DNA of 64,000 bases, taken from NCBI GenBank assembly GCA_964426135.1, contig CAYRPN010000018.1, positions 65 to 64,064 of the forward strand. Reading direction: 5' to 3'. The position numbers were made by a program, and so were the translations under genes. Below are positions 1-64,000 of the stretch, piece by piece. Below the pieces are notes generated by a model. It saw nothing but the letters and a program-made list of their open reading frames with translations. It was not told the DNA's origin and made no database searches. Within the stretch, counting starts at the first letter, position 1. The number at the start of each line of letters is the position of its first letter. Origin of the DNA: an uncultured Phycisphaeraceae bacterium. GTDB taxonomy: Bacteria > Planctomycetota > Phycisphaerae > Phycisphaerales > Phycisphaeraceae.

Positions 1-60
1 CGCCCGTTTCAACCATTGTCAAGTACGCAGATGCCGGATGAGCCACTAATGATGCGTGAC

Positions 61-960
61 TCAGCCGTGGTAGTAGCGTTCGTTGATGATCTTGCCGTCT
101 TTCCACTCGGTGCGGACGACTTGCTCGAGGTTGATGGTCGAGCCATCCTTGACCTTCACGCTCAGCACAGCGTCGTAGAAGCTGACGTTGCCGTTGACCA
201 CCACGCTGCCGATCTTGTAAGCCACGAAGCCTGTGATGCCGACGGTCTCGCGGAACTTGCTCAGCCGATCGATCGCCGCCTGCTTGCCGAAGACCGGCGG
301 ATCGTTGCCTTCCTGCGTGACCACATCGTCGGCGAAATACTTCTCCTGCCCTTGCGTCATCTGGCCGATTTTGAGCATGGCGAGCATTTCCGTCAGCTTC
401 GCATGGACATCAGCATTTGAGGATTCCACCGCCTCGGCCTTGGGGAAGTCGATGTCGGTCTGGGCGACGTGGTTGAAATAGTTGGTGAAAAGATTCAGCG
501 CCACATTGGCGACGACTTCGGCGATGGCGGCGTCATCGACGCCGGCGGCGCGGACGGCCTGAAGATCCGCGTTCGTCGCACGGCCGCGCTGATCGACCAG
601 CAGCCGGGCGAAGCGTAGGAGTGCCTGCGTCGTGGCGTCACTCGCCGATGCCTGCCGACTGTCGTGGATCTGCTGCGGGCTCAGGCCGTTCATCTTGCCC
701 AGCACCGAGTGGGCGGCCAGGCAGTAATCGCATCCATTGGCCTCTGCGACGGCCAGAGCGATCTGCTCGCGGACCTTGCCGGAGAGAGCGCCCTTGCTCA
801 GCGCGCCGCTCAGGCCGACATAGCCTTGCAGCACTGCCGGTGAGTTGGCCATGACTCTGGCCATGTTGGGCACCATGCCCAGTCCCTTTTGCAAGGCTGC
901 GAAAATGTCCTTGTTCGTGCCCGTGGCGGTTTCGACGTTTTGAATCGGAAGGCGTGCCAT
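61..960 (-). CDS. Carboxymuconolactone decarboxylase/AhpD-like protein fused to a C-terminal SnoaL/NTF2-like domain
   Basis: ORF 61..1122(-), trimmed to the ATG at 958-960 (MARLPIQNVE...). The N-terminal ~190 aa carries the AhpD/CMD core with the GCDYCLAAHS CxxC motif. The C-terminal ~110 aa (..VVRTEWKDGKIINERYYHG) looks SnoaL-like. The 54 extra upstream codons read through a REP-like palindrome. Confidence 0.7.
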   Translation of the reverse strand: MARLPIQNVETATGTNKDIFAALQKGLGMVPNMARVMANSPAVLQGYVGLSGALSKGALSGKVREQIALAVAEANGCDYCLAAHSVLGKMNGLSPQQIHDSRQASASDATTQALLRFARLLVDQRGRATNADLQAVRAAGVDDAAIAEVVANVALNLFTNYFNHVAQTDIDFPKAEAVESSNADVHAKLTEMLAMLKIGQMTQGQEKYFADDVVTQEGNDPPVFGKQAAIDRLSKFRETVGITGFVAYKIGSVVVNGNVSFYDAVLSVKVKDGSTINLEQVVRTEWKDGKIINERYYHG

Positions 961-1080
961 GAAAAGCTCCTGATATCGGTGGTGTGTGCGACACCGGCAT
1001 CCGACGGAACATCCGTCGATGGCGGTCGGTCGCAAAGCGGATCGTTTGCGTTGTGCAAGTGCGGTCGAGTCGTATCCGAA

Positions 1081-1193
1081 CTCCCCTCCCTTCCAGGGAG
1101 GGGCAGGGGGAGGGTCGGGCAAACAGCCTGATTGGAGGCACCATCACGCAGTGCGCCCGACCCTCCCCTAACCCCTCCCTAAGAGGGAGGGGA
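1081..1193. repeat. REP-F palindromic element (CTCCCCTCCC..GGGAGGGG / GGGTCGGGC..GCCCGACCC), copy 1
   Basis: Nested inverted repeats are seen directly. A near-identical ~113-bp copy in the opposite orientation lies at 38396..38508. Confidence 0.8.
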
Positions 1194-1204
1194 ATCGGCG
1201 GCGA

Positions 1205-2272
1205 TCACTTGCCCGCCTTCTCCTGCATGAAGGCTCGAATCTTGCCGGCAATCACATCGCCCTGTTCCTCCAGGGCAAAGTGGCCCGTGTCCAGCAGATT
1301 GAAGTCGAGGTTCTTCAGATCGCGCTTGTACGGCTCCGCGCCCTCGGCGGGAAAGATGAAGTCGTTCTTGCCCCACACGATCAACGCCGGCGGCTGATGC
1401 TTGCGGAAATATTCCTGCCACTTCGGATAGAGCGGCGGATTGGTGGAGTAGCTCATGAAGAGCTGAATCTGAATGTCCTTGTTGCCCGGCCGATCCAGGC
1501 CCGCCTGATCGAGCGTCCAGGTGTCGGGGCTGATGGCGGTCTCATCCTTGACGCCGTGGGTCCACTGCCACTTGGTCGCGCCGACTTCGAGGAACTGCGC
1601 CAAGGCGGCGCGGTTGGGGGCGGACTGTTCTTTCCAGTAGGCCTTGAACGGAATCCAAAAATCGCGCAGGCCTTCGTCGTAGGCGTTGCCGTTCTGAATG
1701 ATCAGGCCGGTGATTCGCTGCGGGTGGGCGCTGGCGATGCGGAAGCCGACGGGAGCGCCGTAGTCCTGGACATAGAGTGCGAACTTCGTCGCGCCGACTG
1801 CCTCGGTGAACTTGTCGACCACCTTCGCCAGATTGTCGAAGCTGTAGTCGAAGTCCTTCACGCTGGGTGCCGAGCTGTGACCGTAGCCCGGATAGTCGGG
1901 GGCCAGGACGCGGTACTTGTCGGCGAGTGCGGGGATGAGGTTGCGGAACATGTGCGAGGAGGTGGGGAAGCCGTGGAGCAGCAGAATGGTCGGGGCATCC
2001 TTGGGGCCGGCCTCTCGGTAGAAGATGTCCAAGCCATCGATCTTGACGGTGCGGTGGTGGACGATCGGCGTGTTGCGGCCGGTGCCAGCAGTTGCACCGG
2101 CGTTCGAATTGACCTCGGCGGCGCGGCTGCGCTCCGCCACCCCGCTGAAGCCGGCACTGAGCAGAAGGAAAACGATGAGAGCCGTCACAATGCGGCTGAC
2201 GGGCCCGCAGTGCCGGAGCCGCGGTTCTGCGAGGTCGTTGTTGGCAAGTTGCATGGGTGTGATCTTGTGCAT
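1205..2272 (-). CDS. Alpha/beta-hydrolase fold protein (epoxide hydrolase / haloalkane dehalogenase-like), secreted or membrane-anchored
   Basis: ORF 1205..2323(-) starts at a TTG; the first ATG (MHKITPMQ..) is at 2272. A hydrophobic N-terminal segment is followed by [27 protein letters not shown] and a VQDYGAPVG nucleophile-elbow-like motif. Confidence 0.75.
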
Positions 2273-2324
2273 GCACGGATTCCTTTGAGAGAAGTTGGAC
2301 GAGCAACTGGATGTCGCACACAAG

Positions 2325-2344
2325 TATACTGACTAGTCAGTATA
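2325..2344. promoter_or_regulatory. Perfect 20-bp palindrome TATACTGACTAGTCAGTATA, candidate TetR operator
   Basis: Exact inverted repeat in the 187-bp divergent spacer between the hydrolase gene (-) and the TetR gene (+). Confidence 0.55.
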
Positions 2345-2459
2345 TGTCAAGGACCGGCTCTGATTTGCTTGATTTAAGACGAGTATCAGCTAGGATTTCG
2401 AAGCAGGACGCCTCTATAAATACTGCCCAATCAGTCTATTAGACCAACCGAGTCACCCC

Positions 2460-3056
2460 ATGCCAGCAAGCAAACGCGATGAACTGATCGATGCCGCCAT
2501 GCGGGTTTTCTACCGGCATGGTTTTCACGCCAGCGGCTTGGAGAGCATTCTGGAAGAGGGTGGCATCAGCCGAATGACGCTTTACAACCACTTCAAATCG
2601 AAGGACGAGCTGATCTTGGCCGCTCTGCGCCGTCGCGACGAGATTTTCCGCAATCGAATGATGAAATTCGTCGAAGCCAGTGCCGCCGCACCTGGCGATC
2701 GGCTGCTGGCGGTGTTCGACTTCCACGAGCAGTGGTTCACCGGCAAGGATTTCTGCGGCTGCATGTTCATCAACGCCGCCGCCGAATTCGCCGACCCCAG
2801 ATCGGCGGTGCGCGAATTGGCCGCCGAGCATAAGCGGGCAATTCTTCGGTATCTGATCGAACTCTGCCGCCAGGGTGGATTTGAAAATCCGCCGCACATC
2901 GCCCAGCAACTCAACCTCCTGATCGAAGGTGCCATCGTCACCGCGCAGGTCGTCGGCCAGGTTCAAGACGGCGGCGCAGATCCGGGAGCGCCGGCCAAAC
3001 TTGCAAGGGACATGGCGCGGCGAATCATGGCGGAGTGGAGCCTTGCTCGAAGATGA
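2460..3056 (+). CDS. TetR/AcrR family transcriptional regulator
   Basis: ATG start. N-terminal HTH (RDELIDAAMRVFYRHGFHASGLESILEEGGISRMTLYNHFKSKDELI) and about 200 aa in length, both typical of the TetR family. Confidence 0.85.
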   Translation: MPASKRDELIDAAMRVFYRHGFHASGLESILEEGGISRMTLYNHFKSKDELILAALRRRDEIFRNRMMKFVEASAAAPGDRLLAVFDFHEQWFTGKDFCGCMFINAAAEFADPRSAVRELAAEHKRAILRYLIELCRQGGFENPPHIAQQLNLLIEGAIVTAQVVGQVQDGGADPGAPAKLARDMARRIMAEWSLARR

Positions 3057-3193
3057 ATGACCGCGCCGGGTTCACGATCAGCCGCACCGTGCCGTGCCCG
3101 GCAGCCCCAGCATCCGCGTCGCGGTGAAACGCATCGCATCGATGAAGCTGACGCGCCGCACGCGGGCCATTTCACGAGAAATCTCAGCCATCC

Positions 3194-3472
3194 GTGGCCT
3201 CCTGGGTGTGGTGTCGCGAAGCAACACCAGCATCGCAGGAGGTCGAACTTTGCGCAAGTCAATCTAAGTTGTTTGTTGTCGCGGAGCTAGGGCTTAACCG
3301 AAGGGCATTCCAGAATGACCCCTTTTCTCCCTCCATTGTCGGCAACGAAGATTGGGAACACTATTGGTCCGTCTGGGAATCAATCAAGACGGAACTGCGT
3401 GAAGCGCAACAGGTGGCCGACGCGTTGAAGATGCGCGTCAAAGCGGAACTTGAAAAGCAAAAGGAGCGGTGA
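3194..3472 (+). CDS. Small hypothetical protein (start uncertain)
   Basis: ORF in a locally lower-GC patch. The C-terminal part (..EDWEHYWSVWESIKTELREAQQVADALKMRVKAELEKQKER) looks helical and protein-like. No recognisable family; GTG at 3194 and TTG at 3269 are possible starts. Confidence 0.25.
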   Translation: MASWVWCREATPASQEVELCASQSKLFVVAELGLNRRAFQNDPFSPSIVGNEDWEHYWSVWESIKTELREAQQVADALKMRVKAELEKQKER

Positions 3473-3533
3473 ATTGCCGGACAAATCCATGGTGCACGCG
3501 CGACGAAAGGTTTCGCGCCAATCGCACTTCACT

Positions 3534-3995
3534 TCACCGCACCTCCGCCATCATCTCCACCTCCACCGTCGCGCCCAGCGGCAGGGTGTTGACGCCCACG
3601 GCGGCGCGGGCGTGGCGGCCCGGTTCGCCGAGGAGTTCGCCGATCAGTTCGCTGGCGCCGTTGGCGACCTTGGGCTGGTCGGTGAAGGCGTCGTCGCTGG
3701 CGACGAAGACGCCCAGGCGGACGATGCGCACGAGGCGGGACCAGTCGCCGGCGATCTGGTCGCCGACGACCGCCAGGGCGTTGAGAGCGCACTGCCGGGC
3801 GGCGTGCTGAGCGGCTTCGAGCGAGACCTTCGACGGCACGGGGCCGGTCGCCAGGAGCTTGCCGTCCTTGAAGGGGAGCTGTCCGCTGATGACGACGAGG
3901 TTGCCGGTGCGGACGGCTGGGACATAGACGGCGACGGGTTTGGGAGCGGCGGGCAGTTCCAGGCCGAGCGATTTCAGTTTGGCGATGAGGTCCAT
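3534..3995 (-). CDS. RidA/YjgF/L-PSP family protein
   Basis: Trimmed to the ATG at 3993-3995 (MDLIAKLKSLGLELP..). It is ~150 aa with ..VRTGNLVVISGQLP.. and a C-terminal ..GVNTLPLGATVEVEMMAEV, as in the RidA family. Confidence 0.8.
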   Translation of the reverse strand: MDLIAKLKSLGLELPAAPKPVAVYVPAVRTGNLVVISGQLPFKDGKLLATGPVPSKVSLEAAQHAARQCALNALAVVGDQIAGDWSRLVRIVRLGVFVASDDAFTDQPKVANGASELIGELLGEPGRHARAAVGVNTLPLGATVEVEMMAEVR

Positions 3996-4098
3996 GCCGG
4001 CATGATCGCGGGGGCGGGTGAATGGGGCAACTGGGCGGGGCCCCCGCCCGGCGCGCTGCCGATCGGCGCAGACGCAACCTTCCACGCGATGGCCACGC

Positions 4099-7000
4099 TC
4101 ACTTCGCCGCCGTCTTCTCCGCCGCCGGCACTTCGAACTTCGCGATCTCCGCGCCGCTGACGCCGTTCCACACGTGGACGATGCTGGCCTGTCCGCCGGC
4201 GACGACGATTTTGCCGTCGGGCGTGGCGGCTGCGCAGTAGATGGCGTCGGTGGTGCCGGTGTAGGTGCGGACGCTGCCGCCGTTTTCCTTGATCTGCTTC
4301 ACCTGTCCGTCGCCGGCACAGACCACGGCGCTGTCGCCGACGCCGATGAAGCGGATGGCGGTGACTTCCTTGGGCGAGCCGTCGGTGGTTTTTTTCTGGC
4401 CGCCGGCGACGAAGTCCCAGGTCTTCAGTTTGCCGTCGGCGCCGGCGCTCATGAGCGTGCGGCCGTCCGCCATCCAGCTCACGCCCAACACGTGATGCGT
4501 GTGGCCTTCGAAGGACATGACGAATTTTCCGTCGGCGACGGTCCAGGTCTTGACGAATTTGTCGGCGGCGCAGGTGGCGAGGTGTTTGTCGTCGTAGGAG
4601 AACTCCAGGCCGAAGACGGTGTCGCTGTGCGGGTCTTTCAGTTCGCGGATCAGCGCGCCGTCGGCGGGGTTCCAGATTTTCACTTCGCCGCTGCGCGACG
4701 GGTTGCCGCCGCCGGTGGCGAGCATTTTTCCATCGGTGCTGAAGGCGAGGGAAATGACGCGGTCGACCAGCGGCGAATCGCTTTCGCCTGAGCCGATGAA
4801 GCGCTCCAGCGTCCAGTCCCCGCCGCTGCCCCATGCGATCGCCTTCTGATCGGCGGAGCCTGACACGATCGTGCCATTAGGCAGCATGGCGACGGCGAAC
4901 ACGGCGCCGCCGTGGCCCTTGACGACATCGATGGCGGCGCCGTCGTCGGCGCTCCACGTCTGCACCACGCCGGCCTCGTCGCCGGTGACGATGGTCTTGC
5001 CGTCGGCGGAGAACGCGATGGCGACGATGGGCTTGCCCGGTTCCGTCGCGGCCTTCTTCGCGGCGGCGGAATCCTCCGCGGCTTTCTTCTGCGCAGCCTC
5101 GGCGGCCTTCGCTTCGGCCTGCGCCGCCGCCAGCGCTTCCTCGGATTTTTTCTGGCTGTTCGTCGCGGCGATCACGGCGTTGGCGCTGCTGTCCTTGTTG
5201 CGCTGCGCCGCTTCGAAGGCGTTCTTCGCGTCCGTGTATGGCTTCTCCTGCGCCTTCACCGCGGTGTCGGCGGTGTTCTTCTTGTTCGTCAGGTCGGTGA
5301 CCAGCTTGTCCGCGTCCGCCTTGGCTTTTTCGGCGGCGGCGCGCTTGGCGTCGATGTCGGTGAATGCCTTGGCCGCGGCGGCCTTGGCGGCGGCCAGCGG
5401 CTCGAGCGCCTTGGCGGCTGCCGCCGCGTCGTCCTGCGCTTTCTTCAGCGCCGCCTGCCGCTTGGCCTGTTCGTCCTGCGCCGCCTTCAATGCGTCGGCG
5501 GCGGCTTTGTCCTTGGCGTCTTTGTCGGCGGCCTTCTTCGCCGCGGCGACCTTGTCGTCCTGCGATTTCACTTTCGCATCCGCGGCCTTTACCGCTTCGT
5601 CAGCCGTCGCTTTCGCCTTCTCCGCGGCCTTGGCGGCGGTGTCGGCTTCGGTCATCTTCGCCTGCGCCGCCTTCGCTTCCGCTTTCAACGGCTCCAGCGC
5701 GGCGGCGGCCGCCTTCTGATCCTCCGTCGCCTTGGCGAGCAGCGGCGTCACTTCCGCCAGCGGCTTGTCCGCCGCGTCCTTGGCCGCCTGTGCCTTCTTG
5801 AAAGCATCGTCCTTCACCTTCAACTCGTCTTCCGCTTTCTTCGCGGTTTCCTTGCTCTTGTTCACCGCTTCGCCTTCGCTCTTCTTGCGGGCTTCGGTGT
5901 CGGTGATCAGCTTCTTGTAGTACGCCACGTGCTGGTCCTGCAGCGCGGCGATGCGGGCTTTCTCCTCGACCAGGAAGGTGCCTTGCGGGCTGCCTTTCAG
6001 TTCGCCGGCGGCGCTGCCGCTGTCGGCTTTCCAGAGCTTGGCGCCGCCAGCGCCGCAGGAGGCGAAGCGCGTGCCATCGGGCCGCACCGCCACGCCGGTG
6101 ACCGGTCCGCCGTGCGCGATGCTCTTGATCGCCTTGCCTTTTTCGCCGTCGATATGGGCGAGGTTGCCGTCCTGGCTTCCGGTGAGGAACTGCGTGTCGG
6201 CGGCGGGCACGGTCGCCATCGCGGTGACGGGGCCTTTGTGCTGCGCGATTTCGAAGAGAGCTTTCGCGGGGGCGGCCGGCAGTTTCGCGTCGGCGGCGTT
6301 CCAGATGCGCACCTGGCCGTCGTTATGGCCCGTGGCGATTTTCGCGTCCTTCGCCAGCCAGGTCACCGCGGAAACTTCGCCCGGCGTGTCGAGCTGCGCC
6401 GCCTGCTTGCCGTCGGCGATGGTCCAGACGCGCACGCTCTTGTCGGCTGAGCCGGTGAGCAGCTTCGTGCTGTCGGCTGAGAATTTCAGATCCGTCACCG
6501 CGCCGCCGTGCCCGGCGAGATCCTTGGCGGGCTTGCCGTCGGCGGCGTTCCAGAGCTTGACGGTGTTGCCCGGGGCGACGGTGGCGATCCACTTGCCGTC
6601 CGCGCTGGCGGCGAGGTCGGTCACGGGCAGTCCCGCGCCCATCTCGGCGAGCTTGGCCGCGCCCGGCCGGCGCCAGAGCTTCACCGTGCGATAGCCGCCG
6701 GAAGCGAGCAGCATGCCGTCGGGGCTGAACGCCAGCGACTGCACGAGATCGCGCTCCGCCACGCCCGGCTGTTTCGCGAAGCCGCTCTTGAGCAGGTTCG
6801 GATCGGTGAGTCGCGTGACCAGCGTCTTGCTCGGAATGTGGTAGATGAAGATCTGGTTGGCACGCGCGGCGGCGAGGAACTGGCCATCCTGCGTGACGGC
6901 GATCGCGTAGATCGGATTCAGCCCGGCCGGCAGCGGTTGCCAGACAATCGGAATCTGCTGGATGACGACCTGGCCCTTGGCGCCCTGGTCGATCCAGAGT

Positions 7001-7416
7001 TTCAGCAGGCCGAGTTCCTCAGGCTTGAGGTTGGGGGCATTGGCCTTGTTGTTCTTCGGCGGCATGATCGGCTTGGCCTGGTGGGCGGCGACTTTCAGGA
7101 GCAGGCTCTCGCCGCTCTTGCCCGCCACGACGGCCGGGCCGCTCTCGCCGCCCTTGAGAATCGTCGCGGGCGTTTCCAGAACCAGGTCGCCCTTGTGATC
7201 GGTTGCGTTGTGGCATGCGGTGCAGCTTCGCTTGAGGATCGGCAGGATTTCCTTCTGAAAGTCCACCGTGTCCGTGCGCTTCAGGTCGGCGATGGGCAGG
7301 GCGGCGGATTTCTCCTTGTCCTTCTCGTCGGCGGCCAGCACCGGCGCCGGCGCGAAGCTCAGAACGAGGGCGGAAACAGCGAGAAGATGGGCCAGCAGGA
7401 ACCGGTGGTTCAACAT
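4099..7416 (-). CDS. Secreted PSCyt1-type cytochrome c domain / WD40-repeat protein with central A/K/E-rich coiled coil
   Basis: Signal peptide, then ..ILKRSCTACHN.. (a single CxxCH in a Planctomycete-cytochrome-C-like context). Many WD40-like units follow (..LASGGYRTVKLW.., ..GSADKSVRVW.., ..GHNDGQVRIW..). A ~280-aa alanine/lysine-rich segment comes next, then further WD40 units. Confidence 0.8.
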   Translation of the reverse strand: MLNHRFLLAHLLAVSALVLSFAPAPVLAADEKDKEKSAALPIADLKRTDTVDFQKEILPILKRSCTACHNATDHKGDLVLETPATILKGGESGPAVVAGKSGESLLLKVAAHQAKPIMPPKNNKANAPNLKPEELGLLKLWIDQGAKGQVVIQQIPIVWQPLPAGLNPIYAIAVTQDGQFLAAARANQIFIYHIPSKTLVTRLTDPNLLKSGFAKQPGVAERDLVQSLAFSPDGMLLASGGYRTVKLWRRPGAAKLAEMGAGLPVTDLAASADGKWIATVAPGNTVKLWNAADGKPAKDLAGHGGAVTDLKFSADSTKLLTGSADKSVRVWTIADGKQAAQLDTPGEVSAVTWLAKDAKIATGHNDGQVRIWNAADAKLPAAPAKALFEIAQHKGPVTAMATVPAADTQFLTGSQDGNLAHIDGEKGKAIKSIAHGGPVTGVAVRPDGTRFASCGAGGAKLWKADSGSAAGELKGSPQGTFLVEEKARIAALQDQHVAYYKKLITDTEARKKSEGEAVNKSKETAKKAEDELKVKDDAFKKAQAAKDAADKPLAEVTPLLAKATEDQKAAAAALEPLKAEAKAAQAKMTEADTAAKAAEKAKATADEAVKAADAKVKSQDDKVAAAKKAADKDAKDKAAADALKAAQDEQAKRQAALKKAQDDAAAAAKALEPLAAAKAAAAKAFTDIDAKRAAAEKAKADADKLVTDLTNKKNTADTAVKAQEKPYTDAKNAFEAAQRNKDSSANAVIAATNSQKKSEEALAAAQAEAKAAEAAQKKAAEDSAAAKKAATEPGKPIVAIAFSADGKTIVTGDEAGVVQTWSADDGAAIDVVKGHGGAVFAVAMLPNGTIVSGSADQKAIAWGSGGDWTLERFIGSGESDSPLVDRVISLAFSTDGKMLATGGGNPSRSGEVKIWNPADGALIRELKDPHSDTVFGLEFSYDDKHLATCAADKFVKTWTVADGKFVMSFEGHTHHVLGVSWMADGRTLMSAGADGKLKTWDFVAGGQKKTTDGSPKEVTAIRFIGVGDSAVVCAGDGQVKQIKENGGSVRTYTGTTDAIYCAAATPDGKIVVAGGQASIVHVWNGVSGAEIAKFEVPAAEKTAAK

Positions 7417-7553
7417 GATGCGTCGCTCCGTCGAGAGGAGAATGACTTTTCTCCAGCTCGTGAAGTATTGACGCGGCGGGTGTGGGAGTTAGCCAGAAGG
7501 GCGATTGGTCGGGGATAAGGAATGTGGGGGAGGGGCAGTCATGATTTGATCGC

Positions 7554-7728
7554 GGTTAGCGGAAACGCCGCAGGCGTCTGGACGAAGGACTGCGGGCATG
7601 CATCGTGCGTCGTGCGGACGGTACCGGGCACAAGCGCGGTCTGGTTTGCGTTCGCAAGCCACACGAGCCACACGCGAATCGGTGGCGCAGTGATGCTCGT
7701 CCAGACGCCTGCGGCGTTTCCGCTAACC
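7554..7728. repeat. REP-G palindrome pair (GGTTAGCGGAAACGCCGCAGGCGTCTGGACGA ... inverse)
   Basis: 32-nt arms at 7554..7585 and 7697..7728 are reverse complements. The right arm is identical over 32/32 nt to 45896..45927 inside the decahaem CDS. Confidence 0.85.
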
Positions 7729-7747
7729 GGGTTGCCGCGTTACCTAT

Positions 7748-8455
7748 TCACCGCAGCGCCGCCCGCTGCGCCTTCATCAACTGGCGAATCCCGCGCGACG
7801 CCAGGTTGAGCATCTCGTCGAGTTGCTTGCGTGAGAACGTGCCGCCTTCGCCGGTGCCTTGCACTTCGATGAACTGGCCCTTGCTGTTCATGGCGACGTT
7901 CATGTCGACATCCGCCTTGCTGTCGAGCGGGTAGTCCAGATCGAGGTGCGTGCGGCCGTCGATGACGCCGACGCTGACGGCGGCGACGGGGCCGATGAGC
8001 GGATCGCCCGCGATCAGGCCGGCGGCCTTCGCATGGGCCACGGCCTTGGCGAGCGCGACGTAGGCGCCGGTGATCGAGGCGGTGCGCGTGCCGCCATCGG
8101 CGCTGAGCACATCGCAGTCGCAGGTGATGGCGATGCCGGGCATTTTTTTCAGGTCGATGGCGGCGCGGAGGACGCGGCCGATGAGTCGCTGGATTTCCGT
8201 GGCGCGACCATCGGGGCCGCGCTTTTTGCGATCGCGCGTGGAGCCGGGCAGCATCGCGTATTCCGCCGTGATCCAGCCGGAGCGGGGCTGCCCCGTTTCC
8301 TTGTCGATGAGGAAGGCTGGCACCTCAGTGGAGATGCTGGCGGTGCAGAGCACGCGCGTTTCACCCTGCGTGATGATCACGCTGCCGGCGGCGGCGGAAG
8401 GGAACGGAGTGATCGAGACGAGGCGAAGTTCGTTCGGTTTGCGTGGGCGGAGCAT
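7748..8455 (-). CDS. rph: Ribonuclease PH
   Basis: Trimmed to the ATG at 8453-8455 (MLRPRKPNELR..). Full-length similarity to RNase PH (..AEYAMLPGSTRDR.., ..DCDVLSADGGTRTASITGAYVAL..). Confidence 0.9.
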   Translation of the reverse strand: MLRPRKPNELRLVSITPFPSAAAGSVIITQGETRVLCTASISTEVPAFLIDKETGQPRSGWITAEYAMLPGSTRDRKKRGPDGRATEIQRLIGRVLRAAIDLKKMPGIAITCDCDVLSADGGTRTASITGAYVALAKAVAHAKAAGLIAGDPLIGPVAAVSVGVIDGRTHLDLDYPLDSKADVDMNVAMNSKGQFIEVQGTGEGGTFSRKQLDEMLNLASRGIRQLMKAQRAALR

Positions 8456-8530
8456 TCTGAGATGAGAGCAGAGGCGTGGGTGCGCTGCAAGAGGAGCGGG
8501 TGAGTAGGTGAAGTGCTGACGGTGAAGGGA

Positions 8531-8650
8531 TTGCAAATTGAAAATTGAAAAATGCAAATTGAAAATTGTTAGGACAATGAGTGCCAATCGGGCAGTGGTC
8601 CCGGCAATCCGCAATTTTCAATTTTCACTTTTCACTTTTCAATTTTCAAT
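8531..8650. repeat. Foldback with AT-rich tandem-repeat arms (TTGAAAA/TTGCAAA units vs complement)
   Basis: The left arm at 8531..8568 and the right arm at 8612..8650 are imperfect reverse complements built from 7-8-nt repeats. Confidence 0.75.
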
Positions 8651-8674
8651 ATTCCGAATCTCGACTCATCCCGC

Positions 8675-9490
8675 CTACGGCTTCCCATACGCCGCCGGCG
8701 GCGGGGTCCAGGCGCCCAGGTCGTCCTGGTAGAAGTAGCCGATGCGGGCGGCGGGGTTCCAGGAGTGGATGAAGATGAGCTTGCTGAAATCGACCCACTG
8801 CACGGAGCCGTCGAGGTAAAGCTGATTGCCGCCGGCGGGATAGACCTGGCCGCCGGCCTTGTGTGCGGGCAGGCCGCCGTAGGCACTGGCGCGGCCGCCG
8901 CCCCAGACGCCGTCGATCTTCATGGCGGCGTCGGCGGCGAGAGTCCAGCGTCCGTTGCTCCGCAGCGAGACGGGGCTTCGCGACTTCATCGATCCGACAT
9001 ACGGATTCAGCCAGGTGTCGATCCCGCCCAGATACTGGTAGCCGACGACGAGCTGCGGGTAGCCGACTTCCCACTGGCTTTTGTAGGCGCGGCCGGGACA
9101 GTCCCACAGCGGCGACGCGTCGTAGTGCGTGATGCCGCCGCCCTGATTTTTCTTCGGTCCCACCGCCAGCCCCACCGTCGCCAGTGCGTCGACCCAGTCG
9201 ATGCTCGCATCCCACGAGCGATCGTTGTGCACCGACAGCCCGCCGGGGTTGAAGCATTTCTGCACGCTGCGGCCGCGGGCGATGAACAGCCGGCCGCTGT
9301 TGGCCGTGCCGTACTCAACCGCCGCCTGCCCGATGCCGGACATGTTGGAGGCGCACTTGGAGCGCGTCGCGCTGTCCCGCGCCGTGCGCAGCGAAGGCAA
9401 CAGCAGGCTGATCAGCAGCACGATGATCGCGACGACGACCAGCATCTCCACGAGCGTAAACGCACCGGATTTGCGAGCGAAATGCGACAT
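8675..9490 (-). CDS. Prepilin-type N-terminal cleavage/methylation domain protein (Planctomycete DUF1559-like pseudopilin)
   Basis: Trimmed to the ATG at 9488-9490. The N-terminus MSHFARKSGAFTLVEMLVVVAIIVLLISLLLPSL is the classic type IV pilin-like methylation motif. The ORF's upstream 86 codons run through REP-A. Confidence 0.75.
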   Translation of the reverse strand: MSHFARKSGAFTLVEMLVVVAIIVLLISLLLPSLRTARDSATRSKCASNMSGIGQAAVEYGTANSGRLFIARGRSVQKCFNPGGLSVHNDRSWDASIDWVDALATVGLAVGPKKNQGGGITHYDASPLWDCPGRAYKSQWEVGYPQLVVGYQYLGGIDTWLNPYVGSMKSRSPVSLRSNGRWTLAADAAMKIDGVWGGGRASAYGGLPAHKAGGQVYPAGGNQLYLDGSVQWVDFSKLIFIHSWNPAARIGYFYQDDLGAWTPPPAAYGKP

Positions 9491-9617
9491 GCAGTTGCAG
9501 GGATCAGGCTGAACCGGAGAACCAGGGCCAAACGAATGCTGGCCAGACTGCAACCATGATAGCACGAGGTGGCAAGATCGACGACTGCGAAATGTAAAGG
9601 GAATCCGCCGCTGCGGC

Positions 9618-9753
9618 GTAGGGTGGGCACCGCCCACCATGAACATGGGACGGCACAGAACGCACGAAAAGCCAGATCCGGCGCGGCGAGTGGGCGAACG
9701 AAACCTGCGTCTGGCGGCGCGGGGTTCACCGTGGTGGGCAGTGCCCACCCTAC
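9618..9753. repeat. REP-A palindrome pair (GTAGGGTGGGCAC(C/G)GCCCACC ... GGTGGGCAGTGCCCACCCTAC)
   Basis: Two self-complementary units sit in inverted orientation. The same unit recurs at 15619..15639 and 57271..57337. Confidence 0.85.
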
Positions 9754-9804
9754 GCTCGAATCACAGGTCTGCCGGCCCCCGCGTCTCGGAGTGCCGCGGC
9801 TACG

Positions 9805-10716
9805 TCACGCATCGAACCGGAACGCCCCCAGTTTCTCAATCGCCTTGGCGAGCGCTTGCGTGCCGAGTTTGCCGCCGTCGTGCGTCGCGTCCGCCTTGAC
9901 CGCGCGGAACAGCGATTCCGTCAGCGCCGTGGCGGGCAGCGGCAGCGCCACAGCGCCCGCCGCGTCGTGGACGATGTTCAGATCCTTGAGCACCAGGTCG
10001 ATCATGAAGCCCGGCGCGAAGTTGCCGTCGGCGATCTTGGGCCCAAGCGTGCCCAGTTGCCACGACGCGCCGGCTCCGCCGTTGACCACCTCGATCATTT
10101 TCTTCACATCCAGCCCGCTCTTTTTCGCCAGCGCCATCGCCTCGCACACGCCCAGCAGCGTGACGACGACCGCGACCTGATTGCATGCCTTGCACACCTG
10201 CCCCATGCCGGCGGGGCCCATGTGGCGGATCGTCTTGCCCATCGCGTTAAACAGCGGCAGGCAGCGCTCGAATGTCACCATCTCGCCGCCCACCATGATG
10301 CAGAGCGTGGCGTTGCGGGCGCCGACATCGCCGCCGGAGACCGGGGCATCAAGAAAGCCGATGCGTCTGGACGCCAGTTCCGCGGCGAAGCGCTGCGTCG
10401 CGGCGGGATTGATGGTGGAGTGATCGATGACGACGGTGCCCGGTTGCGCGCCGCCGGGCGAGGCGACGCCGCGCGGGCCGAAGATCACCGCCTCGACATC
10501 CGGCGTGTCGCTGACATTCACGCACACGGCCTCGCTGGCGGCGGCGACCTGGGCGGGTGAGTCGGCGACCGTCGCGCCGAGCTTCGCCAGTTCATCGCAC
10601 TTGCTCGCGGTGCGGTTCCACACCGTCAGCGCGAAGCCCGCCTTGATGAGATTGGCGGCCATGGACCGGCCCATGATGCCAAGGCCGACGTAGCCGACAC
10701 GCGTGATCGGTTGCAT
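9805..10716 (-). CDS. NAD(P)-dependent 3-hydroxyisobutyrate / tartronate-semialdehyde reductase family oxidoreductase
   Basis: ATG start. The Rossmann motif VGYVGLGIMGRSMAANL and ~300 aa length match the HIBADH family. Confidence 0.85.
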   Translation of the reverse strand: MQPITRVGYVGLGIMGRSMAANLIKAGFALTVWNRTASKCDELAKLGATVADSPAQVAAASEAVCVNVSDTPDVEAVIFGPRGVASPGGAQPGTVVIDHSTINPAATQRFAAELASRRIGFLDAPVSGGDVGARNATLCIMVGGEMVTFERCLPLFNAMGKTIRHMGPAGMGQVCKACNQVAVVVTLLGVCEAMALAKKSGLDVKKMIEVVNGGAGASWQLGTLGPKIADGNFAPGFMIDLVLKDLNIVHDAAGAVALPLPATALTESLFRAVKADATHDGGKLGTQALAKAIEKLGAFRFDA

Positions 10717-10734
10717 GGAGTGCTCGGGGGAAAA

Positions 10735-11010
10735 GGGTTTAGGGTTTAGGGTTTAGGGTCTAGGGTGTAGGGATTGCGGGATTCGCTTGCGCGCATGGCC
10801 TGTCGGTGTCAGACCAAACAAGTCAAAATAGCGAATGCAAAATGCAAAATGCAAAAGTCAGAGCAAAGCCACAACGCAACGTTGTCTGACTTTTGCATTT
10901 TGCATTTTGCATTGACTATTCCGACTTCCTCCGGATCGCCACGCTCAGGACAAAAGGCGACGATCAGAAAACCCCGCACCCTACACCCTACACCCTAAAC
11001 CCTAAACCCT
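10735..11010. repeat. Nested foldback: outer (TTTAGGG)n-like arms, inner (AATGCAA)n hairpin
   Basis: The outer G-strand at 10735..10772 (GGGTTTAGGGTTTAGGGTTTAGGGTCTAGGGTGTAGGG) pairs with the C-strand at 10977..11010. The inner hairpin arms are at 10833..10863 and 10886..10914. Confidence 0.85.
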
Positions 11011-12137
11011 CAGAACCTCACCCGCACGCCGAACGTCAGCGCCCCGAACGCATGCGTGCCGTTCTGGCCTTCGAACTGTCGGCTGAGCACGGTCTGCGAA
11101 TAGGTCGCGTGCAGGTCGAAGCAATCCGCCCGCCACGCGATGCCGATGCCCGCCTGCGCTTCGCCGACGAAAGTTTCCGCCTCGGCGCCGCGGCTTTTTT
11201 CGAAGTTGCTGCCTTCGATGAACATGTCGTGCTCGACGATCCGCCCACCGATCCGCGCGAAGCCATACACCGTCAGCGCCCCTGGCTGGCCAAAACCATT
11301 GGCGGTCAGGTCGGCGATGCGGCTGGGGCCGAAGTCGTCCGGCAAGTTCCAGCCGACGCGCACCAGCGCACCGCCTTCCAGATGCCGCTGCGCCAAACCC
11401 AGCGCCAGGCCCACCTGCGGAATCACCTGGAATTGCAGGGGATTGGCAGCACTTTCGCCGGCGGGCGTCGCCATTGGCGCAGGCGCGACGAAGCCCTGGC
11501 CGGTCCATGTCGGATACGCGGGCTTGTCGCCGAACTTCCATTTCTTGCGGAAGTAAAACTGGATCACCGGCTCGTCGCCCAACTGCGTGTCCCAGCCCTG
11601 CGGGTCCGGCTCATCGAAAAAATCATGCACGCCCGCCTGGATGTCGTCGGCGTACGACGATGGGCCGACCACGCCGGCGTTCACCTCGACATGGTCGAGC
11701 GTGTCCGCATTGGATCGCTCCCAGAAACCAGCGAGATACAGGTAGCCGGAGTAGGGATGATCGTTCAGCGGCGGATTGGCCTGCGTGATGTCGTTGGCGG
11801 TGTTGATGTGATGGCCCAGCGCGATGCCGAAGGCGCGGTGGCCGGCGGTGAAATCATCGAACGCCGGCAGGAGGTCGATCAGCTGCGCCGGCTCGGTGTC
11901 GCGCAGCGTGAAGCTGGCGACGAAGCCGTTGGTGTAGTAGCGATCGGTGTTGTGGTTGGGCTTGAGCACGGTGCCGTCGTTTTCCCAGTGCAGCGTGAGC
12001 AGCCAGAGCGTGTTCTCCGGCTTCTTCGATGCGACAGCCGGCGCGACATCCTCGGCCGCGGCGACGCCTGAAAGCAGCAACGTGACCATTCCGATTTGTT
12101 TCAGCACAGCAGCACCTCCAGATTCCCGGCGAAGCAT
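11010..12137 (-). CDS. Outer-membrane LpxR/DUF2219-like protein (putative lipid A deacylase family)
   Basis: Signal peptide. WENDGTV..NTDRYYTNGF resembles the END..DR.YT.G N-terminal signature I associate with DUF2219. The C-terminus ..FGVRVRF ends in Phe, as beta-barrel OMPs do. An alternative ATG lies at 12089. Confidence 0.5.
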   Translation of the reverse strand: MLRRESGGAAVLKQIGMVTLLLSGVAAAEDVAPAVASKKPENTLWLLTLHWENDGTVLKPNHNTDRYYTNGFVASFTLRDTEPAQLIDLLPAFDDFTAGHRAFGIALGHHINTANDITQANPPLNDHPYSGYLYLAGFWERSNADTLDHVEVNAGVVGPSSYADDIQAGVHDFFDEPDPQGWDTQLGDEPVIQFYFRKKWKFGDKPAYPTWTGQGFVAPAPMATPAGESAANPLQFQVIPQVGLALGLAQRHLEGGALVRVGWNLPDDFGPSRIADLTANGFGQPGALTVYGFARIGGRIVEHDMFIEGSNFEKSRGAEAETFVGEAQAGIGIAWRADCFDLHATYSQTVLSRQFEGQNGTHAFGALTFGVRVRF

Positions 12138-12197
12138 AGCAGACGCGCGCGAGACACGCGGATCGAGCGGCGTCCGCAGCGACAGCGCTGGAGCTCG

Positions 12198-12291
12198 ATA
12201 GCCCCCGGCGGAAGCCGGGGGTTGTCGCCGAACAACACTACGATTTCCGCATGGACGTCAGAGGCAACCCCCGGCTCCCGCCGGGGGCTAT
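12198..12291. repeat. REP-C-like palindrome pair (AGCCCCCGGCGGAAGCCGGGGGTT ... AACCCCCGGCTCCCGCCGGGGGCT)
   Basis: Inverted, self-complementary GC-rich units seen directly. Confidence 0.8.
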
Positions 12292-12348
12292 GGCGGGTGA
12301 CGCTGTCGCTTTGGGGAAAGAAGTACGACTCCAAATCGGGCATTCGTC

Positions 12349-13611
12349 CTACGAAGCAACAGCAGCAACAACATCGACCAACTGCCCCGGCGCATCATTC
12401 CGCAACACCTGCTCCAGCGCATCGACTTCGTTCGTCGGATCGAATCGAACATGCATCAGCGCCGCCAACTGACCGGCCGCCAGCGTGCCGCGACGATCGT
12501 GCCCCAGACTCAGCGCCATCGCGCCGTTGATCGTGGCCATTTTCAATAGCGTCCGCGGATCAGTCCGGTCCCGGCGAAACAGGTGCCGCATCTGCGGCAG
12601 GATGCCCAGCGGCTGCGGCTCATACGCGGGCTGGCAGATGATCGAGTCGGTCCCGAGGCAGACATTGATCCCCGCCGCGAGCATGTCGCGGTAGCGGTGA
12701 TCGCGATGGCCGAAGTAGTCGGATGCGATGGGGCAATACGCAACGGCGTGGCGGGTCTGCCGGAGCAGATCGAGATCGGCATCGCTGGTGTAGTTGCAGT
12801 GGGCGAGCACCCAGGGCTCGCAGCTTTGCTCGTGGGCGAGGTTGGTCAGGAAGTGCGAGATCGGCGATGTGTTCGTCGGCTGAATCGTCTCGTCCCATTT
12901 GCCCAGTCGCTTCAGCAGTTCCGCGAACGGCCCGGTCGCAGCGCGGACGAACATCGCCTCCTCCGGCGTCTCCGCCAGGTGCGTGCTGGGTATGCCGAAC
13001 CATGGATCATTCGCAAAACGGTAGACCTCCGCGCCGGCTGAGTACGGAGCGTGCGGCTGCAGGCCGATCTTGATCGTGCGCGGCAGGTTCGCTTTCGTCT
13101 GCTCCTCCAGGAGCGACATCTGCATCGCCCACGCGCGGCGGGCCGCATCCTGACCGGCCTTGCCGATGCCGAAGCACTCCAGCCAGCAAGTGCCCGCCAG
13201 CCACAGCGCCGGCTCGGCGAACATCCTCGCCCGCGCCGCAGCCGGGCTGCCCGCGATATCGCCGACGCAGTCCACGCCGGCTTCCTTCGATATTTTTAAT
13301 CCGTGCCGCAGCGCACTCGTGATGGCCGCATCGTCGCGCGGGCGCTGGCGAATCACCATCTCGATCCAGCCGATGAAATCGCCTTCGTACGGTTGGCGGG
13401 CAATGTCAGTCAGGTCGAGGTGTGCATGGGCATTGACCATCGCCGGCATCACCACGCTGTCGCGAAGATCAACCACGCGGTCCGGTGTGCCGACGATTTT
13501 TCGCACATCGCGTTCCTCGCCCACCGCCACGATGTGGCCGTCGCGCACGGCCAGTGCGCCTGGCCGAGCGCGGACATCGGCGGCGTCGAGAACCGCACCG
13601 GCGCGAATCAG
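12349..13611 (-). CDS. Amidohydrolase superfamily protein (chlorohydrolase/deaminase-like); start uncertain
   Basis: Metal-binding NAHAHLDL, HLAETPEE, HCNY and GTDS motifs are present. There is no ATG near the conserved N-terminus, so I place a tentative CTG start at 13611 (..LIRAGAVLDAADV). The ORF's upstream 96 codons translate tandem-repeat and REP DNA. Confidence 0.7.
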   Translation of the reverse strand: MIRAGAVLDAADVRARPGALAVRDGHIVAVGEERDVRKIVGTPDRVVDLRDSVVMPAMVNAHAHLDLTDIARQPYEGDFIGWIEMVIRQRPRDDAAITSALRHGLKISKEAGVDCVGDIAGSPAAARARMFAEPALWLAGTCWLECFGIGKAGQDAARRAWAMQMSLLEEQTKANLPRTIKIGLQPHAPYSAGAEVYRFANDPWFGIPSTHLAETPEEAMFVRAATGPFAELLKRLGKWDETIQPTNTSPISHFLTNLAHEQSCEPWVLAHCNYTSDADLDLLRQTRHAVAYCPIASDYFGHRDHRYRDMLAAGINVCLGTDSIICQPAYEPQPLGILPQMRHLFRRDRTDPRTLLKMATINGAMALSLGHDRRGTLAAGQLAALMHVRFDPTNEVDALEQVLRNDAPGQLVDVVAAVAS

Positions 13612-13616
13612 GATGA

Positions 13617-14019
13617 GCGGGGAAGGAGGCAAGGGGAGGGGAAGGGGGAAGCGGGAAGGAGGTAGAGAAGGTAGAGGAGGTAGAGAATACTCGAACGTGC
13701 GCGGTCGCCGTTTAGCGACGCGGCTTGCCGCGCTTCGGCGCGAGCGAATCAAGCAAATAGTAGACGTTTTCGACGGCAGACATCCGTCGATAGAATTGAA
13801 TCCAGGTGTTCTTCGCACCGATGGCGATGCGCCGATCACGAAGCGCGGCCGGCGAATCGCCGATGTGGGACGACTCGCTCGCCGCCGCAGGCGCGGCAAG
13901 CCGCGTCGCTAAACGGCGAGCCCGCGCATCCGAATATTCTTTAACTTCTTCTCCTCCTTTACCTCCTCTGCCTCCTCTACCTTCTCTACCTCCTCTACCT
14001 CCTTCTCTCCCCTTCCCCC
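13617..14019. repeat. 403-bp foldback / MITE-like element with ~95-bp terminal inverted repeats
   Basis: The left end is (GGTAGAGAA/GGAGG)n..TCGCCGTTTAGCGACGCGGCTTGCCGCG. The right end is its reverse complement, CGCGGCAAGCCGCGTCGCTAAACGGCGA..(CCTCCTCTACC)n. The element fills the divergent amidohydrolase/moaC spacer exactly. Confidence 0.8.
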
Positions 14020-14478
14020 ATGCCCGACCTCACCCATCTCGATTCGCAAGGCCAAGCCCACATGGTGGATGTGGGGCACAAGCCGGTCGTTCGCCGCACC
14101 GCCGTCGCCGCCGGTGATTTCGTGGCGGCCAAGGCGACGTTGGATCGGCTGCTCGCCGGCAATCTGCCCAAGGGTGAAGCGCTGGCGGTCGCGCGCATCG
14201 CAGGCATCGCCGCGGCCAAGCGAACCGACGAACTGATCCCGCTGTGTCATTCGCTGCCGCTGGATCAGGTGTCGGTGGATTTCGCACGTGTTGCCGACGA
14301 TCGCCTGCGCGTCACCGCCAGCGCATCGGTCAGCGCGAAGACCGGCGTGGAAATGGAAGCGCTCACCGCGGTGACGATCGCGTGCCTGACGCTCTACGAC
14401 ATGACGAAGGCGATCGACAAGGCGCTGCGCATCGAGGGCGTGCATCTGGTGAAAAAGACAAAAGAGAATGCCGTTTAG
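14020..14478 (+). CDS. moaC: Cyclic pyranopterin monophosphate synthase MoaC
   Basis: ATG start. ..LTHLDSQGQAHMVDVGHKP.., ..LIPLCHSLPL.., ..TGVEMEALTAV..LTLYDM.. are MoaC hallmarks. Confidence 0.9.
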   Translation: MPDLTHLDSQGQAHMVDVGHKPVVRRTAVAAGDFVAAKATLDRLLAGNLPKGEALAVARIAGIAAAKRTDELIPLCHSLPLDQVSVDFARVADDRLRVTASASVSAKTGVEMEALTAVTIACLTLYDMTKAIDKALRIEGVHLVKKTKENAV

Positions 14479-14550
14479 CGGTCGGGCCGAAGGCTCGGCG
14501 AAGGCCCACCTGTGGATTTCGGTCGGCGTGAGATTTGAATCGGCGTCGGC

Positions 14551-14677
14551 GTAGGGTGCGTCAAGGCTCGGCGCGGACGCACCGCAGTCGACGGATGCGC
14601 GCCGCAGTCTACGAAGACGCACCGCAGTCGACGGAGACGCAACAAGGTGCGTCCGCGCGGACTTGACGCACCCTACG
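14551..14677. repeat. REP-B palindrome pair (GTAGGGTGCGTCAAGGCTCGGCGCGGACGCACC ... GGTGCGTCCGCGCGGACTTGACGCACCCTAC)
   Basis: Inverted arms with internal CGCAGTCGACGGA direct repeats. A second copy lies at 26934..27020. Confidence 0.85.
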
Positions 14678-14721
14678 GCGAGACCGTGCGACCGTCAGTC
14701 ATCGGCGATTCCACGCTCGCC

Positions 14722-15363
14722 TCACCCTTCCCCTGCGCCATCCAGCTTCAATGCCACAATCACCCGCTCCACTGTTTCCTCGTCGTACCCGCGCCGCGCC
14801 AGCAGGCCCGCCAGCTTCCGGCCCCGGCTCGGCGGCGGCACGCGGCGCAGGCGCACCAGGCGCTGTTTCGCCAGGTGCAGCGCGTCCTCGAAACTGCTGG
14901 ATGCGGAATGCTCGCTGACCAGCTTGTCGATCAGCTTCTTGCCCAGCCCGCGCTCGCGCAGCTTCTGGCGGAGCAGGCGCGGGCCCGCGGACTTGTTGCG
15001 GATCAACTCGTCGATGAGCTGTCCGCCCAGCGCTTCATCATCCACCGCGCCGATGCCGCGAAGGCGCACCAACGCCCGGCCGATCAGTTCATCATCGATG
15101 CCCTCCTCGCGAAGTCGGGCGGTGAGCTGTGCTTCGGAGAGCGGCTTGCGGTTGATGAGCTTCAGGGCCTTCTTCATCGCTCCGTCGAACGCGGCGGCAT
15201 CTTCGACGCGCTGGCTGAGCGTTTCGGTCCATGCCAGATCGAGTTCGAGCCGCAGCGCTTCGACCTGCTGGCGTGAAAGGGTGGCGACGGATTTGCCGTC
15301 GACCTTGATGATGCGTCGGGTGGGATCGCTGCGACTGTGGGAGATGGCGGTAATTCGTTCCAT
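14722..15363 (-). CDS. recX: Regulatory protein RecX
   Basis: Trimmed to the ATG at 15361-15363 (MERITAISHS..). The repeated three-helix modules (..KALKLINRKPLSEAQLTARLREEGIDDELI.., ..GPRLLRQKLRERGL.., ..LLARRGYDEETV..) are typical of RecX. Confidence 0.75.
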   Translation of the reverse strand: MERITAISHSRSDPTRRIIKVDGKSVATLSRQQVEALRLELDLAWTETLSQRVEDAAAFDGAMKKALKLINRKPLSEAQLTARLREEGIDDELIGRALVRLRGIGAVDDEALGGQLIDELIRNKSAGPRLLRQKLRERGLGKKLIDKLVSEHSASSSFEDALHLAKQRLVRLRRVPPPSRGRKLAGLLARRGYDEETVERVIVALKLDGAGEG

Positions 15364-15372
15364 GGAGCGGGG

Positions 15373-15484
15373 CGAGGGACCGAGGGACCGAGGGACGAAG
15401 GGACGGAGGGACGGAGGGACGGAGGGACGGAGGGACGGAGGGACCAAGGGACGGAGGGACCAAGGGACCAAGGGACGGAGGGAC
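15373..15484. repeat. Tandem 9-nt repeat (GGGACNRAG) x ~12
   Basis: Direct reading. It abuts the recX start codon, so the mRNA-sense strand is C/U-rich. Confidence 0.9.
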
Positions 15485-15486
15485 AA

Positions 15487-15665
15487 GGCAAATGTCTAGT
15501 GTTTAGTGTCTAGTGTCGAATATCTAATCGCGAAGCAATCAAACGTCGCGTGATCGCCATTTGGGATTCGCCATTCAACATTCGATACTCGACATTCGAC
15601 ATTCGACATTTGCCTTTTGGTGGGCAGTGCCCACCCTACACCCTACACCCTAAACCCTAAACCCT
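15487..15665. repeat. Foldback (GGCAAATGTC..tandem TAGTGT/GAATGT units..GACATTTGCC) plus REP-A unit plus (CCCTAAA)n-like tract
   Basis: The foldback arms end at 15487 and 15614. REP-A sits at 15619..15639 and CCCTACACCCTACACCCTAAACCCTAAACCC at 15631..15665. Confidence 0.75.
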
Positions 15666-16531
15666 TTCTTCTTCAACCCATCATGCACGCTCATCGGCAC
15701 GCGCTGGCTGCCGAGCGCGACGGTTTTCCGCGTGCCATGATAATCACTGCCGCCGCTGGGCGTCAGCGCCAGTTTCGCCGCCAGTGCTTCGTATTTCTGC
15801 ACCAGCGCCGGCGTGTGGTCGCTGTGGCGGGTTTCCATGGCGTCGAGGCCCACATCGATCAGGCGGCGCACGGTGTATTCCAGTTCGTCGTCGCTTTGGC
15901 AACCCAGTTGCACCGGATGTGCCAGCACCGCGACGCCGCCGGCGCTGTGGATGGCGGCGATGGCGTCGCGCGGGTTCAGCCGATCGCGCCGGACATACGC
16001 GGCGCCGCGCGAGCCGATGTAGCGGTTGAACGCGTCCTGCATGCTCTTGACGTAACCCCGGGCAATGAGCACCTGCCCGATGTGCGGCCGACCCACGCTG
16101 GCGGTGCCTTCCTTGGCGGCGAGCGCCAGCACCTCGTCGTAATCGATGTTCACGCCCAGCGCCCGCAGCTTCGCGACGATGGCGGGATTGCGCTGCTCGC
16201 GGGCCCGCTGCATGTTTCGGCTGATCTCCTGCAGCGCTTCGTTCCCCGCATCCACGAACAGGCCCAGGATATGCAGCGTGCCCGATTGCCGCGGGTTGCC
16301 TTCGTCGTCGACCGGCTTGACCGCGGAAGGATCCGCGGAGACCTCGATGCCCGGGACGAACGTGATGCCCGCCGCGCGGCAACCTTCCGCCGCCTCGGCG
16401 AGGCCGGCGGTCGTGTCGTGATCGGTCAGAGCGATGGCGCTGACGCCGGCGGCGCGAGCCAGCGCGGCAAGATCGCGCGGAGCATCGGTGCCGTCGGACG
16501 CGGTGGAGTGCATGTGCAGATCGCAGAACAC
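15650..16531 (-). CDS. PHP-domain phosphoesterase (TrpH/YciV-like)
   Basis: The conserved N-terminus (V)FCDLHMHSTASDGT.. and ..IALTDHDTTAG.. are present. I place the start at the GTG at 16529-16531, because the longer ORF (to 16699) translates REP-C DNA. Confidence 0.75.
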   Translation of the reverse strand: MFCDLHMHSTASDGTDAPRDLAALARAAGVSAIALTDHDTTAGLAEAAEGCRAAGITFVPGIEVSADPSAVKPVDDEGNPRQSGTLHILGLFVDAGNEALQEISRNMQRAREQRNPAIVAKLRALGVNIDYDEVLALAAKEGTASVGRPHIGQVLIARGYVKSMQDAFNRYIGSRGAAYVRRDRLNPRDAIAAIHSAGGVAVLAHPVQLGCQSDDELEYTVRRLIDVGLDAMETRHSDHTPALVQKYEALAAKLALTPSGGSDYHGTRKTVALGSQRVPMSVHDGLKKKGFRV

Positions 16532-16592
16532 GCGGGAATGATAGTGGTGCGCACGGCGAGGGGCGACAGCGCTCCAATCGCGATGCCTTGCC

Positions 16593-16743
16593 GTTAGCCC
16601 CCGGCTCCGCCGGGGGAAACGGAATAGAGGAAGCGGGTCATCCCGCACGGCAGCGTCCGCATCTCCATCCGCATCTTTGCGGTCATCAAACGCGTGCATG
16701 GCGCGCCGCTCTCGGTCGTCCCCCGGCGGAGCCGGGGGCTAAC
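16593..16743. repeat. REP-C palindrome pair (GTTAGCCCCCGGCTCCGCCGGGGG ... CCCCCGGCGGAGCCGGGGGCTAAC)
   Basis: Arms at 16593..16616 and 16720..16743. The same pair recurs at 19258..19397. Confidence 0.85.
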
Positions 16744-16768
16744 GGCGCGATGCCTCGCCGCCAATCCA

Positions 16769-17905
16769 TCACACCACGCGGCCGCGGGCATCGACGCGCA
16801 GCGGCACCGGTTCCTGTCCCGGCTCGCGCCACCAGATTTGATCCTGCAGATTCACGCACACGCAGATGTGATTTGGAATCACGGTGACCCGCTCGCCCAC
16901 TTTCGGGGCGCGGTCGCAGGCGGAAAGATCGACCTGCCCGTGCTCTTCAGTGAGCTTGGTGATCTTCGCCTGCGGGTACTGAATGATGTGGCCGTGGCCG
17001 CTGTCGGGAGCGACGGCGTTGCGATCGCTGGACAGTGTCTTGCTTCCGGCATCGATGACGACCTGGCCCGGCACGGCATCGCTGACGACGGTGCATTCGA
17101 TGGTGGCGGCGACATCGTCGAACGTGCAGTACCCGCCGCGGACGCTGTTGAGGTCGTAGAAGATGTAAGTGCCGGGGCGAATCTCGGTGCCGCGCGTGAC
17201 CAGGTGGGACTGGAACGCGCTGGGCGTGGAGCCGCCGGTGACGATTGGCGCGGCGAGTCCCTGCTTTTTCCAGAGGTCGATCGTTTCACCGAGGATCGCG
17301 TCGACGCCGCGCAGCGCCTCGGCCTGCGTTTCAGGGCGGGACCAGATGAAGCCGGGGTAGTACATGATGCCGTCGAGGCGGACGGGCGCCGGTGCGCGGA
17401 CGGGCGGGGCCACTTCAAGCGGCCCCGCCGCGTGCGAGAGTTTGTCGATTTCCTGCGCGAGCTTGAGCGCCGCCTGCGGACCCTGCACGCCGGTGCGATG
17501 CAGACCCACATCGATATCCACGAGCAGGCCGATCGTGCTGCCTGCGGCGCGGGCGGCGGCGGCGAGGGTTTGCGCGGCAGTCAGCGAGTCGACGCCCACG
17601 CGGATTTTTTTCGTCCGCGCCAACGTCGCCAGCATGGTCGCCCGCGCTGCGTCGGCGATCGGGTACGCCACGAGAATGTCATCGCCCGCCTCGGCCATGA
17701 CCTGCGCTTCGCCGGCTTTGGCGACGGTCAGGCCCATCGCGCCGCCCTCGTTCAGTTGCATGCGGGCGAGCTTGATCGATTTGTGCGTCTTGGTGTGCGG
17801 GCGGAGTTTCAGGTCATGCGCGCGGGCGTACTCGCCGAGGCGGCGCAGGTTTCGCCGCACCTTGTCGGCGTCGATCACGAGGCTGGGGGTGGGAAGTGGT
17901 TGCAT
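16769..17905 (-). CDS. D-threonine aldolase / D-serine dehydratase-like PLP enzyme (alanine racemase N-terminal fold)
   Basis: ATG start. ..PSLVIDADKVRRNL.., ..LRPHTKTHKS.. (PLP-lysine context) and ~378 aa length fit this family. Confidence 0.8.
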   Translation of the reverse strand: MQPLPTPSLVIDADKVRRNLRRLGEYARAHDLKLRPHTKTHKSIKLARMQLNEGGAMGLTVAKAGEAQVMAEAGDDILVAYPIADAARATMLATLARTKKIRVGVDSLTAAQTLAAAARAAGSTIGLLVDIDVGLHRTGVQGPQAALKLAQEIDKLSHAAGPLEVAPPVRAPAPVRLDGIMYYPGFIWSRPETQAEALRGVDAILGETIDLWKKQGLAAPIVTGGSTPSAFQSHLVTRGTEIRPGTYIFYDLNSVRGGYCTFDDVAATIECTVVSDAVPGQVVIDAGSKTLSSDRNAVAPDSGHGHIIQYPQAKITKLTEEHGQVDLSACDRAPKVGERVTVIPNHICVCVNLQDQIWWREPGQEPVPLRVDARGRVV

Positions 17906-17927
17906 GATTTTGCAGTGGAATCCCGCC

Positions 17928-18150
17928 CTTCGGGCGGGCGCTAAACGGGGGATGATGCGTCGTGCGAAACGGCAGCGCGTGTCGCGCTTCGGGCGGGCGC
18001 TAAACGGGGGATGGCGCGTCGTGCGGAACGGCAGCGCGTGTCGCGCTTCGGGCGGGCGCTAAATGGGGGATGGCGCGTCGTGCGAAACTGGCAGCGCGTA
18101 TTGCGCTGGTTTTGGCGATAACGGGCGGCGCGTGTTGCGCTGGTTTTGGC
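17928..18150. repeat. Tandem repeat: 3 x 59 bp (starts 17928, 17987, 18046), followed by 2 x ~34-bp degenerate units
   Basis: The unit is CTTCGGGCGGGCGCTAAACGGGGGATG(AT)GCGTCGTGCGAAACGGCAGCGCGTGTCGCG. Copies are contiguous, with no unique spacers. Confidence 0.9.
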
Positions 18151-18214
18151 GCGGCACGGTGAAGCGCGATGGATCGTAACACGCGGCGCGAGTCCGGTGC
18201 TCGCTCCGCGCAAC

Positions 18215-18240
18215 GAAAAAACCCACCCTCGCGGGTGGGT
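18215..18240 (-). terminator. Intrinsic terminator downstream of the erpA-like gene
   Basis: On the minus strand, ACCCACCC-GCGA-GGGTGGGT is followed by TTTTTT. Confidence 0.7.
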
Positions 18241-18312
18241 TTGTGAATGGCATGTGATCGCAATCGTTGCCTGTTCTACAGACCACCGGTTGAACACCGG
18301 TCCTGCGCACGC

Positions 18313-18657
18313 TCACGCGCTGAACGATGAACCGCAACCGCACGAGCTGGTGGCGTTGGGGTTGTTGAACACAAAGCCCCGGCCCATGACTTCGTCGCGG
18401 AAGTCGATCGTGACGCCGTCGAGGTACAGGTGGCTCTTGGGATCGCAGACGACGGTGACGCCGTGCTGATCGAAGCGCTCAAAGGCGTTGTCGTCGGCTT
18501 CGGTGAGGTCGAGGATGTACGAGAACCCGGAGCAGCCGCCGCCCTTGACGCCGACGCGCAGACGGACCTTGCTCGGATCGAGTCCGCCGTCCTTGGCCTG
18601 GTCGTCAATGATGGACTTGATTTCCTTGGCAGCAACTTCAGTCAGAAAAATGGCCAT
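18313..18657 (-). CDS. erpA: Iron-sulfur cluster insertion protein (ErpA/IscA/HesB family)
   Basis: Trimmed to the ATG (MAIFLTEVAAKEI..). ..RVGVKGGGCSGFSY.. and the C-terminal ..SCGCGSSF are the three conserved Cys ligand contexts. Confidence 0.85.
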   Translation of the reverse strand: MAIFLTEVAAKEIKSIIDDQAKDGGLDPSKVRLRVGVKGGGCSGFSYILDLTEADDNAFERFDQHGVTVVCDPKSHLYLDGVTIDFRDEVMGRGFVFNNPNATSSCGCGSSFSA

Positions 18658-19074
18658 GCCTGTGATCTCCATTGATGTTCGAGTAAACGAGCCGACGCAT
18701 CATAGGGACTTGCGCGGGTGAAATTCAACTGGTATTTGTGAATTGCTACCGGACGAATCAATCCGAAGAAGTGCCGGTGTTGGCTTGCTCATTCAGCGGC
18801 TGATGATCGTCCCAGGTAGCCCAGGCCGCCGTGCGCCGAAGCGCCGGATCGAACATTCCCGGTTCATCGTGTCGCGCCTTTCACAGAGCCCTCAGCCCAG
18901 GCCCCAGCAAGTTTTCAGGCACGCAGCGCACGAGTCGCGCGGCTCGGCGGGCATCGTGGTTCGGGTGGAGACGGGCAACGTGATTTCGCCCCGCGGACCT
19001 CGCGCTGGGTCATTCTCAAACGCCACCGCCCGTGTGGCGATGGCCCCGGAACGGACGGTTCTGAAAAAGAAAAA

Positions 19075-19149
19075 TGCCCCCAAGGGGATTTGAACCCCTG
19101 TTTCTAGGATGAGAACCTAGCGTCCTAGGCCAGGCTAGACGATGGGGGC
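19075..19149 (-). tRNA. tRNA-Glu (anticodon CUC)
   Basis: The minus strand reads GCCCCCATCGTCTAGCCTGGCCTAGGACGCTAGGTTCTCATCCTAGAAACAGGGGTTCAAATCCCCTTGGGGGCA. It shows a 7-bp acceptor stem, anticodon stem CTAGG/CCTAG with loop TTCTCAT, and a T-loop GGTTCAAATCC. CCA is not encoded. Confidence 0.85.
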
Positions 19150-19163
19150 ATCGTTCGGGGGAA

Positions 19164-19192
19164 AGAATAGCGGGAGCAGCGCGAAAACTCAA
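19164..19192 (-). promoter_or_regulatory. Candidate sigma70-like promoter for tRNA-Glu (TTGAGT-17-TATTCT)
   Basis: Minus-strand hexamers with a 17-nt spacer; the -10 ends ~14 nt before the tRNA 5' end. Pattern match only. Confidence 0.3.
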
Positions 19193-19257
19193 CTTCACCG
19201 AGCGTGATCTCGGCGGCATTGTCAACCTGAGTTTTGGATCAGGCGCGGCTTCGCGCC

Positions 19258-19397
19258 GTTAGCCCCCGGCTCCGCCGGGGGAGGAGCGCGGTAGAGGTCG
19301 ATCGCGCAAGAACCGCACGGCAGAGTCCGCGCTTCGACGATCATCGACCGCAAATTGCCCGCCACCATCACCCCACCCCCGGCGGAGCCGGGGGCTA
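19258..19397. repeat. REP-C palindrome pair
   Basis: Same arms as at 16593..16743. It lies between ileS and the tRNA. Confidence 0.85.
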
Positions 19398-19457
19398 ACG
19401 GATTATCCGAAGCTCAGGTTGCCAGAGCCGCGGTGGCTCTGGCAACGCGATCGCTGG

Positions 19458-22400
19458 TCACGCCAGACCAACCGCCGCGGCGTCGCGGTCGCTGAGCATG
19501 CCTCCGGTCTCGCCTTCGCCGCGATGCTTCACGGTGCCGTCGCGCTTCCAGCTTCGCTCGCATCGCGGCTCGTTGCGAAGATCGATCACCTCGGCGACGC
19601 CGAAGGTCGCTTCGCTGTGGCCGTGACCCTCCGGGGCGCTGGGCTTCATGGCGACAAACTCGAATCGGCTGATGCCGCAGAGATCCGCCAGGTCCACCCG
19701 GCTGAACGCGTCGAGGCACGCATCCGCGCCGGTCACCCGCAGGCCCATGTCCAGCGGGTTGTCCACGCCCTGCGTCTGCCGCGCGGTTTCCAGCGATTTC
19801 ATCCAGGCCGCGCGACCGTCCATCAGGAGCGGCCAAAGCTCGAACACCGGCACGATCATCGGCTGCGGCAACAGCTCGAGATGCACGCTCTGCGCCGCGG
19901 TCACGTTCTTAAGCTCGCGCCCGTGCAGCGACGCCCACGCCTCCTCCGCCGTGTAAGGCAGGATCGGCGCGAACAGGCGAATCACCGCGCTGGCGATTTC
20001 GTACATCGCCGTCTGCGTGCGACGGCGGCGCGGGCTGTCGGGCTTGTCGCAATACAGGCGATCCTTCGTCGCCGCCAGATAAATCGCCGACAGCGTCTCA
20101 TTGCAGAAATGGAAGATGGATTCGCTGACGACGCCGTACTGGAAATGCTCGTAAGCGTGCCGGCACTTGCGGATCAGTTCGTTGAGCTGCTCCATCGCCC
20201 AGGCGTCGATGCTGGTGGCGTCCTCCAAAGCCCAGGCATGGCCATGCCTGGGCTTTTCAAAATCGCCCAGATTGCTCAGCAAGAACCGCATCGTGTTGCG
20301 AACCTTGCGATACTCTTCGCCCGCCAGGTCGAAGTAGCTCTTGTCCACCTTGATGTCGTTGTCCGTGTTCAGCGAGCACACCCACCAGCGACACACATCC
20401 GCGCCGTAGTCCTTGAGCAGCACATCGACTTCCAGCGTGTTGCCCAGCGACTTGCTCATCTTCTTGCCGTCTTTGTCCACCATGAACCCATGCGTGAGCA
20501 CCGTCTTGAACGGCGACCGCCCGGTCACGCCCAGGGCCGGCAGGAGCGAGCACTGGAACCAGCCGCGATGCTGGTCGGAGCCTTCGAGGTAGAGATCGGT
20601 GACGGGGCGCTGCTCTTTGACGGGATCGTGTGCCAGGCCGCGCTGCACCATGACAGCGTTCCAGGATGAGCCGGACTCGAACCAGACATCGAAGATGTCG
20701 GAAGCTTTGCGGAGCGCGGCAAAGCCCAGGCATGGCAATGCCTGGGCTTTGCCTTCGCAGCGCAACCACTGCGGCGCCGCGGGATCATTCGCCGAGTCGT
20801 ACTCCGCAAGCAGGTCTTTCGGCTCCAGTTTGAACCATGCGTCCGATCCATGCTTGCGCACGACATTGGCGACGGCCTGCACGCTGGCTTGCGTGAGCAA
20901 GAACTCGCCGGGTTTTTCGCCAAAGAACGCGGGGATCGGCAGGCCCCAGGCGCGCTGACGCGAGAGGCACCAGTCCGGCCGCGATTCGAGCATGCCGCGC
21001 ATCCGGTTGCGGCCCCATTCGGGGAGGAACTGCACGTCCTTTTCCGTTTCGTGCAGGGCGAGTTGGCGAAGGGTGCGCGATGTTGCGGCGTCCGCGCGGG
21101 GCAAAGCCCCGCGGCTAAACGCGGCAGGGGCGAACGGGGAATCCACGCCCACAAACCACTGCTCCGTCGCCCGGAAAATCACCGGCGTCTTGCTGCGCCA
21201 GTCGTGCGGATAACTGTGCGTGAACTTGTGATCCAGGAGCAGATGCCCGCTGGCGCGCAGCTTCTCCAACACGATGCCGTTGGCGTCCCACACGCTCTTG
21301 CCGCGCAGCCAGGTGGGCGCGGTGTCGTCGAAGGTGCCGTCGGCGAGCACGGGGCAGTAGATCGGCAGCTTTTCGCGCAGGCCGGTCTGGTAGTCCTCCG
21401 TGCCGTGGCCCGGCGCGGTGTGCACGAGGCCGCAGCCGTCTTCGATCGTGACATAGTCGGCGGCCATCACGGTGTAGAGCGCGTCGAGTGTGGCGCCGCC
21501 AGGGCCGGTCCCCTGGCCCTTGGCCCCTGGCCCCTGGCCCTCTTCCACAAACGGATGCACGTACCGCATGCCCACGAGGTTGAAGCCCTCCGTCACGCCG
21601 ACGATCTGCATCGCGTCGTCCTTCATCGACGCGGCAAGCTTGCCCGCCAGTTCCTCCGCGACGACCGCAAGCCTGCCCTTGATCCGCACCAGCGCGTAGC
21701 GATACGACGGATGCACCGCCACGCCCATGTTGGCCGGCAGCGTCCAGGGCGTCGTCGTCCAGATCATGAAATGCACCGGCTCGCTTCGCAGCGGCGAATC
21801 ATCGCCGACGAACTCATCGAACAAACCATCGCGCGACTGCGGCGCGACCTCGAACAGCACGTACACGCTCGTGTCCTCGCGGTCCTCGTATTCCAGTTCC
21901 GCCTCCGCCAGCGCGGTCTGATTCGCGATCGACCAGTGCACTGGTTTGAGCGCGCGATAAACGAGACCTTTGCCCACGAGGTCGGCGAAAACCTCCAGCG
22001 TCGCCGCCTCAAACTCCGGCAACATGGTCAGGTACGGATGCTCGTAATCCGCCAGCGTCAGCAGCCGCTGCATCTGGCCCATCTGCAGCTTGATGAATTT
22101 TTCCGCGTACTTGCGGCAGTCCCGGCGGACGGACATGGCAAAAGGAAGGGCCGAGGGAACAGGGCCGAGGGCCGAGGGGTCGGAGGATTTCGGATTTTGG
22201 ACTTCGGATTGCGGATCGGGCTTGGTGCCTTGCCCCTCGGTCGCTGGGTCGCTGGATCCCTCGGTCCCTTTCCCTTGGCCCTCGGCCCTCGGCCCTTGGC
22301 CCTTTTCTTGCCTTTCCTGCATCACCTTGTGCTCGATGGGCAGGCCGTGACAGTCCCAGCCGGGGATGTAGGGCACGTCGTAGCCGAGCATGGTCTTGCT

Positions 22401-22673
22401 GCGCACGACGAGATCTTTCAGGACCTTGTTGAGCAGGTGGCCCAGGTGAATCGAGCCGTTGGCGTAGGGCGGGCCGTCGTGGAAGACGAAGCGCTTGCTC
22501 GGATCGTCCGTCCCGCGGGCGGCGCGGATGGCTTCGTACAGCTTCTGCTCCTGCCATCGCTTCAGCGCGGCCGGCTCGTTCTGCACGAGATTCGCCTTCA
22601 TGCCGAAGCTGGTCTTGGGCAGGTTCAGCGTGTCCTTGAACGATTTCTTTTTGGGAGCGGTGGTGTCGGACAT
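19458..22673 (-). CDS. ileS: Isoleucine--tRNA ligase, carrying three low-complexity in-frame insertions
   Basis: ATG start. HIGH-type motif (..PYANGSIHLGHLLNK..), GWDCHGLPIE, KMSKSLGN and a C-terminal Zn-like region are present. Total length is 1071 aa including the inserts at 22140..22313, 21486..21545 and 21075..21137. Confidence 0.95.
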   Translation of the reverse strand: MSDTTAPKKKSFKDTLNLPKTSFGMKANLVQNEPAALKRWQEQKLYEAIRAARGTDDPSKRFVFHDGPPYANGSIHLGHLLNKVLKDLVVRSKTMLGYDVPYIPGWDCHGLPIEHKVMQERQEKGQGPRAEGQGKGTEGSSDPATEGQGTKPDPQSEVQNPKSSDPSALGPVPSALPFAMSVRRDCRKYAEKFIKLQMGQMQRLLTLADYEHPYLTMLPEFEAATLEVFADLVGKGLVYRALKPVHWSIANQTALAEAELEYEDREDTSVYVLFEVAPQSRDGLFDEFVGDDSPLRSEPVHFMIWTTTPWTLPANMGVAVHPSYRYALVRIKGRLAVVAEELAGKLAASMKDDAMQIVGVTEGFNLVGMRYVHPFVEEGQGPGAKGQGTGPGGATLDALYTVMAADYVTIEDGCGLVHTAPGHGTEDYQTGLREKLPIYCPVLADGTFDDTAPTWLRGKSVWDANGIVLEKLRASGHLLLDHKFTHSYPHDWRSKTPVIFRATEQWFVGVDSPFAPAAFSRGALPRADAATSRTLRQLALHETEKDVQFLPEWGRNRMRGMLESRPDWCLSRQRAWGLPIPAFFGEKPGEFLLTQASVQAVANVVRKHGSDAWFKLEPKDLLAEYDSANDPAAPQWLRCEGKAQALPCLGFAALRKASDIFDVWFESGSSWNAVMVQRGLAHDPVKEQRPVTDLYLEGSDQHRGWFQCSLLPALGVTGRSPFKTVLTHGFMVDKDGKKMSKSLGNTLEVDVLLKDYGADVCRWWVCSLNTDNDIKVDKSYFDLAGEEYRKVRNTMRFLLSNLGDFEKPRHGHAWALEDATSIDAWAMEQLNELIRKCRHAYEHFQYGVVSESIFHFCNETLSAIYLAATKDRLYCDKPDSPRRRRTQTAMYEIASAVIRLFAPILPYTAEEAWASLHGRELKNVTAAQSVHLELLPQPMIVPVFELWPLLMDGRAAWMKSLETARQTQGVDNPLDMGLRVTGADACLDAFSRVDLADLCGISRFEFVAMKPSAPEGHGHSEATFGVAEVIDLRNEPRCERSWKRDGTVKHRGEGETGGMLSDRDAAAVGLA

Positions 22674-22950
22674 GGCGAGAAGTCAGGAGTGAGGAGTGAG
22701 AATCGAGGAGTGAGGCGTAGTCGCCGGCGAGCCGGGCCGTGTCGGCCCGACGAATTTCGTTTGCAACTTCCAAAACGCAACAAGCCCCGCCGCGTGGGCA
22801 GGGCTTGCGAAGGATCGAACCACCATCGCGGAACCCTGCGGCTAGGGCGTGCTGATGATAATGCGAATGGCGGCGGGTTGTTGGGGAAGGCGCGGGAGCA
22901 TTGGTCGAAAGTGTAGGCGCCGTGGAGCATGTTCGCGAGTGCAGACACGG
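22674..22950 (-). promoter_or_regulatory. ileS 5' leader (~275 nt) with internal terminator-like hairpin; possible attenuator/T-box-like element
   Basis: The leader lies between the upstream gene's own terminator (22951..22982) and the ileS ATG. It contains ATTATCATCAGC, GATGGTGGTTCG and a hairpin followed by a U-rich tail. Confidence 0.4.
22768..22807 (-). terminator. Terminator-like hairpin inside the ileS leader
   Basis: On the minus strand, CAAGCCCTGCCCACGCGGCGGGGCTTG is followed by TTGCGTTTTGG, ~105 nt upstream of the ileS start codon. Confidence 0.45.
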
Positions 22951-22982
22951 AAAAAAGAAACCTCTCCCGAAGGAGAGGTTTC
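22951..22982 (-). terminator. Intrinsic terminator downstream of the PEP-CTERM gene
   Basis: On the minus strand, GAAACCTCTCC-TTCG-GGAGAGGTTTC is followed by TTTTTT. Confidence 0.75.
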
Positions 22983-23008
22983 GGTCTGCACTGGATTGTT
23001 GAATCGGA

Positions 23009-24328
23009 TCACGCGGCCCGCCTGCGACGCAGCAAGGCGGCGGCGCCCATCACGAGCAGGCTGGCGCTGGCGGGTTCGGGGACTGCCGTACGGAAGAGGA
23101 CGTTGAACTCGGACAGCACGATGTTGCCGTTGGCGCCGGGGAAGCCCACGGTGCCGCCGACCGGGAACACTTCGAGTCGGAATCCGGTCACATTGCGGAA
23201 CATGCCGTTGGCGAGGACGCGGTAGTTGTCGGTCGCGGCATTGCTGCCGGAGATCAGGATCGAGTTGTCACCCAGCAGAGAGCCCGCGCTGGCTGTCAAG
23301 GAGGTGTCGATCGAGTCGGCGGTGATCTGCGTCCACTTGATGCTCGGATCGGTCGCGGTCGGATTTGCATCCGAGGTGAACGACAAACGGAATTGTTGAA
23401 TCTTGTGGGCGAGGGTGCCTTGCTGATGGATCAGGTTGAATTCCAACAGGTCTGCATCGATCGGGCCGCTGGTCTGGAACACAGCGGTCTGGGCCCGGTT
23501 CTGCTGGCCATCGATGCCCCAGCCGTCGTTGCCGGTTTCCACGCCGTTGATCGCGCTGCCGATCGTGAACGCGCCGCCCTGGTCGAAGGTGGCGGTGGCG
23601 TTGGTGAGGACCGCGTCACGGACGTGACGCAGGCTGCTGTCGCCGCTGTCAGGCGTGAAGGCGGCGCTGAACTCAGTGACCACGGCGTTGCCGTTGCCGA
23701 AGTGCGGGGCTGCGGCGCTGCGACCGGCGAAGCCATCGGCGCCGGGTTGCACTTCAAGGCGCAGACCGGTGACGGTATTGATCGGCGCGCGAGCGACGAT
23801 GGTGTAGGTATCGAACGCGGCGTTGCTGCCGGAGACCTTGATCAGGCCGGTTGCGTCGGCGGTGAAAGTGGCGCCGCCGGTGCTGGACATGGACACGGGC
23901 TGGAGCACGCTGAAGAAGCCGGGCGCCGGGTCGATGTCGCCGCCGGGCGATTCGGTGCCGGTCGTGGGCAGGCCGTTCGCGAAGTCGGCGCGGTTGGCGC
24001 CGGTGGCGCCGAGGCGGAACTGCTGCAGCGTGTGGCCGACGCAGCAGTTCTGATTGATGGTGATGGTGAACAGTCCGGTGCCCACGACGTCGGCCTGTGT
24101 TTCCCACACGACCGTCGTGTTGCCCTGCCTGTTATTGAAGAAGCCCATGCCGCCGTTGACGGTGTCGCCGTCGATCGTCTGGGCGACCGAGCCGAAGTTG
24201 CCTTGGTGGAAAGTGGCGGTTGGCTGCTGAAGCGCGACGGTCACGGCCTCGGCGCGCGGGGACATCGGTGCAAGAACCACGGCCGCCGTTGAAAGCGATG
24301 CCGCAAGCAGGGAACGGAAATGAAACAT
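23009..24328 (-). CDS. Secreted PEP-CTERM-anchored protein with internally repeated ~130-aa domain
   Basis: Signal peptide (MFHFRSLLAASLSTAAVVLAPMSPRAEA). The C-terminal VPEPASASLLVMGAAALLRRRRAA is a PEP-CTERM sorting signal. Recurring ..QQFRL.. and ..TG(L/F)RLEV.. motifs indicate domain repeats. Confidence 0.7.
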   Translation of the reverse strand: MFHFRSLLAASLSTAAVVLAPMSPRAEAVTVALQQPTATFHQGNFGSVAQTIDGDTVNGGMGFFNNRQGNTTVVWETQADVVGTGLFTITINQNCCVGHTLQQFRLGATGANRADFANGLPTTGTESPGGDIDPAPGFFSVLQPVSMSSTGGATFTADATGLIKVSGSNAAFDTYTIVARAPINTVTGLRLEVQPGADGFAGRSAAAPHFGNGNAVVTEFSAAFTPDSGDSSLRHVRDAVLTNATATFDQGGAFTIGSAINGVETGNDGWGIDGQQNRAQTAVFQTSGPIDADLLEFNLIHQQGTLAHKIQQFRLSFTSDANPTATDPSIKWTQITADSIDTSLTASAGSLLGDNSILISGSNAATDNYRVLANGMFRNVTGFRLEVFPVGGTVGFPGANGNIVLSEFNVLFRTAVPEPASASLLVMGAAALLRRRRAA

Positions 24329-24486
24329 GTGGAATCTCCTCGAAATAACCAGGTGGGTGGGAATCTATTCTTCTCTGAAGGGGGTGAACTGAGCGAGGAG
24401 ACTACCACAAAAGGGGTTGGACATCAAGACGAGCAACATCGAAGAAAAAGGTGGGGTGTGCCACAATTCCGGGGGCGGCATTCCGG

Positions 24487-24643
24487 CCCCCTCTCCCTCC
24501 CAGGGAGAGGGCTGGGGTGAGGGTCGGGACGCACAAGTTTGCAATCGCCACCGTCGCGTGACGGATGCCGCAACCATCTGTTCGTCCCGACCCTCACCCG
24601 GCCTCGAAGACTCGGCCACCCTCTCCCTGGAAGGGAGAGGGAA
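24487..24643. repeat. REP-F-like palindromic element
   Basis: CCCTCTCCCTCCCAGGGAGAGGG..GGGTCGGGAC ... GTCCCGACCC..CCCTCTCCCTGGAAGGGAGAGGG. Confidence 0.8.
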
Positions 24644-24862
24644 TCAAGCCCCCCGAAAACTTGGCAGACCCAAAAGGTGCATCCTGCTCAGGCGTACATG
24701 TCTTGCCAGAGCCGGCGTGACCGATTTCGTCTCCGTTCAAGGCTCCGGCGTCCACTTCTCCATGATGATCGAGTCCGCGTTCGCCGGATGAACCTGAAGA
24801 TGAACCTGAAAATGCCCGGCCAGCGGGCTTTGGATCCGAGCTGCACGACGCGAAAGCGGAGT

Positions 24863-26704
24863 TCATCCGCCCGCTTTCAACCGCTTCTCCAACTCCACCA
24901 GTTCATCGCGCAGGCCCTGCGGGAGCTTGTTGCCGAAGTGGTCGAAGTAGTCGTGGATGTCGGGCAGTTCCTGGATGAACTTTTCCCGGTCCACTTGCAG
25001 GAGCACGTCGAGGTCTTCCTTGGGAATGGTCAGGCCCGTCAGATCGATCGAGCCGGGCGTGGGCAGCAGGCCGATCGGGCTGTCGATGACCGGCGTGGCG
25101 GCGGGATTCTTGACGCGCTGCACGACCCACTTGAGCACCCGGCTGTTCTCGCCGAAGCCCGGCCAGAGCCATTTGCCTGCCGCGTTTTTCCGGAACCAAT
25201 TAACGTGAAAAATCTGCGGCAGCGCGGCCCCAGGCTTCTGCCCGATCTTCAGCCAATGGGCCCAGTAGTCGCCCATGTGGTACCCGCAGAACGGCAGCAT
25301 CGCCATGGGGTCGTGACGCAACTGGCCGAGTTTTCCGGCGGCGGCGGCGGTCATCTCGCTGCCCATGATGGAGCCCAGGAACGTGCCGTGCTGCCAGGAG
25401 CGCGCCTGCAGCACCAGCGGAATCGTCGACGCCCTTCGCCCGCCGAAGAGAATCGCGCTGATCGGCACGCCGCTAGGGTCTTCCCATTCCTTGCCGATGA
25501 CGGGGCACTGTTTCGCCGGCGCGGTGAAACGGGCGTTGGGGTGGGCCGCTTTTTTGTCGGTGCCCGGAGCCCAGTCGTTGCCGTGCCAGTCTTTCAAATG
25601 TGCCGGCGGCGGGCCCATGTCTTCCCACCACACGTCGCCGTCGTCGGTCAGGGCGCAGTTGGTGAAGATCGTGTTTTTCGTGATGGACTTGAGCGCGTTC
25701 GGATTAGACTTCTCGCAGGTGCCCGGCGCGACGCCGAAGAAACCAGCTTCCGGATTGATCGCGAAGAGTCGGGTCACGCCTTTGTCGTCGGGGTGGAATT
25801 TCATCCACGCGATGTCGTCGCCGATGGTCTCCACTTTCCAGCCTGGAATCGTCGGCGTGAGCATGGCGAGATTGGTCTTGCCGCAGGCGGAAGGAAACGC
25901 GGCGGCGATGAAGATGGCGTCGCCGTCGGGCGGCGTGAGCTTGAGGATGAGCATGTGCTCAGCAAGCCAGCCCTGATCGCGCGCCATGACGGAGGCGATG
26001 CGAAGCGCGAAGCACTTCTTGCCCAGCAGCGCATTGCCGCCGTAGCCCGAACCGTAGGACCAGATTTCTCGCGTTTGCGGAAAGTGGCAGATGTACTTGT
26101 GATCGCCATCACAGGGCCAGGAAATGTCAGGCCGGCGTGAGCCGTCCTTGAGCACCAGCGGATAACCGACGGAATGCAGGCAGGGCACGAACGCACCCTT
26201 GTCGCCCAGTACGTCGAGCACCTTGGTTCCCACGCGGGTCATGATGTGCATGTTGACGACGACGTAGGGCGAGTCGGTGAGCTGCACGCCGATGTGGGCG
26301 ATGTGGCTGCCCACCGGGCCCATGCTGAAGGGGATCACGTACATCGTGCGTCCCTTCATGCTGCCGGCGAAGAGACCGGTCAGCGTCTTCTTCATTTCCA
26401 CCGGATCAGCCCAGTGGTTCGTCGGGCCCGCCTCCTCTTCCGTCGCTGAGCAGATGAAGGTGCGATCCTCCACGCGCGCCACGTCGCCCGGATCGCTCCA
26501 CGCCAGGTAACTGTGCGGACGCTTGGCGGGATTCAGCTCGCGGAACGTGCCGCTGGCGACCAGCCTTCGGCACATCAGGTCGTACTCGGCGGGCGAACCG
26601 TCGCACCAGTGCACGTGGTCCGGCTCGCACAGGCGCGTCATCTCATCGACCCAGGTCATCAGCTTCTGATTCCTGGTTGGGGGGGCGGTCAGGGTGGCGT
26701 TCAT
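24863..26704 (-). CDS. pckG: Phosphoenolpyruvate carboxykinase (GTP)
   Basis: Trimmed to the ATG at 26702-26704, which is preceded by AGGAGG (the ORF track start is a TTG). The kinase-1a loop FPSACGKTN and full-length GTP-PEPCK similarity are present. Confidence 0.95.
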
Positions 26705-26933
26705 CACAAACCTCCTGGCGAACAAAAATAGTGTGACTCACTCGATCAATCCTGTGAGATTGATCGGCTGGGCAGCGCCGCCATCTTGCTCGATTCGAGA
26801 TGACTAACCAACCGGGGATTCCCTGACCCAAACGCCGTGCCGCATCCGTCCGTCAGTCCCTCGCTTCGCCTGGGGACAAACGGGAAGTGAACTCGTGCAA
26901 GAACGACTGAGCTGATTGGCACATGGCCATTGC

Positions 26934-27020
26934 GTAGGGTGCGTCAAGGCTCGGCGCGGACGCACCACGGTGAACTGGAGATCGAAGAGGGTGCGTCCGC
27001 GCGGACTTGACGCACCCTAC
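26934..27020. repeat. REP-B palindrome pair
   Basis: Same arms as at 14551..14677. Confidence 0.85.
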
Positions 27021-27064
27021 GTCGAGAAAGCGGGAACGAACCCGCAATCAGTGCCGCGCCGCGG

Positions 27065-28489
27065 TCACGCATCGAAGAACGTCAAGTAACGTCCTCCGGC
27101 CCCGCCCGCCGCCATGCGCTTGATGAGCAGCGCTAGCTCCAGCGCGTGGTAATCGCCCCACATCGACGATTCGCCGCAGGGAATCTTCCGGCCGCGCGGC
27201 ACGTGATCCCAGCCGTTGGGCCGGTGATAGACGCTGTGCAGGAGCAGGCCCTGGTGATTCTTTTTCGTGGAGAGATACGGCTCGGCGAAAAGCGCGCGGG
27301 CGACCGTGAGGCCTGCCGCGAGATATTTCTTTCCCTTCTCTTTTCCAAGGTGATGGCCCAGGCGGATCAGCCCCTGCGCAGCGATCGCCGCCGCGGACGA
27401 ATCGACCGGCTCGTGATCGTTGAAAGGTTCCGCCGGTCGGTCGCGCCAATCGCCGAGTTTGTAAAGATTCGGCGCGCCGTCGTCCCAGTAGGGAATGCCA
27501 TCGGAAGCGGTGACATGCTGCGTGTAGTGCTCTGCCGTTTCTGCGGCGCAGCGCTCGAAGGTTTTCACAACGGAGGCGCGCGACAAACCGCACGCAGCCA
27601 TGAATGCGGCATCGTCGATCGTGTCGAAGAATTCAAGTTGCTCCGCGTAGCCCAGCATCGCCCACGCCAGGCCGCGCGTCCATGTGGAGAACGGCGAGAA
27701 TCCCTGCTGCGTCGCGCGACAGCGGAAGCTGCCGTCGTTGCGATTGAAGACCGCCTCATGCGCGGTGCGGCCGGGCACGTCGTATTCGTGCGACGAATCG
27801 CCGTGAAACACGACGTACTGACTGGTGCAAAGCCCGTGGAGCACACTGCGTTTCAGGAGGTTCGCGCTCTTGTCGTTCTCGTGCATCAGGACGTGACCAA
27901 GTTGCCACGACAGGCCGAGGCTGCGCGTGGTGCGCATGGTGTCCACGAAAAGCGAGTGCGGGCCGTTGAAGGAATAGATGTAGCCCAGTGCCGTGGCGTA
28001 GGCGGCGTGCGGCGAAGGCTCTTTCACCGCGACGCCGGACCACCGCGCCGCCTGCACCGCGCCGCTCGCCTTCAGCGCCATTTCGTAAAAGCGCAGTTCC
28101 CACGCGTTGTGCTCGATGCGGCCTTCGCGCATCAGGCGGCGCAGGTTGCCGTAGGTGGAGATGTTGTTGAAGCCGTGATCGTGCACACCCATGTGGGTGA
28201 CGTGCGGGGCCATGCGCTCGATGGTGCGCGTGCGTCCCAGTTCGAGCAGCTCGCGGTCATCCGTCGCATCGAAGCACAGCAGCGGGCAGCCGTACTGAAA
28301 ACCTTGCGTCCACTCCGTCCAGCCGCGCGTGGTGTACTTGCCGTTGACGGTGAAGACCGGCGTGCCGCGCTTGGGATCACCGGGGGACCACGTGCGATCG
28401 ATGTCGCGGACTTTCCCCTGCGCCAGTTCAAACAGGCGATCGCATGCGGGCAGCAGGTCGGCGGGTTTGAGAGTCAAGTCAACGCGCAT
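27065..28489 (-). CDS. Glycoside hydrolase family 88-like (unsaturated glucuronyl hydrolase-like) protein
   Basis: Trimmed to the ATG at 28487-28489 (MRVDLTLKP..). ..TRGWTEWTQGFQYG.. and ..VHDHGFNN.. resemble the GH88/GH105 (alpha/alpha)6 signatures. Motif-level call only. Confidence 0.5.
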   Translation of the reverse strand: MRVDLTLKPADLLPACDRLFELAQGKVRDIDRTWSPGDPKRGTPVFTVNGKYTTRGWTEWTQGFQYGCPLLCFDATDDRELLELGRTRTIERMAPHVTHMGVHDHGFNNISTYGNLRRLMREGRIEHNAWELRFYEMALKASGAVQAARWSGVAVKEPSPHAAYATALGYIYSFNGPHSLFVDTMRTTRSLGLSWQLGHVLMHENDKSANLLKRSVLHGLCTSQYVVFHGDSSHEYDVPGRTAHEAVFNRNDGSFRCRATQQGFSPFSTWTRGLAWAMLGYAEQLEFFDTIDDAAFMAACGLSRASVVKTFERCAAETAEHYTQHVTASDGIPYWDDGAPNLYKLGDWRDRPAEPFNDHEPVDSSAAAIAAQGLIRLGHHLGKEKGKKYLAAGLTVARALFAEPYLSTKKNHQGLLLHSVYHRPNGWDHVPRGRKIPCGESSMWGDYHALELALLIKRMAAGGAGGRYLTFFDA

Positions 28490-28510
28490 GCCAACAATGT
28501 ATCGTGCCCA

Positions 28511-28650
28511 TTTAGCCGGCGGGCTTGCCCGCCGAGGGCACACAGAAAGTGACCACCCCTGGCTGCGCCGTAGCGCTTCGTGCGGATGCGAAATCGAAAA
28601 AGAGCCACGCCGCGGCTGGTGGTTCGCGGCGGGCAAGCCCGCCGGCTAAA
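28511..28650. repeat. REP-E palindrome pair (TTTAGCCGGCGGGCTTGCCCGCC ... inverse)
   Basis: Arms at 28511..28533 and 28628..28650. A second pair lies at 35602..35742. Confidence 0.85.
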
Positions 28651-28697
28651 TGAAGAATGCGATGGGCGTCACGGAGTGCCACCGGCGACGGCCGCGT

Positions 28698-29492
28698 TCA
28701 CGCCGCCGCGATGCCCCGGCTGGCGTGAGGCAATTCTCGGAACACCGGCCGCGTCGGGTCCAGCGTGCTGATGCAATACGCCATGCGCTCCGTGTACGCG
28801 CCCAGGTGCCCCACATACCAGCCCGCCAGGCTCGGATGCCGGGACAGGCGGTTGATCTGTTCCATCATCGTCGCCTCAGGTCGGCCGTCGTCGTCGATCG
28901 GCACGCATTGAATCAGCAGAATGCCCGCGCGGTCCGCGGCTTCAAACAGCACGTCCGGTCCCCAATGCCCGCGCACAATCATCAGCGAATCGCCCGCCAC
29001 CGGCAGCAGGTTGCGCTCGTGGATCAGATCGACGGGCACGATCGCCGCGAGCTTGCATTCTTCGCCATTCACCAGCAGCACAGGATCGGCGCGCGATGCG
29101 TGGAAGTCCGGCGGACGCACGCTCGTCAAGCCCACCGTGCCCGACCAGTGATCGCTCACTTCGTCGTCCACCATCAGGCTCACGCCCAGCTTGTACAGCG
29201 GCTGCTCCCCCATGTTCGCCGGCCACCAGCGCCGCGGCTCCACGATCCCCATGCGCACGGAGCCGTGCGTCGCCTTGGGTTTGATCGCCGCGGACTCTTC
29301 GTCGTGGAAGCCATCGTCCGTGTCCACCTCCAGCAGCACGCGCAGTTCCTGCGGCCGCTTCCGTCCGCGCAAAGCAGGCACCGGCGGCGCCACGTCCACC
29401 ATCACCTCGACCACCGCCTGGTCCTTGTCCACATACCGCACCAGCGGACGAACGGAACCGAAACGCGCGAACGAGGGAAGCAGAGCAGTCAT
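28698..29492 (-). CDS. Short GH2 (beta-mannosidase/beta-galactosidase)-like protein, probably truncated or degenerate
   Basis: ..RRWWPANMGEQPLYKL.., ..LLVNGEE.. and ..EAADRAGILLIQ.. resemble the central region of GH2 enzymes. However, it is only 264 aa, with no sugar-binding N-domain or complete TIM barrel. Confidence 0.35.
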   Translation of the reverse strand: MTALLPSFARFGSVRPLVRYVDKDQAVVEVMVDVAPPVPALRGRKRPQELRVLLEVDTDDGFHDEESAAIKPKATHGSVRMGIVEPRRWWPANMGEQPLYKLGVSLMVDDEVSDHWSGTVGLTSVRPPDFHASRADPVLLVNGEECKLAAIVPVDLIHERNLLPVAGDSLMIVRGHWGPDVLFEAADRAGILLIQCVPIDDDGRPEATMMEQINRLSRHPSLAGWYVGHLGAYTERMAYCISTLDPTRPVFRELPHASRGIAAA

Positions 29493-29741
29493 GGCAAGCT
29501 CCTCAAGTCAGATTGTTCCAACTCCAACGCCCTCAAATCCTTCGAGCAGGGCTTCGGCCGGTCGTGCAATTCTACGAGCGGCTTTTTCTAGTCAATCGGG
29601 CCGGCAGCGCTTTTCTCAGTATTTTCCGACACGAACTTATCGGAAGCCGGAGCGCCGCTTTCAAGTTATCGGCTGATACCGCTATGGAGTTGTACGCGGA
29701 TTGCAGGAAATGCAGGGGGAGGCGCGGCGATGGTGCCCGTC

Positions 29742-29874
29742 GTTTAGCGACGGGGCTTGCCCCGCTCGTCCCGGCGCGCGATAGGTGTTTCGTCAGGCCC
29801 CGGTCCGCCGCCATCCGGTTCGCTGGCGGTATCCGTCCGTTGTCCAGAGAACGGGGCAAGCCCCGTCGCTAAAC
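29742..29874. repeat. REP-D palindrome pair (GTTTAGCGACGGGGCTTGCCCCG ... CGGGGCAAGCCCCGTCGCTAAAC)
   Basis: Arms at 29742..29764 and 29852..29874. A second pair lies at 31522..31598, and a variant forms part of the 13617..14019 foldback. Confidence 0.85.
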
Positions 29875-29886
29875 GAGTCATGCCTG

Positions 29887-29950
29887 CGTCTCTCCGTCTC
29901 TCCGTCTCTTCGTCTCTTCGTCTCTTCACCCCTCCGTCCCTTCTTCCACT
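29887..29950. repeat. Tandem 8-nt repeat (CGTCTCTY)n immediately 3' of sdhB
   Basis: Direct reading. It is roughly complementary to the GA-rich array 5' of sdhB (30738..30850). Confidence 0.85.
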
Positions 29951-30735
29951 CACTTCCCCATGAAAAACCGCTTGATCGCGTGCACCGTGGTCTGCCTGCC
30001 GATGGCCGCGATGGCTTCGGTCAGCGGGACTTCCTTCGGGCACACCTTGATGCAGTTCTGGGCGTTGCCGCAGTCGGTGATGCCGCCGGCGCCCATGACC
30101 GCGTCGAGGCGTTCGCCCTTGAGCGTGGCGCCGGTTTCGTGCATGTTGAAATAGAGCGCCTGTCCGAGCACCTGGGCGCCGACGAAATCGTTGTCGAGGG
30201 TGAACTGCGGGCAGGCTTCGAGGCAGCAGCCGCAGGTCATGCAGCGCGACAGGCCGTAGCGGAGCTCCTGCGAATCGGGCGATTCGTTGGGGCCGGCGCC
30301 CAGCGAATGCGTGCCGTCGATGGGGACCCAGCCCTTGATGCGGATCAGGTTGTCGAACATGCGCTGACGATCGACCCACAGATCGCGCACGACGGGGAAC
30401 TTGCTCATCGGCTCCAGCACGATCGGGTTGGCCGCGGTGCCGAAGCCGTCGCGCTCCAGTTCATGCACCAGCGTGGAGCAGCTTTGCCGGGCGCGACCGT
30501 TGATCACCATGGTGCACGCGCCGCACACCTCTTCGAGGCAGTTGCAGTCCCAGACCACCGGCGTGGTGCGCTCGCCGTTGACGGTCACCGGATTGCCGGC
30601 GATGGCGAGCAGGCAACTGATGACGTTCGCCTGCGGCCGGCGCGGCACGTCGAACTCCTGCACGTACGGCGAGCCGTCGGGCTTGTCCCGGCGAGTGATG
30701 CGGAAGCGGACGGTATTGGTCGTGGTGGCGGTCAT
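29950..30735 (-). CDS. sdhB: Succinate dehydrogenase / fumarate reductase iron-sulfur subunit
   Basis: ATG start. 2Fe-2S Cys context (..DCNCLEEVCGACTM..), CMTCGCCLEACP and CGNAQNCIKVCP cluster motifs are present. Confidence 0.9.
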   Translation of the reverse strand: MTATTTNTVRFRITRRDKPDGSPYVQEFDVPRRPQANVISCLLAIAGNPVTVNGERTTPVVWDCNCLEEVCGACTMVINGRARQSCSTLVHELERDGFGTAANPIVLEPMSKFPVVRDLWVDRQRMFDNLIRIKGWVPIDGTHSLGAGPNESPDSQELRYGLSRCMTCGCCLEACPQFTLDNDFVGAQVLGQALYFNMHETGATLKGERLDAVMGAGGITDCGNAQNCIKVCPKEVPLTEAIAAIGRQTTVHAIKRFFMGK

Positions 30736-30737
30736 GG

Positions 30738-30850
30738 GGAAGAGGACAGAGATCAGAGGTCAGAAGACAGAGGTCAGAGGTCAGAAGACAGAAGACAGAA
30801 GTCAGGAGTGAGGAGTGAGGAGTGAGGAGGTAGGAGGTAGGAGTGAGGAA
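30738..30850. repeat. Tandem GA-rich repeats (GAAGACA / GAGGTCA / GGAGTGA units) immediately 5' of sdhB
   Basis: Direct reading. It contains a 23-nt string (30797..30819) identical to one in the ileS leader (22678..22700). Confidence 0.85.
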
Positions 30851-30904
30851 TCGGGTTGTCTTGTCGTTTAGCGCGGGCCCGAAGGGCCCGGCTCGCCGCG
30901 TCCA

Positions 30905-31471
30905 TCACCCCGTCACCGGCCAGCGCACCTCAAACCCCACCTCGACCCGTTGCCGCAGCCAGCGCAGGAACGAGCGCGCTTCGTCCTGGTCGCCGATGTA
31001 GTTCAGGTCCAGGTGCGCCAGCGGTTTTCCATTCACATCGTAGAACCACAAACCCGCGGCGGCATCCGTGTCCTCGCGCCACTGGGCGTCCTTCACATCG
31101 GCGATGCGGAACTGCGAAACGCCGGCGGGCGTGGTGATGCGAAGGCATGGCGCGACTGGGTTGGCGCACTCGCCTGTTGCGACGCCGCCTTGCAGTGGTT
31201 CCGTCACCACCTCGACCTGCCGCCGGCGACCGCGGCGGATGTCGCCGGCGATGGAGACCCAGGTGATCCACGCGGTCAGGCCGATGAGCGCCATCGAGCC
31301 GTAACGCATCGTGGGATTCGACCACTGCAGCACGAGCCAGAACGCGAAGATCGCCGCCATGCCGACCGCGCCGAGCAACCGGGCCCGCACATATTGGCGC
31401 AGGCGCCCCGGCGGCAGCCAGAGGTGGCGCTCGTCGGCGGCGGGTGCGGGTTGGATCGTCGCGGTGTTCAT
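30905..31471 (-). CDS. Hypothetical two-TM membrane protein inserted between sdhA and sdhB
   Basis: ATG start. Two hydrophobic helices (..LLGAVGMAAIFAFWLVLQW.., ..MALIGLTAWITWVSIAG..) precede a soluble C-terminal domain. No family recognised. Confidence 0.5.
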   Translation of the reverse strand: MNTATIQPAPAADERHLWLPPGRLRQYVRARLLGAVGMAAIFAFWLVLQWSNPTMRYGSMALIGLTAWITWVSIAGDIRRGRRRQVEVVTEPLQGGVATGECANPVAPCLRITTPAGVSQFRIADVKDAQWREDTDAAAGLWFYDVNGKPLAHLDLNYIGDQDEARSFLRWLRQRVEVGFEVRWPVTG

Positions 31472-31521
31472 TTCCAGGCGTGTTCGTTCCCGGCGCGTTT
31501 GTTCCCAGTGTGGTCATTCCC

Positions 31522-31598
31522 GTTTAGCGACGGAGCTTGCCCCGTTTCGGACGGGTCACCCTGGAACCAACGGAGCGGGGCAAGCCCCGTCGCTAAAC
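31522..31598. repeat. REP-D palindrome pair
   Basis: GTTTAGCGACGGAGCTTGCCCCG ... CGGGGCAAGCCCCGTCGCTAAAC, directly downstream of the sdhA stop. Confidence 0.85.
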
Positions 31599-31609
31599 AT
31601 CGCAAGCGT

Positions 31610-33613
31610 TCACACCGTCACCGTCTTCTTCTCTTCCTTCTTCGGCCCATCCGTCTTGCCGTAGTTTCGCAGGCGCGGCTGCACCATGATCGCGGGCACC
31701 GGTTCGTAGGCGATCGTCGGCGAGCTGGTCGCCGCGTCGTACCTGGCGATGGTCGTGCGCATGAAGTTGTCGTCGTCGCGTTGCGGGTGGTCCGTGCGGT
31801 AGTGCGAGCCGCGCGATTCCTTGCGGAGGATCGCGCCGTGCAGAATCGCCTCGGCATAAATGAGCATGTCGCCCAGGGCGCGGGTGAAGCTGAGCGTCTG
31901 GTTCGTCCACATGCCGGTGTCGCTGAGCTTGATCTGCCTGTACTGCTGGCGGAGCTTGGCCACAGTGTCGATCGCCTGCTGCAAGCGCGGGCCGCTGCGG
32001 ACGACGGTGGCGGCCTCGGTCATTTCGTCACCCAGTTGTTGGTGAATCTTGTACGGATTCGCTTCGCCGTTGGTGCTGATGAGCGCCTGCATCTTGCTCT
32101 TTTCGCGTTCGACGAAGTGATCGAACAAGCCGGCGGGCGCGTCCGCCGCGCGGCTCTTGACCGTGTCGGTGACGTAATTGACGACGGAAAGACCGCAGAA
32201 CAAGCCGTCGAAAATGCAGTTGAGCAGGGCATTGGCGCCGAGTCGATTGGCGCCGTGATAGTTGTAATTCACTTCACCGAAGGCGTAGAGCCCGGTGATG
32301 TTGGTCATCATGTTGTTGGGCGCGCCGAGTTTCATGCCCACGACCTTCGACATCGGCTCGTCGGTGAACTCGCCCGGCTCAGCGCCGGGGACGCGCGTCT
32401 TGGGGAGATCGCCCGGTTTGAGCGCGCGTTTTTCTTCAGTGAAGGTCGTGTACAGACCGCCCATGGAATAGTGCACGGCTGGGAAGATTTTCATCGGGAC
32501 TTCGACGGGGCTGTCGCCGGTGAATTTCTCGTAGATTTCCAGGATGGCGTGGAGTTTCTTTTTCGTGTCGGCAGGCAGATGGGAGACATCGAGATAGACC
32601 TGCCTGCCGCCGGCAACGCCGAAGCCTTGGACGACGACTTCAAAGATTTCTCGTGTGGCGACATCGCGTGCCACGAGGTTTTTGTACTTCGGATATTTCT
32701 CTTCAAGGAAGTACCAGCGTTCGCTGTCGGGAATCTGCGCGGGCGGCTTGTCGCTGTTTGGGTGCGGCTTCCACTTGCCGTCGGCGCCCTTGATGGCGGG
32801 CACCCAGACCCGGCCGCCTTCGCCGCGGGCGGATTCGCTCATGAGCCTGCACTTGTCTTCGCCGGGGATGGCGGTGGGGTGGACCTGGATCATTTCCGGG
32901 TTGCCCAGCCACGCGCCAGCCTGGTAGCAGCGTGACGCCGCGCCGCCGGTGCAGATCACGGACATGGTGCTCTTGCCGTAGACCATGCCGCACCCGCCGG
33001 TCGCCATGACGACGGCATCGGCGCGGAAGGCCTTGATCTCCATCGTTCGCATGTCCTGGGCGACGATGCCCTTGCACACGGGCGCGCTACCGCCGGGGCC
33101 GTCGGAATCGCTGGTCACCGGCCAGAGGAATTCCCAGAACTCGTACTTCTTCACCTTGCCTTCCGCTTCGTAGCGGCGGACCTGTTCATCCAGTGCGTAG
33201 ATGAGTTGCTGCCCGGTCGAGGCGCCGGCGAAGTGGGTGCGTTTGAAGAGCGAACCGCCGAAGAGGCGCAGATCGCGCTGGCCTTCCCTGGTGCGGTTGA
33301 AGGGCACGCCCATGCGGTCGAGCAGGTCGATGATCTTCGGCGCCCAGTGGCACATCTCGTAGATGGGTGGCTGATGGGCGAGGAAGTCGGCGCCGTAGAT
33401 GGTTTCATCCACGTGCTCCCACTCGGAGTAGCCCTGCTGGCGCGCGACCTCGTTGCAGGCGTTGATGCCGCCCTGGGCGCAGACGCTGTGCGAGCGCTTG
33501 ACGGGCACCATGCTGAAGAGATCGACGGGGGTGCCGGCCTCGGCGATGCGGATGCTGGCAGCGAGGCCCGCGAGGCCGCCGCCGATCACGATGACACGTG
33601 GTTTTTCTGCCAT
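31610..33613 (-). CDS. sdhA: Succinate dehydrogenase / fumarate reductase flavoprotein subunit
   Basis: Trimmed to the ATG at 33611-33613 (MAEKPRVIVIGGGLAGLAA..). ..KRSHSVCAQGGINA.. is the covalent-FAD His context, and full-length SdhA/FrdA similarity is present. Confidence 0.95.
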   Translation of the reverse strand: MAEKPRVIVIGGGLAGLAASIRIAEAGTPVDLFSMVPVKRSHSVCAQGGINACNEVARQQGYSEWEHVDETIYGADFLAHQPPIYEMCHWAPKIIDLLDRMGVPFNRTREGQRDLRLFGGSLFKRTHFAGASTGQQLIYALDEQVRRYEAEGKVKKYEFWEFLWPVTSDSDGPGGSAPVCKGIVAQDMRTMEIKAFRADAVVMATGGCGMVYGKSTMSVICTGGAASRCYQAGAWLGNPEMIQVHPTAIPGEDKCRLMSESARGEGGRVWVPAIKGADGKWKPHPNSDKPPAQIPDSERWYFLEEKYPKYKNLVARDVATREIFEVVVQGFGVAGGRQVYLDVSHLPADTKKKLHAILEIYEKFTGDSPVEVPMKIFPAVHYSMGGLYTTFTEEKRALKPGDLPKTRVPGAEPGEFTDEPMSKVVGMKLGAPNNMMTNITGLYAFGEVNYNYHGANRLGANALLNCIFDGLFCGLSVVNYVTDTVKSRAADAPAGLFDHFVEREKSKMQALISTNGEANPYKIHQQLGDEMTEAATVVRSGPRLQQAIDTVAKLRQQYRQIKLSDTGMWTNQTLSFTRALGDMLIYAEAILHGAILRKESRGSHYRTDHPQRDDDNFMRTTIARYDAATSSPTIAYEPVPAIMVQPRLRNYGKTDGPKKEEKKTVTV

Positions 33614-33637
33614 TTTGACGACACTCAAAAAGCCCGA

Positions 33638-33759
33638 ATTGAACCACAAAGACACAGAGACACGAAGAATAAGCAGAAAGGGAGAATGACGAAACGGACG
33701 TTGTGGCGAGTCGAACTGATTCGCTGTTTTCTTTGTGCCTTTGTGTCTTTGTGGTTCAA
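33638..33759. repeat. 122-bp foldback filling the sdhC-sdhA spacer
   Basis: ATTGAACCACAAAGACACAGAGACAC... at the left end pairs with ...GTGCCTTTGTGTCTTTGTGGTTCAAT at the right end (~26-nt inverted ends). Confidence 0.8.
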
Positions 33760-33769
33760 TCCGGTTTGA

Positions 33770-34597
33770 TCACTTGCTGTTCCATCCGGGCAACACGAAC
33801 TTCAAGACTTCCTTCTGTGCCTCCGTGGTGTCCTTGTTCAGGTCGTACTTCAACGTGCCCACGAGGGCGACGAGCATGAACACGGTCAGCGCCGCGCCCA
33901 GGCCGATGCACACCTGGCCCCAGCGTTTCTGGGCGGTTTTGGTGATGGTCAGGCCCCAGGAAATCGCGGCGGTCCACAAGCCGTTGCACCAGTGGTAGAT
34001 CGCCGCGCTGACGCCGACGAGATAAAACGCGACGATGAGCCAGCTCTTCTGCAGGGCGTAGGCGGTCAGCGGCGTGGTGAGCGGGACCTCGGCGAGCTTG
34101 TGATCGAGGCCCGGCACATCTTCGCCACGCCAGTAGAAGGGCGTGAACCAGCCAAAAATATCCCAACGCCAGCGCAATGTGGCGACGTGGATGAAAATGA
34201 AGATGAGTGCGATCCAGGCGGTCAAGCGCTGCAGCATGTATCGCCTGGCGGACCAGTACGGATAATTCGCCACGTTCTTCACCGGCGACTCGGTGCCCAC
34301 GACCATGTAGACGACGCCCAGAGCCGCGTGAAAAGCGATGGCGCTCCACAGGGCGATCTCGACCCAGAGCAGGGCGGGCATGGAGTGGATGAAATCGACT
34401 TCGTGCTGGAAGTGGTCCGCGCCGCCGGGGCCGTTGGCACTGAAAAAAATCTGCGAATTGGTGAACAGGTGGACGATCACGAACAGGCCGATGGGCACGA
34501 TGCCCGACAGCGAGTGCAGCCGGCGAAGCAGAAAGTGGTGCCGGGTCAGGAACGACTCGGCGGGCGGATGGACGGCGGCGGATGCGTGGTCAGACAC
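33770..34597 (-). CDS. sdhC: Succinate dehydrogenase cytochrome b (b558-type, five-helix) subunit
   Basis: GTG start. A polytopic membrane protein (..HSLSGIVPIGLFVIVHLFTN..) positioned upstream of sdhA. Confidence 0.8.
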   Translation of the reverse strand: MSDHASAAVHPPAESFLTRHHFLLRRLHSLSGIVPIGLFVIVHLFTNSQIFFSANGPGGADHFQHEVDFIHSMPALLWVEIALWSAIAFHAALGVVYMVVGTESPVKNVANYPYWSARRYMLQRLTAWIALIFIFIHVATLRWRWDIFGWFTPFYWRGEDVPGLDHKLAEVPLTTPLTAYALQKSWLIVAFYLVGVSAAIYHWCNGLWTAAISWGLTITKTAQKRWGQVCIGLGAALTVFMLVALVGTLKYDLNKDTTEAQKEVLKFVLPGWNSK

Positions 34598-34640
34598 GGG
34601 GGCCTCGTGGGGATGGCGAAGGATGAAGTCGGGGGTTGTG

Positions 34641-35031
34641 GAATGCCGAATGTCGAATGTCGAATGTCTAATGTCGAATGTCTAATGAATGACGAATGCC
34701 CCAATGTCGAATGACGAATGACGGAATATTCGACGAACGTCCATTCTTGTATCGCAACTCATCGATGGCAGCGGAAACGCCACCGACCTCAACTCCGTCA
34801 TTTGGCATTCGACATTGACCCATTCGTCATTTATCAGGGAACTCTGAATATCCCACGAGGATCGCGCGCCAAGGCGCAAAGCACGCAAAGAGGGAGGCGT
34901 TTCTTTGCGAGCTTTGCGCCTTGGCGCGAGACTGCTTTGGTTTTTCAGAAGTCCCATTAGACATTCCGTCATTCGTCATTGGGTTTTCGTCATTCGTCAT
35001 TCATTCGTCATTTTGATTTCGTCATTTGTCA
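34641..35031. repeat. Compound foldback: (GAATGTC/GAATGAC)n arms vs (GTCATTC)n arms with a central 65-nt hairpin
   Basis: The left array is at 34641..34725. Right arrays are at 34795..34830 and 34955..35031. The central palindrome at 34864..34928 reads CGCGCCAAGGCGCAAAGC..GCTTTGCGCCTTGGCGCG. Confidence 0.8.
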
Positions 35032-35042
35032 TTGCGCCGCGA

Positions 35043-35489
35043 TCACCCGCCCTTGCGCTGCTCGCGCTGGGCGGTGAGAATCTGGATGTACGCCTGGCGC
35101 AGTTCGTAAAGCGTGGAGTTGATCAGTTCGTTTTCCTGCGGCGTGAGGTTGCCCTTGGTCTTGGCTTCGAGCATGCCGAGGATGTCGATGTTGTGCTTGG
35201 CGAGTTCGGGGTGGACGACGCGCTGGCCGGTGCGGGGGTCGGGGAAGGCGCCCAGGAACAGCAGCGCCTGCGACGCCATGGTGGAGACGAGGGTCTCGAA
35301 GCTGGCGGGGGGCAGTTCACGTCCGCCGGCACTGACGCCGGCGGGGCGACTTGAAGTCGCCACGCCTTGGGTGCCGCGCGAGGTTTCGGCGGCCTTGACC
35401 TTTTCCTCTACGCGGTGCTTCTCCGCCTGGAGTTCCGCTTTCCAGTCGTCGTCCACGTGCAGCTTCGGTCCTTGCGGTGCGTCGGGCAT
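35043..35489 (-). CDS. DUF1844 domain protein
   Basis: Trimmed to the ATG at 35487-35489 (MPDAPQGPKL..). ..FETLVSTMASQALLFLG..P.TG......LAKHNIDILGMLEAKTKGNLTPQE..L....LYELRQAY.. matches the DUF1844 pattern as I recall it. Confidence 0.7.
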   Translation of the reverse strand: MPDAPQGPKLHVDDDWKAELQAEKHRVEEKVKAAETSRGTQGVATSSRPAGVSAGGRELPPASFETLVSTMASQALLFLGAFPDPRTGQRVVHPELAKHNIDILGMLEAKTKGNLTPQENELINSTLYELRQAYIQILTAQREQRKGG

Positions 35490-35601
35490 GGTGGCTGTCC
35501 TTTGCGGATTCGCCGCGGTTAGTCGATCGGGGAAGCAAGTATAGTGCCCGCGCGAAATCGGTGCCAAGCGGGGAATCCCCGTGCGGCGATCCGTGTCGAC
35601 A

Positions 35602-35742
35602 TTTAGCCGGCGGGCTTGCCCGCCGTGGGCGCTCGTTCGAGCTTCTTCGCGAGTATTGAACCAGTTGTTCGAAGAGGCGACGAGGGAGAACTGGATGCAA
35701 GCGTTTGCCGACGGTTCGCGGCGGGCAAGCCCGCCGGCTAAA
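35602..35742. repeat. REP-E palindrome pair
   Basis: Same arms as at 28511..28650. Confidence 0.85.
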
Positions 35743-35744
35743 TG

Positions 35745-35835
35745 GTTCAATCTCTTCGTCTCTCCTTCTCTCCGTCTCTCCTTCTCTCCGTCTCTCCTTC
35801 TCTCCGTCTCTCCGTCTCTTCCTCCTTCCCTTCCC
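35745..35835. repeat. Tandem CU-rich repeats (CTCTCCGT/CTCCTT units) in the hisI leader
   Basis: Direct reading. It is followed by TATAAT (35841..35846) and the hisI ATG at 35870. Confidence 0.85.
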
Positions 35836-35869
35836 TCACTTATAATCCGCGCCCCCTGGAGCACCCCCC

Positions 35870-36274
35870 ATGAGCGACAACGCCCGCGAAACCAGCCTGA
35901 CCCTCGACGTGAAGTTCGACGACAAGGGACTCGTGCCCGCCATCGTGCAGAACATCGACACCGGCGAGATCCTGATGGTCGGCTGGATGAACGACGCTGC
36001 GCTGAAGCAAACCCTGGCGACCCGCAAGGCCACGTTCTATTCGCGGAGCCGAAACAAGATGTGGGTCAAGGGCGAGGAGAGCGGCCACATCCAGGAAGTG
36101 GTCGACGCCCGCGTCGACTGCGATCAGGACGTCATCCTCCTCCGCTGCAAGAGCCACGGCCCATGCTGTCACGTGGGCTATCCAAGCTGCTTCTATCGCT
36201 CGGTTGATCCGGCGGGCGGACTCAAAGTGGTCGCAGAAAAGTCCTTTGATCCCAAGTCGGTCTACAAGAAGTGA
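35870..36274 (+). CDS. hisI: Phosphoribosyl-AMP cyclohydrolase
   Basis: ATG start. ..GLVPAIVQ....GE.LM.GWMN..AL..T......FYSRSR...W.KGE.SGH.Q.....R.DCD.D..L.. is the HisI signature, including the C-terminal Cys cluster. Confidence 0.9.
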   Translation: MSDNARETSLTLDVKFDDKGLVPAIVQNIDTGEILMVGWMNDAALKQTLATRKATFYSRSRNKMWVKGEESGHIQEVVDARVDCDQDVILLRCKSHGPCCHVGYPSCFYRSVDPAGGLKVVAEKSFDPKSVYKK

Positions 36275-36555
36275 ATCAAGTTCAGATGGAGTCAAAAACT
36301 GCTCGGCGCGTGCGATTCCACTGGTTTTCCACAATCCGCGGAAAAATCACCCGGCTTGACGACGTCGAGTGACGGTTTGGACGTCATCTCTCAAGTTGTT
36401 TTGAGACAAGGATTTGCGTCGAATGATCGCCTCTCGACAATCGGCGGATCGCACGATTTATAATATCGCTCTCGAAATATTTACAAAATACCATGAATTT
36501 TTGAATTCGCGCGCAGGGGCATTGACAACGAAATCTTTCATGTTATTCTTACACA

Positions 36556-36652
36556 CGATGGCTCAGGGAAAACCCTGATCCAGAAGTAGTTCAACCTAGG
36601 CCCCCGGAAGCCCGCGTTGCAGGAGTTCTCCTGTAGCGCGGGTTTTATTTTT
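36556..36652 (+). ncRNA. Candidate small RNA (~95 nt): 5' hairpin, single-stranded middle, intrinsic terminator
   Basis: An upstream TTGACA (36522..36527), a 16-nt spacer and TATTCT (36544..36549) resemble a promoter. A hairpin TCAGGG-AAAA-CCCTGA sits at 36563..36578 and a terminator at 36611..36652. No convincing ORF is present (only MAQGKP*). Confidence 0.35.
36611..36652 (+). terminator. Intrinsic terminator (plus strand)
   Basis: CCCGCGTTGCAGGAG-TT-CTCCTGTAGCGCGGG (with G-U pairs) is followed by TTTTATTTTT. Confidence 0.75.
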
Positions 36653-36758
36653 CAGGCAACTGGGGCTTTCACTGGTGACTCGTTGGTGACTCGTTTGCTC
36701 TCCCCACCTTTCGGGTGGTGAATCGATCTCACTTCTGAACACCGATCATTGAGCCTGC

Positions 36759-38177
36759 TCAGTGATGCTGAAGCTTGTTCACCCCGTTGAGCGCCGCGAT
36801 CTTGTAAGCCTCCGCCAGGGTCGGGAAGTTGAAGACGTTGTTGATGAAGTAGTCGGCGGTGCCGTTGAACGCCATCACCGCCTGCCCGATGTGGACCAGT
36901 TCCGTTGCTCCGGTGCCGATCGCGTGGATGCCCAGGATGCGGCGGTCCTCCTCGTGCATCAGCAGCTTGAGCATGCCGATCTCATCGCCCAGCAGTTGCC
37001 CGCGGGCGATCTCTTTGTACTGAGCGATGCCCGCTTCGTACGGAATGCCTTCGTCGGTGAGCTGTTTCTCGGTCTTGCCCACCATGGAGATTTCCGGCAC
37101 GGAGTAGATGCCGAACGGGAAGAGCTGCGGCATCGACTTCACTTCCACGCCGAACATATGGCACACCGCCAGCCGACCCTGCTCCATCGCCGTCGACGCC
37201 AGCGCGGGGAAGCCGATCACATCGCCCGCCGCGTAGACGTGCGGCACTTCCGTCTGGTAGTGCTCGTTCACTTTCAATCGCTCGCGATCGTCGAACACCA
37301 GGCCCACGTTGTCCAGGCCCAGTTCCTTGCAAACGCCCTTGCGGCCGATGCAGTAGAGCAGCGTCTGCGCTTTCAGATGCTTGCCCGATTCCAGCGTCGC
37401 CTGCACGAGCCTGCCTTCGCCATTCGAGCTTTCGCCGTTCTGCGGATCGAGCAGTTCGATCTTCTCGACCTTCTCGCCCAGCCGCAGCGTGATGCCCTTC
37501 TGCCGCATGAAGTATTGAAACGCCTCGGCGATTTCGTGATCGAGGAAGCCCAGCACGTGGTCGCGGCCTTCCACCAGGATCACGCGCACGCCCAGCATGC
37601 TCATGATGCAGGCGTACTCGGTGCCGATGACGCCGCCGCCGACGATGATCATCGACTTGGGCAGTTTCTCCATTTTCAGCAGCGAGTCGGAGCAGAACAC
37701 GTTCTGATCGTTGAACGGGACATCCTCCGGCCGGGCGGGCCGGGTGCCCACCGCAATGACGAAGTTGTCCGCCGTGATCAGTTCCACTTCTTGCCCACGG
37801 GTGATGTGCAGCAGGTTGGGGCCTTCAAAGCGGGCGTGGCCCCAGATCAGGTCGATGTTGTTGCGGTCGAAGGCGTCGCCGATGACGCCCCATTCGTGCT
37901 GGCTGACGTTGTGGCTGACGCCGATCAGGTCGCTGACGAGAATGTGGCGCTTGATTCGGCCGTGGTGCCCGAACGCCCCGCCTCGGCCGGTGCCGGTGAA
38001 GTGAATCGCCGCCTCGCGCATCGCCTTGCTCGGCAGCGTGCCCGTGTTCACCTGCGCCCCGCCGATCACCGGCTCGCGCTCGATGATGCAAACCCGCTTG
38101 CCGAGCTTGGCGCCCTGAATGGCCGCCTTTTGCCCCGCCGGGCCCGTCCCGATAACCGCCAGATCGTAATGTCGCAT
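36759..38177 (-). CDS. sthA: Soluble pyridine nucleotide transhydrogenase (SthA-like flavoprotein disulfide-reductase fold)
   Basis: Trimmed to the ATG at 38175-38177 (MRHYDLAVIGTGPAGQ..). ..GTLPSKA.. and the C-terminal ..FNFPTLAEAYKIAALNGVNKL closely parallel E. coli SthA (..[21 protein letters not shown]). No CxxxxC redox disulfide is present (GGAQVNTGTLPSK). Confidence 0.85.
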   Translation of the reverse strand: MRHYDLAVIGTGPAGQKAAIQGAKLGKRVCIIEREPVIGGAQVNTGTLPSKAMREAAIHFTGTGRGGAFGHHGRIKRHILVSDLIGVSHNVSQHEWGVIGDAFDRNNIDLIWGHARFEGPNLLHITRGQEVELITADNFVIAVGTRPARPEDVPFNDQNVFCSDSLLKMEKLPKSMIIVGGGVIGTEYACIMSMLGVRVILVEGRDHVLGFLDHEIAEAFQYFMRQKGITLRLGEKVEKIELLDPQNGESSNGEGRLVQATLESGKHLKAQTLLYCIGRKGVCKELGLDNVGLVFDDRERLKVNEHYQTEVPHVYAAGDVIGFPALASTAMEQGRLAVCHMFGVEVKSMPQLFPFGIYSVPEISMVGKTEKQLTDEGIPYEAGIAQYKEIARGQLLGDEIGMLKLLMHEEDRRILGIHAIGTGATELVHIGQAVMAFNGTADYFINNVFNFPTLAEAYKIAALNGVNKLQHH

Positions 38178-38395
38178 GGGCGCACCCTCGTCTTGGTAAG
38201 TCCCCGTCTGACTGTATCGTCGCAATGGTCTGTACGGATTAGGCAACATGGGAGGTCAGTCGATCCTTCTGGCCCCGGGACGGTGCCTTCTTCAGGACGG
38301 GTGTCGGCACAAGTCAGTCGCACAGCGCGATTGTCACAGCGTTTCGACCTTAAGGATCGTGACCGAAATAACCTCCCGACTTGGCCGTTTCCGAT

Positions 38396-38508
38396 TCCCC
38401 TCCCTCCTAGGGAGGGGTTAGGGGAGGGTCGGGCGCACTGCATGATTGTGCATGAAATCAGGCTGTTTGCCCGACCCTCCCCCTGCCCCTCCCTAAAAGG
38501 GAGGGGAG
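38396..38508. repeat. REP-F palindromic element, copy 2 (inverted relative to 1081..1193)
   Basis: The reverse complement matches copy 1 except for the central ~25 nt. Confidence 0.8.
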
Positions 38509-38634
38509 TCCGAACCTTGCGAATCGGGAAGTTGTTTCGCTCCGATTCCTAAGCAATGACGGCATGAATGAGACAGGCCCCGGTCGCACGAACCGGGGCC
38601 TGTTCACTCTTGGTCTGTCTCCTCGGCGTGCAGG

Positions 38635-40059
38635 TTACGCCACGCGATGGCGGCGACGGCGACCCGCCAGCAGGCCGGCGACGATCGCGCCGAGGCTCGC
38701 CGTGGCGGGCTCGGGGATGGTCGTCAACTCCAGCAGGCGGTCGTTGCCGCTGCTGGGGTGCTGGATGTTCACGTAGGCGACATTCGGGTCGAACGGGCTG
38801 AAGTACAGACCCGTCAATTCCGAACCCAAGGTCCCGTTGCTGGCCCAGCGGCCGATGGACTCGGCGACGCCGTCGTTGTTCGTGTCGAACACGAACCAGA
38901 TGTCGTTCTCCACGCCGCCGTTGGTGTCTTCAATGACGTAGAGGTTGCCGTCGGCGTCGAGCGCCAGGTTGTCCGGGTTGTTGAACGCGCTGCCGACCGC
39001 CAGTCCGGTGGCGGCGTTGATCGTGCCGGTGCTCAGGAAGCGGTTGATGTTGCCGGTGGTCAGGTTCATCTGCCACACGTCGTCGGTGGTCGTCGCGGTG
39101 AAGTAGAGCACTTCATCGCCGTTGGCCAGGCGCTTGATCTGCATGTCCTCGGGGCGTTGGTAGTCGGTGCCGACGAACGCGGCGAGGTTGGCCGTGGCGC
39201 GGGCATCGACGGAGGAAATGCCGTTGGGATCGGTGATGGTCACCGCGCCGGGCAGGCCGGCGCCGGTCGTGTCGGTGAAGGGAATCCAGGTGAACGCGCC
39301 CTGCGCGTTGGCCGCGTTCGCGCCCAGGCCGTCGCCGACGCGGAGGACCGAGGTCTGGCCCGCGTCGAAGAACGTGGGGACGCCGGGGGTCTGCGAGGTG
39401 TACTTGTAGATGTTGCCGCCGTTGAGTTCATCGATGAAGTACATGTTGCCGGCAGCGTCAAACTGAATGCCTTCATGCGACGTGCGCGGAATCACGTTGC
39501 GGTGCAGCGTGTTCGCTTGCGCGACAGCCGGGGCCGCCAGCGGCGTGGTCAGTTCGAACAGCCGGCCGAAGGGAGAGGCGTTGTTGTTCGGAACGCTGTT
39601 CCAGCTTTCCTCAGCCGTGATGAACGTGCCCCACGGCGTCCAGTAGGAGGCGTCGAACGCGACGTGGCTGTTGATCGCCGGCGCCGTGCCGGGGCTTTGG
39701 AAGATCGTCTGCGTCACGCCGGTTTGCAGATCGGTGCGCTGGATGCCGGACGAGCCCGTCTCGAACACGGTGAACAGGAACCGACCCGCCTGCGGGCCGG
39801 TCTCGTTCAACGTGATCATGTCCCAGTTGCCGCTGTTGGGCTGGCCGGCCGCCAGTTGCTCGTTGCGGCTGGCGATGGACCGCTGCGCGAAGTTGCCCGC
39901 CGAGAGCGTCAGCGGAGTCGCTTCGTTGCTGGTCGGGCCGGCCGACGCCGGCAGCGGCGTGAAGTTGTCGAACTGGGTTGCGTTGATCGCCAGAGCGGGC
40001 GACACACAGGCGGGCACACAAAGTCCCACCAAAGCCAACAGATTGCGTCTCTTCAACAT
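38635..40059 (-). CDS. PhoX/DUF839-like beta-propeller protein with PEP-CTERM anchor
   Basis: Trimmed to the ATG at 40057-40059, preceded by GAGGAGG. Signal peptide present. ..TPWGTFITAEE.. resembles the PhoX/DUF839 core. The C-terminal IPEPATASLGAIVAGLLAGRRRR is a PEP-CTERM signal. Confidence 0.6.
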   Translation of the reverse strand: MLKRRNLLALVGLCVPACVSPALAINATQFDNFTPLPASAGPTSNEATPLTLSAGNFAQRSIASRNEQLAAGQPNSGNWDMITLNETGPQAGRFLFTVFETGSSGIQRTDLQTGVTQTIFQSPGTAPAINSHVAFDASYWTPWGTFITAEESWNSVPNNNASPFGRLFELTTPLAAPAVAQANTLHRNVIPRTSHEGIQFDAAGNMYFIDELNGGNIYKYTSQTPGVPTFFDAGQTSVLRVGDGLGANAANAQGAFTWIPFTDTTGAGLPGAVTITDPNGISSVDARATANLAAFVGTDYQRPEDMQIKRLANGDEVLYFTATTTDDVWQMNLTTGNINRFLSTGTINAATGLAVGSAFNNPDNLALDADGNLYVIEDTNGGVENDIWFVFDTNNDGVAESIGRWASNGTLGSELTGLYFSPFDPNVAYVNIQHPSSGNDRLLELTTIPEPATASLGAIVAGLLAGRRRRHRVA

Positions 40060-40446
40060 GATCAAACCTCCTCAAACAGGGTGAAAGAAATTGCCCTTGA
40101 CACGTTTCCCACCGCACTCGTCACTGAGTCCGATCAAAGGGAATTGGGCGAGCGGGGATTAGAACGAGGCTGCGTGAGCGGCGCGCTTCGCCTTGGTGAT
40201 AACCGCGTGTCCAAAGGGTCAGGATTCGATTGGCGCCCGGCCGGGGAGGAAGACCCGCAGCACGTTTTTTGATGGAAAGACAGCCGCTGGTGCGGACAGG
40301 TGGCCGTGGGGGATCTGCTGCGCGGAGAGTTGAAAGGTGACGGCCGGGTCAAGCACGCGATCGCACCAGACGTGCCCGCGATCGGCGATGATGGGTTCGA
40401 GGTTGTCGCCGGCGAGCAGGGTGTGCCCAATTTTCCGGGGGCTTGG

Positions 40447-40581
40447 TCCCCTCTCCCCCAGTCTGCTGGGGGAGAGGGTTAGGGTGAGGGGGACGGTGAA
40501 CCTTGGGCGTCCATTTGTCGCTCGACATCGCAAACCCCCTCACCCCAACCCTCTCCCCCGCAGAGCCGGGGGCGAGGGGGC
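40447..40581. repeat. REP-F-like palindromic element
   Basis: CCCCTCTCCCCCAG..CTGGGGGAGAGGG..AGGGTGAGGGGG ... CCCCCTCACCCC..CCCTCTCCCCCG. Confidence 0.75.
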
Positions 40582-40785
40582 CGATCCACCGTCCCCGGAA
40601 AATTTGGCAGACCCGGCGAGCACCGAGCCGAGGTTGCGCTTGATTCGCCGCACCGCGGCGCGGATACTGGCCATCCGTGGCCGCTTGGATTGAGGCTGTC
40701 GTGAAAAACAACATCATCACAGGAGGCTGCCCCACGTCATGACCGACTCGCGATCGGCGCCGCACATTGAACCAGGATCGTTCCC

Positions 40786-41298
40786 ATGCTTACATTCCGC
40801 CAATCCTCCCGTACGGTCAACACTTTCTGGGTCTGTGTTGCCTTGCTCGGCACCGGCCTCCTGGGGGTCGCCTTGCCGGCCTGGTCACAGCCGCGCGGCG
40901 TGAAGGATGGCGAAGTGATCGAGGAAGCGCCAGCCGTCGCCCCCAATCTCTATCGGGCGACCGCCGTCAAACAAGACGGCGAAGTGGTGATTCGCATCAG
41001 CGCCCGAGAAACCCGACTCAAGAAGAGAGAACCCGGCAACAAGGAATCCAAAGACTGGATTGACTGCTGGACCGAGATGGATCCACTCATCTTCGGCCAG
41101 CAGATTCGAGCATACAAACCGTCGGGCGAAAGTATCAAAGAAGCGGCGCTCCTAGAGGCTCTGGCAAAACCGGTCGCGGTTGTGTGTTTCCAGCGGGCCC
41201 ACATCAGCGATCCAGAAAAGCCCGATTCGTTTTACATGGGACTGTTTCGCGACGATGTTGTGATCCTTGTCTTTGAGGCAAAATACTGGCTTCGATAG
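40786..41298 (+). CDS. Hypothetical secreted protein
   Basis: ATG start and a signal-like N-terminus (..FWVCVALLGTGLLGVALPAWSQ). Local GC is lower than the surroundings. No family recognised. Confidence 0.5.
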   Translation: MLTFRQSSRTVNTFWVCVALLGTGLLGVALPAWSQPRGVKDGEVIEEAPAVAPNLYRATAVKQDGEVVIRISARETRLKKREPGNKESKDWIDCWTEMDPLIFGQQIRAYKPSGESIKEAALLEALAKPVAVVCFQRAHISDPEKPDSFYMGLFRDDVVILVFEAKYWLR

Positions 41299-41413
41299 GC
41301 CAAGCGAAATGGCATTGGGGATAAGCACAGAATGCCAACGGAAACCGGGGAGAACCAATGGACTCATCCGCTTTTCTGCTTCCGTTTCCTTCTCCGACGA
41401 CCTCTTTCCTCAA

Positions 41414-42430
41414 ATGAACATCTCTCCCGTCACCCAAACCATCGGCAACGTATGCGTTGTTCTCGCCGCGATCGTATTCCTGTTCCGGCTGCAACGTCTG
41501 CTGTGGGACTACGCGAGCCAGTACTTGAGCGACAATCGCTGGGCGAGGCCTGTTCTCTTCGCTTTGGTTCCGATGTGGCTGCTGCTCATGGGCGGAATGC
41601 TCTGCATGACCGCCGGCGGCGGATTTGACTCAATGGGCCTGGGCCGGCCTGTGCTCTATGCGCTCACCGTCGCTGCGAGCGTCGCGCTGGCGGCCGTTAC
41701 CTTCGTGTTCATCGCCCTGTACATTCGGCCGGGATTCACGCCGCGCGCCATCTATGCCCCGGTGATCTATCTCGTTCCCCTGGCCACCGGGTTGCTGGCG
41801 GTGCTGACCCTCAACCAAAAATACGTACCGGGGCTTCCCATTCAATGGTTGCGTTGGCCGTGGACCCTTTTTGCCGCCTTGAGCCTCGTCGCGTGCGGGC
41901 TGTTCTTTGGACGGCGTCTGGCCAACATGGGTTCTCGCGGCCTGGCTGACTTTGCGCGCCGAATCGTGGACGCCCGAAATGCGGCTCCGGAGCACCTCGC
42001 CCGAATCGCCGCGCTCGATCCGCAACGCGACTTCGCGGAACTGCTGGATCTCGCCCGACCCGTTCGAAGCCGGGCTGTGCGGAACGCCGCCATGGTCCGC
42101 CTCCGCACGAATCCCGCCTTCGCTGAAACACTCGCTGCCGAGCTCGAATCGCCAAGCCCGTCCACCGCGCTGGAGATTGTGCTTGGCGCCGCGTTTTCGC
42201 CGCAAGAGCAGAAGCGTCTGGCACTTGCGGCCCGTACCGCGCTGGAGCGATTCATCGCCGAGATTCCTGCGCCCAACGACATGCCTCGCGCCCGCCAGAA
42301 ACAATTATTGAAGTGGGGACGCAAGACATTCCCGGCCATCATCGGGAAGTTCTCCGCCGCAGACGTTGATTTCTCCAAGGTGATGCCCACGTTTGAGGCC
42401 GCGCTGCACCCCGACGACACCCGCCGATGA
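41414..42430 (+). CDS. Hypothetical polytopic membrane protein with soluble helical C-terminal domain
   Basis: Trimmed to the ATG at 41414 (MNISPVTQTIGNVCVVLAAIVFLF..). It has 5-6 hydrophobic helices followed by an alpha-helical repeat-like tail. No family recognised. Confidence 0.5.
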   Translation: MNISPVTQTIGNVCVVLAAIVFLFRLQRLLWDYASQYLSDNRWARPVLFALVPMWLLLMGGMLCMTAGGGFDSMGLGRPVLYALTVAASVALAAVTFVFIALYIRPGFTPRAIYAPVIYLVPLATGLLAVLTLNQKYVPGLPIQWLRWPWTLFAALSLVACGLFFGRRLANMGSRGLADFARRIVDARNAAPEHLARIAALDPQRDFAELLDLARPVRSRAVRNAAMVRLRTNPAFAETLAAELESPSPSTALEIVLGAAFSPQEQKRLALAARTALERFIAEIPAPNDMPRARQKQLLKWGRKTFPAIIGKFSAADVDFSKVMPTFEAALHPDDTRR

Positions 42431-42529
42431 ACCGGGAAGACCAAAGAAGCCGAAAAGGGGAAGCCGGAAGACGAAGACGAAAAGGGGACATTCTTGAACG
42501 CCATTCGGTTATCTGGGTAGCTGATTGAC

Positions 42530-43207
42530 TCAAGTCCGGTCGACGGGTGTTGGTTTGGAGACGTAGAGGGCTTTCACTGCTGGGGGCCGCGTGGTCACGG
42601 CTTGTTGCATGAGCCGGTAGAAGAGCTTGCCTCGATGCTGCGAGAGGCGGCGATTGAAACGGAAAGAGAACTCGTCCAGGTACGCTTGGAGATGACCGGG
42701 TGTGACCGCTCCTTGATGGGTTCCGCCCAGCCAGCGTTTGAGCAGGGAGATCACCAGATGGACATGGTCGAGTTGCTCACGCGCCGCCGCGACGCCGGTG
42801 GTCTGGACATGCGGATGATGATCGAACCCCGCCGCTTGGAGGTGATCGTCGACCGACAGGCCATCGGTCACCACCTGGGCTCCGGGTTCGACACAATCCC
42901 CAACGAATGATTCGGCGCCAGCCCGGTCGATGGTCTTGACGCAGCGAAAACGAACCCGCCCCAGCCTCTTCTTGGCATCCCCTTCCACCGCCACAAGAAC
43001 CAAGGTCTTGCCCTCTGCTCCACGCCCCCGAGTTCCTTCCTGTTGCCCACCTACATAGGTTTCGTCCACTTCCACTCGCCCGGCCAGACGGTCGCGGCCG
43101 GGGCGGACCATGACGCTGCGGAGTTTCCGCAGCCAACCCCAGGCGGTCTGGTAGCTGCCAAAGCCGTAGGTGTCGCACAGGTTCTTGGCGCTCAGTCCCG
43201 TCTTCTG
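42530..43207 (-). pseudogene. IS1595-family (ISXO2-like DDE) transposase, 5'-truncated
   Basis: ..QKTGLSAKNLCDTYGFGSYQTAWGWLRKLRSVM..VEVDETYVGG..TLVLVAVE.. matches the central and C-terminal IS1595 transposase. The N-terminal Zn-ribbon region is absent. The reading frame continues upstream of the tracked ATG to ~43207, where 27-bp direct repeats begin. Confidence 0.7.
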
Positions 43208-43305
43208 AACCCGCTTACTTCGTGCGCGGCTCCTTTCGTAAGCCGATCAAGTTGCGGCGGTGCGTCGATCAATTTGCCGAACCCGCTTACTTCGTGCGCG
43301 GCTCC
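43207..43305. repeat. Two 27-bp direct repeats (GAACCCGCTTACTTCGTGCGCGGCTCC) 72 bp apart
   Basis: Copies at 43207..43233 and 43279..43305. A related CCCGCTTACTTCG lies at 44399..44411. Confidence 0.8.
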
Positions 43306-43340
43306 CTTCGCGGCCCACGCGGCTGCACCGCCGTGAGCCT

Positions 43341-44345
43341 TCACTTCGCCGTGATCGACAGCTTGTCGAAGCAGGCCTCGAACTCACCGGTGCCGACGCA
43401 GGTGGCCGACACGTGCGTGGCGGCCGGGTACGTGCCCAGTTCCGACTCCACGCTTTGCTCGGCCCAGTCGCCTTCGGTCACGTCAGTGCCGAAGGTGGAA
43501 CCGAGCCAGGTGTCGCCTTCGAAATAATCGATCTTGATCTGGGCCGTGCCCGACTTGGCGCGGACGGAACCGGTGAGCGTGTAGGTCTTGGTCTTGTCGA
43601 CCTTGATTTTCTCCAGCGTCGCCACAGCCCAGTCGGCGTTGCCCTTCAGGTGCAGGCAGGCTTTGCCGTCCTTCGGTTTGTCCTCGCTGATTTTCGCGTC
43701 GACCTTGCCGCCCTCGGCTGCGCCGGTCCAGAGCTGCGCGGGCTTGTCGCCGATGCGGTTTTCGAAGCTGCCGTTGGTCAGCAGATTGCCGCCGGCCGCC
43801 GGTGCTTCCAGCGCGATCAGTTCCAGGTCATCGAACCACGCGCTGCCTTTGCCGGCCAGCGCCGCTGCCACGCTCACGAATGTCGCCTTGGGAAAATCGC
43901 CAGCGCGGTCGGTCAGCGACACGGCGATCCACTTGCCGGCCGTGTCCCCCGCATCGCCCGGGGTGGTGGAGCCGACGTAGTTGTGCCCCTCGTCGAAGTA
44001 ATCGAACTTGATGGTGGCCTTGACGCCTTGCCCCTCCGCTTTGACGTAACCGCGAAGCAGATGCGATTTCTTGCGATTGATCTCCAGCCTCTGCACGGCG
44101 ACCACGCCCCAGTCGCCCTCACCCTTGATCGCCAGCGAACGCTTGCCGGTGCGGCCGTGCTCACCGATCCACGCCTTGAAACCCTCGGCGGGCTTGGCGT
44201 TCATCGTGAGCCCGTCAGGCAGCGCGCCGGCCTCGTACTCCTCGAACGACGGCTTGGCGAGCAGGTTCTTTTCCTCCGCCGGCGCAGCGGCAGAAAGGAT
44301 GAAAGTCAAAGCCATTGCGATCACATTTCGCGTGAACGTGAACAT
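43341..44345 (-). CDS. Secreted protein with two carbohydrate-binding-module (CBM4/9-like) domains
   Basis: Trimmed to the ATG at 44343-44345, preceded by AGGAGGG. Signal peptide present. There are two ~150-aa repeats, each opening with NLL..(P/G)SFE. Confidence 0.55.
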   Translation of the reverse strand: MFTFTRNVIAMALTFILSAAAPAEEKNLLAKPSFEEYEAGALPDGLTMNAKPAEGFKAWIGEHGRTGKRSLAIKGEGDWGVVAVQRLEINRKKSHLLRGYVKAEGQGVKATIKFDYFDEGHNYVGSTTPGDAGDTAGKWIAVSLTDRAGDFPKATFVSVAAALAGKGSAWFDDLELIALEAPAAGGNLLTNGSFENRIGDKPAQLWTGAAEGGKVDAKISEDKPKDGKACLHLKGNADWAVATLEKIKVDKTKTYTLTGSVRAKSGTAQIKIDYFEGDTWLGSTFGTDVTEGDWAEQSVESELGTYPAATHVSATCVGTGEFEACFDKLSITAK

Positions 44346-44431
44346 GAGAACCCTCCTGGGATGCGGTGAATTGTGGAAGTGTACCTCGGACAGGTCATCC
44401 CGCTTACTTCGAGCCTGCGAACCTCTTGCGG

Positions 44432-44591
44432 GGGTGTAGTCCACTTTTCCGGCGACTGCCTGCAAGTGTGGCATGGGTAAGCGCAGGCTCGGCGGAGCTT
44501 ACCCGTGCGCCTTGCGTCACCTTGGCAAGGGTAAGCTCCGAAGACTCCGCTTACCCATGGCACCCAGCATCGCCGGAATGATGGACTACAC
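44432..44591. mobile_element. MITE-like nested foldback (~160 bp) flanked by a 9-10-bp direct repeat
   Basis: Terminal inverted repeats GTGTAGTCCA (44434..44443) and TGGACTACAC (44582..44591). Inner stems are CATGGGTAAGCG/CGCTTACCCATG and GGAGCTTACCC/GGGTAAGCTCC. It is flanked by CCTCTTGCGG at 44422..44431 and 44591..44600. Confidence 0.5.
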
Positions 44592-44834
44592 CTCTTGCGG
44601 AGTGGCCGGGGCAGGAGGCTCTGCGGATGCCCCGGAACCCGTTCACCTTGCGCGCTAGTTGCGGAACTGGCGAGCGTCCTCGCGCCCGTTCCGGGGCTTC
44701 CGCGGACTTCAGCCCCGGCCACCCGACCACCGGCCGCTCGGCCCCTCCGCCACCCGGTCGCGGACCCAGACAAGCGGGGTGTCCGCGCGGGGCAAGGCCC
44801 CACGGCTAAACGGTGGAGGCGGGCGGGTTCGGGT

Positions 44835-48784
<3,950 letters not shown>

Positions 48785-48788
<4 letters not shown>

Positions 48789-49609
48789 GGCATCCTCCCC
48801 ATGAAGGCGTGGACGATGATGACGTGGGCCGCCACGCAGGTGAGCAGGCTGTAGGTCACGGCGATGTGGACGAACAGCCAGCCCTTGAGCGTCTTCTGCA
48901 AGGCGCGCTGGTAATCCAGTTCATCCTTGACGTAGACGAGCTGCGCCAGTTGGCCGGCCAGTTCCTTTTCGCGGTCGTTCAGATAGCGGTCCAGGTCGCC
49001 GAATTCCGTCTCGTAATTGTGCCGCGGGCGCTTGGATTCGACGATGTGGAACCAGTAGTTGCGGAAGCCCGCGAAGTACTGGTTCAGCCGGCTGCGGTAG
49101 TAGTCGGCGATGGTGGTGGTGCCCGTCTCGGCGACGGACTCGACGACGAGCTTTTCGGCGGCCTCGTGCAGGTTCCGGCGATAAATCGGCATGCGCTCGA
49201 ACATCAGCTCCTCAGCGCACACCGCCAGCCGGCGCGGGAACGACCGGGTGATGAAGATGCCCACCAGGCCGCTGCCGACGACGAGGATGAACAGCACGGT
49301 GATGAGCGTTTCCAGTCCGCCGTTGGGCACCCGGAAGCCGGCATGGGCGCCGAACATGGGAATGGTGAGCAGGCCCAGGTACAGGTGAATCTGAAGCCAG
49401 GTGGAGGATCGCAGGATCGGGAGAAAGGAGAGCTTCTTCCTCAGGTTGTAGGCGGTGAGCACCAGCATGACCGTCAGCAGGCTCCATCCCGTGAAGAACG
49501 CGGTGCGGTTGAGCGACTGGGCCCTGGCCCAATAAAACACCACCACCACCAGTGCGGCAAGCACGGTGAGCAGAATGGCGACTCGGCGACGTTCGGCGAA
49601 GGTACGCAT
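48785..49609 (-). CDS. Five-TM membrane protein with paired His-14-His motifs (candidate dihaem b-type cytochrome)
   Basis: ATG at 49607-49609 (the tracked start is a TTG one codon upstream). TM3 is ..[17 protein letters not shown].. and TM5 is ..[21 protein letters not shown]... In each helix, two His are exactly 14 residues apart. Confidence 0.6.
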
Positions 49610-49660
49610 CAATGATCCTGCAATGCCAATCTGACAAATCGGGCTTTGTGTTCTGATTGA

Positions 49661-50152
49661 TCATTCGTCGGCGCGAAAGCGGATCGTCCCATTTTCCCGC
49701 GCCCAACGTTCGCTAAAGCCAACATGAGAAATCTGATTCTTGCTCTTGTCGAGTTTTCGATCGGCCTCTGCCGCTACGACTTCTGGTTCCAACTCATAAA
49801 CCACTTTAAGTTTCATAGGATCGGATTTGTAAAAGACCGCAAAGTATATTTTCTGGTTTCGGCGCAGTCTTTCAAGCGACTGTTTTCGCTCTGCGGGTGG
49901 ACTGCTATAAACCCTGTCAAGCTGTCCCGTACCACCCTCTTGGCATGATAGGTATTCATAGACCATCTTGCTGTTGGGGTCTCGGGCATCGGGACCGTGT
50001 TTCGACGGCAACAACTCGTGTTTCAGTTGTGTGGCAACGATCAATTCCTTAACAAGTCCAGGCTGCAACAGATTAGGGATGCCTATTCCGCGTGCCAGCG
50101 CTGCTGCCTGTTGAACCAAGTCAATGATTTTGAGATGTGCCTCCCGGCTCAT
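49661..50152 (-). CDS. Candidate type II restriction endonuclease (small, PvuII-like by eye)
   Basis: ATG at 50150-50152 (MSREAHLKII..), overlapping the methyltransferase 3' end by 32 nt, in low-GC DNA. ..GIPNLLQPGLVKELIVATQLKHELLPSKHGPDARD..VYEYLS.. and ..VVYELEPE.. parallel R.PvuII ..[41 protein letters not shown].. and ..IYRLEPK.., recalled from memory. Confidence 0.4.
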   Translation of the reverse strand: MSREAHLKIIDLVQQAAALARGIGIPNLLQPGLVKELIVATQLKHELLPSKHGPDARDPNSKMVYEYLSCQEGGTGQLDRVYSSPPAERKQSLERLRRNQKIYFAVFYKSDPMKLKVVYELEPEVVAAEADRKLDKSKNQISHVGFSERWARENGTIRFRADE

Positions 50153-50945
50153 TGGAAAGCTCCAATAGTGGATGCCAATCTCGCTCTTCAAGCCTCAATT
50201 GACCAAGCTCGACGAAATTCGCATCGAGCTCAAACGCAATGAAATCGCGACCGTGGCGCTTGCAGACAACCGGGCACGTTCCGACCCCCGCGAAAGGATC
50301 CAGAACCAGATCGCCCGGACTGGAACTGGCAAGCACAAGCCGCTCGATCAGACGGATCGGTTTCTGGATCGTGTTCAACGCATCGCGACTGACCAGTTCT
50401 TTGGACTTGTAGGTGAGCTGCTTGATGTCGCCCCATACGTCGCCGGGATTCTTGCCGTCATGATTGAACTTCGTTTTTCCATAGGTGCCGTTGCGCACCG
50501 AAGGAACACGCTCGCAGCGCATGCGATGCTCCAACTCCACCAGTTGCGGCACGCGAATCGCGTCGAGGTTGAAAACGCGAGGGCGCTGTCCCTTGATGAA
50601 ATAGCAAATGATGTCGTGGTTGTTGGTGTAGCTCAACCTGCCCTGCGAAAGTCGGCTGGGTTGGTACCAGACGATTCGGGACCGCAGGTTCAGAAAGGGT
50701 CGATAGTCGATGAAATCAACGCAGTCGTGCTTGCCGAAAAGATAAAGCGCGCCGCCGGGCTTGAGCTTGGATGCGAACCGGCGAATCAACCCCAGGTTGA
50801 ACTGCTGAATGTCGTCGACCTGATCCCAATCATTGGCCGTGACGCCATAGGGTCCGTCGCACACGACGAGATCGACCGATTCGTCATCGATCTGCTCGAT
50901 CAGTTCGAGCGCGTCGCCATGATGGATGGTGTTTCGCTCGATCAT
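50121..50945 (-). CDS. Site-specific DNA methyltransferase, beta-class N4-C/N6-A family
   Basis: ATG start 3 nt after the upstream gene's stop. Motif IV-like DGPYG (..LVVCDGPYGV..) precedes motif I DPFAGVGT, which is the beta-class permutation. ~274 aa, in low-GC DNA. Confidence 0.85.
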   Translation of the reverse strand: MIERNTIHHGDALELIEQIDDESVDLVVCDGPYGVTANDWDQVDDIQQFNLGLIRRFASKLKPGGALYLFGKHDCVDFIDYRPFLNLRSRIVWYQPSRLSQGRLSYTNNHDIICYFIKGQRPRVFNLDAIRVPQLVELEHRMRCERVPSVRNGTYGKTKFNHDGKNPGDVWGDIKQLTYKSKELVSRDALNTIQKPIRLIERLVLASSSPGDLVLDPFAGVGTCPVVCKRHGRDFIAFELDANFVELGQLRLEERDWHPLLELSNEPGGTSQNH

Positions 50946-50948
50946 GGT

Positions 50949-52724
50949 CTACCTCGACAGCCATCCCGCAAAGTTCTCCGTGTTCCGCATGTCGATGCGC
51001 TTCAGCGCGTCGTGCGGGCAGGCTCGTTCGCAGCTTGGCGTGACGAGCTGCTCGACGCACAGATCGCATTTGGTGGCCTTGACGATGGGGGCGTTGTTCT
51101 TGTCGAGGACAAGGCCGCCGGACTCGTCGCGGATTTCCACCATGCGGATGTTGTTGTACGGGCAGCTGTTGGCGCAGGTGGCGCAGCCGATGCACGTCAG
51201 GTCGTTGACCACGACGCTGCCGGTGGACGCCTCGCGGCCGATGGCGCCGGTGGGGCATCCGATCATGCAGACCGGGTCGGAGCAGTGCATGCACGCGTTG
51301 GCGACCATGTAGTGGTCGTACTTGGGGCCGTGGCGGATGAACTTGGGGTTGTTCTCGTGGGCGGCGGCACAGGCTCGGACGCAGTCGTCGCAGCGGGTGC
51401 AGCGGTCCAGGTCGATGATCATCGTGGCGGTGCCGTTGATGAAGCGGTTCTCGACGAGGAACTCGAGCAGGCCGGTGTCGATCTGCTTGCGGGTATTGAC
51501 GCGGGCGACGGGCAGCGACAGTTCGCGTTCCGGCCTGGGCTTGTCGCCGTCCTTTGCGTGCTCGGGGTCGGGCGTCCTCGCCTGCACCTGGACCATCGCG
51601 GGCAACTGCTCGGGCTTGAGCATTTCCAGCACGTACTTCTCGACGATCGGCGACGGCACGCGCAGGATGTCGACATAGCCCACCGCGCGGAGCGTGTTCT
51701 GCAGCGGCACCACGTCCTTGCTGCGCCAGTTGTGGGCCAGTTCCTGGAACCCGTAGATTCCGCCGGCTCCGGTGTAACTGAGCGTGCGGTGGCCGTTGCC
51801 CTCGCGCTTCGAAACGCGGGCGAAACCGGAGCGGATCAAGATCAGGCCGTTGGGATAATCGCCTTCCGACGCGATGACCGGTTCCTGCGCCAGGCGTTCG
51901 GCGGCGCCCTGCTGGGCGAGCGTCTTGTACGTGGCGTACCACTCGAATCCGCCGTGCGTTTCGAACTCCGTCTCGTCGGCGACTTCCTTCAGTTGCTTTT
52001 CATCGAGGTGGGCGAAGATGGGCGTGTCGCGCAGGAAACTCTGCAAAGCGTTCTTGCGGTAGAGCGCGTCGATGTGGCGCTTCAGCGCCTCGTCGCGGCG
52101 ACGGATGTCGCGCAGGCCCTGCCAGCGGATCTCCAGAAGCTCCGCGTCGCTCTCGGCCACGATCGTCGCCGTGCGCGGGATGCGCCCCAGCGCCGCCAGT
52201 TCGCCGAAAAGCGAACCCTCGCCAAGCTGCACCGTCTTGTGCTTGCCGATGACGCCCGGCACGTCCTGCAGGAACACGCGCACCGTGTCGCCGCTGCTGC
52301 GCTGAGCGGTGCCGTCGGCCTTGGCCTGCTCGTACTTTTTCAGGTTGCGCACTTCGGGCAGGCGCGGGTTGGCCCACCACTGCGACAGCGCCTCCCACCA
52401 GCCCTTGCGCTTGCGCGTCTGCCGGCCCAGCACCGCCGGCGGCAGACTTTCGAGCACCACGCGCACTTTCCCCTTCAGAACCAGAAACGCCGAGTGCCCG
52501 TAGTCGCCTTCGCGCACCACCAGGTCGCCCGTCTTGTATTTCACCAGTCGCGTGTCGTTGGCGAGGATGCCCGACAGCGGCGTCGACTCGGGGAACTTGT
52601 TCGGATCGATGCTCTTGAACGGCTCGACCTTGAGCAGGCGATTGACATCCGCCTCGGTCATGTCGGGACCGAACGGCACGTCCCACCGTTGGGGTCGATC
52701 GATGGCGATGAGCGTTTCAGCCAT
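50949..52724 (-). CDS. Cytoplasmic protein with two cyclic-nucleotide-binding domains and a DmsB/NrfC-like four-cluster [4Fe-4S] domain
   Basis: ATG start and no signal peptide. cNMP-like beta-rolls (..GDLVVREGDYGHSAFLVLKGKVRVV.., ..VIASEGDYPNGLILIRSGFARVS..). Cluster motifs are CTRCDDCVRAC, CMHCSDPVCMIGC, CIGCATCANSC and CDLC..C..C. Confidence 0.8.
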   Translation of the reverse strand: MAETLIAIDRPQRWDVPFGPDMTEADVNRLLKVEPFKSIDPNKFPESTPLSGILANDTRLVKYKTGDLVVREGDYGHSAFLVLKGKVRVVLESLPPAVLGRQTRKRKGWWEALSQWWANPRLPEVRNLKKYEQAKADGTAQRSSGDTVRVFLQDVPGVIGKHKTVQLGEGSLFGELAALGRIPRTATIVAESDAELLEIRWQGLRDIRRRDEALKRHIDALYRKNALQSFLRDTPIFAHLDEKQLKEVADETEFETHGGFEWYATYKTLAQQGAAERLAQEPVIASEGDYPNGLILIRSGFARVSKREGNGHRTLSYTGAGGIYGFQELAHNWRSKDVVPLQNTLRAVGYVDILRVPSPIVEKYVLEMLKPEQLPAMVQVQARTPDPEHAKDGDKPRPERELSLPVARVNTRKQIDTGLLEFLVENRFINGTATMIIDLDRCTRCDDCVRACAAAHENNPKFIRHGPKYDHYMVANACMHCSDPVCMIGCPTGAIGREASTGSVVVNDLTCIGCATCANSCPYNNIRMVEIRDESGGLVLDKNNAPIVKATKCDLCVEQLVTPSCERACPHDALKRIDMRNTENFAGWLSR

Positions 52725-52738
52725 GGTGAAGCGATGAG

Positions 52739-52869
52739 CCGTTAGCCGTTAGCCGACGTCGGAAACTTCCAGACAAACCTGTATCGTCGGCCACAAAAGC
52801 TAACGGCTTATGGCTAACGGCTGTCGGCTTTGTTTCGTAAACACAACCCCCGGCTTCCGCCGGGGGCTG
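52739..52869. repeat. Foldback (GCCGTTAGCCGTTAGCC ... GCTAACGGCTTATGGCTAACGGC) plus a REP-C-like palindrome (AACCCCCGGCTTCCGCCGGGGGCT)
   Basis: Direct reading, between the tetrahaem and cNMP/Fe-S genes. Confidence 0.8.
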
Positions 52870-52887
52870 TGCAGATGAATCGTTTGA

Positions 52888-53892
52888 TTACGGCTGCGGC
52901 TTGCCCTTGTAGGCGTCGGCCTTGGGGATCAGCGGATCCACCGCCGCCAGCTTGCTGCCGTCGTGGTTCTCCACGAACTTCTTGGCGACCTCGGCCACTT
53001 TGCCGGGCAGTTGCTCCAGCAGTTCCTGGCTCAGCTTCAGCGAACCGTCGTCGCGGCGCTCCAAGCCCTTCATCAGAGCGGAAAGCTCGGCGATGTCCAC
53101 AGCCTTGACCACCGCATCCAGATCATCCACCCGGGTGCGGATGCGGTTCAGAATGGCGGCGCGATAGTTGCCCTTCTCGGTGATCTTGCCCGCCGCGTAA
53201 AGCGACATTTCCAGGTCGACCACCCGGCCCACCACGTACATCACACGCTTGCGCTCCTGCGTGGTGTCCTTGTTCTCCGGGCCGGCGAAATAGTTGTGCT
53301 TCACTTCGCCGTGCGACCACGACACCAGTTCAAAGTCGCTGCTGGCCTTGTGGCCGCCGACGTTGACCAGTTGCTCGTTGGGCACGAGGTGGCAGGACAG
53401 GCAGTTCTTGGCGATCAGGTAGACGCGGTCCTTGCGGATCATGCCGGCCGCATCCGCCTTCTCGTGGCGCATCTTCTTGTTGTCGGCGCTCTCGTCTTCC
53501 TTCTTCTTGCCGGCGCCGTAGTCGTTGTGAATCTTGACCCAGTCGGCGGCGGCGCCGTGGCACGATTCGCAGGACACGCCGGAAATCGTGGTCAGATCCT
53601 TCGGATCGGCGCCCTTGGCGGTCGAGTGGCACTCGACGCAGAAGCCCGTCTGGCGATAGCTGCGGGACAGGCCCAGCTTCTCAGCGATGGGCCGGCCTTC
53701 CTTCAGCTTGTCCAGGGTGCGGAAGTGGTGCGTCTTGCTCCAAGCTTCCGTTTCCTTCTGGTGGCAGTTAATGCAGTTGCCGCCCTTCTCATCGTTGCCG
53801 ATCACCTTGGAGTGATCGATCGAGATGATCTGAGCCTGTGCGGCAACCGCAAACATCAACATAACGGCAGGGACGAGCATACGGGAGATCAT
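52888..53892 (-). CDS. Periplasmic tetrahaem c-type cytochrome (c554-like)
   Basis: ATG start, signal peptide, and four CxxCH motifs (CINCH, CVECH, CESCH, CLSCH). Confidence 0.8.
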   Translation of the reverse strand: MISRMLVPAVMLMFAVAAQAQIISIDHSKVIGNDEKGGNCINCHQKETEAWSKTHHFRTLDKLKEGRPIAEKLGLSRSYRQTGFCVECHSTAKGADPKDLTTISGVSCESCHGAAADWVKIHNDYGAGKKKEDESADNKKMRHEKADAAGMIRKDRVYLIAKNCLSCHLVPNEQLVNVGGHKASSDFELVSWSHGEVKHNYFAGPENKDTTQERKRVMYVVGRVVDLEMSLYAAGKITEKGNYRAAILNRIRTRVDDLDAVVKAVDIAELSALMKGLERRDDGSLKLSQELLEQLPGKVAEVAKKFVENHDGSKLAAVDPLIPKADAYKGKPQP

Positions 53893-53916
53893 GGTGCGAC
53901 CTCGAAAAGGGGTGAT

Positions 53917-54078
53917 GAGTTCTGAGTTCTCGTTTCTGAGTTCTGAGTTCTGGGTGAGTTCTGCGTGAGTTCTGGGCTCTGGGGTTTGGGTAGGGTGGGT
54001 TGAGGCTTTGCGAAACCCACCACGCGGTCACTTTTGGTTCGCCAATGGTGGGTTTCGCCGAGCCTCAACCCACCCTAC
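53917..54078. repeat. Heptamer array (GAGTTCT x ~8) plus REP-A-like palindrome pair
   Basis: The array is at 53917..53972. GTAGGGTGGGTTGAGGCTTTGCGAAACCCACC (53990..54021) pairs with GGTGGGTTTCGCCGAGCCTCAACCCACCCTAC (54047..54078). Confidence 0.8.
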
Positions 54079-54082
54079 GTCG

Positions 54083-55396
54083 TTACGCATCCAACACGAC
54101 TTTCGTTTTCGGCTGCCCCACGCAGGTGAGGCAGGAGCCCTTGTCCGGGGCAGCGCCCGGCGGGTTAGCGTAACCGACTTCGCCTTCCTTCACCGCGACG
54201 ACACAAGTGCCGCAGTTGCCGGCCCGGCAGCCGGAGTCCAGCGTCACACCGTTCGCCTCGCCCAGTTCCAGCAGCGAGGTGACGGCACCGGTCCACTTGC
54301 AGGTCTTGCCGCTCTTGGCGAATACGACTTCCAGCACCGCCCCGGTCGGCGCTGCTGCAACTTCCGCAGCCGGCGCCGCCGCCTTGTTCACCTTCTTGAC
54401 GCTGGCGGGTCCGAACGCTTCGAAGTGAACGCGCTCATCGGGAACGCCCCATTTTTCCAGGTCGCCCACGATGGATTCCATGAACGGGCCGGGGCCGCAC
54501 ATGTAGTAATCGAAGTTATTGGAGGGCAGCGTTTTCTTGAAGAGCTCGACGCTGACGCGCTCGGCGTGCTGGTAGTCGCGCTCCAGCACGTCGGTCTTGC
54601 CGGGCTTGCTGTAGCACACGTGCAGGTGCAGCTTGTCGTGCTGCTTGGCCAGGGCTTCGATGTGGTCCTTGAAGGGATGCTCGCTGCGGTCGCGCACGCC
54701 CAGGAACCAGTACACATCGCGCTTCAGCGTGCCGTCGGCGGTGAGCAGGTTGATCATCGACAGCACCGGCGTGATGCCGATGCCGCCGCCGATGAGCACG
54801 ATCCCGCCCGGCGTGTTCTCGACATCCAGGAAGAAGTGGCCTCCCGGCGCCTTGCAGTCGAGGATGTCGCCTTCCTTCACGAAGTCGTGGAAGAAATTGG
54901 AAACGAGACCCGGCGGCACTTCCTTGTCCTTCGGAGCCGGCACGCGCTTGATCGACACGCGGTAGTAGTCGGAGCGCGGGGCGTCCGACAGCGAGTAGCA
55001 GCGGATCGTCGCCTTGTCCTTGCCGGGGATCTGGAGTTGAAAGGTGAGATACTGCCCGGGCTTGAACAGCGGCAACGGCCGGCCGTCGTGAGGCTTCAGA
55101 TAGAAGGAACAGATATCGCCGGGCTCCGGCACCCGCTTGGCGACCTCGAACTTGCGGATGCCGCTCCAACTGGCGACCTGCTGCTCCGCCTTCTTGCGCT
55201 GGGCGCGGGCGGCTTCGATGCGCTCCTCCAGCAGGCGGATCGACAGGTCCTGCTGCCGAGCCTCGCGGCGAGTGCGCGTGAAGTTGCCGAACACCAGCAC
55301 CAGCGCCTGCAACAGCACCAGCGCCACCAGGGCCCCGCCTGCCAACATCATGAGACTGTGTGCACTCACAAAAACCCCTGTTCGTCTCGACAACAT
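54083..55396 (-). CDS. Membrane-anchored FNR-type flavoprotein with C-terminal plant-type [2Fe-2S] ferredoxin domain
   Basis: I prefer the ATG at 55394-55396 (the tracked start is a TTG at 55471; further ATGs lie at 55351 and 55348). N-terminal TM (..LAGGALVALVLLQALVLVF..), RCYSLS (FAD), GGGIGITP (NAD(P)H) and the C-terminal ..CRAGNCGTC...C.. are present. Confidence 0.8.
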   Translation of the reverse strand: MLSRRTGVFVSAHSLMMLAGGALVALVLLQALVLVFGNFTRTRREARQQDLSIRLLEERIEAARAQRKKAEQQVASWSGIRKFEVAKRVPEPGDICSFYLKPHDGRPLPLFKPGQYLTFQLQIPGKDKATIRCYSLSDAPRSDYYRVSIKRVPAPKDKEVPPGLVSNFFHDFVKEGDILDCKAPGGHFFLDVENTPGGIVLIGGGIGITPVLSMINLLTADGTLKRDVYWFLGVRDRSEHPFKDHIEALAKQHDKLHLHVCYSKPGKTDVLERDYQHAERVSVELFKKTLPSNNFDYYMCGPGPFMESIVGDLEKWGVPDERVHFEAFGPASVKKVNKAAAPAAEVAAAPTGAVLEVVFAKSGKTCKWTGAVTSLLELGEANGVTLDSGCRAGNCGTCVVAVKEGEVGYANPPGAAPDKGSCLTCVGQPKTKVVLDA

Positions 55397-55500
55397 TTCA
55401 CAACTGGGCAGTTGCGCCGATCTTAACTCACGACCCGCGCCGATGAAAGGCGAATCGATCCGGTCCTTCAATGTCGGCGTTTTCGCCGAGCAAATTCCGT

Positions 55501-55618
55501 CAGCCGTCAGCCGTCAGCCGTCAGTTCCACAGGCTAGCGGTCGGGCCGAGTCCGCGAGGCCCACCCGTGTCTTGAGCGCTGAAGCAGGTGGGCCTCGCGG
55601 ACTCGGCCCGACCGCTAA
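55501..55618. repeat. Heptamer array (CAGCCGT x3) plus 32-nt palindrome pair
   Basis: CTAGCGGTCGGGCCGAGTCCGCGAGGCCCACC (55534..55565) pairs with GGTGGGCCTCGCGGACTCGGCCCGACCGCTAA (55587..55618). Confidence 0.8.
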
Positions 55619-55635
55619 CCGCACGACGCGATTTC

Positions 55636-57216
55636 TCAGAACTTGAACCGGTACTCCGCACGGATGCCGGACAAATCATCCGCCGCTTCGCGCAGGGCGT
55701 ACATGGCGTCCACGCGGAAGATCATGGCGTTGTTGATCGGAATCTGGAAACGGACGCCGAAGCCCAGTTGATCGCCCGGGGCGCTGGCGTCGTTGCCGTG
55801 TTTGCGGAGGCCGGCGATTTCGAAGACGAGCTGCTTGTCCAGGTTGAACAGCAGTTCGAGTCCGGCTGCGAAGCCCACGACGTCCCGGCCGGTGTCGTCC
55901 ATTTTGGGGAAGCCGGTCAAGCCGTCCGTCTCGAAGAGGATGCCGGTGTTCTTGAGGATGCCGCCGGCGCCGGCGTCACGCGCGAGGGACTGCGGCCGGT
56001 CCTTGCTGAAGAAGAGGTTGACGTAAGGAATGACGGTGGATGGATTCTCGGTGATGAAGGAGTTTTCGAGCAGCAGGATGACGCCGTCGGCCGTGCGGGC
56101 CGCGCCGCCCGCCGGATCCTGGCCCACCGCCGCCACCACGCGGACGGAGTTGCTCAGCCAGCCGAAGTATCGCTTGGTGAACGCGCCGGTGAAGTTGTGG
56201 TAGCTCAGGTCGGCGCCGGTGTTGTCGTCGATGTAGCCGTAGCCGAACTCGTAGTAACCTTCGGACGCCTCGATGAAGGTGGTGATGCCGTAGAGATGGA
56301 CGCCGTGGTTGGCGCCGGGGACGGCATCGGTGGTGACGCGGTCCCACGCGGCGAAGAAGGTGATGTCGAAGTTGCTGATGTCGAGCGCGGTGGAGTGCAT
56401 GGCGGGCAGCGTGATCGCCATGCCGGCAAACGCGTCCTCAACCCACACGCCGTTCTGGAACAGCAGCGGAATGATGCCCAGGGCGATGGGCATGTCGAAC
56501 TGGGAGTAGGTGTTGCTGAAGCTGGAGAGGATGCTGCCGACGTCGCCTTCAAAGAAGATGGTGTCGAGGTTGCCGTCCAGTTCCCACTCGGTGCCTTCGT
56601 TCTTGGTGCCGCCGAGTTCGACGCGGCTGAAGTTGCCGTTCTTGTCCAGCGGGCGCATGAAGGCGTGGATGCGCTCGGTGCTGGTGATCTTCAGATCGAG
56701 GTCGAGATTGAGGCGGGCGGCGATGATGGCCTGCTCGTCCCTGCCGTTGTCGTTGTAGGCGATGGCGGTTCGGAAATCGCCGGAGGCGAGGAACTGCGGC
56801 TCGACCGGGTTGGTCTCGCCCAGGAACGTCATCGGTTTCTGGAACGGGCCGAAATTGTACATCTCGCGTCCCAGTTCCAGGAGCGGGCGCTGGGTGGCGT
56901 TCTTGTACTTGGCGCCGTAGATGTCTTCCTGCGCCTTGGCGTCGTAGGGGACGTCTTCGTACTTCGGATCGCTCTTGAACACGTCGGGGTTGAAGGGCAC
57001 CTTCTTCGCCTCAGGCGACATGTCCAGCCCGGCGCCGCCGTGGCCGGCGCCGTGATCGCCGCCCTTGGCGTCCGCCAGCGCGAACAGGCCGGGGTAGGAC
57101 ACCGGGTCGCCTTCATCGGCGCGCACCGCCGAAGGAGCGACAGCCAGCGCTGCCGCGATTGAACAGGTGCGAACGAAACGGCTTCGACGAAGCCCCGACA
57201 GTTCCCTGGTTGTCAT
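55636..57216 (-). CDS. Putative outer-membrane beta-barrel protein (porin-like)
   Basis: ATG start, signal peptide ending ..APSAVRA, and alternating hydrophobic patterns throughout. The C-terminal ..GIRAEYRFKF ends in the aromatic signature of OMP beta-barrels. No named family recognised. Confidence 0.55.
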   Translation of the reverse strand: MTTRELSGLRRSRFVRTCSIAAALAVAPSAVRADEGDPVSYPGLFALADAKGGDHGAGHGGAGLDMSPEAKKVPFNPDVFKSDPKYEDVPYDAKAQEDIYGAKYKNATQRPLLELGREMYNFGPFQKPMTFLGETNPVEPQFLASGDFRTAIAYNDNGRDEQAIIAARLNLDLDLKITSTERIHAFMRPLDKNGNFSRVELGGTKNEGTEWELDGNLDTIFFEGDVGSILSSFSNTYSQFDMPIALGIIPLLFQNGVWVEDAFAGMAITLPAMHSTALDISNFDITFFAAWDRVTTDAVPGANHGVHLYGITTFIEASEGYYEFGYGYIDDNTGADLSYHNFTGAFTKRYFGWLSNSVRVVAAVGQDPAGGAARTADGVILLLENSFITENPSTVIPYVNLFFSKDRPQSLARDAGAGGILKNTGILFETDGLTGFPKMDDTGRDVVGFAAGLELLFNLDKQLVFEIAGLRKHGNDASAPGDQLGFGVRFQIPINNAMIFRVDAMYALREAADDLSGIRAEYRFKF

Positions 57217-57270
57217 CGCACGAGCCTCCAGCGGCCACGAAAAGCAGCCGCGAATACATTCATGTCACTC

Positions 57271-57337
57271 GTAGGGTGGGCGTCGCCCACCACAATCAAT
57301 CTTGCGCGTATTCCGTGGTGGGCAGTGCCCACCCTAC
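57271..57337. repeat. REP-A palindrome pair
   Basis: GTAGGGTGGGCGTCGCCCACC ... GGTGGGCAGTGCCCACCCTAC. Confidence 0.85.
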
Positions 57338-57357
57338 ACGCTCCAACTTCTTCCCGA

Positions 57358-59385
57358 TCACTTCACTTCGAACTCGACCGTGTACGGATGGATGTCGATC
57401 ATCCACTCGTTCATTGCCTGTTCCATTTCCTTCGTCGCGCCGACGAACTTCATGAAGTAGATCGGCTCCGCCCGGCTTCGCAGCCGGACCGCCAGCCTGT
57501 ACACGCCAGGCTTCGTCAGCAGCTTGCCCGGCACCGAGTAATTCGCTTTCCGCGTCCCCAGCGGGGGAATCGAACGAGCCTCCATGCGAACCGTCGGCGG
57601 GTGGTTGATCACTGTCGTCGGCGTGCCCGCCGGCCGCAGGAACGGAATCTGGTCCGCGTCCACGTTCACGGGCAGGTACATTTCGCGGTCGGTGCCCTTG
57701 ACGTTCGTCGTGAGGAACTTCGACTGCAGATTCACCAGTTGATCGTCGTGGGCCAGCTTGCCCGCGCGGACATCGAACGAGTGCAGGTCCGCCATGTCGC
57801 CGTGGCTGTCCACGTAACCCGTTTCCCAGATGTTCTTGCCTTCGGGATCGATCAGGGCGACGTTCAGCCAGATTTCAGGCTGGGCGCCCAGCGAACCGGA
57901 GGGCAGGTTGTGGCCCGGGTCCGTGTTCGTGATCTTGTACTGGAAGCTCAGGCCGCGGCCGAGCGCCGGCTTGCTGTCGAAGAACGGGCCATCGATGCGC
58001 GAGCCGTTCTCCATGACCGCCAGGCGATCCTTCTTTTTCTTTTCCAGGAGCTTGATGTTCTCATCGAGGATCGCGCGGGCGTCTTCGCGGTCGAACGAAT
58101 CCTTCCAGTCATCGGGGAACGCAACCTTCAGCGTGCCCTTGTCCACTTTCTCTTCAAACTCCGGCGTTCCCCAGCCCGCGCGGAAATCGAAGCGGAGCCA
58201 CTGCTCCATGGTCCACTTTTCCGCCTTGGGGTTGTGCGGGAAAATGCCGGGGTGGGCAATCGGGTAGCCGGGGCCGTAGAAGGAGTGGTTCGCGTGCTTG
58301 CGCTTGGCGGTGGGCTTGCCGCCGACGACCGCCGCCGGAGCCTCGGCATAACCGGCGGGCACGCCGGGGGTGTGGCCCATGTGGCAGTCCTGACACTGGA
58401 TGCCCTGTTTCTTGGCGGGCGATGCGCGGTACTGATCCCATACCACTTCGAGCTTGATGCCGATGTTCACCGCGACCTGGTGGCAGGAGACGCAGAACTC
58501 GCTCTTGTCCAGTTGCTCGAACTTGATGGCCTGGGCGTGGACCTTGATGCCGGGGCCGGTCTTGTCGCCCTTGGGGTCCAGCGTGGTGATGTTCTTGATC
58601 GCTTCCTGCAGGCCGGCGCCGTCGCTGGTGCCGAGCACCGCCGCGTGGATGTTGCCCACTTCGATCCGGCGTTCGCCGTTGACCTTGGCGTACTGCGACT
58701 CGACGCGGTGGCAGGTGATGCAGGTGATGCCCTCGCGCGACACCTTGGTGCGCTTCCACAGGGGCAGATCGCGCTCTTCCTTCAAGGCTGTGCCGACGCT
58801 GGCGTGACACCGCATGCAGAAGTAACCGATCGTGCCCTGCGCCAGGTCGTTGATCTTCTGCTCGAACTTATGAAACATCGGAGAGATGGAGGCGTAGGCA
58901 TGGTTGCTGACGCGCCACTCATCGTAAATCTGCTGATGGCAGGCGGCACACTTGCTGGCGCTGGGGTAATTGTCTTCCGCATAGAGAGCCGTGTGCGGAT
59001 CGCCTTCCACAGCCGGCGTCACCTTGCTGCCGTCGGGCAGCGTGGTGGGCTGTGCCTTGGGCGGCGCGGGCTTGGGCGGGTTCTTCGCGTCATCCTCGTC
59101 ATCGAGGAGCGCGCCGGGCTTGGGCTTGGCGGGCGTGGCGGGTGTGGCGGGCGTCACCGGCTTGGCGGGGACATCCTCGTCATCGAGCAGGCCGCCCTTG
59201 GCCTCGGGCTTCTTGGGCTCGGGGGCCTTGGGTGCTGCCGGCGTGGCGGGCTTCTTGGGCACGTCCTCGTCGTCGAGCAGGCCGCCCTTGGGCTTCTCCT
59301 GCGCGAACGCCAGGCCGCCGGCGAAGAGCGCGGCGATGGCCGCGATGCTGAGGCAGTACCGGAAAAACGAAGTGCGGGTGCTCAT
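57358..59385 (-). CDS. Secreted pentahaem c-type cytochrome with N-terminal Pro/Lys + acidic repeats and a ~300-aa non-haem C-terminal domain
   Basis: ATG start and signal peptide. Three GG(L)LDDEDVP.KP-type repeats are present, with five CxxCH (CAACH, CMRCH, CITCH, CVSCH, CQDCH). Confidence 0.8.
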   Translation of the reverse strand: MSTRTSFFRYCLSIAAIAALFAGGLAFAQEKPKGGLLDDEDVPKKPATPAAPKAPEPKKPEAKGGLLDDEDVPAKPVTPATPATPAKPKPGALLDDEDDAKNPPKPAPPKAQPTTLPDGSKVTPAVEGDPHTALYAEDNYPSASKCAACHQQIYDEWRVSNHAYASISPMFHKFEQKINDLAQGTIGYFCMRCHASVGTALKEERDLPLWKRTKVSREGITCITCHRVESQYAKVNGERRIEVGNIHAAVLGTSDGAGLQEAIKNITTLDPKGDKTGPGIKVHAQAIKFEQLDKSEFCVSCHQVAVNIGIKLEVVWDQYRASPAKKQGIQCQDCHMGHTPGVPAGYAEAPAAVVGGKPTAKRKHANHSFYGPGYPIAHPGIFPHNPKAEKWTMEQWLRFDFRAGWGTPEFEEKVDKGTLKVAFPDDWKDSFDREDARAILDENIKLLEKKKKDRLAVMENGSRIDGPFFDSKPALGRGLSFQYKITNTDPGHNLPSGSLGAQPEIWLNVALIDPEGKNIWETGYVDSHGDMADLHSFDVRAGKLAHDDQLVNLQSKFLTTNVKGTDREMYLPVNVDADQIPFLRPAGTPTTVINHPPTVRMEARSIPPLGTRKANYSVPGKLLTKPGVYRLAVRLRSRAEPIYFMKFVGATKEMEQAMNEWMIDIHPYTVEFEVK

Positions 59386-59622
59386 ACGAAACCTCCACTG
59401 TCATCAGTCTGTTGGTAGCTTGACCCAGATTCCGATCAGATGCGATCAATCCTTAACAAAAACAGACCGCCACGATCCCGGCGGAAAGGCCCGACAACGG
59501 ACAGTTGACTTGCCGACTCCACATGCACGGGCGCCCGGAATCACTTGAGGCCCCCAGGCCAGGCCCGACAGCCTGACTCCTTGAAAACCTGATTCTTTCG
59601 CCAGTGTACTCATGACGAATCC

Positions 59623-59651
59623 TTGTGCAAGCGCAATTCAACTCTGCACAA
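59623..59651. promoter_or_regulatory. Inverted repeat TTGTGCA-N15-TGCACAA in the divergent control region
   Basis: 7-nt perfect arms in the 521-bp spacer between the pentahaem gene (-) and the SurA-like gene (+). Function unknown. Confidence 0.25.
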
Positions 59652-59906
59652 TCCCACGTGAGACACATTCTCAATGCGGCACGCCGCGGGATGCGAATCC
59701 TCGACCTCACGCACAACCCGTGCCCAAACGCCATCACCGCGGGTCTCGCTTTCTCATCGGCTGTGACCCCGCCTGACGATTGAATATCGGCCCGACACGC
59801 GCCCAATCACACCAGGCCCCCACCCAGTGCTGCGCCAACCCGCGCGCGTCGGCGCCCCGGGAATCTCATTGCTCCACCACCGCCGTCCACTTACACTGCG
59901 CCGCTT

Positions 59907-61289
59907 ATGAAGACCTCTTTCCGCATCGTCGTCGGCGCCGCCCTGGTTTATGCCGGCGGATGCAGCACTTTCTCGGCGAATAAAGATGACCGCGAAGTGA
60001 TCCAGCCCGCCGACTTCGCCGTCAAGCCCGCCACGCCGGTGGAAAGCGATGGGCCCGCTCCGGCACGGGCGATTGAAGCCCCCGTGCCTGCACCCGCGCC
60101 GGCCCCCGTCAAACCCACGCCCGCGCCAACCACCGCGCCCGTCGCCGGCACGCAGACCGATCCACCCATCAACCCGGAACTGGCGAAAGAACTGGACAAG
60201 ATCAAGCCCCCCACCATCACCGCCGCCGCCCCCCTGAAAGACGGCACCACCCTCACCGTCAACGCCATGATCGGCCAAGTCAACGGCCGGCCCCTCTACG
60301 CCAGCGAAGTCCTCCAGCCCCTCGAAGGCCAGTTCCGCGTCGTCGCATCCAAGACCACCAGGAACGAATTCCGCGCCGTGGCCGACAAAGTCATCGGCGA
60401 TCGTCTTTTTGAAATCCTTTTTAACATCCTTTACCTGGGCGAAGCGGAACGCAATCTCACCGAGCAGGAACGATTCAGCGTCAAGGTCGTCATCCGCCTC
60501 AACCGCGAGGAACTCGTCCGCAAGCACGGCGGCGGCTCCGAAGCCCGCGCGGATGAAGAACTGAAACGCAAGACCGGCAAGAACATGGAGGAAACCCTCG
60601 AAGGCATCCGCCAGCGCATGCTCGTGGAGAAATACCAGAACGACATCGTCTTCCCCAAGATCAGCGTCAGCCGCCGCGACATCGAGCGCTTCTACAACGA
60701 GCCGGCGAACTACGAGAAATTCAACCCCAAGCCCGGCCGCAAGATTCGCGTCATCCGCGTCGCCAGACGCGAAGGCGACAACCAGGCGTCCCTGCAGGCC
60801 AAGGTGGAGCGCATCGAGAAGGCGCTGGCGGAGGGCAAGCCGTTCGCCGAGGTCGCGTTGGACCAGGCGAATCTCTTCAACCGCGAAGGCGGCGGCAAAT
60901 TCACCGTCACCGAAGGCGAGAAAACCATCGACGTCATCCAGGGCACCAAGCTCTTCGGCCCCGAACCCGTCAACGAAGCCATCGCCAAACTCGCCGCCGG
61001 CCAGCGCAGCGAACGCATCACCATCGGAGCCGCCGAGAACGTCAACCACTGGTGGGTCTTCGTCGAAGAGATCATCACCGGCAAATCCCGCAGCCTCCAG
61101 GACGCCCAGCTCGAAATCGAGCAGATGCTCAAGGCCCAGCAATACCTCATCATCGAAACCCGCTACCGCAAAAAACTCTTCGACGACGCGGGCTACAACG
61201 TCGACCCGGCCAACCTCAACGACCCGATGAACATCATGCGCCGCAGCCTCGTCGACATCGCGATGAACCTGCATGCGACCGGGTCGTGA
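59907..61289 (+). CDS. SurA/PrsA-like periplasmic chaperone lipoprotein (SurA N-terminal-like plus degenerate parvulin-like region)
   Basis: ATG start and lipobox-like ..LVYAGGCS. A Pro/Ala linker is followed by ..VNAMIGQVNGRPLYASEV.. and ..KIRVIRVA.. patterns, as in SurA/PpiD-type chaperones. The long antisense ORF 59754..61457 is rejected. Confidence 0.6.
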   Translation: MKTSFRIVVGAALVYAGGCSTFSANKDDREVIQPADFAVKPATPVESDGPAPARAIEAPVPAPAPAPVKPTPAPTTAPVAGTQTDPPINPELAKELDKIKPPTITAAAPLKDGTTLTVNAMIGQVNGRPLYASEVLQPLEGQFRVVASKTTRNEFRAVADKVIGDRLFEILFNILYLGEAERNLTEQERFSVKVVIRLNREELVRKHGGGSEARADEELKRKTGKNMEETLEGIRQRMLVEKYQNDIVFPKISVSRRDIERFYNEPANYEKFNPKPGRKIRVIRVARREGDNQASLQAKVERIEKALAEGKPFAEVALDQANLFNREGGGKFTVTEGEKTIDVIQGTKLFGPEPVNEAIAKLAAGQRSERITIGAAENVNHWWVFVEEIITGKSRSLQDAQLEIEQMLKAQQYLIIETRYRKKLFDDAGYNVDPANLNDPMNIMRRSLVDIAMNLHATGS

Positions 61290-61462
61290 GAAATTGAGTG
61301 AACGAGATGGGATCGAAAGAGTGGAACGGCCCCTTCCATCCCATTCCCGCCTGCTTTTTCTCCCCAATCCCTTCTGCCTTCTCCCTTCTGCCTTCTCTCC
61401 CGCCAGAAATGTCCCTTTTCCGCCTTCGCCGGCGGCGACCAAGGCGAACCGAGTCAACGACC

Positions 61463-61987
61463 ATGAGCATGTCCCGGAAAATCCGCCACGAAGTCAAGGC
61501 TGTGCTCATCGCCACCGCGTTCTTCGCTGCCTGGTTCGGCACGCTCATGTTGCTGAAACGCCTGATCCTCGCGGAATACCAGATCGAGTTCCGCGGCTTG
61601 GCCTCGGCCCTGCTGGGTGCCCTGGTCGTCGCCAAGGTGGTGCTGATCCTTGAGCACGTGCCGCTGGGCGGGTGGGTGCGCCGGCAGCCCGCGTGGGTCG
61701 ATCTGATCGCCCGCACCGCGCTCTACGCCGCCGGCGCTTTCGTCGCGATGCTCATCGAAAAAGCCTTTCACGGCAGACACGAATACGGCGGCTTCGGCGA
61801 ATCGCTGGTCAAGGTCTTCCAGCACACGGATATTCACCACGTCTGGGCGGCGGCGATCGGCGTCACGGGAGGCCTGCTCCTGTTCAACATCGCCTCCTTG
61901 CTGAGAAAGCGCGTCGGCGGCGAAGCCCTGGGGCGAGCGTTCCTCACGCCGATGGAACCTTCGCCCCCATCGCAATCCCACCAATGA
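61463..61987 (+). CDS. Hypothetical four-TM membrane protein
   Basis: Trimmed to the ATG at 61463 (MSMSRKIRHEVKAVLIATAFFAAWFG..). No family recognised. Confidence 0.5.
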   Translation: MSMSRKIRHEVKAVLIATAFFAAWFGTLMLLKRLILAEYQIEFRGLASALLGALVVAKVVLILEHVPLGGWVRRQPAWVDLIARTALYAAGAFVAMLIEKAFHGRHEYGGFGESLVKVFQHTDIHHVWAAAIGVTGGLLLFNIASLLRKRVGGEALGRAFLTPMEPSPPSQSHQ

Positions 61988-62550
61988 CCTTGCCGCCAAC
62001 CGGCGCCATGCGGGTCCCGCCGCAGGCGATCCTCGCCGGCGGCTCCACGCTCCCCGAAGAAGTGCAGGCCGACCGCGATTTGAACGTTGGCAATCATCAA
62101 GAGGAAAAACAAGAATGTCCCATTCTTCTTTCGTGTCCCTTTATTCTTTCGCCGGGCCACTACCGCCTGCGCGTTCCTGGCGGCTGACTGTTACCTTCCG
62201 TACCGATCGGACAATGTAAGGTAGCTATGCCGCCGGGCTGCTGGCGGGGCTGGGCTGTTCTTTGAGCAGTCTGCGCTCGACTTGCGGAGGAGAACGGCGG
62301 AGGCGGGAAGTGGCCGGAAAGTGTCCTACCTTTCTGGCAGTCAAAAGGTAAGTGTCTGCTTTGGCGATGGTTAAGGCCGATTTTCACCGCCAGGGGTAGG
62401 TGGCCGGCCACTGGGGGGCGATGCTGGGCAGGACATGGACGCCAAGCGAGGCATAGAATCCCGGCATCGCCTGACCTGAAACTCGCCGGCGATTTGACCC
62501 GACCTTGGCCGGCGAGACAATCCACTCACCCTAACCACAGGAGGTTTGCC

Positions 62551-63105
62551 ATGACACGGAATCTGTCACTGATCGCGGCGCTGGTGCTTGGTTTGGCGGG
62601 CGTCGGCTTCGTTGGCGGCTGTGCCGACACGCCCAAGTCGGAACTGGGCAAGGCGGAACTGCACTCGCAGACCATGGACGCCATCGCTCGGGTGAAGGCG
62701 GCCGACCCCGGCACGACCACGTTCTTTAACAGTGCGGTGGGCTATGCGGTGTTCCCCACCGTGACCAAGGGCGGCGCGGGCATCGGCGCGGCGCACGGCA
62801 TCGGCGAACTGTTCGAGGGCGGCAAGGTCGTGGGCCTGTGCGAAGTCAGCCAGGCGACCATCGGCCTGCAACTGGGCGGGCAGGAATACACCGAGGTGAT
62901 TTTCTTCCAGACCAAGGAAGCGCTCGCCAGCTTCAAACGCGGCGACTTCGAATTCTCCGGTCAGGCGTCCGGAGCCGCCATCAAGGCGGGCGGAGCCGCC
63001 AACGCCAAGTACGAAGCGGGCGTGCTGGTGATCACGCTGACCAAGGGCGGCCTGATGGGCGAAGCCAGTGTCGGCGGGCAGAAGTTCTCGGTGACGCCGA
63101 AGTGA
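62551..63105 (+). CDS. SYLF (Ysc84-like) lipid-binding domain lipoprotein
   Basis: ATG at 62551, preceded by AGGAGG. Lipobox ..GFVGGCA. ..GYAVFPTVTKGGAGIGAAHGIGELF..G......V.QATIGLQLGGQ.Y..VIFF.. matches the SYLF/DUF500 pattern. Confidence 0.7.
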   Translation: MTRNLSLIAALVLGLAGVGFVGGCADTPKSELGKAELHSQTMDAIARVKAADPGTTTFFNSAVGYAVFPTVTKGGAGIGAAHGIGELFEGGKVVGLCEVSQATIGLQLGGQEYTEVIFFQTKEALASFKRGDFEFSGQASGAAIKAGGAANAKYEAGVLVITLTKGGLMGEASVGGQKFSVTPK

Positions 63106-63229
63106 GGCGGTGACCACCGGATCAGGTTGTCGTCATTGCCGGTGAGCTTGATGCGTTCCGTTCCAGGCGCTCCACGACCCGTCTGGGTCTGCAGGCGATG
63201 CTGTGCGGGAAAGGCGCTTGTAAATCAGA

Positions 63230-63889
63230 ATGTCCCCTTTGATCGTCCCAAAAGCGGCTACTCCAATGAGGATCGCCATAATTGACGGGCTAAGCGAGTG
63301 GAATCGATTTGCCTACGCGATGGGCGATAGAGTTCGCTTGTATAGCTTTGCCAATGAACTAAGAAGTGCCGGCCATTCCGTAATTCTAATAAATGGCGCT
63401 GTAACCGAATATGAAATGATAAACATTCTGAATTCGCATCAGATGGTGGTCGTTGTAGCACACGGCGGCGAAGACTATTATGACGCTAACAAGACGCCGC
63501 AGGCAATGTTGGTGCTTGGCGGTATCACCCAGTTATCCATCGATCAGACATTTCCGGCTCCGCCAGGCGGCGGAGGCCCAGTCGGTCCAAGCCAAGGAAC
63601 TCTATTTCCAGAAGTAATTTCAGCCAACGAGTTGGATGGCATGGTAAACAATCCAACCCTCGAACTGCTTGTAGCAGGCTGCCGAACGGGAAGAACATCT
63701 CGTCTGCGCGATGCGGTTAGACCTAAGACATTTGTAGGCTCAACAGGCGATATCAATTCAGTCGGCGTCGACTGGATACTACAATATGTTGTCGATAGGC
63801 TGACAAGCGGCGAGGCTGTCGCACAAGCAACGTACTTAGCAAGGAGCAAACGCAATGTCGTTAATCCCACAAACAAAGACTTCCGTTAA
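63230..63889 (+). CDS. Minimal caspase/CHAT-like (clan CD His-Cys dyad) protein
   Basis: Low-GC DNA. A beta-strand plus His-Gly (..QMVVVVAHGG..) and a beta-strand plus Ala/Gly-Cys (..LELLVAGCRTG.., compare caspase QACRG and CHAT ..LSAC..) occur in the expected order and spacing. An alternative ATG lies at 63266 (MRIAIIDG..). Confidence 0.45.
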   Translation: MSPLIVPKAATPMRIAIIDGLSEWNRFAYAMGDRVRLYSFANELRSAGHSVILINGAVTEYEMINILNSHQMVVVVAHGGEDYYDANKTPQAMLVLGGITQLSIDQTFPAPPGGGGPVGPSQGTLFPEVISANELDGMVNNPTLELLVAGCRTGRTSRLRDAVRPKTFVGSTGDINSVGVDWILQYVVDRLTSGEAVAQATYLARSKRNVVNPTNKDFR

Positions 63890-64000
63890 TAGCCGTTGGG
63901 CAAATGCGAGTATTGTAATACCAATTATATTGACTGCGCTCTTAGCGTTTATATTCCAGCCGATGGAGTTTACTGGCTTAACATTCGAGCGACAAAAACA
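63855..64000 (+). CDS. Partial ORF (runs off the window): small membrane protein, 5' end only
   Basis: Not in the ORF track because no stop is reached. AAGGAG (63841..63846) is followed 8 nt later by an ATG. The translation MSLIPQTKTSVNSRWANASIVIPIILTALLAFIFQPMEF.. includes a TM helix. It overlaps the preceding gene by 35 nt. Confidence 0.35.
   Translation, partial: MSLIPQTKTSVNSRWANASIVIPIILTALLAFIFQPMEFTGLTFERQK

Follow-up and report, generated by a model that had tools for sequence, protein, structure and literature searches.

Paired and convergent heptamer arrays have been described in Xanthomonas (PMC4692102), where the GGGAATC repeats have been proposed to act as non-B DNA regulators. 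These GGGAATC inverted arrays are the nearest precedent for the loci analysed here in the window, a 64,000-nucleotide stretch from an uncultured Phycisphaeraceae bacterium. The convergent array orientation is common to both, but Xanthomonas has one unit while the window has several families. An earlier note on this DNA knew of no description of the pattern, a statement that this precedent qualifies. Our best explanation, at a probability of about 0.45, is that the loci are several REP/MITE-like foldback families, remodelled by slippage, tolerated through self-folding and partly co-opted. In a complete element, tandem arrays of a 7–9-nt unit would make up the two arms of an inverted repeat.

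Arrays of period 7–9 with at least 2.8 copies number 24. They lie in 14 of the window's 38 intergenic spacers, which total 11.9 kb, whereas 40 shuffles of these spacers gave 0.05 on average and 1 at most. The coding sequence (51.2 kb) holds eight, and the four of period 7 among them are all in IleRS. With reverse-complementary arms accepted from a local alignment score of 28 upwards, true tandem-arm foldbacks occupy 7 of the 38 spacers, and nine more arrays, beyond the foldback arms, lack a complementary partner. Tandem Repeats Finder recovers 6–9-nt arrays at all eleven loci named in the earlier note, whereas its statement that most intergenic spacers contain such foldbacks is too broad for these counts.

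The commonest unit period in the foldback arms is 7 (range 7–9 nt). At least 15 unit types are present in the window, most with a single occurrence within the 64 kb. Among the 242 arrays from all loci, 69 have a partner in inverted orientation no more than 600 nt away, compared with 6 in the complement-only control. At least one strand folds far more stably than shuffles (z < −3) in 24 of the 38 spacers.

The foldbacks are nested in one another and typically span from a stop codon to shortly 5′ of the next start. In F1, the left arm (ATTGAAA)x5.6 at 8530..8568, which on the − strand is the 3′ arm, pyrimidine-rich and with the RNase PH start 74 nt downstream, pairs at a score of 58 with the right arm (CAATTTT)x6.1 at 8612..8654, preceded at 20 nt by the upstream gene's stop codon. 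F2 has an outer left arm (GGGTTTA/GGGTGTA)x5.6 at 10734..10772, 17 nt off the start codon of a dehydrogenase gene, an inner nested foldback (AATGCAA)x3.3 ... (TTTTGCA)x3.3 at 10834..10913 (pair 10834/10891) and an outer right arm (CACCCTA/AAACCCT)x4.9 at 10977..11010 overlapping the LpxR stop codon. The whole spacer (10717-11012) folds as a single nested hairpin of −173.5 kcal/mol (z = −16.3).

F3 lies in a divergent spacer, with a left arm of (GGGGAAG)x6 then (AGGTAGAGA)x3 at 13619..13687 and a right arm (CCTCCTCTA)x5.7 at 13953..14003, from which the MoaC start lies 16 nt downstream; the complementary arms of F3 align at 13660/13953 (score 53). A long inverted repeat nested in it at 13709..13917 appears, as read from the sequence, to be of a 'GC hairpin + GCTAAACG' family. 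F4 (15491..15610) is a weak foldback, (TGTCTAG)x3.6 ... (ATTCGAC)x6.4, with the pair 15491/15566 at a score of 33, and F8 (52737..52829) is a short one, (AGCCGTT)x2.7 ... (GCTAACG)x3.4, with the pair 52737/52799 at a score of 28. F4 and F7, the latter in the sdh operon, have related units.

Not every array is paired. The complementary far-side array that had been attributed to each locus is present for those at 8530, 10734, 13660, 15491 (weak), 33645, 34637 and 52737 (short) but absent for those at 15374, 15632, 35751, 53916 and 55497, and the sdhB-flanking arrays 29887/30741, taken before as a complementary pair, are no more complementary than their composition predicts (score 23, a value reached by 18% of shuffles). 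The palindrome said to follow the arrays often is an ordinary one adjoining those at 15632, 53916 and 55497. Specifically, a GTAG-type REP palindrome GGTGGGCAGTGCCCACC is fused to the solo array (CACCCTA/AAACCCT)x4.9 (15618..15665), the solo arrays (TGAGTTC)x5 and (TGAGTTCTGGG)x3 precede a GTAG-tagged inverted repeat (53916..54078), and (CCGTCAG)x4 precedes an inverted repeat with ~35-nt arms (55497..55618).

Several solo arrays are 83–95% purine on one strand, and some arrays, such as (TCTCTCCG)x8.6 at 35751..35834 next to the HisI promoter's TATAAT box, lie directly 5′ of core promoters. Together with units that look capable of G-quadruplexes, (GGGTTTA)n, (GAGGGACG)x14 and (GGGGAAG)n, and with the orientation shared with Xanthomonas (PMC4692102), this would suit non-B DNA regulators, namely G-quadruplexes, triplexes at homopurine arrays and cruciforms at paired ones, that modulate supercoiling or transcription. 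However, G runs and homopurine composition are missing from most units, TTGAAAA, AATGCAA, CACAAAG, AATGACG, TGAGTTC and GCCGTTA among them, and we regard such a role as very unlikely.

The same arms turn up at loci with no relation to each other and in more than one genome. The arm 10977-11010 is 100% identical to 15632-15665, the arm 15554-15610 is similar to 34642-34710, and the region 29854-29958 is similar to 35723-35841, the solo array (CGTCTCTY)x5 at 29887..29943, 22 nt past the sdhB stop, being a paralogue of the one at 35751-35834. The right arm of the inverted repeat in 55497..55618 is found again in another spacer of the sister lineage (L100/L101, coding DNA ~90% identical to the window), where 55580-55618 matches L100 100-175 in a non-orthologous spacer. 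At least six genomes have units of type CACRAAGG (R = A or G), and L084 has composite copies with common termini and an identical order of two arrays. Arm sequences thus differ between loci only in part, with four arm types at two or more window loci, and the earlier argument that differing units exclude transposition finds no support in view of these recurrences and of a 123-nt palindromic insert in F7 that the window has and L101 lacks. Among the window genes, the precomputed Pfam domain lists include no RAYT or Y1 transposase, and neither a transposase nor a target-site duplication nor a defined element end is demonstrable, the CATT flanks of the 123-nt insert being ambiguous.

The arrays are also remodelled in place by whole-unit gain or loss and homogenisation of neighbours, which are slippage-type dynamics. 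Local slippage, as earlier proposed, is borne out by whole-unit differences from L100/L101, including a 3-unit (21-nt) indel with unit turnover in the sdhB leader arrays and a difference of 2 units (14 nt) within a single arm of F7 (34637/34962); homogenisation of adjacent units has also gone separate ways in the two lineages. A (GATTTGA)x9 array in L100 has grown from a single GGATTTGAGGG, the state in the window. Copying by strand switching or foldback synthesis, the other proposed step, gains from a tendency of variant units to stand in mirrored order in the two arms, above the unit-shuffled mean in 22 of 30 foldbacks, which agrees with one arm copied from the other.

These dynamics, the number of unit types and the different units of foldbacks in orthologous spacers of different genomes could also arise if slippage grew an array in each spacer, strand switching or foldback synthesis added the arm and nothing moved. 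Yet such an origin has to accommodate identical or near-identical arms at separate loci, one arm at non-orthologous spacers of two genomes, the L084 composites, the spread of CACRAAGG and a 123-nt nested palindrome that L101 lacks. Dispersed families with local remodelling fit the data better, and a purely local origin is unlikely.

Conservation is high in two foldbacks of the sdh operon. F6 (33631..33763), with arms (CACAAAGA)x3 / (CTTTGTGC)x3 paired at 33645/33731, lies in the sdhC-sdhA spacer, its stem beginning 8 nt past the stop and finishing 23 nt short of the start; it folds at −60.7 kcal/mol (z = −7.7), and L101 has it at 98% identity, with 2 substitutions and 1 indel over 156 nt. F7 has a left arm (GAATGTC/GAATGAC)x12 at 34637..34727, with the sdhC start 39 nt downstream, and a right arm (CATTCGT)x10.6 at 34962..35033, 9 nt past the DUF1844 stop, and differs from L101 by 9 mismatches in 283 nt. 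Nested in it is the 123-nt palindromic element (34832..34954), a polymorphism with an alignment gap at the orthologous L101 site. Third codon positions are 68–84% identical to the sister lineage, and F6 and F7 exceed both that and the flanking genes, so the earlier suggestion of selection on hairpins is supported for some foldbacks.

Other arrays lie before start codons. The solo array (GAGGGACG)x14 (15374..15484), pyrimidine-rich on the RecX sense strand and without a complementary arm, ends 10 nt from the RecX ATG, and (GAGGAGT)x5.6 (22677..22715), pyrimidine-rich on the sense strand and kept in L100, ends 3 nt 5′ of the IleRS ATG. The adjacent solo arrays (AGAGGTC)x9 and (AGTGAGG)x7 (30741..30849), not complementary to 29887..29943, form a pyrimidine-rich leader up to −5 of the sdhB ATG, and the solo pyrimidine-rich array (CCTTCTG)x3.9 (61370..61396) has a + strand gene beginning 66 nt downstream. 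Pyrimidine-rich arrays reach −3 to −10 of start codons without a Shine-Dalgarno sequence, whose core is absent from 22 of 47 genes, and pyrimidines make up a fraction of 0.57 ahead of start codons and of 0.45 past stop codons. As to polarity, the 5′ arm is purine-rich in 26 foldbacks and pyrimidine-rich in 4.

The stop-to-start span, seen also in L083 (5′ arm 3 nt past a stop codon, 3′ arm 7 nt ahead of an ATG), the conservation of F6 and F7 and the leaders are what selected elements of polycistronic mRNA, coupling translation from stop to start or stabilising or processing the transcript, would leave while the sequence drifts and the hairpin is kept. The sdhC-sdhA spacer likewise has a foldback in 5 of 8 genomes with different units in each, but none in the other 3, and many foldbacks are replaced or absent in close relatives. 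In four genomes, moreover, foldbacks separate divergent promoters without entering either core promoter, and one foldback is in frame in IleRS. Spacer folding is not consistently better on the mRNA strand than on the antisense one, so RNA-level selection gains no support from G-U pairs, and the F6 loop is as conserved as its stem, so a stem-only role is no explanation. No compensatory changes are seen in L086/L087 or between the window and the sister lineage, canonical intrinsic terminators are present apart from the foldbacks, and terminator-like sites are not enriched. We doubt that mRNA function accounts for the foldbacks in general.

Arrays also occur in frame within the essential gene IleRS. 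On the − strand, F5 (22147..22304), absent from the earlier list, is a complete tandem-arm foldback of (GGCCRAG)n, a loop with (GGATTTC)x4.6 and (CCCTYGG)n, paired at 22147/22272, and adds ~49 residues between the motifs KVMQE and MSVRRDCRKYA; L099 has a related 8-mer array at this site. A second insertion, (GGCCAGG)x4.4 (21510..21540, − strand), is missing in L100.

The elements nest and are gained, lost or replaced between genomes with ~90% identical coding DNA. At this identity spacer cores are exchanged wholesale and some foldback copies are replaced outright; at the HisI promoter, L101 has a CACRAAGG foldback in place of the array 35751..35834. The window's relatives L083, L084, L086 and L091 have the same architecture, 20–60 times denser than in 80 other Phycisphaerae loci (1.22 Mb), the density of inverted-partner arrays being 0.23–0.74 per kb for the window, L083, L084 and L086 and ~0.011 per kb for those other loci.

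Copy number varies between the ~10% divergent lineages and some arrays sit directly 5′ of start codons, as might hypermutable contingency loci that switch neighbouring genes. However, seven independent assemblies of one population have identical arrays, the unit number of foldback arms is unchanged between L086 and L087 (1.6% divergent), and the neighbouring sdhB, ileS, recX and hisI belong to housekeeping, not to surface or restriction-modification functions; switching is hardly credible here. Between these two genomes the foldbacks differ by 14 in 665 nt against 1.4% overall, showing no extra conservation.

With dispersed foldback families, the second arm would be an inverted copy of the first made by intrastrand template switching, or the element may spread as a ready-made palindrome. 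In a transcript, the foldback would loop the spacer out and bring the upstream stop next to the downstream start, and owing to this self-pairing an insertion between cistrons or divergent promoters would be little harmful and persist. The purine-5′/pyrimidine-3′ polarity may reflect filtering by the gene-expression signals of the organism, purine-rich after stops with pyrimidine-rich, often Shine-Dalgarno-less leaders before starts. A subset, the two sdh-operon foldbacks and the pyrimidine-rich arrays abutting start codons, was probably placed later under purifying selection, the likeliest role being that of an mRNA structure or leader, though the F6 loop conserved like its stem, the lack of a folding advantage on the mRNA strand and the L086/L087 foldbacks with their average divergence speak against this reading. 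Small non-coding hairpin repeats would have spread through the non-coding DNA of a single Phycisphaerae lineage, in a multi-family form of a pattern known for the single Xanthomonas unit.

The tandem-arm foldbacks of this Phycisphaeraceae lineage, inverted repeats whose arms are tandem arrays of 7–9-nt units, are real, striking and lineage-wide. The window has a G+C content of about 63%, and the proteins it encodes assign it to the class Phycisphaerae (Planctomycetota). Between its 47 genes, called from a 76-kb metagenomic contig containing it (ENA ERZ3430527 NODE_131) and mostly on the minus strand, lie 38 spacers of 40 nt or more, which sum to 11.9 kb or 18.5% of the window. Tandem Repeats Finder detected 6–9-nt arrays at every locus named in an earlier note on this DNA and at several others. 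With a period of 7–9 and at least 2.8 copies, 24 arrays lie in 14 of the 38 spacers versus a mean of 0.05 when the spacers are shuffled. The 51 kb of coding sequence contain eight arrays, four being period-9 codon repeats and four period-7 repeats, the latter all in IleRS (ileS).

Paired and solo arrays were distinguished by aligning each array to the reverse complement of its surroundings. Paired arrays are at 8530/8612 (F1), 10734/10977 (F2, with a second foldback nested within at 10834/10891), 13660/13953 (F3), 15491/15566 (F4, weak), 22147/22272 (F5), 33645/33731 (F6), 34637/34962 (F7) and 52737/52799 (F8, short). The solo arrays at 15374, 15632, 22677, 29887, 30741, 35751, 53916, 55497 and 61370 have no complementary arm. 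Over all loci compared, an inverted partner was found for 69 of 242 arrays versus 6 in the control. With these true pairs and the 24 arrays against 0.05, the observation is real and far beyond chance.

The feature thus exists, but not in most spacers as the earlier note had it, since tandem-arm foldbacks occupy only about 7 of the 38. A foldback enclosing sdhB, with the flanking arrays at 29887 and 30741 as its arms, is ruled out because their complementarity is no better than their purine/pyrimidine composition gives. Folding yields z < −3 on at least one strand for 24 of the 38 spacers. The other strongly structured spacers carry ordinary palindromes of three kinds, which are GTAG-tagged REPs, a family of a GC-rich hairpin followed by GCTAAACG, and a 125-nt compound palindrome.

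The GTAG REPs (GTAGGGTGGGCAnnGCCCACC), located at 9618–9640, 9733–9755, 15618–15634 and 57313–57345, are partly inverted dimers. The defining REP form, a 20–40-bp palindrome with an unpaired GTAG or CGTC, is found in these separate elements and not in the tandem arms. One of them is fused to a heptamer array, (GGGTKTA)n, the two together spanning 15618–15665, and the array unit echoes the GTAG with which the REP begins. This (GTAGGGT)n next to the REP at 15618 prompted the idea that the arrays are amplified REP tags. The idea is rejected as a general rule, because the tags are no commoner than other tetramers, with GTAG in 2 and CGTC in 8 of the 62 units.

The hairpin and GCTAAACG family is at 13709/13892, 28508/28621, 29742/29849, 31500–31600, 30860–30900, 35600/35713 and 17924–18107, and also in L083, L084, L085 and L090, loci of other genomes. 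Its members stand singly downstream of genes in sense orientation, as long inverted pairs or as one 59-mer tandem array. Their conservation between the window and L100, a locus of the sister lineage, is close to 100%. The family may serve as a lineage-specific terminator or processing signal, or be a kind of REP. The 125-nt palindrome, made of three hairpins, has two copies with 92.6% identity (1071–1198 and 38386–38512), and no obvious target-site duplication is seen at either.

At least 15 distinct units occur in the tandem arrays of the window, most of them without G runs, and no single unit of the GGGAATC or GGGANTN kind is conserved. Among the arrays of the array-rich lineage, those of period 7 are most numerous (55), ahead of periods 8 (22) and 9 (15). 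Grouping the units into families by single-linkage clustering at one mismatch or less was uninformative, because the heptamers chain into one giant cluster. A hexamer array, (CGGCGT)x29 at 46521–46693, is in frame in a 1317-aa ORF and is low-complexity coding sequence distinct from the 7–8-nt arrays.

The foldbacks fill the spacers with a stop-to-start geometry. The spacer that separates lpxR from the next gene, 296 nt long and containing F2, is one nested hairpin of −173.5 kcal/mol (z = −16.3) that starts at the stop codon and stops 24 nt short of the start codon. F6 in the sdhC–sdhA spacer has its first base 8 nt past the sdhC stop and its last 23 nt ahead of the sdhA start (z = −7.7), and the counterpart in L083, from an array-rich relative, leaves gaps of 3 nt to the stop and 7 nt to the ATG. 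The inner foldback of F2 resembles an independent element sitting in the outer loop, since the stretches that separate its arms from the outer ones do not mirror each other.

A polarity is consistent among them. The 5′ arm is purine-rich and the 3′ arm pyrimidine-rich in 26 of the 34 tandem-arm foldbacks from all loci, and the opposite holds in 4. It does not come from insertion orientation, because a palindrome is identical on both strands. Most solo arrays are likewise pyrimidine-rich on the sense strand of the following gene. Several reach 3–10 nt from the start codons of sdhB, ileS and recX, genes without the Shine–Dalgarno core that is present in about half of the genes (25 of 47). Pyrimidines make up on average 57% of the 30 nt before start codons and 45% of the 30 nt after stop codons; the arm polarity matches this general composition of the organism's spacers.

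The coding sequence is invaded too. A complete foldback, F5, is in frame in IleRS at 22147–22304 and adds about 49 residues between two conserved motifs, while a second in-frame array, (GGCCAGG)x4, is at 21510–21540. Residues 121–181 align with residues 109–120 of the solved structure 8c9e and residues 375–401 with 301–307, so both segments are insertions relative to solved IleRS structures. Both are missing in most of the 12 aligned homologues, which makes IleRS a conserved gene with in-frame repeats that most homologues lack. An 8-mer array of a related unit sits at the first insertion site in L099, another Phycisphaerae genome; the second array is missing in L100.

Many Phycisphaerae IleRS gene calls (P0003, P0010, P0035, P0037 and P0082 among others) are truncated to 450–700 aa despite contigs of 0.2–6 Mb, and the C-terminal aligned parts of P0010, P0025 and P0035 look frameshifted. 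Elsewhere, the 1317-aa ORF contains a 57-nt tandem repeat with a GCTAAACGG motif (45902–46039). With 97% similarity to the inverted-repeat arms (7551–7734) of the spacer at 7417–7747, it may be another spacer repeat within coding sequence.

Arm sequences are shared between separate loci. The segments 10977–11010 and 15632–15665 are identical, and similarity links 15554–15610 with F7, 29854–29958 with 35723–35841, and 22678–22710 with 30797–30829. The right arm of an inverted repeat at 55580–55618 recurs in a different spacer of L100. Three copies in L084 have the terminus TACCACGAAGGGAC...TTCGTGGTAAACCG in common, two of them with the same order of two arrays. Units of the CACRAAGG and AATGACG types recur across genomes, and the loops differ between copies of the CACRAAGG family. 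Considered as putative MITEs, the elements have inverted arms, and four arm types are present at 2–3 copies each in 64 kb.

No agent of dispersal and no clear target-site duplication was found for the elements of the window and the compared loci. The precomputed Pfam hits of the window's genes include no RAYT (Y1 transposase), the enzyme that mobilises REPs and REPINs. The window contains a single transposase-like gene, a 193-aa fragment of the IS1595 family (42530–43111). A GAAGAC-type array at 42434–42488 adjoins the 3′ end of this fragment. A restriction-modification pair of a PvuII-like endonuclease and an N6/N4 methyltransferase is encoded at 49661–50945.

Seven assemblies of the same population have identical arrays with no repeat-number polymorphism. 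Between L086 and L087, which are 1.6% divergent, the foldbacks differ by 14 ordinary substitutions in 665 nt and by no change of unit number in the arms. The repeat-number polymorphism between strains that the earlier note suggested looking for was seen in neither comparison; whole-unit indels do separate the window from its sister lineage. Phase-variable (contingency) repeats are dismissed, as copy number varies neither in the seven assemblies nor in the L086/L087 arms. A 705-bp segment with a small gene at 14543–15248 of L087, flanked by the direct repeat ATCGCCCGCG, is lacking in L086 (at 14553).

The sister lineage (L100/L101; ERZ27299533), obtained through protein searches, has a coding identity to the window of 87–93%, with 68–84% at third codon positions. 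A 21-nt (3-unit) indel separates the solo arrays of the two genomes upstream of sdhB, and homogenisation of neighbouring units has run differently in each. F7, upstream of sdhC, has a 14-nt (2-unit) indel in one arm and, in the window only, a 123-nt palindromic element (34832–34954) between two CATT, both of which are already at the empty site in L101. Wholly replaced are the spacer cores of hisI/DUF1844, sdhA/188-aa and PEPCK/439-aa, the distal parts of sdhB/264-aa and 471-aa/PEPCK, and the inverted-repeat pair in the 264-aa/471-aa spacer. The promoter-proximal segments of the compared spacers are conserved throughout. A (GATTTGA)x9 array in a 5′ UTR of L100 has grown from a single local heptamer.

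These indels and the array grown in place speak for local slippage, as the earlier note proposed in its locus-autonomous origin, and a purely local generation of both arrays and arms is a serious rival. We nevertheless consider it improbable as a full account, as arms are common to separate loci and genomes. The order of variant units lends weak support to mirroring between arms, being above the unit-shuffled mean in 22 of 30 foldbacks with 3 at p ≤ 0.05. Slippage thus stands as a remodelling process, and the preferred explanation combines it with the dispersal of several foldback families.

Fast turnover is not universal. Across 156 nt of F6 the window and the sister lineage differ by 2 substitutions and 1 indel, and across 283 aligned nt of F7 by 9 mismatches. 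Both figures are lower than the coding average, which is about 4 mismatches per 60 nt, and much lower than the third-position rate. No compensatory substitutions were seen between arms, where the number of changes is small. Antisense within F6, at about 33677–33763 of the plus strand, lies a 27-codon ORF (MTKRTLWRVELIRCFLCAFVSLWFNPV) that the CTTTGTG units probably create incidentally; the sister lineage shows 98% conservation over its whole region, including the loop. The conserved F6 loop is unaccounted for by a stem-only role.

Such conservation and the stop-to-start geometry would suit a primary RNA function, in which the foldbacks exist for what their transcripts do. This rival is also serious, and we rate it as rather unlikely. 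In a test of G-U wobble asymmetry, folding did not consistently favour the mRNA strand over the antisense strand, so RNA-level selection gains no support from it. Rfam families in the window amount to one tRNA. Two regions contain 7 and 3 terminator-like sites, where shuffles predict 7.3 and 5.6, and promoter-like sites show no enrichment either, which dismisses the arms as hidden classical terminators or promoters. AT-rich TTGAAAA arrays resemble −35/−10 hexamers.

A T run follows the foldback only in F6 and, among relatives, in L032. Canonical intrinsic terminators occur elsewhere, as GAAACCTCTCC-TTCG-GGAGAGGTTTC-TTTTTT at 22983–22951 on the minus strand and at about 7290–7320 of L100. Downstream of PEPCK, L100 has a simple terminator versus about 350 nt of palindromic repeats in the window. 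By their sequence, (GGGTTTA)n and (GAGGGACG)n are candidate G-quadruplex arrays. The published description of intrastrand triplexes has no bearing on these units.

Among GTDB species representatives, SdhB identity reaches only 68–70% in the best matches, and a JGI metagenome scan gave only relatives of at most 63% protein identity. The closest relatives found are L083 and L084 (SdhB 85% and 81%), L086/L087, L089–L091 and the sister L100/L101, and all of them carry dense paired arrays. Arrays with an inverted partner number 0.23–0.74 per kb in the window, L083, L084 and L086 versus about 0.011 per kb in 1.22 Mb of 80 other Phycisphaerae species, among which L069, L062, L015 and others are clear isolated cases.

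Within the conserved block of hisI, divergent from DUF1844, and then sdhC, sdhA, a 188-aa gene and sdhB, the sdhC–sdhA spacer has a tandem-arm foldback in 5 of 8 genomes and none in 3. The units differ by genome, being CACAAAG, CGGGTNT, CACCGAGG enclosing CACGAAGG, TTCAGAT and ATTTCGG. The divergent hisI/DUF1844 promoter spacer has a foldback in L083, L084, L086 and L101, located outside both conserved core promoters.

Hairpin-forming repeats and heptamer repeats are already known from intergenic DNA, and heptamer over-representation in some bacterial genomes has been known since 2007 without an accepted mechanism or function (PMC4692102). The closest described pattern is the paired convergent GGGAATC arrays of Xanthomonas campestris and X. 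axonopodis, which have 2–26 units, are about 90% intergenic and form 70–75 close convergent pairs per genome with the G-rich strand left on plus and right on minus, the associated genes differing between the sister species (Rehm et al. 2015, PMC4692102). Shared with ours are the mostly intergenic heptamer arrays, the convergent pairs, the purine-5′/pyrimidine-3′ polarity and the lack of conservation between species. However, Xanthomonas has one G-quadruplex-capable unit, whereas at least 15 units, most quadruplex-incapable and with periods of 7, 8 and 9, occur here in 64 kb of another phylum, with nesting and with some in frame in coding sequence. The earlier note was aware of no description of the pattern. 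We found none for Planctomycetes in the literature searched, but paired heptamer arrays had been described in Xanthomonas (PMC4692102).

Planctomycetes and Verrucomicrobia are among the groups known to carry GTAG- and CGTC-tagged REP/REPIN/BIME elements (Di Nocera et al. 2013, PMC3733652). They too are short extragenic palindromes, multi-copy, often joined as inverted dimers into larger hairpins and occasionally within genes, but their arms are unique palindromes and not tandem arrays. The heptamer direct repeats in spacers of cyanobacteria and Beggiatoaceae (STRR, GGGGAYT and TAACTGA), with a suggested translation role and one inverted case in 170 sets (MacGregor 2015, PMC4679880; PMC4692102), are oriented to the downstream gene and often end a few bases before its start codon, as here. 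Unlike ours, they are almost always direct repeats only and of one or few unit types.

Rickettsia palindromic elements are reportedly found in frame in conserved protein genes, adding a surface peptide, and the insertions in IleRS are alike in this respect, but there is no sequence relationship and their arms are not tandem arrays. The long inverted terminal repeats of Drosophila foldback (FB) transposons are built of short tandem repeats in variable number, and these elements are transposase-associated. Archaeal Borg tandem repeats have arisen independently at many intergenic and in-frame genic sites and are direct, not inverted (PMC9879509). FB elements are eukaryotic, and the likeness of both FB and Borg to our elements is one of architecture only. 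Of the Rickettsia elements, RPE-4 and RPE-6 are classed as CGTC REPs (PMC3733652). Our case differs from those described in its many unit families, nesting, consistent polarity, coding-sequence invasion, and fast-turnover together with strongly conserved copies.

The explanation that fits best is several small REP/MITE-like foldback families that are gained, lost, nested and occasionally in frame, with their arrays remodelled locally by slippage. Between cistrons and promoters the elements would do almost no harm because they pair with themselves. The purine-to-pyrimidine polarity may reflect filtering by translation signals, and a subset, namely F6, F7 and the pyrimidine-rich leaders, may now be constrained.

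A bolder and distinctly improbable view is that a dedicated novel mechanism writes the 7–9-nt units and their inverted copy at transcription-unit boundaries, with the foldbacks as 'structural introns' of operon mRNAs. An enzyme that is hairpin-primed or of the HUH type would be a candidate, and so would a bacterial equivalent of the eukaryotic foldback elements. Self-folding spacers would hold the stop and start codons adjacent, coupled translation would survive insertions of hundreds of bases, and some spacers, like F6, might become essential and conserved.

Practically, the arrays fragment short-read assemblies of the lineage; the Logan short-read contigs L093–L095, three independent assemblies, all end at window position 11006 in the outer arm of F2. 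The arrays also inflate the intergenic DNA to its 18.5% share of the window. The lineage is a natural experiment with many unit types per genome, consistent polarity, stop-to-start geometry, nested copies, an essential gene invaded in frame, and conserved copies beside fast-turnover ones. If the elements are mobile, they would be a bacterial analogue of foldback transposons, and if they are selected, they would show how long operon spacers can become harmless or useful.

Follow-up and report, generated by a model that had tools for sequence, protein, structure and literature searches.

Heptanucleotide repeats are the commonest long simple repeats in bacteria, and to our knowledge almost nothing is known about their origin and role. 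Mazel in 1990 and Vioque in 1997 are said to have described the STRR (short tandemly repeated repetitive) heptamers of cyanobacteria, which reportedly also occur inside the RNase P RNA gene.

The G-rich heptamers GGGAATC of Xanthomonas campestris/axonopodis and GGGGA(C/T)T of Nostoc PCC 7120 are arranged in tandem and dispersed over the genome, and most of them lie where a spacer separates co-oriented genes (Rehm et al. 2015, PMC4692102). Xanthomonas has 70-75 convergent pairs of arrays capable of forming stem-loops, and the intragenic share of the heptamers is 7-11% in Xanthomonas and ~32% in Nostoc (PMC4692102). The G3 tracts of these arrays can form G-quadruplexes (G4), and the lengths of the arrays vary between relatives while their positions are kept (PMC4692102). 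In Geobacter metallireducens, the unit GGGACCG forms elements of four copies (Aklujkar et al. 2009, PMC2700814). Palindromes that interrupt proteins are represented by the Rickettsia palindromic elements (RPEs), which are ~100-150 bp long, lie in frame in unrelated housekeeping genes, and are translated (Ogata et al. 2000, 2002, reviewed in PMC10969869). REP/BIME and REPIN sequences are short palindromes or inverted pairs in intergenic DNA, which fold into hairpins and fill the spacers of co-directional genes (PMC3116915, PMC3733652).

The stretch of DNA analysed here, hereafter the window, is 64 kb long and constitutes the genome scope of this study. Its ileS gene contains a complete foldback built of heptamer arrays. 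We judge that this segment, which lies in a predicted-disordered surface loop of a functional type-1 isoleucyl-tRNA synthetase (IleRS), is probably a simple-sequence passenger, translated and tolerated, that belongs with the heptanucleotide repeats of Xanthomonas, Nostoc, and Geobacter, and not a MITE.

The foldback and its host enzyme

The ileS gene (19458..22673, - strand) encodes an intact protein of 1071 amino acids, as indicated by its open reading frame, PDB match, AF2 model, and Foldseek comparison. The protein matches the PDB sequence 8c9e with an E value of 3e-187, contains the Pfam families PF00133 and PF08264, and retains the motifs HLGH (residues 76-79) and KMSKS (738-742), the editing-domain motifs, and all the invariant columns of an 80-sequence alignment. 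The AF2 model has a mean pLDDT of 87.2 and a pTM of 0.86, and its target-normalised TM score in Foldseek is 0.87 to the type-1 structures 8c9f/8c9e versus 0.67-0.68 to type 2. The HIGH and KMSKS motifs, the CP1 editing domain, and the fold match are those of a type-1 bacterial IleRS.

The foldback, the limits of which are set by the predicted pairing, has a length of 175 nt (22138..22312, - strand), and its translation corresponds to most of residues 121-181 (nt 22131-22313, - strand). It adds 49 codons relative to the nearest relatives, in agreement with the ~45-55 extra residues claimed in an earlier note on this DNA. The GWDCHGLP-to-YxxPYLT spacing is 97 amino acids, versus 48 or 57 in all but six of the 80 related loci, and in an alignment to the solved structure 8c9e residues 121-181 stand in for 12 residues. 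The 5' arm (22272..22304, - strand) is a G-rich heptamer array that reads AAGGGCC, AAGGGCC, GAGGGCC, GAGGGCC, AAGGG on the coding strand. The 3' arm (22146..22178, - strand) is the C-rich complement, CCCTCGG, CCCTCGG, CCCTGTT, CCCTCGG, CCCTT, read as DPSALGPVPSALP. Between the arms are a degenerate continuation of the 5' arm together with (CAGCGAC)-like units (GAAAGGGACCGAGGGATCCAGCGACCCAGCGACCGAGGGG; 22234..22271, - strand), and an unpaired central heptamer array (22185..22216, - strand), the unit of which is AATCCGA on the coding strand and GGATTTC on the + strand, and which is read as PDPQSEVQNPKSS. The insert peptide includes the stretches GQGPRAEGQGK, SEVQNPK, and PSALGPVPSALPF.

Tandem Repeats Finder detected three arrays with a period of 7: AGGGCCG x4.6 at 22147-22178, GGATTTC x4.6 at 22185-22216, and CCCTTGG x4.7 at 22272-22304. 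The earlier note was correct in describing the arms as repeat arrays; however, the unit is a heptamer, and the proposed 'GGGCCGAGG' corresponds to 1.3 units. The equality of 147 nt with 21 heptamers and 49 codons was dismissed as numerology, as the heptameric pattern is not strict in the middle of the insert.

An inverted-repeat search identified arms of 33 nt each (22146-22178 and 22272-22304), which are 85% complementary and separated by 93 nt, so that convergent complementary arrays lie close by and can form a stem-loop. The foldback RNA has a minimum free energy of -89.3 kcal/mol (z -4.6), and 0/200 shuffled sequences were equally stable; when folded as DNA, the z is -3.3. A 33-nt inverted repeat with at least 28/33 matching positions was present in none of 200 codon-shuffled ileS sequences, the best of which reached 27. 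The arm pattern occurs six times in the window versus 0.30 expected, and all six occurrences are within ileS. The foldback is real, beyond chance, in frame, and stop-free, in all six frames, and it sits at the place in an intact ileS where the earlier note had located it. An assembly or amplification artefact of the chimeric fold-back type is extremely improbable. Short-read assemblies are prone to errors at palindromes and simple repeats, and the source is a MAG, but the identical 1071-aa protein was called on four contigs (NCBI, ENA) and the arms are imperfect and interrupted, unlike those of chimeric fold-backs, both of which argue against such an artefact. Furthermore, the reading frame is exactly kept, and analogous structures occupy the same loops in independent MAGs.

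The insert is not codon-adapted, and the codon-position GC pattern of the gene is missing from it. Its GC1/2/3 values are 0.67/0.59/0.69, versus 0.64/0.43/0.85 for the remaining ileS, its GC3 is lower than in all the other 61-codon windows of the gene, and its overall GC content is 66%. We infer from the frame and the stop statistics that the insert is translated. The segment might instead be missing from the mature protein, owing to transcript removal or ribosome bypass, or ileS might be a decaying copy; we regard both as very improbable. The strong hairpin recalls bypass or processing signals, but the frame is kept and free of stops in every coding example, including sites 1 (the position of the foldback) and 2 of the window and the loci L001, L002, L082, L083, and L085 (L-numbers denote IleS loci fetched for comparison). 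This argues against removal, which would not require an open frame. The catalytic and invariant residues, all of which are intact, and the confidently predicted fold likewise argue against these readings.

The insert is located in a predicted floppy, length-variable surface loop. Residues 129-173 (22155..22289, - strand) have AF2 pLDDT values below 50 and are predicted to be disordered; elsewhere in the protein, such values are limited to residues 1-3, 386-396, and 525-527. The loop is flanked by helix 111-123 and helix 176-203 in the N-terminal half of the catalytic fold, so the structural mapping suggested in the earlier note places the site between two helices of the AF2 model. An insertion in this housekeeping gene is thus in frame, stop-free, and at a fold-compatible position. 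A second in-frame array, (GGGCCAG/GGGCCAA) x4.4, is located at site 2 in the editing domain (21497..21547, - strand; residues ~377-395, EEGQGPGAKGQGTGPGG), where residues 386-396 have a pLDDT below 50. Its units are of the same family as those of the site-1 arms and are followed by a complement of one unit (GGCCCTGG). The foldback and site 2 both consist of 7-nt units repeated head to tail in at least 3-4 copies. Outside the insert, the 5' leader of ileS contains an ACTCCTC array (mRNA strand, x5.6; 22677..22715, - strand) that ends 4 nt before the start codon; a search for an inverted partner of the leader array found none.

Loops of other IleS lineages

Spacing and alignment were compared in 80 related IleS loci, and arm copies were searched for in 203 fetched loci, which include L082 from GCA_002900785.1 and L083 from GCA_028281215.1. 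The five closest relatives, with 64-68% identity, are without the insert. A relative with more than 70% identity was not found among 5.8 billion proteins (none is above 68%), and therefore neither intermediate states nor copy-number polymorphism could be observed. Searching the 5.8 billion proteins with the insert and its flanks yielded three fragments, which match only the conserved C-terminal third of the query, and neither a donor or sister insert nor another protein with the insert peptide. Of the 80 IleS sequences, 13 have an expanded site 1, and among the 79 with a locatable site 2, 19 have an expansion there. Between relatives, the loop sequence at a given site is replaced entirely. In related lineages, site 1 and three further loops harbour heptamer arrays or foldbacks whose units differ. 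Heptamer foldbacks are present at site 2 of L002 and L001 (GAGTTCC, TCCGGTG), L056 has octamer arrays, and L083 uses one unit family at sites 1 and 4. At site 4, a loop of similar length has given way to the array without any lengthening, an observation that counts against the passenger reading.

The alignment with related and distant IleS sequences confirmed the insertion point but not a simple lineage-private insertion, since L082 and L083, which represent two distant IleS lineages, carry homologous inserts at the same site. The earlier note had named a homologous, non-repetitive segment in orthologues across the phylum as evidence against its reading, and the inserts of these two loci partly match that description. 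L082 has a site-1 foldback with period-8 arms that is homologous to the window insert at the DNA level. The insert of L083 has the same core as that of the window, including the degenerate continuation of the 5' arm, and is also homologous in DNA, with ~75% identity over 88 nt (z ~15), whereas the third codon positions of the two ileS genes are only 0.46-0.57 identical. Such conservation of the core beyond third positions is not predicted by purely local neutral growth, and requires lateral spread or a constraint on the DNA or RNA.

The flanks of the insert look mosaic. The 37 codons downstream of it have a DNA identity of 0.78-0.81 to L082 and the '57-class' IleS versus 0.68-0.72 to L001/L002, and for the first 15 codons the values are 0.76-0.82 versus 0.58. 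In the remaining ileS outside the insert, L001/L002 are closer (0.71-0.72 versus 0.63). A sliding-window protein comparison with the nearest clade and with the insert-bearing clade gave only a weak mosaicism signal, and the DNA comparison, which is clearer, concerns 37 codons only. Judging from these identities, recombination with the IleS of another Phycisphaeraceae lineage probably introduced or preserved a loop module comprising the insert and the next ~15-37 codons downstream.

Conservation of the core could also reflect a functional foldback, in which an mRNA hairpin or G-quadruplex tunes translation, pausing, or decay, for example as an RNase III site, or in which the peptide is a useful flexible appendage. 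The predicted mRNA hairpin is stable, and the 5' arm and the imperfect units after it contain seven GGG tracts on the mRNA (sense) strand, the 4-nt spacing of which fits the G3N1-7 quadruplex motif. G-rich heptamer arrays of Xanthomonas and Nostoc form G4 in vitro and are non-randomly placed beside ORFs (PMC4692102), and the core shared by the window and L083 is better conserved than neutral sites. Nevertheless, the insert is missing from the five closest relatives and most of the family, the loop sequences of relatives are completely replaced, the peptide is predicted to be disordered, and the insert lacks codon adaptation. A search of the whole window against Rfam 15 matched only a tRNA at 19075-19149 and nothing at the foldback. 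We therefore consider a functional foldback quite improbable. The earlier note had left it open whether the synthetase tolerates or uses the element: IleRS evidently tolerates the insert in a variable, predicted-disordered loop, whereas use finds no support, given that the insert is missing from the five closest relatives. No role of the insert for the enzyme is implied.

Heptamer arrays in the window and in metagenomes

The 64 kb of the window contain ~27 arrays with a period of 7 or 8, which outside ileS are all intergenic or at ORF edges, intergenic status being defined by the ENA gene calls of L081 where available. There is thus an excess of period-7 arrays, mainly in spacers. The moaC gene is located at 14020-14478 on the + strand. 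At least eight inverted pairs of heptamer, octamer, or nonamer arrays are present, and all except the ileS pair are intergenic. More than 15 different units occur in the window, only CACCCTA/AGGGTKT is found at two loci, and every foldback has its own units, so that one or a few dominant units per genome are not observed. Whole spacers fold into giant hairpins (-176.7 kcal/mol, z -16.4). Coding foldbacks have 4-6 of six frames open and a GC content of 55-71%. Intergenic foldbacks have 34-60% GC and, if they are at least 125 nt long, 0 or 1 open frame; the shorter ones have 2 to 4.

The architecture that the earlier note had seen in both the ileS and the intergenic foldbacks, inverted heptamer arrays around a centre with another array, is indeed common to them, but their sequences are not shared. 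The likeness does not extend to composition, since the insert, with its high GC content and six open frames, differs from the mostly stop-rich intergenic foldbacks, nor to the stem, which is much weaker in ileS (z -4.6 versus -16.4). Neither is the insert a copy of an intergenic element of the window, as the arm unit occurs only in ileS. The proposed search for the same arms found 0 copies in the window outside ileS and 0 in the 203 loci, and therefore no MITE-like family could be defined.

These results make it unlikely that the segment is a mobile palindromic element, either MITE- or RPE-like or a self-spreading 'micro-element', possibly site-specific, that is translated as an in-frame fusion. 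Such an element would account for DNA-homologous inserts at an identical site in three IleS lineages with saturated neutral sites, for the absence of the insert from the nearest relatives of the window, and for the use of one unit family twice per gene (sites 1 and 2 of the window, sites 1 and 4 of L083). The occurrence of (AAATCCG)n in very diverse contigs and proteins would also fit, and RPEs are a precedent for protein-coding palindromes (PMC10969869). However, neither the arms nor the whole unit has a second copy in the window or the 203 loci, and the units differ from foldback to foldback within the window, both of which speak against a copy-and-paste element. No other protein among the 5.8 billion contains the insert peptide. 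There are no terminal inverted repeats separate from the arrays, and the 175-nt unit is bordered by neither a target-site duplication nor a direct repeat. The outermost pairing reaches into host-type codons (QEKG ... LPFA), conserved flanks are lacking at 125 AAATCCG arrays, and the period is 7 versus 8 in the two arm-bearing lineages, which would not differ in a copied element. The multiple copies (64 kb searched) and the terminal inverted repeats with target-site duplication that characterize MITEs and RPEs are thus absent.

Other lineages have the AAATCCG unit family of the central array at IleS site 4, and it also occurs in many metagenome contigs, where ValRS, LeuRS, PNPase, DNA ligase, and DnaE contain in-frame (AAATCCG)n. 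The contigs that share this unit have 32-70% GC, and the sequences flanking it are unrelated; the only common feature around the 125 metagenomic arrays is a GGGTGGGTGGA-like string before ~8 of them. This recurrence hints at a sequence-specific cause, which slippage alone does not give. Our literature search on AAATCCG arrays and on heptanucleotide repeats in Planctomycetes found nothing specific. It is conceivable, though rather doubtful, that heptamer arrays and foldbacks are more than slippage debris and form a distinct, self-propagating 'mobile microsatellite' class, made or spread by a sequence-specific process such as templated patch synthesis, recombination, or the action of a dedicated enzyme. 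They would then colonise spacers and, as stop-free (AAATCCG)n and (GGGCCRA)n, permissive loops of IleRS, ValRS, LeuRS, DnaE, PNPase, and DNA ligase in bacteria that differ widely in GC content, and would pass from one lineage to another as loop modules; the ileS foldback would be one full-length member, and L082 and L083 would hold diverged or partial copies.

Origin of the foldback and comparison with known systems

For a tolerated simple-sequence passenger, the arrays would grow by replication slippage, with the preference for 7-nt units that has been proposed in the literature, and copying with a strand switch (template switch) would produce the inverted arm. At the left edge of the insert, the host codons resemble the arm unit, and the left arm may have been seeded by K-G/K-A-R-G codons (AAG GGC / AAG GCC CGT GGC), which would explain the period-8 version at the same spot in the second lineage. 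Selection would act only as a filter: the survivors in coding loops keep the frame, and both their unit and its complement are stop-free in three phases, as is required because a 7-nt unit cycles through all frames. Such a filter would explain why coding examples are GC-rich and open and intergenic ones are not. A 7-nt array that gains or loses one or two units throws the gene out of frame, which makes such arrays mutationally hazardous in essential genes.

The settling of heptamer repeats in loops of essential proteins is a wider, barely studied habit, of which ileS is one case. Here the inverted pair is complete and lies in an essential enzyme that is well understood, and other lineages have partial and period-shifted counterparts at this site. 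The case can therefore be used to address how foldbacks are born, whether by slippage, strand switching, or recombination, how the demands of an intact frame and of six stop-free phases filter them in coding DNA, and what load of structured nucleic acid and disordered peptide is bearable for an aminoacyl-tRNA synthetase. Heptamer arrays also matter for annotation, as they insert low-complexity stretches into conserved proteins and give rise to spurious ORFs in spacers.

The repeats of the window resemble those of Xanthomonas and Nostoc in their 7-nt tandem units, convergent pairs, and location mostly in spacers. However, the latter genomes have one dominant unit family each, whereas in this window, which belongs to the Planctomycetota (Phycisphaeraceae), nearly every locus has its own unit. 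The in-frame inverted pair in an essential enzyme and the nested multi-array hairpins of the spacers are not described in PMC4692102. The unit of the Geobacter elements resembles GGGACCG/GGGCCGA strings of the window, and ileS likewise has two arrays of one family, but the Geobacter repeats are a single conserved BLAST-matched family of about four units, proposed to be a regulatory RNA, with no foldback reported (PMC2700814). REP and REPIN sequences are high-copy families with a conserved palindrome of 20-40 nt, tied to the RAYT transposase, whereas the window foldbacks share architecture and not sequence.

RPEs are like the ileS foldback in being in-frame palindromes that occupy a fold-compatible position and add an extra peptide. 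They differ in being multi-copy, with a conserved consensus and peptide, whereas the ileS foldback has no second copy in the window or the 203 loci, and its arms are simple tandem arrays, the period of which differs between lineages.

The STRR heptamers reportedly share with the window a genome-wide presence of heptamer arrays of few families and tolerance at a permissive place in an essential gene. The rnpB case is said to involve an RNA helix, to which no filter for frame or stops applies, whereas the ileS foldback resides in a loop of a translated protein.

The heptamer foldback and its host protein

The ileS gene (19458–22673, minus strand) encodes an isoleucyl-tRNA synthetase of 1071 amino acids in a window of 63% GC, the best matches of which are Phycisphaeraceae MAGs (phylum Planctomycetota). 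Tandem Repeats Finder called three period-7 arrays within the gene: AGGGCCG ×4.6 (22147–22178), GGATTTC ×4.6 (22185–22216), and CCCTTGG ×4.7 (22272–22304), the first and last of which are mutual reverse complements. An inverted-repeat search identified 33-nt arms at 22146–22178 and 22272–22304, which are 85% complementary and separated by 93 nt. On the coding strand, the G-rich arm (AAGGGCC AAGGGCC GAGGGCC GAGGGCC AAGGG) is followed by degenerate sequence (AAAGGGACCGAGGGATCCAGCGACCCAGCGACCGAGGGG), then by an (AATCCGA)n array that remains unpaired, and finally by the C-rich arm (CCCTCGG CCCTCGG CCCTGTT CCCTCGG CCCTT). The predicted pairing reaches 22138–22312. As RNA, the foldback has a minimum free energy (MFE) of -89.3 kcal/mol (z -4.6; 0/200 shuffles as stable), and as DNA a z of -3.3. 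The arm pattern occurs six times in the window, always within ileS, where 0.30 occurrences are expected, and none of 200 codon-shuffled ileS sequences contained at least 28 of 33 complementary positions (maximum 27). The foldback is thus beyond chance.

All six frames are free of stop codons over the 175 nt of the foldback. Its GC content at codon positions 1, 2, and 3 is 0.67, 0.59, and 0.69, compared to 0.64, 0.43, and 0.85 in the remainder of the gene, and its third-position value is below that of every other 61-codon window of ileS. The segment therefore has the look of non-coding or array-driven DNA in which the frames are open by chance. GWDCHGLP and YxxPYLT are 97 residues apart, whereas the spacing is 48 or 57 residues in the 80 related loci, with six exceptions. 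The solved IleRS1 of P. megaterium (8c9e) aligns to residues 11–120 and 182–1048, so that 61 residues stand here in place of 12. The AlphaFold2 model, with an input alignment of 80 sequences, has a mean pLDDT of 87.2 and a pTM of 0.86, and superimposes on type-1 IleRS structures with a target-normalised TM of 0.87. The pLDDT falls below 50 only at residues 1–3, 129–173, 386–396, and 525–527; the second of these segments is the insert, located between helices 111–123 and 176–203. The gene is intact, and its protein retains all residues that are invariant in the family alignment, including HLGH and KMSKS. The earlier note had described an in-frame, stop-free foldback at 22140–22313 and proposed its mapping on a structure. 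Its coordinates and description were right, the open frames and motif spacing bear out the reading frame, and the insert maps to a low-confidence loop, but the unit is 7 nt and not 9. The identical 1071-residue protein is called on four contigs under NCBI and ENA, which makes an assembly artefact unlikely. It is likewise unlikely that the segment is taken out ahead of translation or in the course of it. To judge from the gene sequence, the foldback is probably translated.

The flanks of ileS contain further elements. An (ACTCCTC)×5.6 array (mRNA strand; 22677–22715), anti-Shine-Dalgarno-like, ends 4 nt before the start codon, and no inverted partner of it was found. A tRNA-Glu gene (anticodon CTC; 19074–19150, minus strand) lies about 300 nt downstream and is the only match of Rfam and ARAGORN over the window. 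A 59-nt unit ×3.1 followed by a 34-nt unit ×2.1 occupies 17924–18151, upstream of the tRNA and ileS region.

Expanded loops in related synthetases

The closest IleS in the protein collection is 68% identical. In a neighbour-joining tree, the window IleS groups with six relatives (P0002–P0007), all of which carry the short 48-residue loop ELGDKARGMVPLQ at the insert position (site 1), and the insert is therefore derived in the window lineage. Site 1 is expanded in 13 of 80 IleS sequences, and the loop is thus a hot spot; for two of the expanded loops, those of L082 (IleS P0083, GCA_002900785.1) and L083 (IleS P0017, GCA_028281215.1), the DNA was analysed. L082 has a foldback in the same position and orientation, with period-8 arms (AGGGGCCA ×4.6 and its complement), to which the left arm of the window aligns with one extra G per unit. 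L083 lacks the arms; its insert is about 75% identical to the window core over 88 nt (z about 15). This alignment takes in the (AATCCGA)n array, and its array-free part is also significant (0/1000 shuffles). Identity at third codon positions is only 0.46–0.57 between the two genes, and the inserts are therefore more alike than neutral sites. The earlier note had treated the segment as an insertion of phyletic spread yet to be traced: the short loops of the nearest relatives agree with this, but L082 and L083 carry site-1 inserts homologous at the DNA level to that of the window.

The flank of the insert looks mosaic. Over the 37 codons downstream, the DNA identity to L082 and to IleS genes with the 57-residue spacing is 0.78–0.81, versus 0.72 and 0.68 to L001 and L002, the ileS loci of the nearest relatives; within the first 15 of these codons, the identity is 0.76–0.82 versus 0.58. 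Outside the insert, the rest of the gene is closer to L001 and L002 (0.71–0.72 versus 0.63). In the simplest reading of these few codons, a loop module consisting of the insert and the start of the next helix may have been swapped among Phycisphaeraceae lineages through recombination.

Site 1 is not alone: three other IleS loops show the same behaviour. Site 2, bracketed by HPF and ADYVT in the editing domain, contains (GGGCCAG)×4.4 with a one-unit complement in the window, a perfect (GAGTTCC)4/(GGAACTC)4 foldback in L002 (-66.1 kcal/mol, z -9.5), and a (TCCGGTG)/(CCCGACA) foldback in L001. Downstream of site 2, the related Phycisphaeraceae locus L056 has three mutually inverted octamer arrays, CGGAGAGA, CTCCGTCG, and GAGACGGA, over about 850 nt of coding sequence (4420–5275). 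At site 4, before DIFDVW, KSEIRNPKSEIRK or a near variant is found in at least five distant lineages (P0005/L002, P0013, P0017/L083, P0051, and P0090). It is the reading of about five AAATCCG units, located in L083 at 5720–5760. Variants occur in P0067, P0070, P0100, and P0118, and the place is taken by (AAACTCG)n or (AAACCAG)n in still other lineages. The site-4 array substitutes for a loop of similar length and does not lengthen the protein.

JGI metagenomes contain (AAATCCG)3 in at least 120 contigs. Among the matches listed, the GC content is 0.32–0.70, there are 325 arrays of period 7 and 37 of period 6, 56 of 131 arrays lie in long open frames, and the flanks are unrelated. None of the six phases of the unit contains a stop; the reading is KSEIRNP in sense and FRISDFG in antisense. 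Pfam-confirmed hosts of in-frame arrays (contigs L094, L147, L169, L174, L180, and L198 carry arrays) are ValRS, LeuRS (two arrays), PNPase, a NifS-like class-V aminotransferase, and an ATP-dependent DNA ligase; a protein that is CarB-like by sequence motif only also has one. In L085, the NTPase and finger domains of a DnaE-type polymerase are separated by a complete (AAATCCG)4/(CGGATTT)4 foldback (2291–2389). The window ileS is thus not alone among genes of essential enzymes in carrying in-frame heptamer arrays or even a complete foldback. In L094, L095, L131, and L139, some arrays constitute the loop of another palindrome, with arms translating as GNEALTE ... QSLLTSA, and this hairpin pair recurs in several metagenome contigs. 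A literature search with the array string found no relevant paper. Purely local neutral growth of the ileS foldback is argued against by the core DNA shared by the window and L083, and by the spread of (AAATCCG)n arrays across diverse contigs and proteins. We consider it unlikely that the arrays form a sequence-specific, laterally spreading class of "mobile microsatellite" that colonises loops of essential proteins.

Intergenic foldbacks and a proposed stop-free filter

The window contains about 27 period-7/8 arrays and at least eight inverted complementary pairs, of which that in ileS alone is not intergenic according to ENA gene calls of the overlapping contig L081 (window coordinate = 32674 minus L081 coordinate). 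Intergenic pairs are located at 8530/8612, 10734/10977 with nested pair 10834/10891, 13660/13953, 33645/33731, 34637/34962, and 52737/52799. Entire spacers fold into one giant hairpin each, and their non-repeat parts pair as well. The 296-nt spacer 10725–11020, between two minus-strand genes, forms one hairpin (RNA MFE -176.7 kcal/mol, z -16.4) with outer arms (AGGGTTT)5.6/(CACCCTA)4.9 and inner arms (AATGCAA)3.3/(TTTTGCA)3.3; AGGGTTT corresponds to the plant-type telomere unit. The foldback 13619–14003 separates divergent genes, and foldbacks are therefore not confined to co-directional spacers. A classical stem-plus-T-run terminator (AAACCTCTCCTTCGGGAGAGGTTTCTTTTTT, read by eye) upstream of ileS, at about 22955–22990 after a PEP-CTERM-type gene, suggests that the foldbacks are not simply the terminators of the genome.

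Period-7/8/9 arrays are present in most intergenic spacers, many as inverted pairs with their own unit at each locus: 8530–8654, 13619–14003, 15374–15665 (including (GAGGGACG)×13.9 at 15374–15484), 29887–29943, 30741–30849, 33645–33753, 34637–35033 ((TGTCGAA)×12 and (CATTCGT)×10.6), 35751–35834, 52737–52829, 53916–53976, and 55497–55524. On visual inspection, the arm rich in purines or G precedes its partner on the transcribed strand in ileS, at 8530/8612, 10734/10977, 13619/14003, 33645/33731, and 34637/34962, and in L001, L002, and L082; window genes are nearly all on the minus strand, which makes the directions of transcription and replication inseparable for arm order. Repeats elsewhere include units of 93 and 57 nt with a (CGGCGT)×28.8 run at 45621–46693, within a 1317-residue ORF (44835–48788), and (CCTTCTG)×3.9 at 61370–61396, 72 nt inside the longest ORF 61298–61987 (plus strand), either coding or upstream of the true start.

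Coding foldbacks have 55–71% GC and four to six open frames. Intergenic ones have 34–60% GC, with zero or one open frame when at least 125 nt long and two to four when shorter. A 7-nt unit cycles through three phases, and every phase must therefore be free of stops in a coding array as well as in its complementary arm; a stop-containing unit places stops in all three frames. Units stop-free in every phase make up 5/5 ileS arrays, 6/17 intergenic arrays, and 69% of random heptamers of the same composition. Stop-containing units appear enriched among the intergenic arrays (11/17 versus about 31% expected from such heptamers), with uncertain significance because the arms of a pair are non-independent. 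The likeness to intergenic foldbacks proposed in the earlier note thus holds for the architecture but not for GC content and open frames. Overall, the foldback that it observed is confirmed, and its interpretation holds in part.

The arms that the note suggested searching for were found neither in the window outside ileS nor in the 203 comparison loci. A mobile element of the MITE or RPE type is argued against, because a second copy is absent from the window, from these loci, and from the protein collection searched with the insert peptide. Furthermore, terminal repeats other than the arrays and a target-site duplication are absent, and every foldback of the window has its own units.

Origin and relation to known systems

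Host codons at the left boundary of site 1 in relatives (AAG GCC CGT GGC, AAA GCC AAG GGT or AAG GGC) are one indel from AAGGGCCAAGGG and may have seeded the arms. A host-encoded seed, unlike a copied mobile element, would explain similar arms of different periods in the same place in two lineages. The arrays would grow by replication slippage, for which heptamers have been proposed as the preferred bacterial unit (Mrazek 2007, as cited in PMC4679880 and PMC4692102). Their architecture points to strand-switch copying as the possible source of inverted arms and of spacers palindromic end to end, and coding copies would then be filtered for frame and stop-freedom. We favour, with some confidence, the reading that the ileS foldback consists of heptamer repeats, is translated, and is tolerated by a working IleRS in one of its disordered loops, having been filtered for frame and stops and probably moved or retained as a recombined loop module, with slippage and strand switching as presumed sources.

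The foldback has the architecture of the heptamer-repeat class, and lacks the multiple copies of MITE, RPE, and REP families. On the DNA side, the closest described systems are the heptamer arrays of Xanthomonas, Nostoc, and Geobacter metallireducens, and the cyanobacterial STRR. Some STRR heptamers, described by Vioque in 1997, reportedly lie inside rnpB. The GGGAATC arrays of Xanthomonas form 70–75 convergent pairs per genome; 7–11% of the arrays are intragenic, versus about 32% for the GGGGAYT arrays of Nostoc (PMC4692102). The GGGACCG ×4 elements of G. metallireducens occupy 49 inter- and intragenic sites (PMC2700814). On the protein side, the closest system is that of the Rickettsia palindromic elements (PMC10969869). 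As far as the searched literature shows, the features new relative to these reports are the host phylum, the variety of units in a single genome, nested hairpins spanning whole spacers, an apparently translated complete inverted pair inside an essential synthetase, and the occurrence at a single site, across three lineages, of period-7 and period-8 versions and of a homologous core.

Follow-up and report, generated by a model that had tools for sequence, protein, structure and literature searches.

Pyrimidine-rich repeat leaders in a Phycisphaeraceae genome are probable arms of a dispersed family of polarised hairpin elements

In an uncultured Phycisphaeraceae bacterium, C/U-rich tandem repeats do precede the start codons of ileS, sdhB and some 140 further genes, and most likely they represent one of the two arms of hairpin elements, a family dispersed between genes over the whole genome. 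No evidence was found here that they act as a dedicated ribosome-binding signal. The explanation we favour, with a probability of roughly 0.6, is that each leader is the arm of a polarised hairpin element and that such arms are tolerated next to start codons in a lineage in which initiation is mostly independent of the Shine-Dalgarno (SD) sequence, the G-poor arm being harmless or mildly favourable at this position.

The stretch of DNA that was analysed, referred to as the window, comprises 64,000 nucleotides of contig C18 from a 6.25-Mb Phycisphaeraceae assembly with a G+C content of 63%. Genes were called with a home-made codon-usage caller that is blind to upstream sequence, resulting in 4,124 genes at a coding density of 79%. 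Tandem arrays were found with TRF, and gene identities were assigned with Pfam, which agrees with all the gene names proposed in an initial annotation of the window (MoaC, RecX, SdhB, HisI, a HIBADH-type dehydrogenase, an amidohydrolase and others). A search of the window with Rfam revealed one tRNA and nothing else. The 16S rRNA is represented in the assembly by positions 9-873 only, and its 3' end, which carries the anti-SD sequence, is absent. The coordinates of the features in the window are listed in Table 1.

The initial annotation had pointed to an identical string of 23 nucleotides in the leaders of ileS and sdhB. This string, AGAAGTCAGGAGTGAGGAGTGAG, is indeed present as an exact match at positions 22678-22700 and 30797-30819, where shuffled sequences give an expectation of 0 matches, and a third genomic copy is situated at positions 4932-4954 of contig C146. 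Both copies in the window sit within tandem heptamer arrays identified by TRF. The ileS array is separated from the ATG (22673) by 3-4 nt, and because IleS aligns from residue 1 with its relatives, which are Phycisphaeraceae MAGs of at most 65% identity, the ileS start codon is fixed. The sdhB array contains the sense units CTCACTC, CTACCTC, CTGACTT, CTGTCTT and CTGACCT, followed by cctcttcccc-ATG, and ends 5 nt before the ATG (30735). At all three loci of the 23-mer the units occur in the same order, GATTC-(CTCACTC)n-CTGACTT-(CTGTCTT)n, and at two of them the array is preceded by a REP-like element. Since one unit order is common to three loci, the 23-mer would represent copies of one arm, with no regulatory connection of ileS to sdhB implied; on this evidence both leaders are copies of a single dispersed arm family. 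Its unit, GAGGAGT, defines the ninth commonest array family, with 32 arrays in the genome, of which 12 are located after stops and 10 before starts.

Neither the ileS array nor the sdhB array has an inverted or G/A-rich partner in its own spacer, and both leaders are unpaired in predicted RNA folds. Upstream of ileS there are two terminator-like hairpins, which places the ileS promoter within ~107 nt of the ATG; from this limit on the position of the promoter, the ileS array is probably transcribed, and we infer that the arrays of both ileS and sdhB form part of the 5' UTR. A sigma-70 match was not found near ileS or sdhB, and a leaderless-type -10 box is absent at both. When the orthologous ileS and sdhB leaders of other genera were compared, no arrays were present, but most of these leaders are also without an SD sequence and many finish in CC-ATG. 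The arrays would be permissive and not required.

Pyrimidine arrays of period 7-9 that lack an SD sequence are found, as described in the initial annotation, before moaC, recX and the HIBADH gene as well as before ileS and sdhB. The moaC array is followed by ctccccttccccc-ATG (ATG at 14020). The recX array ends 10 nt before its ATG (15363) and has no partner array in its spacer. The HIBADH arm has a perfect partner, and the predicted fold of the whole spacer has an energy of -194.8 kcal/mol (z = -17.5). An array is also situated in front of the amidohydrolase gene, but no canonical start codon occurs between it and the conserved N-terminal sequence LILIRAG. The hisI gene had been counted among the array-led genes without an SD sequence and has to be removed from this group, since a TATAAT (35841-35846) and a GGAG (35858-35861) lie 3' of its array and separate it from the ATG at 35870; to judge from the TATAAT, the array is probably located upstream of the hisI promoter. 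The motif CCUCC, thought to be present in several leaders, was located in those of moaC, sdhB and recX and not in that of ileS; genome-wide, CCTCC occurs within 25 of the 138 start-proximal pyrimidine arrays. The AGGAGG-type SD sites of pckG (GTP-PEPCK in Pfam), the PhoX-like gene, the CBM gene (CBM_4_9) and the SYLF/Ysc84 gene are all present.

Table 1. Coordinates of repeat arrays, genes and leaders in the window
Feature	Position	Strand	Description
Leader of HIBADH gene, pyrimidine arm, sense CCCTAAA	10734-10772	-	Period 7; arm of complete foldback
AT-rich inner hairpin of heptamers (AATGCAA / TTGCATT), U-rich tail	10834-10913	-	Terminator-like; nested between outer arms
Purine partner of the 10734-10772 arm, sense AGGGTKT	10977-11023	-	Begins at stop codon of upstream gene
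Pyrimidine array (sense) before N terminus of amidohydrolase	13619-13687	-	Mirrors moaC array across divergent spacer
moaC leader array, CCTCCTCTA	13953-14003	+	Period 9, 5.7 copies; TRF
recX leader array, sense CGTCCCTC	15374-15484	-	Period 8, 13.9 copies; TRF
ileS	19458-22673	-	1071 aa
ileS leader array	22677-22715	-	Period 7, 5.6 copies; sense units CTCACTC/CTGACTT; TRF
Intrinsic-terminator-like hairpin upstream of ileS	22780-22808	-	Confines ileS promoter to ~107 nt before ATG
pckG leader with AGGAGG	26705-26722	-	Example of SD class
Purine-rich array, sense AAGAGACG	29887-29943	-	Directly 3' of sdhB stop; example of stop-side mirror
sdhB	29950-30735	-	261 aa; Fer2_3 domain from residue 11
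sdhB leader array	30741-30849	-	Period 7, ~16 heptamers; TRF
Octamer array upstream of hisI	35751-35834	+	Period 8; TRF
Leader of PhoX-like gene with GAGGAGGT	40060-40080	-	True ATG at 40059
Leader of SYLF/Ysc84 gene with AGGAGGT	62531-62550	+	SD class

Across the whole assembly, TRF identified 1,625 non-redundant arrays of period 7 or 8, built from 273 distinct canonical units. Those of period 7 (1,109 intergenic and 414 coding arrays) reach a 10-fold higher density in spacers than in coding DNA, and a further 444 intergenic arrays have period 8. Some unit families come back at 30-107 loci, the most frequent being AAATCCG, AAGGGCC and AACGGCT. Arrays also occur within ORFs, namely within ileS and within a 3.8-kb ORF on contig C43.

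The arrays have a pronounced polarity. Within 30 nt before starts there are 138 sense-pyrimidine and 10 sense-purine arrays (binomial p = 6e-30), so the orientation of pyrimidine repeats toward starts exceeds chance genome-wide. Within 30 nt after stops the orientation is reversed, with 203 sense-purine and 15 sense-pyrimidine arrays (p = 3e-43). The same rule is observed after stops in convergent spacers, which contain no start codon (49 sense-purine, 8 sense-pyrimidine), and before starts in divergent spacers (31 sense-pyrimidine, 2 sense-purine). Orphan arrays follow it as well, with 74 sense-pyrimidine against 6 sense-purine arrays at starts and 103 sense-purine against 11 sense-pyrimidine arrays at stops. 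The enrichment of arrays at spacer edges as such is modest (241 observed and 190 expected at starts, 369 and 221 at stops), and in view of the strong orientation it is therefore the orientation, which is one half of a symmetric rule, that distinguishes the start-side arrays. Most pyrimidine arrays finish 5-15 nt before the ATG, and the purine arms touch the stop codon. When pyrimidine arrays end 30-50 nt upstream, 41% of them precede a -10 box at -12, and those that end at least 15 nt upstream precede SD sequences at the genome-average rate. The arrays halt at the first functional element that is met, be it an SD sequence, a leaderless promoter or the ATG itself.

Plain slippage could in principle generate local simple repeats, which would acquire their orientation by selection against purine arrays close to starts, where these would create false SD sequences or starts and G-quadruplexes. 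The large number of different units, the excess of heptamers, which is a known bacterial simple-repeat bias (PMC4692102), and the GGAG and GTG that purine arrays would bring are in line with this. However, stops and convergent spacers show a polarity of the same strength, a few unit families are repeated at many loci, the composite unit order and the flank are common to three loci, and the arms occur in pairs, also on either side of PF05635 genes, so that we regard slippage as very improbable.

For 530 of the 1,089 spacer arrays an inverted partner is present in the same spacer, compared with 21 in the control. The purine arm comes first in 166 of these pairs and second in ~6 (about 96% in the former order). 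In keeping with the suggestion that complementary G/A arrays serve as pairing partners, such an array shares the spacer with 56 of the 138 start-proximal arrays (41%) but, as described above, not with those of ileS and sdhB. Each element is made up of a purine-rich array of 7-8-nt units, a loop and a complementary pyrimidine-rich array, and the C/U leaders would be the pyrimidine (3') arms, some still paired and some orphaned. The orphan arms presumably descend from full hairpins.

Nine genes of the family PF05635 ('23S rRNA intervening-sequence protein') are present in the genome. All nine are co-oriented with their neighbours, and seven are flanked by complementary 7/8-nt arrays. None of the nine copies lies in 23S rRNA; all are located between or inside protein-coding genes. 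In those PF05635 cassettes with a clear-cut purine content, the purine arm extends from the upstream stop, and the pyrimidine arm runs into a C-rich linker at the next ATG, as in the cassette on contig C44, TGA-t-(GGTTGGG)7 ... (CAACCCC)7-gcccctctccc-ATG. The units of the cassette arms (AAGGGCC, AACGGCT, AAGGGACG and others) belong to the most frequent array families found genome-wide. The cassette layout is also seen around PF05635 genes of further Phycisphaeraceae genera, including the relatives L110-L112, and relatives with more PF05635 genes tend to have more arrays, a trend that is suggestive in samples that are small and partly biased. For the cassette between atpH and atpA, the corresponding spacers in relatives are highly diverse, and its linker may stem from the host or from the element. 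The ileS and sdhB leaders, unlike these elements, contain neither an ORF nor a partner. Compared with only nine PF05635 genes, there are hundreds of empty hairpins. The genes occupy the loops of identically designed elements, of which most copies are empty, and the pyrimidine leaders would derive mainly from empty or half-decayed copies. Cassettes may have given rise to empty hairpins, or the gene may have landed in hairpins that already existed. No mobility mechanism, target duplication or transposase was identified for the hairpin elements.

In Coxiella and Leptospira, intervening sequences of the 23S rRNA carry an S23p/PF05635 ORF and are excised by RNase III via the stem formed by their flanks (Warrier et al. 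2016, PMC4990558). The cassettes described here are similar in that the PF05635 ORF is placed in the loop of an inverted-flank stem, within the transcription unit of the host and in its orientation. They differ in their position between or inside protein-coding genes, in their tandem 7-8-nt flanks and in that most copies are empty. By analogy, the paired arms could form a long stem that is cut by RNase III, so that the downstream cistron is freed with a short C-rich leader. A gene for RNase III is present in the genome, the complete foldback before the HIBADH gene is predicted to be very stable, two fifths of the start-proximal arms have partners, and the PF05635 cassettes are built in the same way as the paired arms. 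Processing would fail to account for the ileS, sdhB and recX arrays, which are partnerless, and foldbacks are likewise found between divergent or convergent genes, in spacers that need not be spanned by a single transcript. In addition, the inner terminator-like hairpins would end transcription before the pyrimidine arm is reached. A role of the arms as processing sites is therefore judged rather improbable.

To place the array leaders among the starts of the genome, the region upstream of all called genes was considered. An SD core of four bases at -20 to -4 is found for ~31% of genes (31-33% overall), against 8.6% in a control window, these fractions being approximate because some called starts, such as those of signal-peptide genes, are wrong. 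For array leaders the value is 10.6%, which is the background level. The motif TAnnnT shows a sharp peak at -12, with 151 genes over a background of ~20, and from this -10 box ~310 genes are probably leaderless; among 189 array leaders, just 5 carry a box of this type. There are consequently at least three classes of start region, namely those with an SD core (~31%), the leaderless type (~310 genes) and the remainder. The initial annotation had envisaged two classes of initiation region. SD-led and SD-less starts do coexist, but the case for the arrays as a repeat-based class of their own is weakened. Because use of the SD sequence is low throughout the genome, its absence does not single out the array leaders, which with ~140-190 genes are a small subset of the SD-less genes. 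Planctomycetes have been reported among the phyla with few SD genes, where non-SD genes fold more weakly around the start and carry a leaderless or S1-type signal (Nakagawa et al. 2017, PMC5397173). That is a compositional trend, whereas repeat arrays are observed here.

The array leaders are nevertheless distinct in two respects. The minimum free energy predicted for the region -40 to +40 is -8.9 kcal/mol for array leaders, as opposed to -17.6 to -19.7 kcal/mol for the other classes, and the probability of being unpaired is 0.67 against ~0.49. The second respect is the junction with the start codon. C is favoured at -1 (60%) and -2 (50%) in all leader classes, but CCC-ATG occurs in 59% of array leaders and in 9-14% of the other classes, and CCCC-ATG in 38% and 3-4%, respectively. 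Composition and the general start context together would give ~28% CCC by arithmetic, about half of what is observed, and the excess of the C-run is therefore real and start-specific. The possibility that the C-run is merely the end of a symmetric element was considered and rejected; the mirror terminus GGGGAAG is present at stops but weak, with GGG following 15-21% of stops, and the frequency of the C-run at -4 to -1 of starts exceeds that of its mirror at stops by a factor of 3-4. The start-specific C-run hints at selection at starts, in which case the arm would perhaps be more than passively tolerated.

These two features raise the question of whether the array together with TTCCCC forms an active SD-independent landing pad, where S1 or another pyrimidine-binding factor would raise initiation. 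The array leaders are predicted to be the least structured of all classes, the C-run is more frequent at starts than its mirror at stops, and the arrays leave a linker of 5-15 nt before the ATG, whereas the purine arms abut the stop. The bS1 protein is encoded on contig C118 by a 643-codon frame with six S1 domains, and without an SD sequence and with weak predicted structure the array leaders have the properties of S1-type, unstructured leaders. A similar proposal has been published for the TAACTGA repeats (PMC4679880). In contrast, the same array families are equally frequent after stops, the polarity persists in convergent spacers where start codons are absent, arrays also end upstream of SD sequences and leaderless promoters, and orthologues in other genera are without arrays. 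The codon-bias score of array-led genes is not above that of the SD class. Furthermore, CCC-ATG is present in just 9% of the other SD-less genes, which indicates that SD-less initiation does not need CCC. A dedicated landing pad is thus unlikely. The classical preference of S1 is for U-rich RNA, and the array leaders differ from such targets in being C-rich.

Several other candidates were tried and rejected. Pairing of a C at -1 with base 37 of the initiator tRNA, as an extended codon-anticodon interaction, was dismissed since the initiator tRNA has the usual A37. A GC hairpin followed by GCTAAA(C/T)GG was evaluated as a promoter that feeds the arrays, but its 484 copies are directed toward gene 3' ends (244) more often than toward starts (166), and the element is REP-like. 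A promoter immediately 5' of the arrays was dismissed as well, since no enrichment of TAnnnT was seen at this position and, as stated above, no sigma-70 match near ileS or sdhB. Pairing of the 5' and 3' ends of an mRNA through its own flanking arrays is possible for 7 of 51 genes compared with 7.5% by chance, which is not significant.

The arrays can be compared with repeats known from other bacteria. In Xanthomonas and Nostoc, the heptamers GGGAATC and GGGGA(C/T)T occur in tandem, are enriched in spacers and have housekeeping neighbours, with no function established (Rehm et al. 2015, PMC4692102). Up to 50 bp before an ORF the antisense strand is the G-rich one, whereas up to 50 bp beyond a stop it is the sense strand, and inverted pairs occur. 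Both the spacer enrichment and the polarity rule apply to the arrays studied here. The differences are that one dominant quadruplex-capable unit of the type GGGNATC, with four copies preferred, is replaced here by 273 units, many of them without G-tracts (for example, GAGGAGT), that the arms are usually paired and nested, and that the junction with the start codon carries a start-specific C-run. The link to PF05635 is not reported in that study.

At the DNA level, the arrays could act as G-quadruplex, i-motif or cruciform insulators of supercoiling or transcription, or as tracts of phase-variable copy number. Many purine units have GGG every 7-8 nt, like the quadruplex-forming repeats (PMC4692102), and the arrays are placed at gene boundaries. 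On the other hand, many units (GAGGAGT, ATTGAAA, AATGCAA) are incapable of forming quadruplexes, and the genes concerned are housekeeping genes (ileS, sdhB, moaC, recX, hisI), unlike contingency loci. We consider a role of this kind highly improbable.

In marine Beggiatoaceae, cyanobacteria and Bacteroidetes, direct TAACTGA repeats are located a few nucleotides before starts (MacGregor 2015, PMC4679880). SD sequences are rare in that genome (25%) and rarer in the repeat leaders (about 10%), the downstream genes show no functional pattern, and binding of S1, Csp or CsrA has been proposed. The arrays described here are alike in their usual distance to the ATG and in the depletion of SD sequences. 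In the TAACTGA case there is a single unit, and nearly all repeats are direct, with one inverted set. The present arrays comprise numerous units and show a purine/pyrimidine polarity, an equal population is found at stop codons, and for half of them an inverted partner exists.

A further parallel is provided by the STRR of heterocystous cyanobacteria, which are dispersed intergenic tandem heptanucleotide repeats with several unit types. The arrays described here share all of these properties.

The reading that the leaders are tolerated arms of hairpin elements brings these observations together as follows. The arms touch start codons because the elements directly adjoin the ORFs on either side, so that the purine arm would start at the preceding stop or at a start on the opposite strand, and the pyrimidine arm would end shortly before the next start. 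The arms are tolerated because about two thirds of the genes start without an SD sequence and the G-poor arm is unfoldable. Such an arm would bring in no spurious SD sequence and no AUG or GUG, and its terminal C-run would match and exaggerate the preference of the lineage for C at -1 and -2. The array-led genes are most likely translated by the ordinary SD-independent route, which the unstructured leader and the available bS1 would allow. An extension of this scheme, in which the 3' end of the element (the array and TTCCCC) is itself a portable SD-independent start region, perhaps after trimming of the stem by RNase III, appears distinctly doubtful.

If the arms are tolerated passengers, this genome would be a case of an SD-poor lineage that lets repeats fill its spacers up to the start codon, and the combination of a missing SD sequence with odd repeats should not be counted as a new signal. 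To our knowledge, the initiation signals of Planctomycetota are essentially unknown. If the C-run together with the unstructured array proves to stimulate initiation, the two would provide a sequence-defined SD-independent start region for this phylum, and translation would be tied to a cross-genus family of hairpin cassettes. For annotation, start codons next to such arms could then be assigned more confidently, and arrays within ORFs, such as those in ileS and on contig C43, should not be taken as errors. Should the end of the element prove to be a portable start region, a selfish PF05635-type cassette could adjoin essential genes such as ileS, sdhB or atpA without silencing them, and SD-poor bacteria would have a novel type of initiation signal that is carried by mobile elements.

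The genome to which the window belongs measures 6.25 Mb, much larger than the 2.6–4.8 Mb of its family relatives, and contains 81 tRNA genes at a coding density of about 79% by our home-made caller. A REP-like element, composed of a GC-rich hairpin followed by GCTAAA(C/T)GG, is present in 484 copies genome-wide. Its copies frequently form inverted pairs, and they are not oriented towards gene starts (166 versus 244). The inner AT-rich heptamer hairpins in the window carry U-rich tails and look like bidirectional intrinsic terminators made of tandem repeats.

Coordinates of sequence features in the window and on other contigs of the same genome
Feature	Location	Strand
AT-rich inner hairpins (heptamer units, U-rich tails)	window 10834-10913, 8530-8654	
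Terminator-like hairpins upstream of ileS	window 22982-22957, 22808-22780	minus
REP-like element	window 13690-13950, 35596-35745, 30860-30895	
TAnnnT hexamer, example	window 35841-35846	
S1-domain gene, six-domain bS1	C118:11236-12738	
S1-domain ORF, four domains	C100:17464-18456	

Upstream of ileS, about 150 nt (window 22810-22957, minus strand) lie between two terminator-like hairpins. This segment may be a small RNA; it has no Rfam match. Heptamer arrays within ileS are also found in the two closest IleS relatives, at loci L001 (1277-1341) and L002 (3982-4088), at positions that differ from those in the present genome.

A complete PF05635 cassette, with octamer arms and ORF (C43:17531-18047), is situated within a 3.8-kb ORF (C43:15910-19713) that stays open throughout the cassette in another frame. 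The ileS gene has a smaller counterpart of this arrangement, an in-frame foldback at window 22140-22313. Another cassette occupies the atpH-atpA spacer (C205:4276-4808). In a relative from another genus (locus L138), the same spacer contains the end of a similar ORF and a heptamer pyrimidine arm. Either the insertion at this site is old, or the spacer is a target that has been hit repeatedly.

For the amidohydrolase gene, no in-frame ATG, GTG or TTG occurs between the pyrimidine array and the conserved N-terminal strand LILIRAG (window 13560-13620, minus strand), and its start codon may be ATC, CTG or ATT. In addition to its six-domain bS1 gene, the genome carries a second ORF, with four S1 domains. 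Genome-wide, C is preferred immediately before the start codon in all leader classes (60% at -1, 50% at -2), and a TAnnnT hexamer shows a sharp peak at -12. The box starts at -16 to -11 in about 310 genes, which, judged from sequence, would imply a sizeable class of leaderless mRNAs in this organism.
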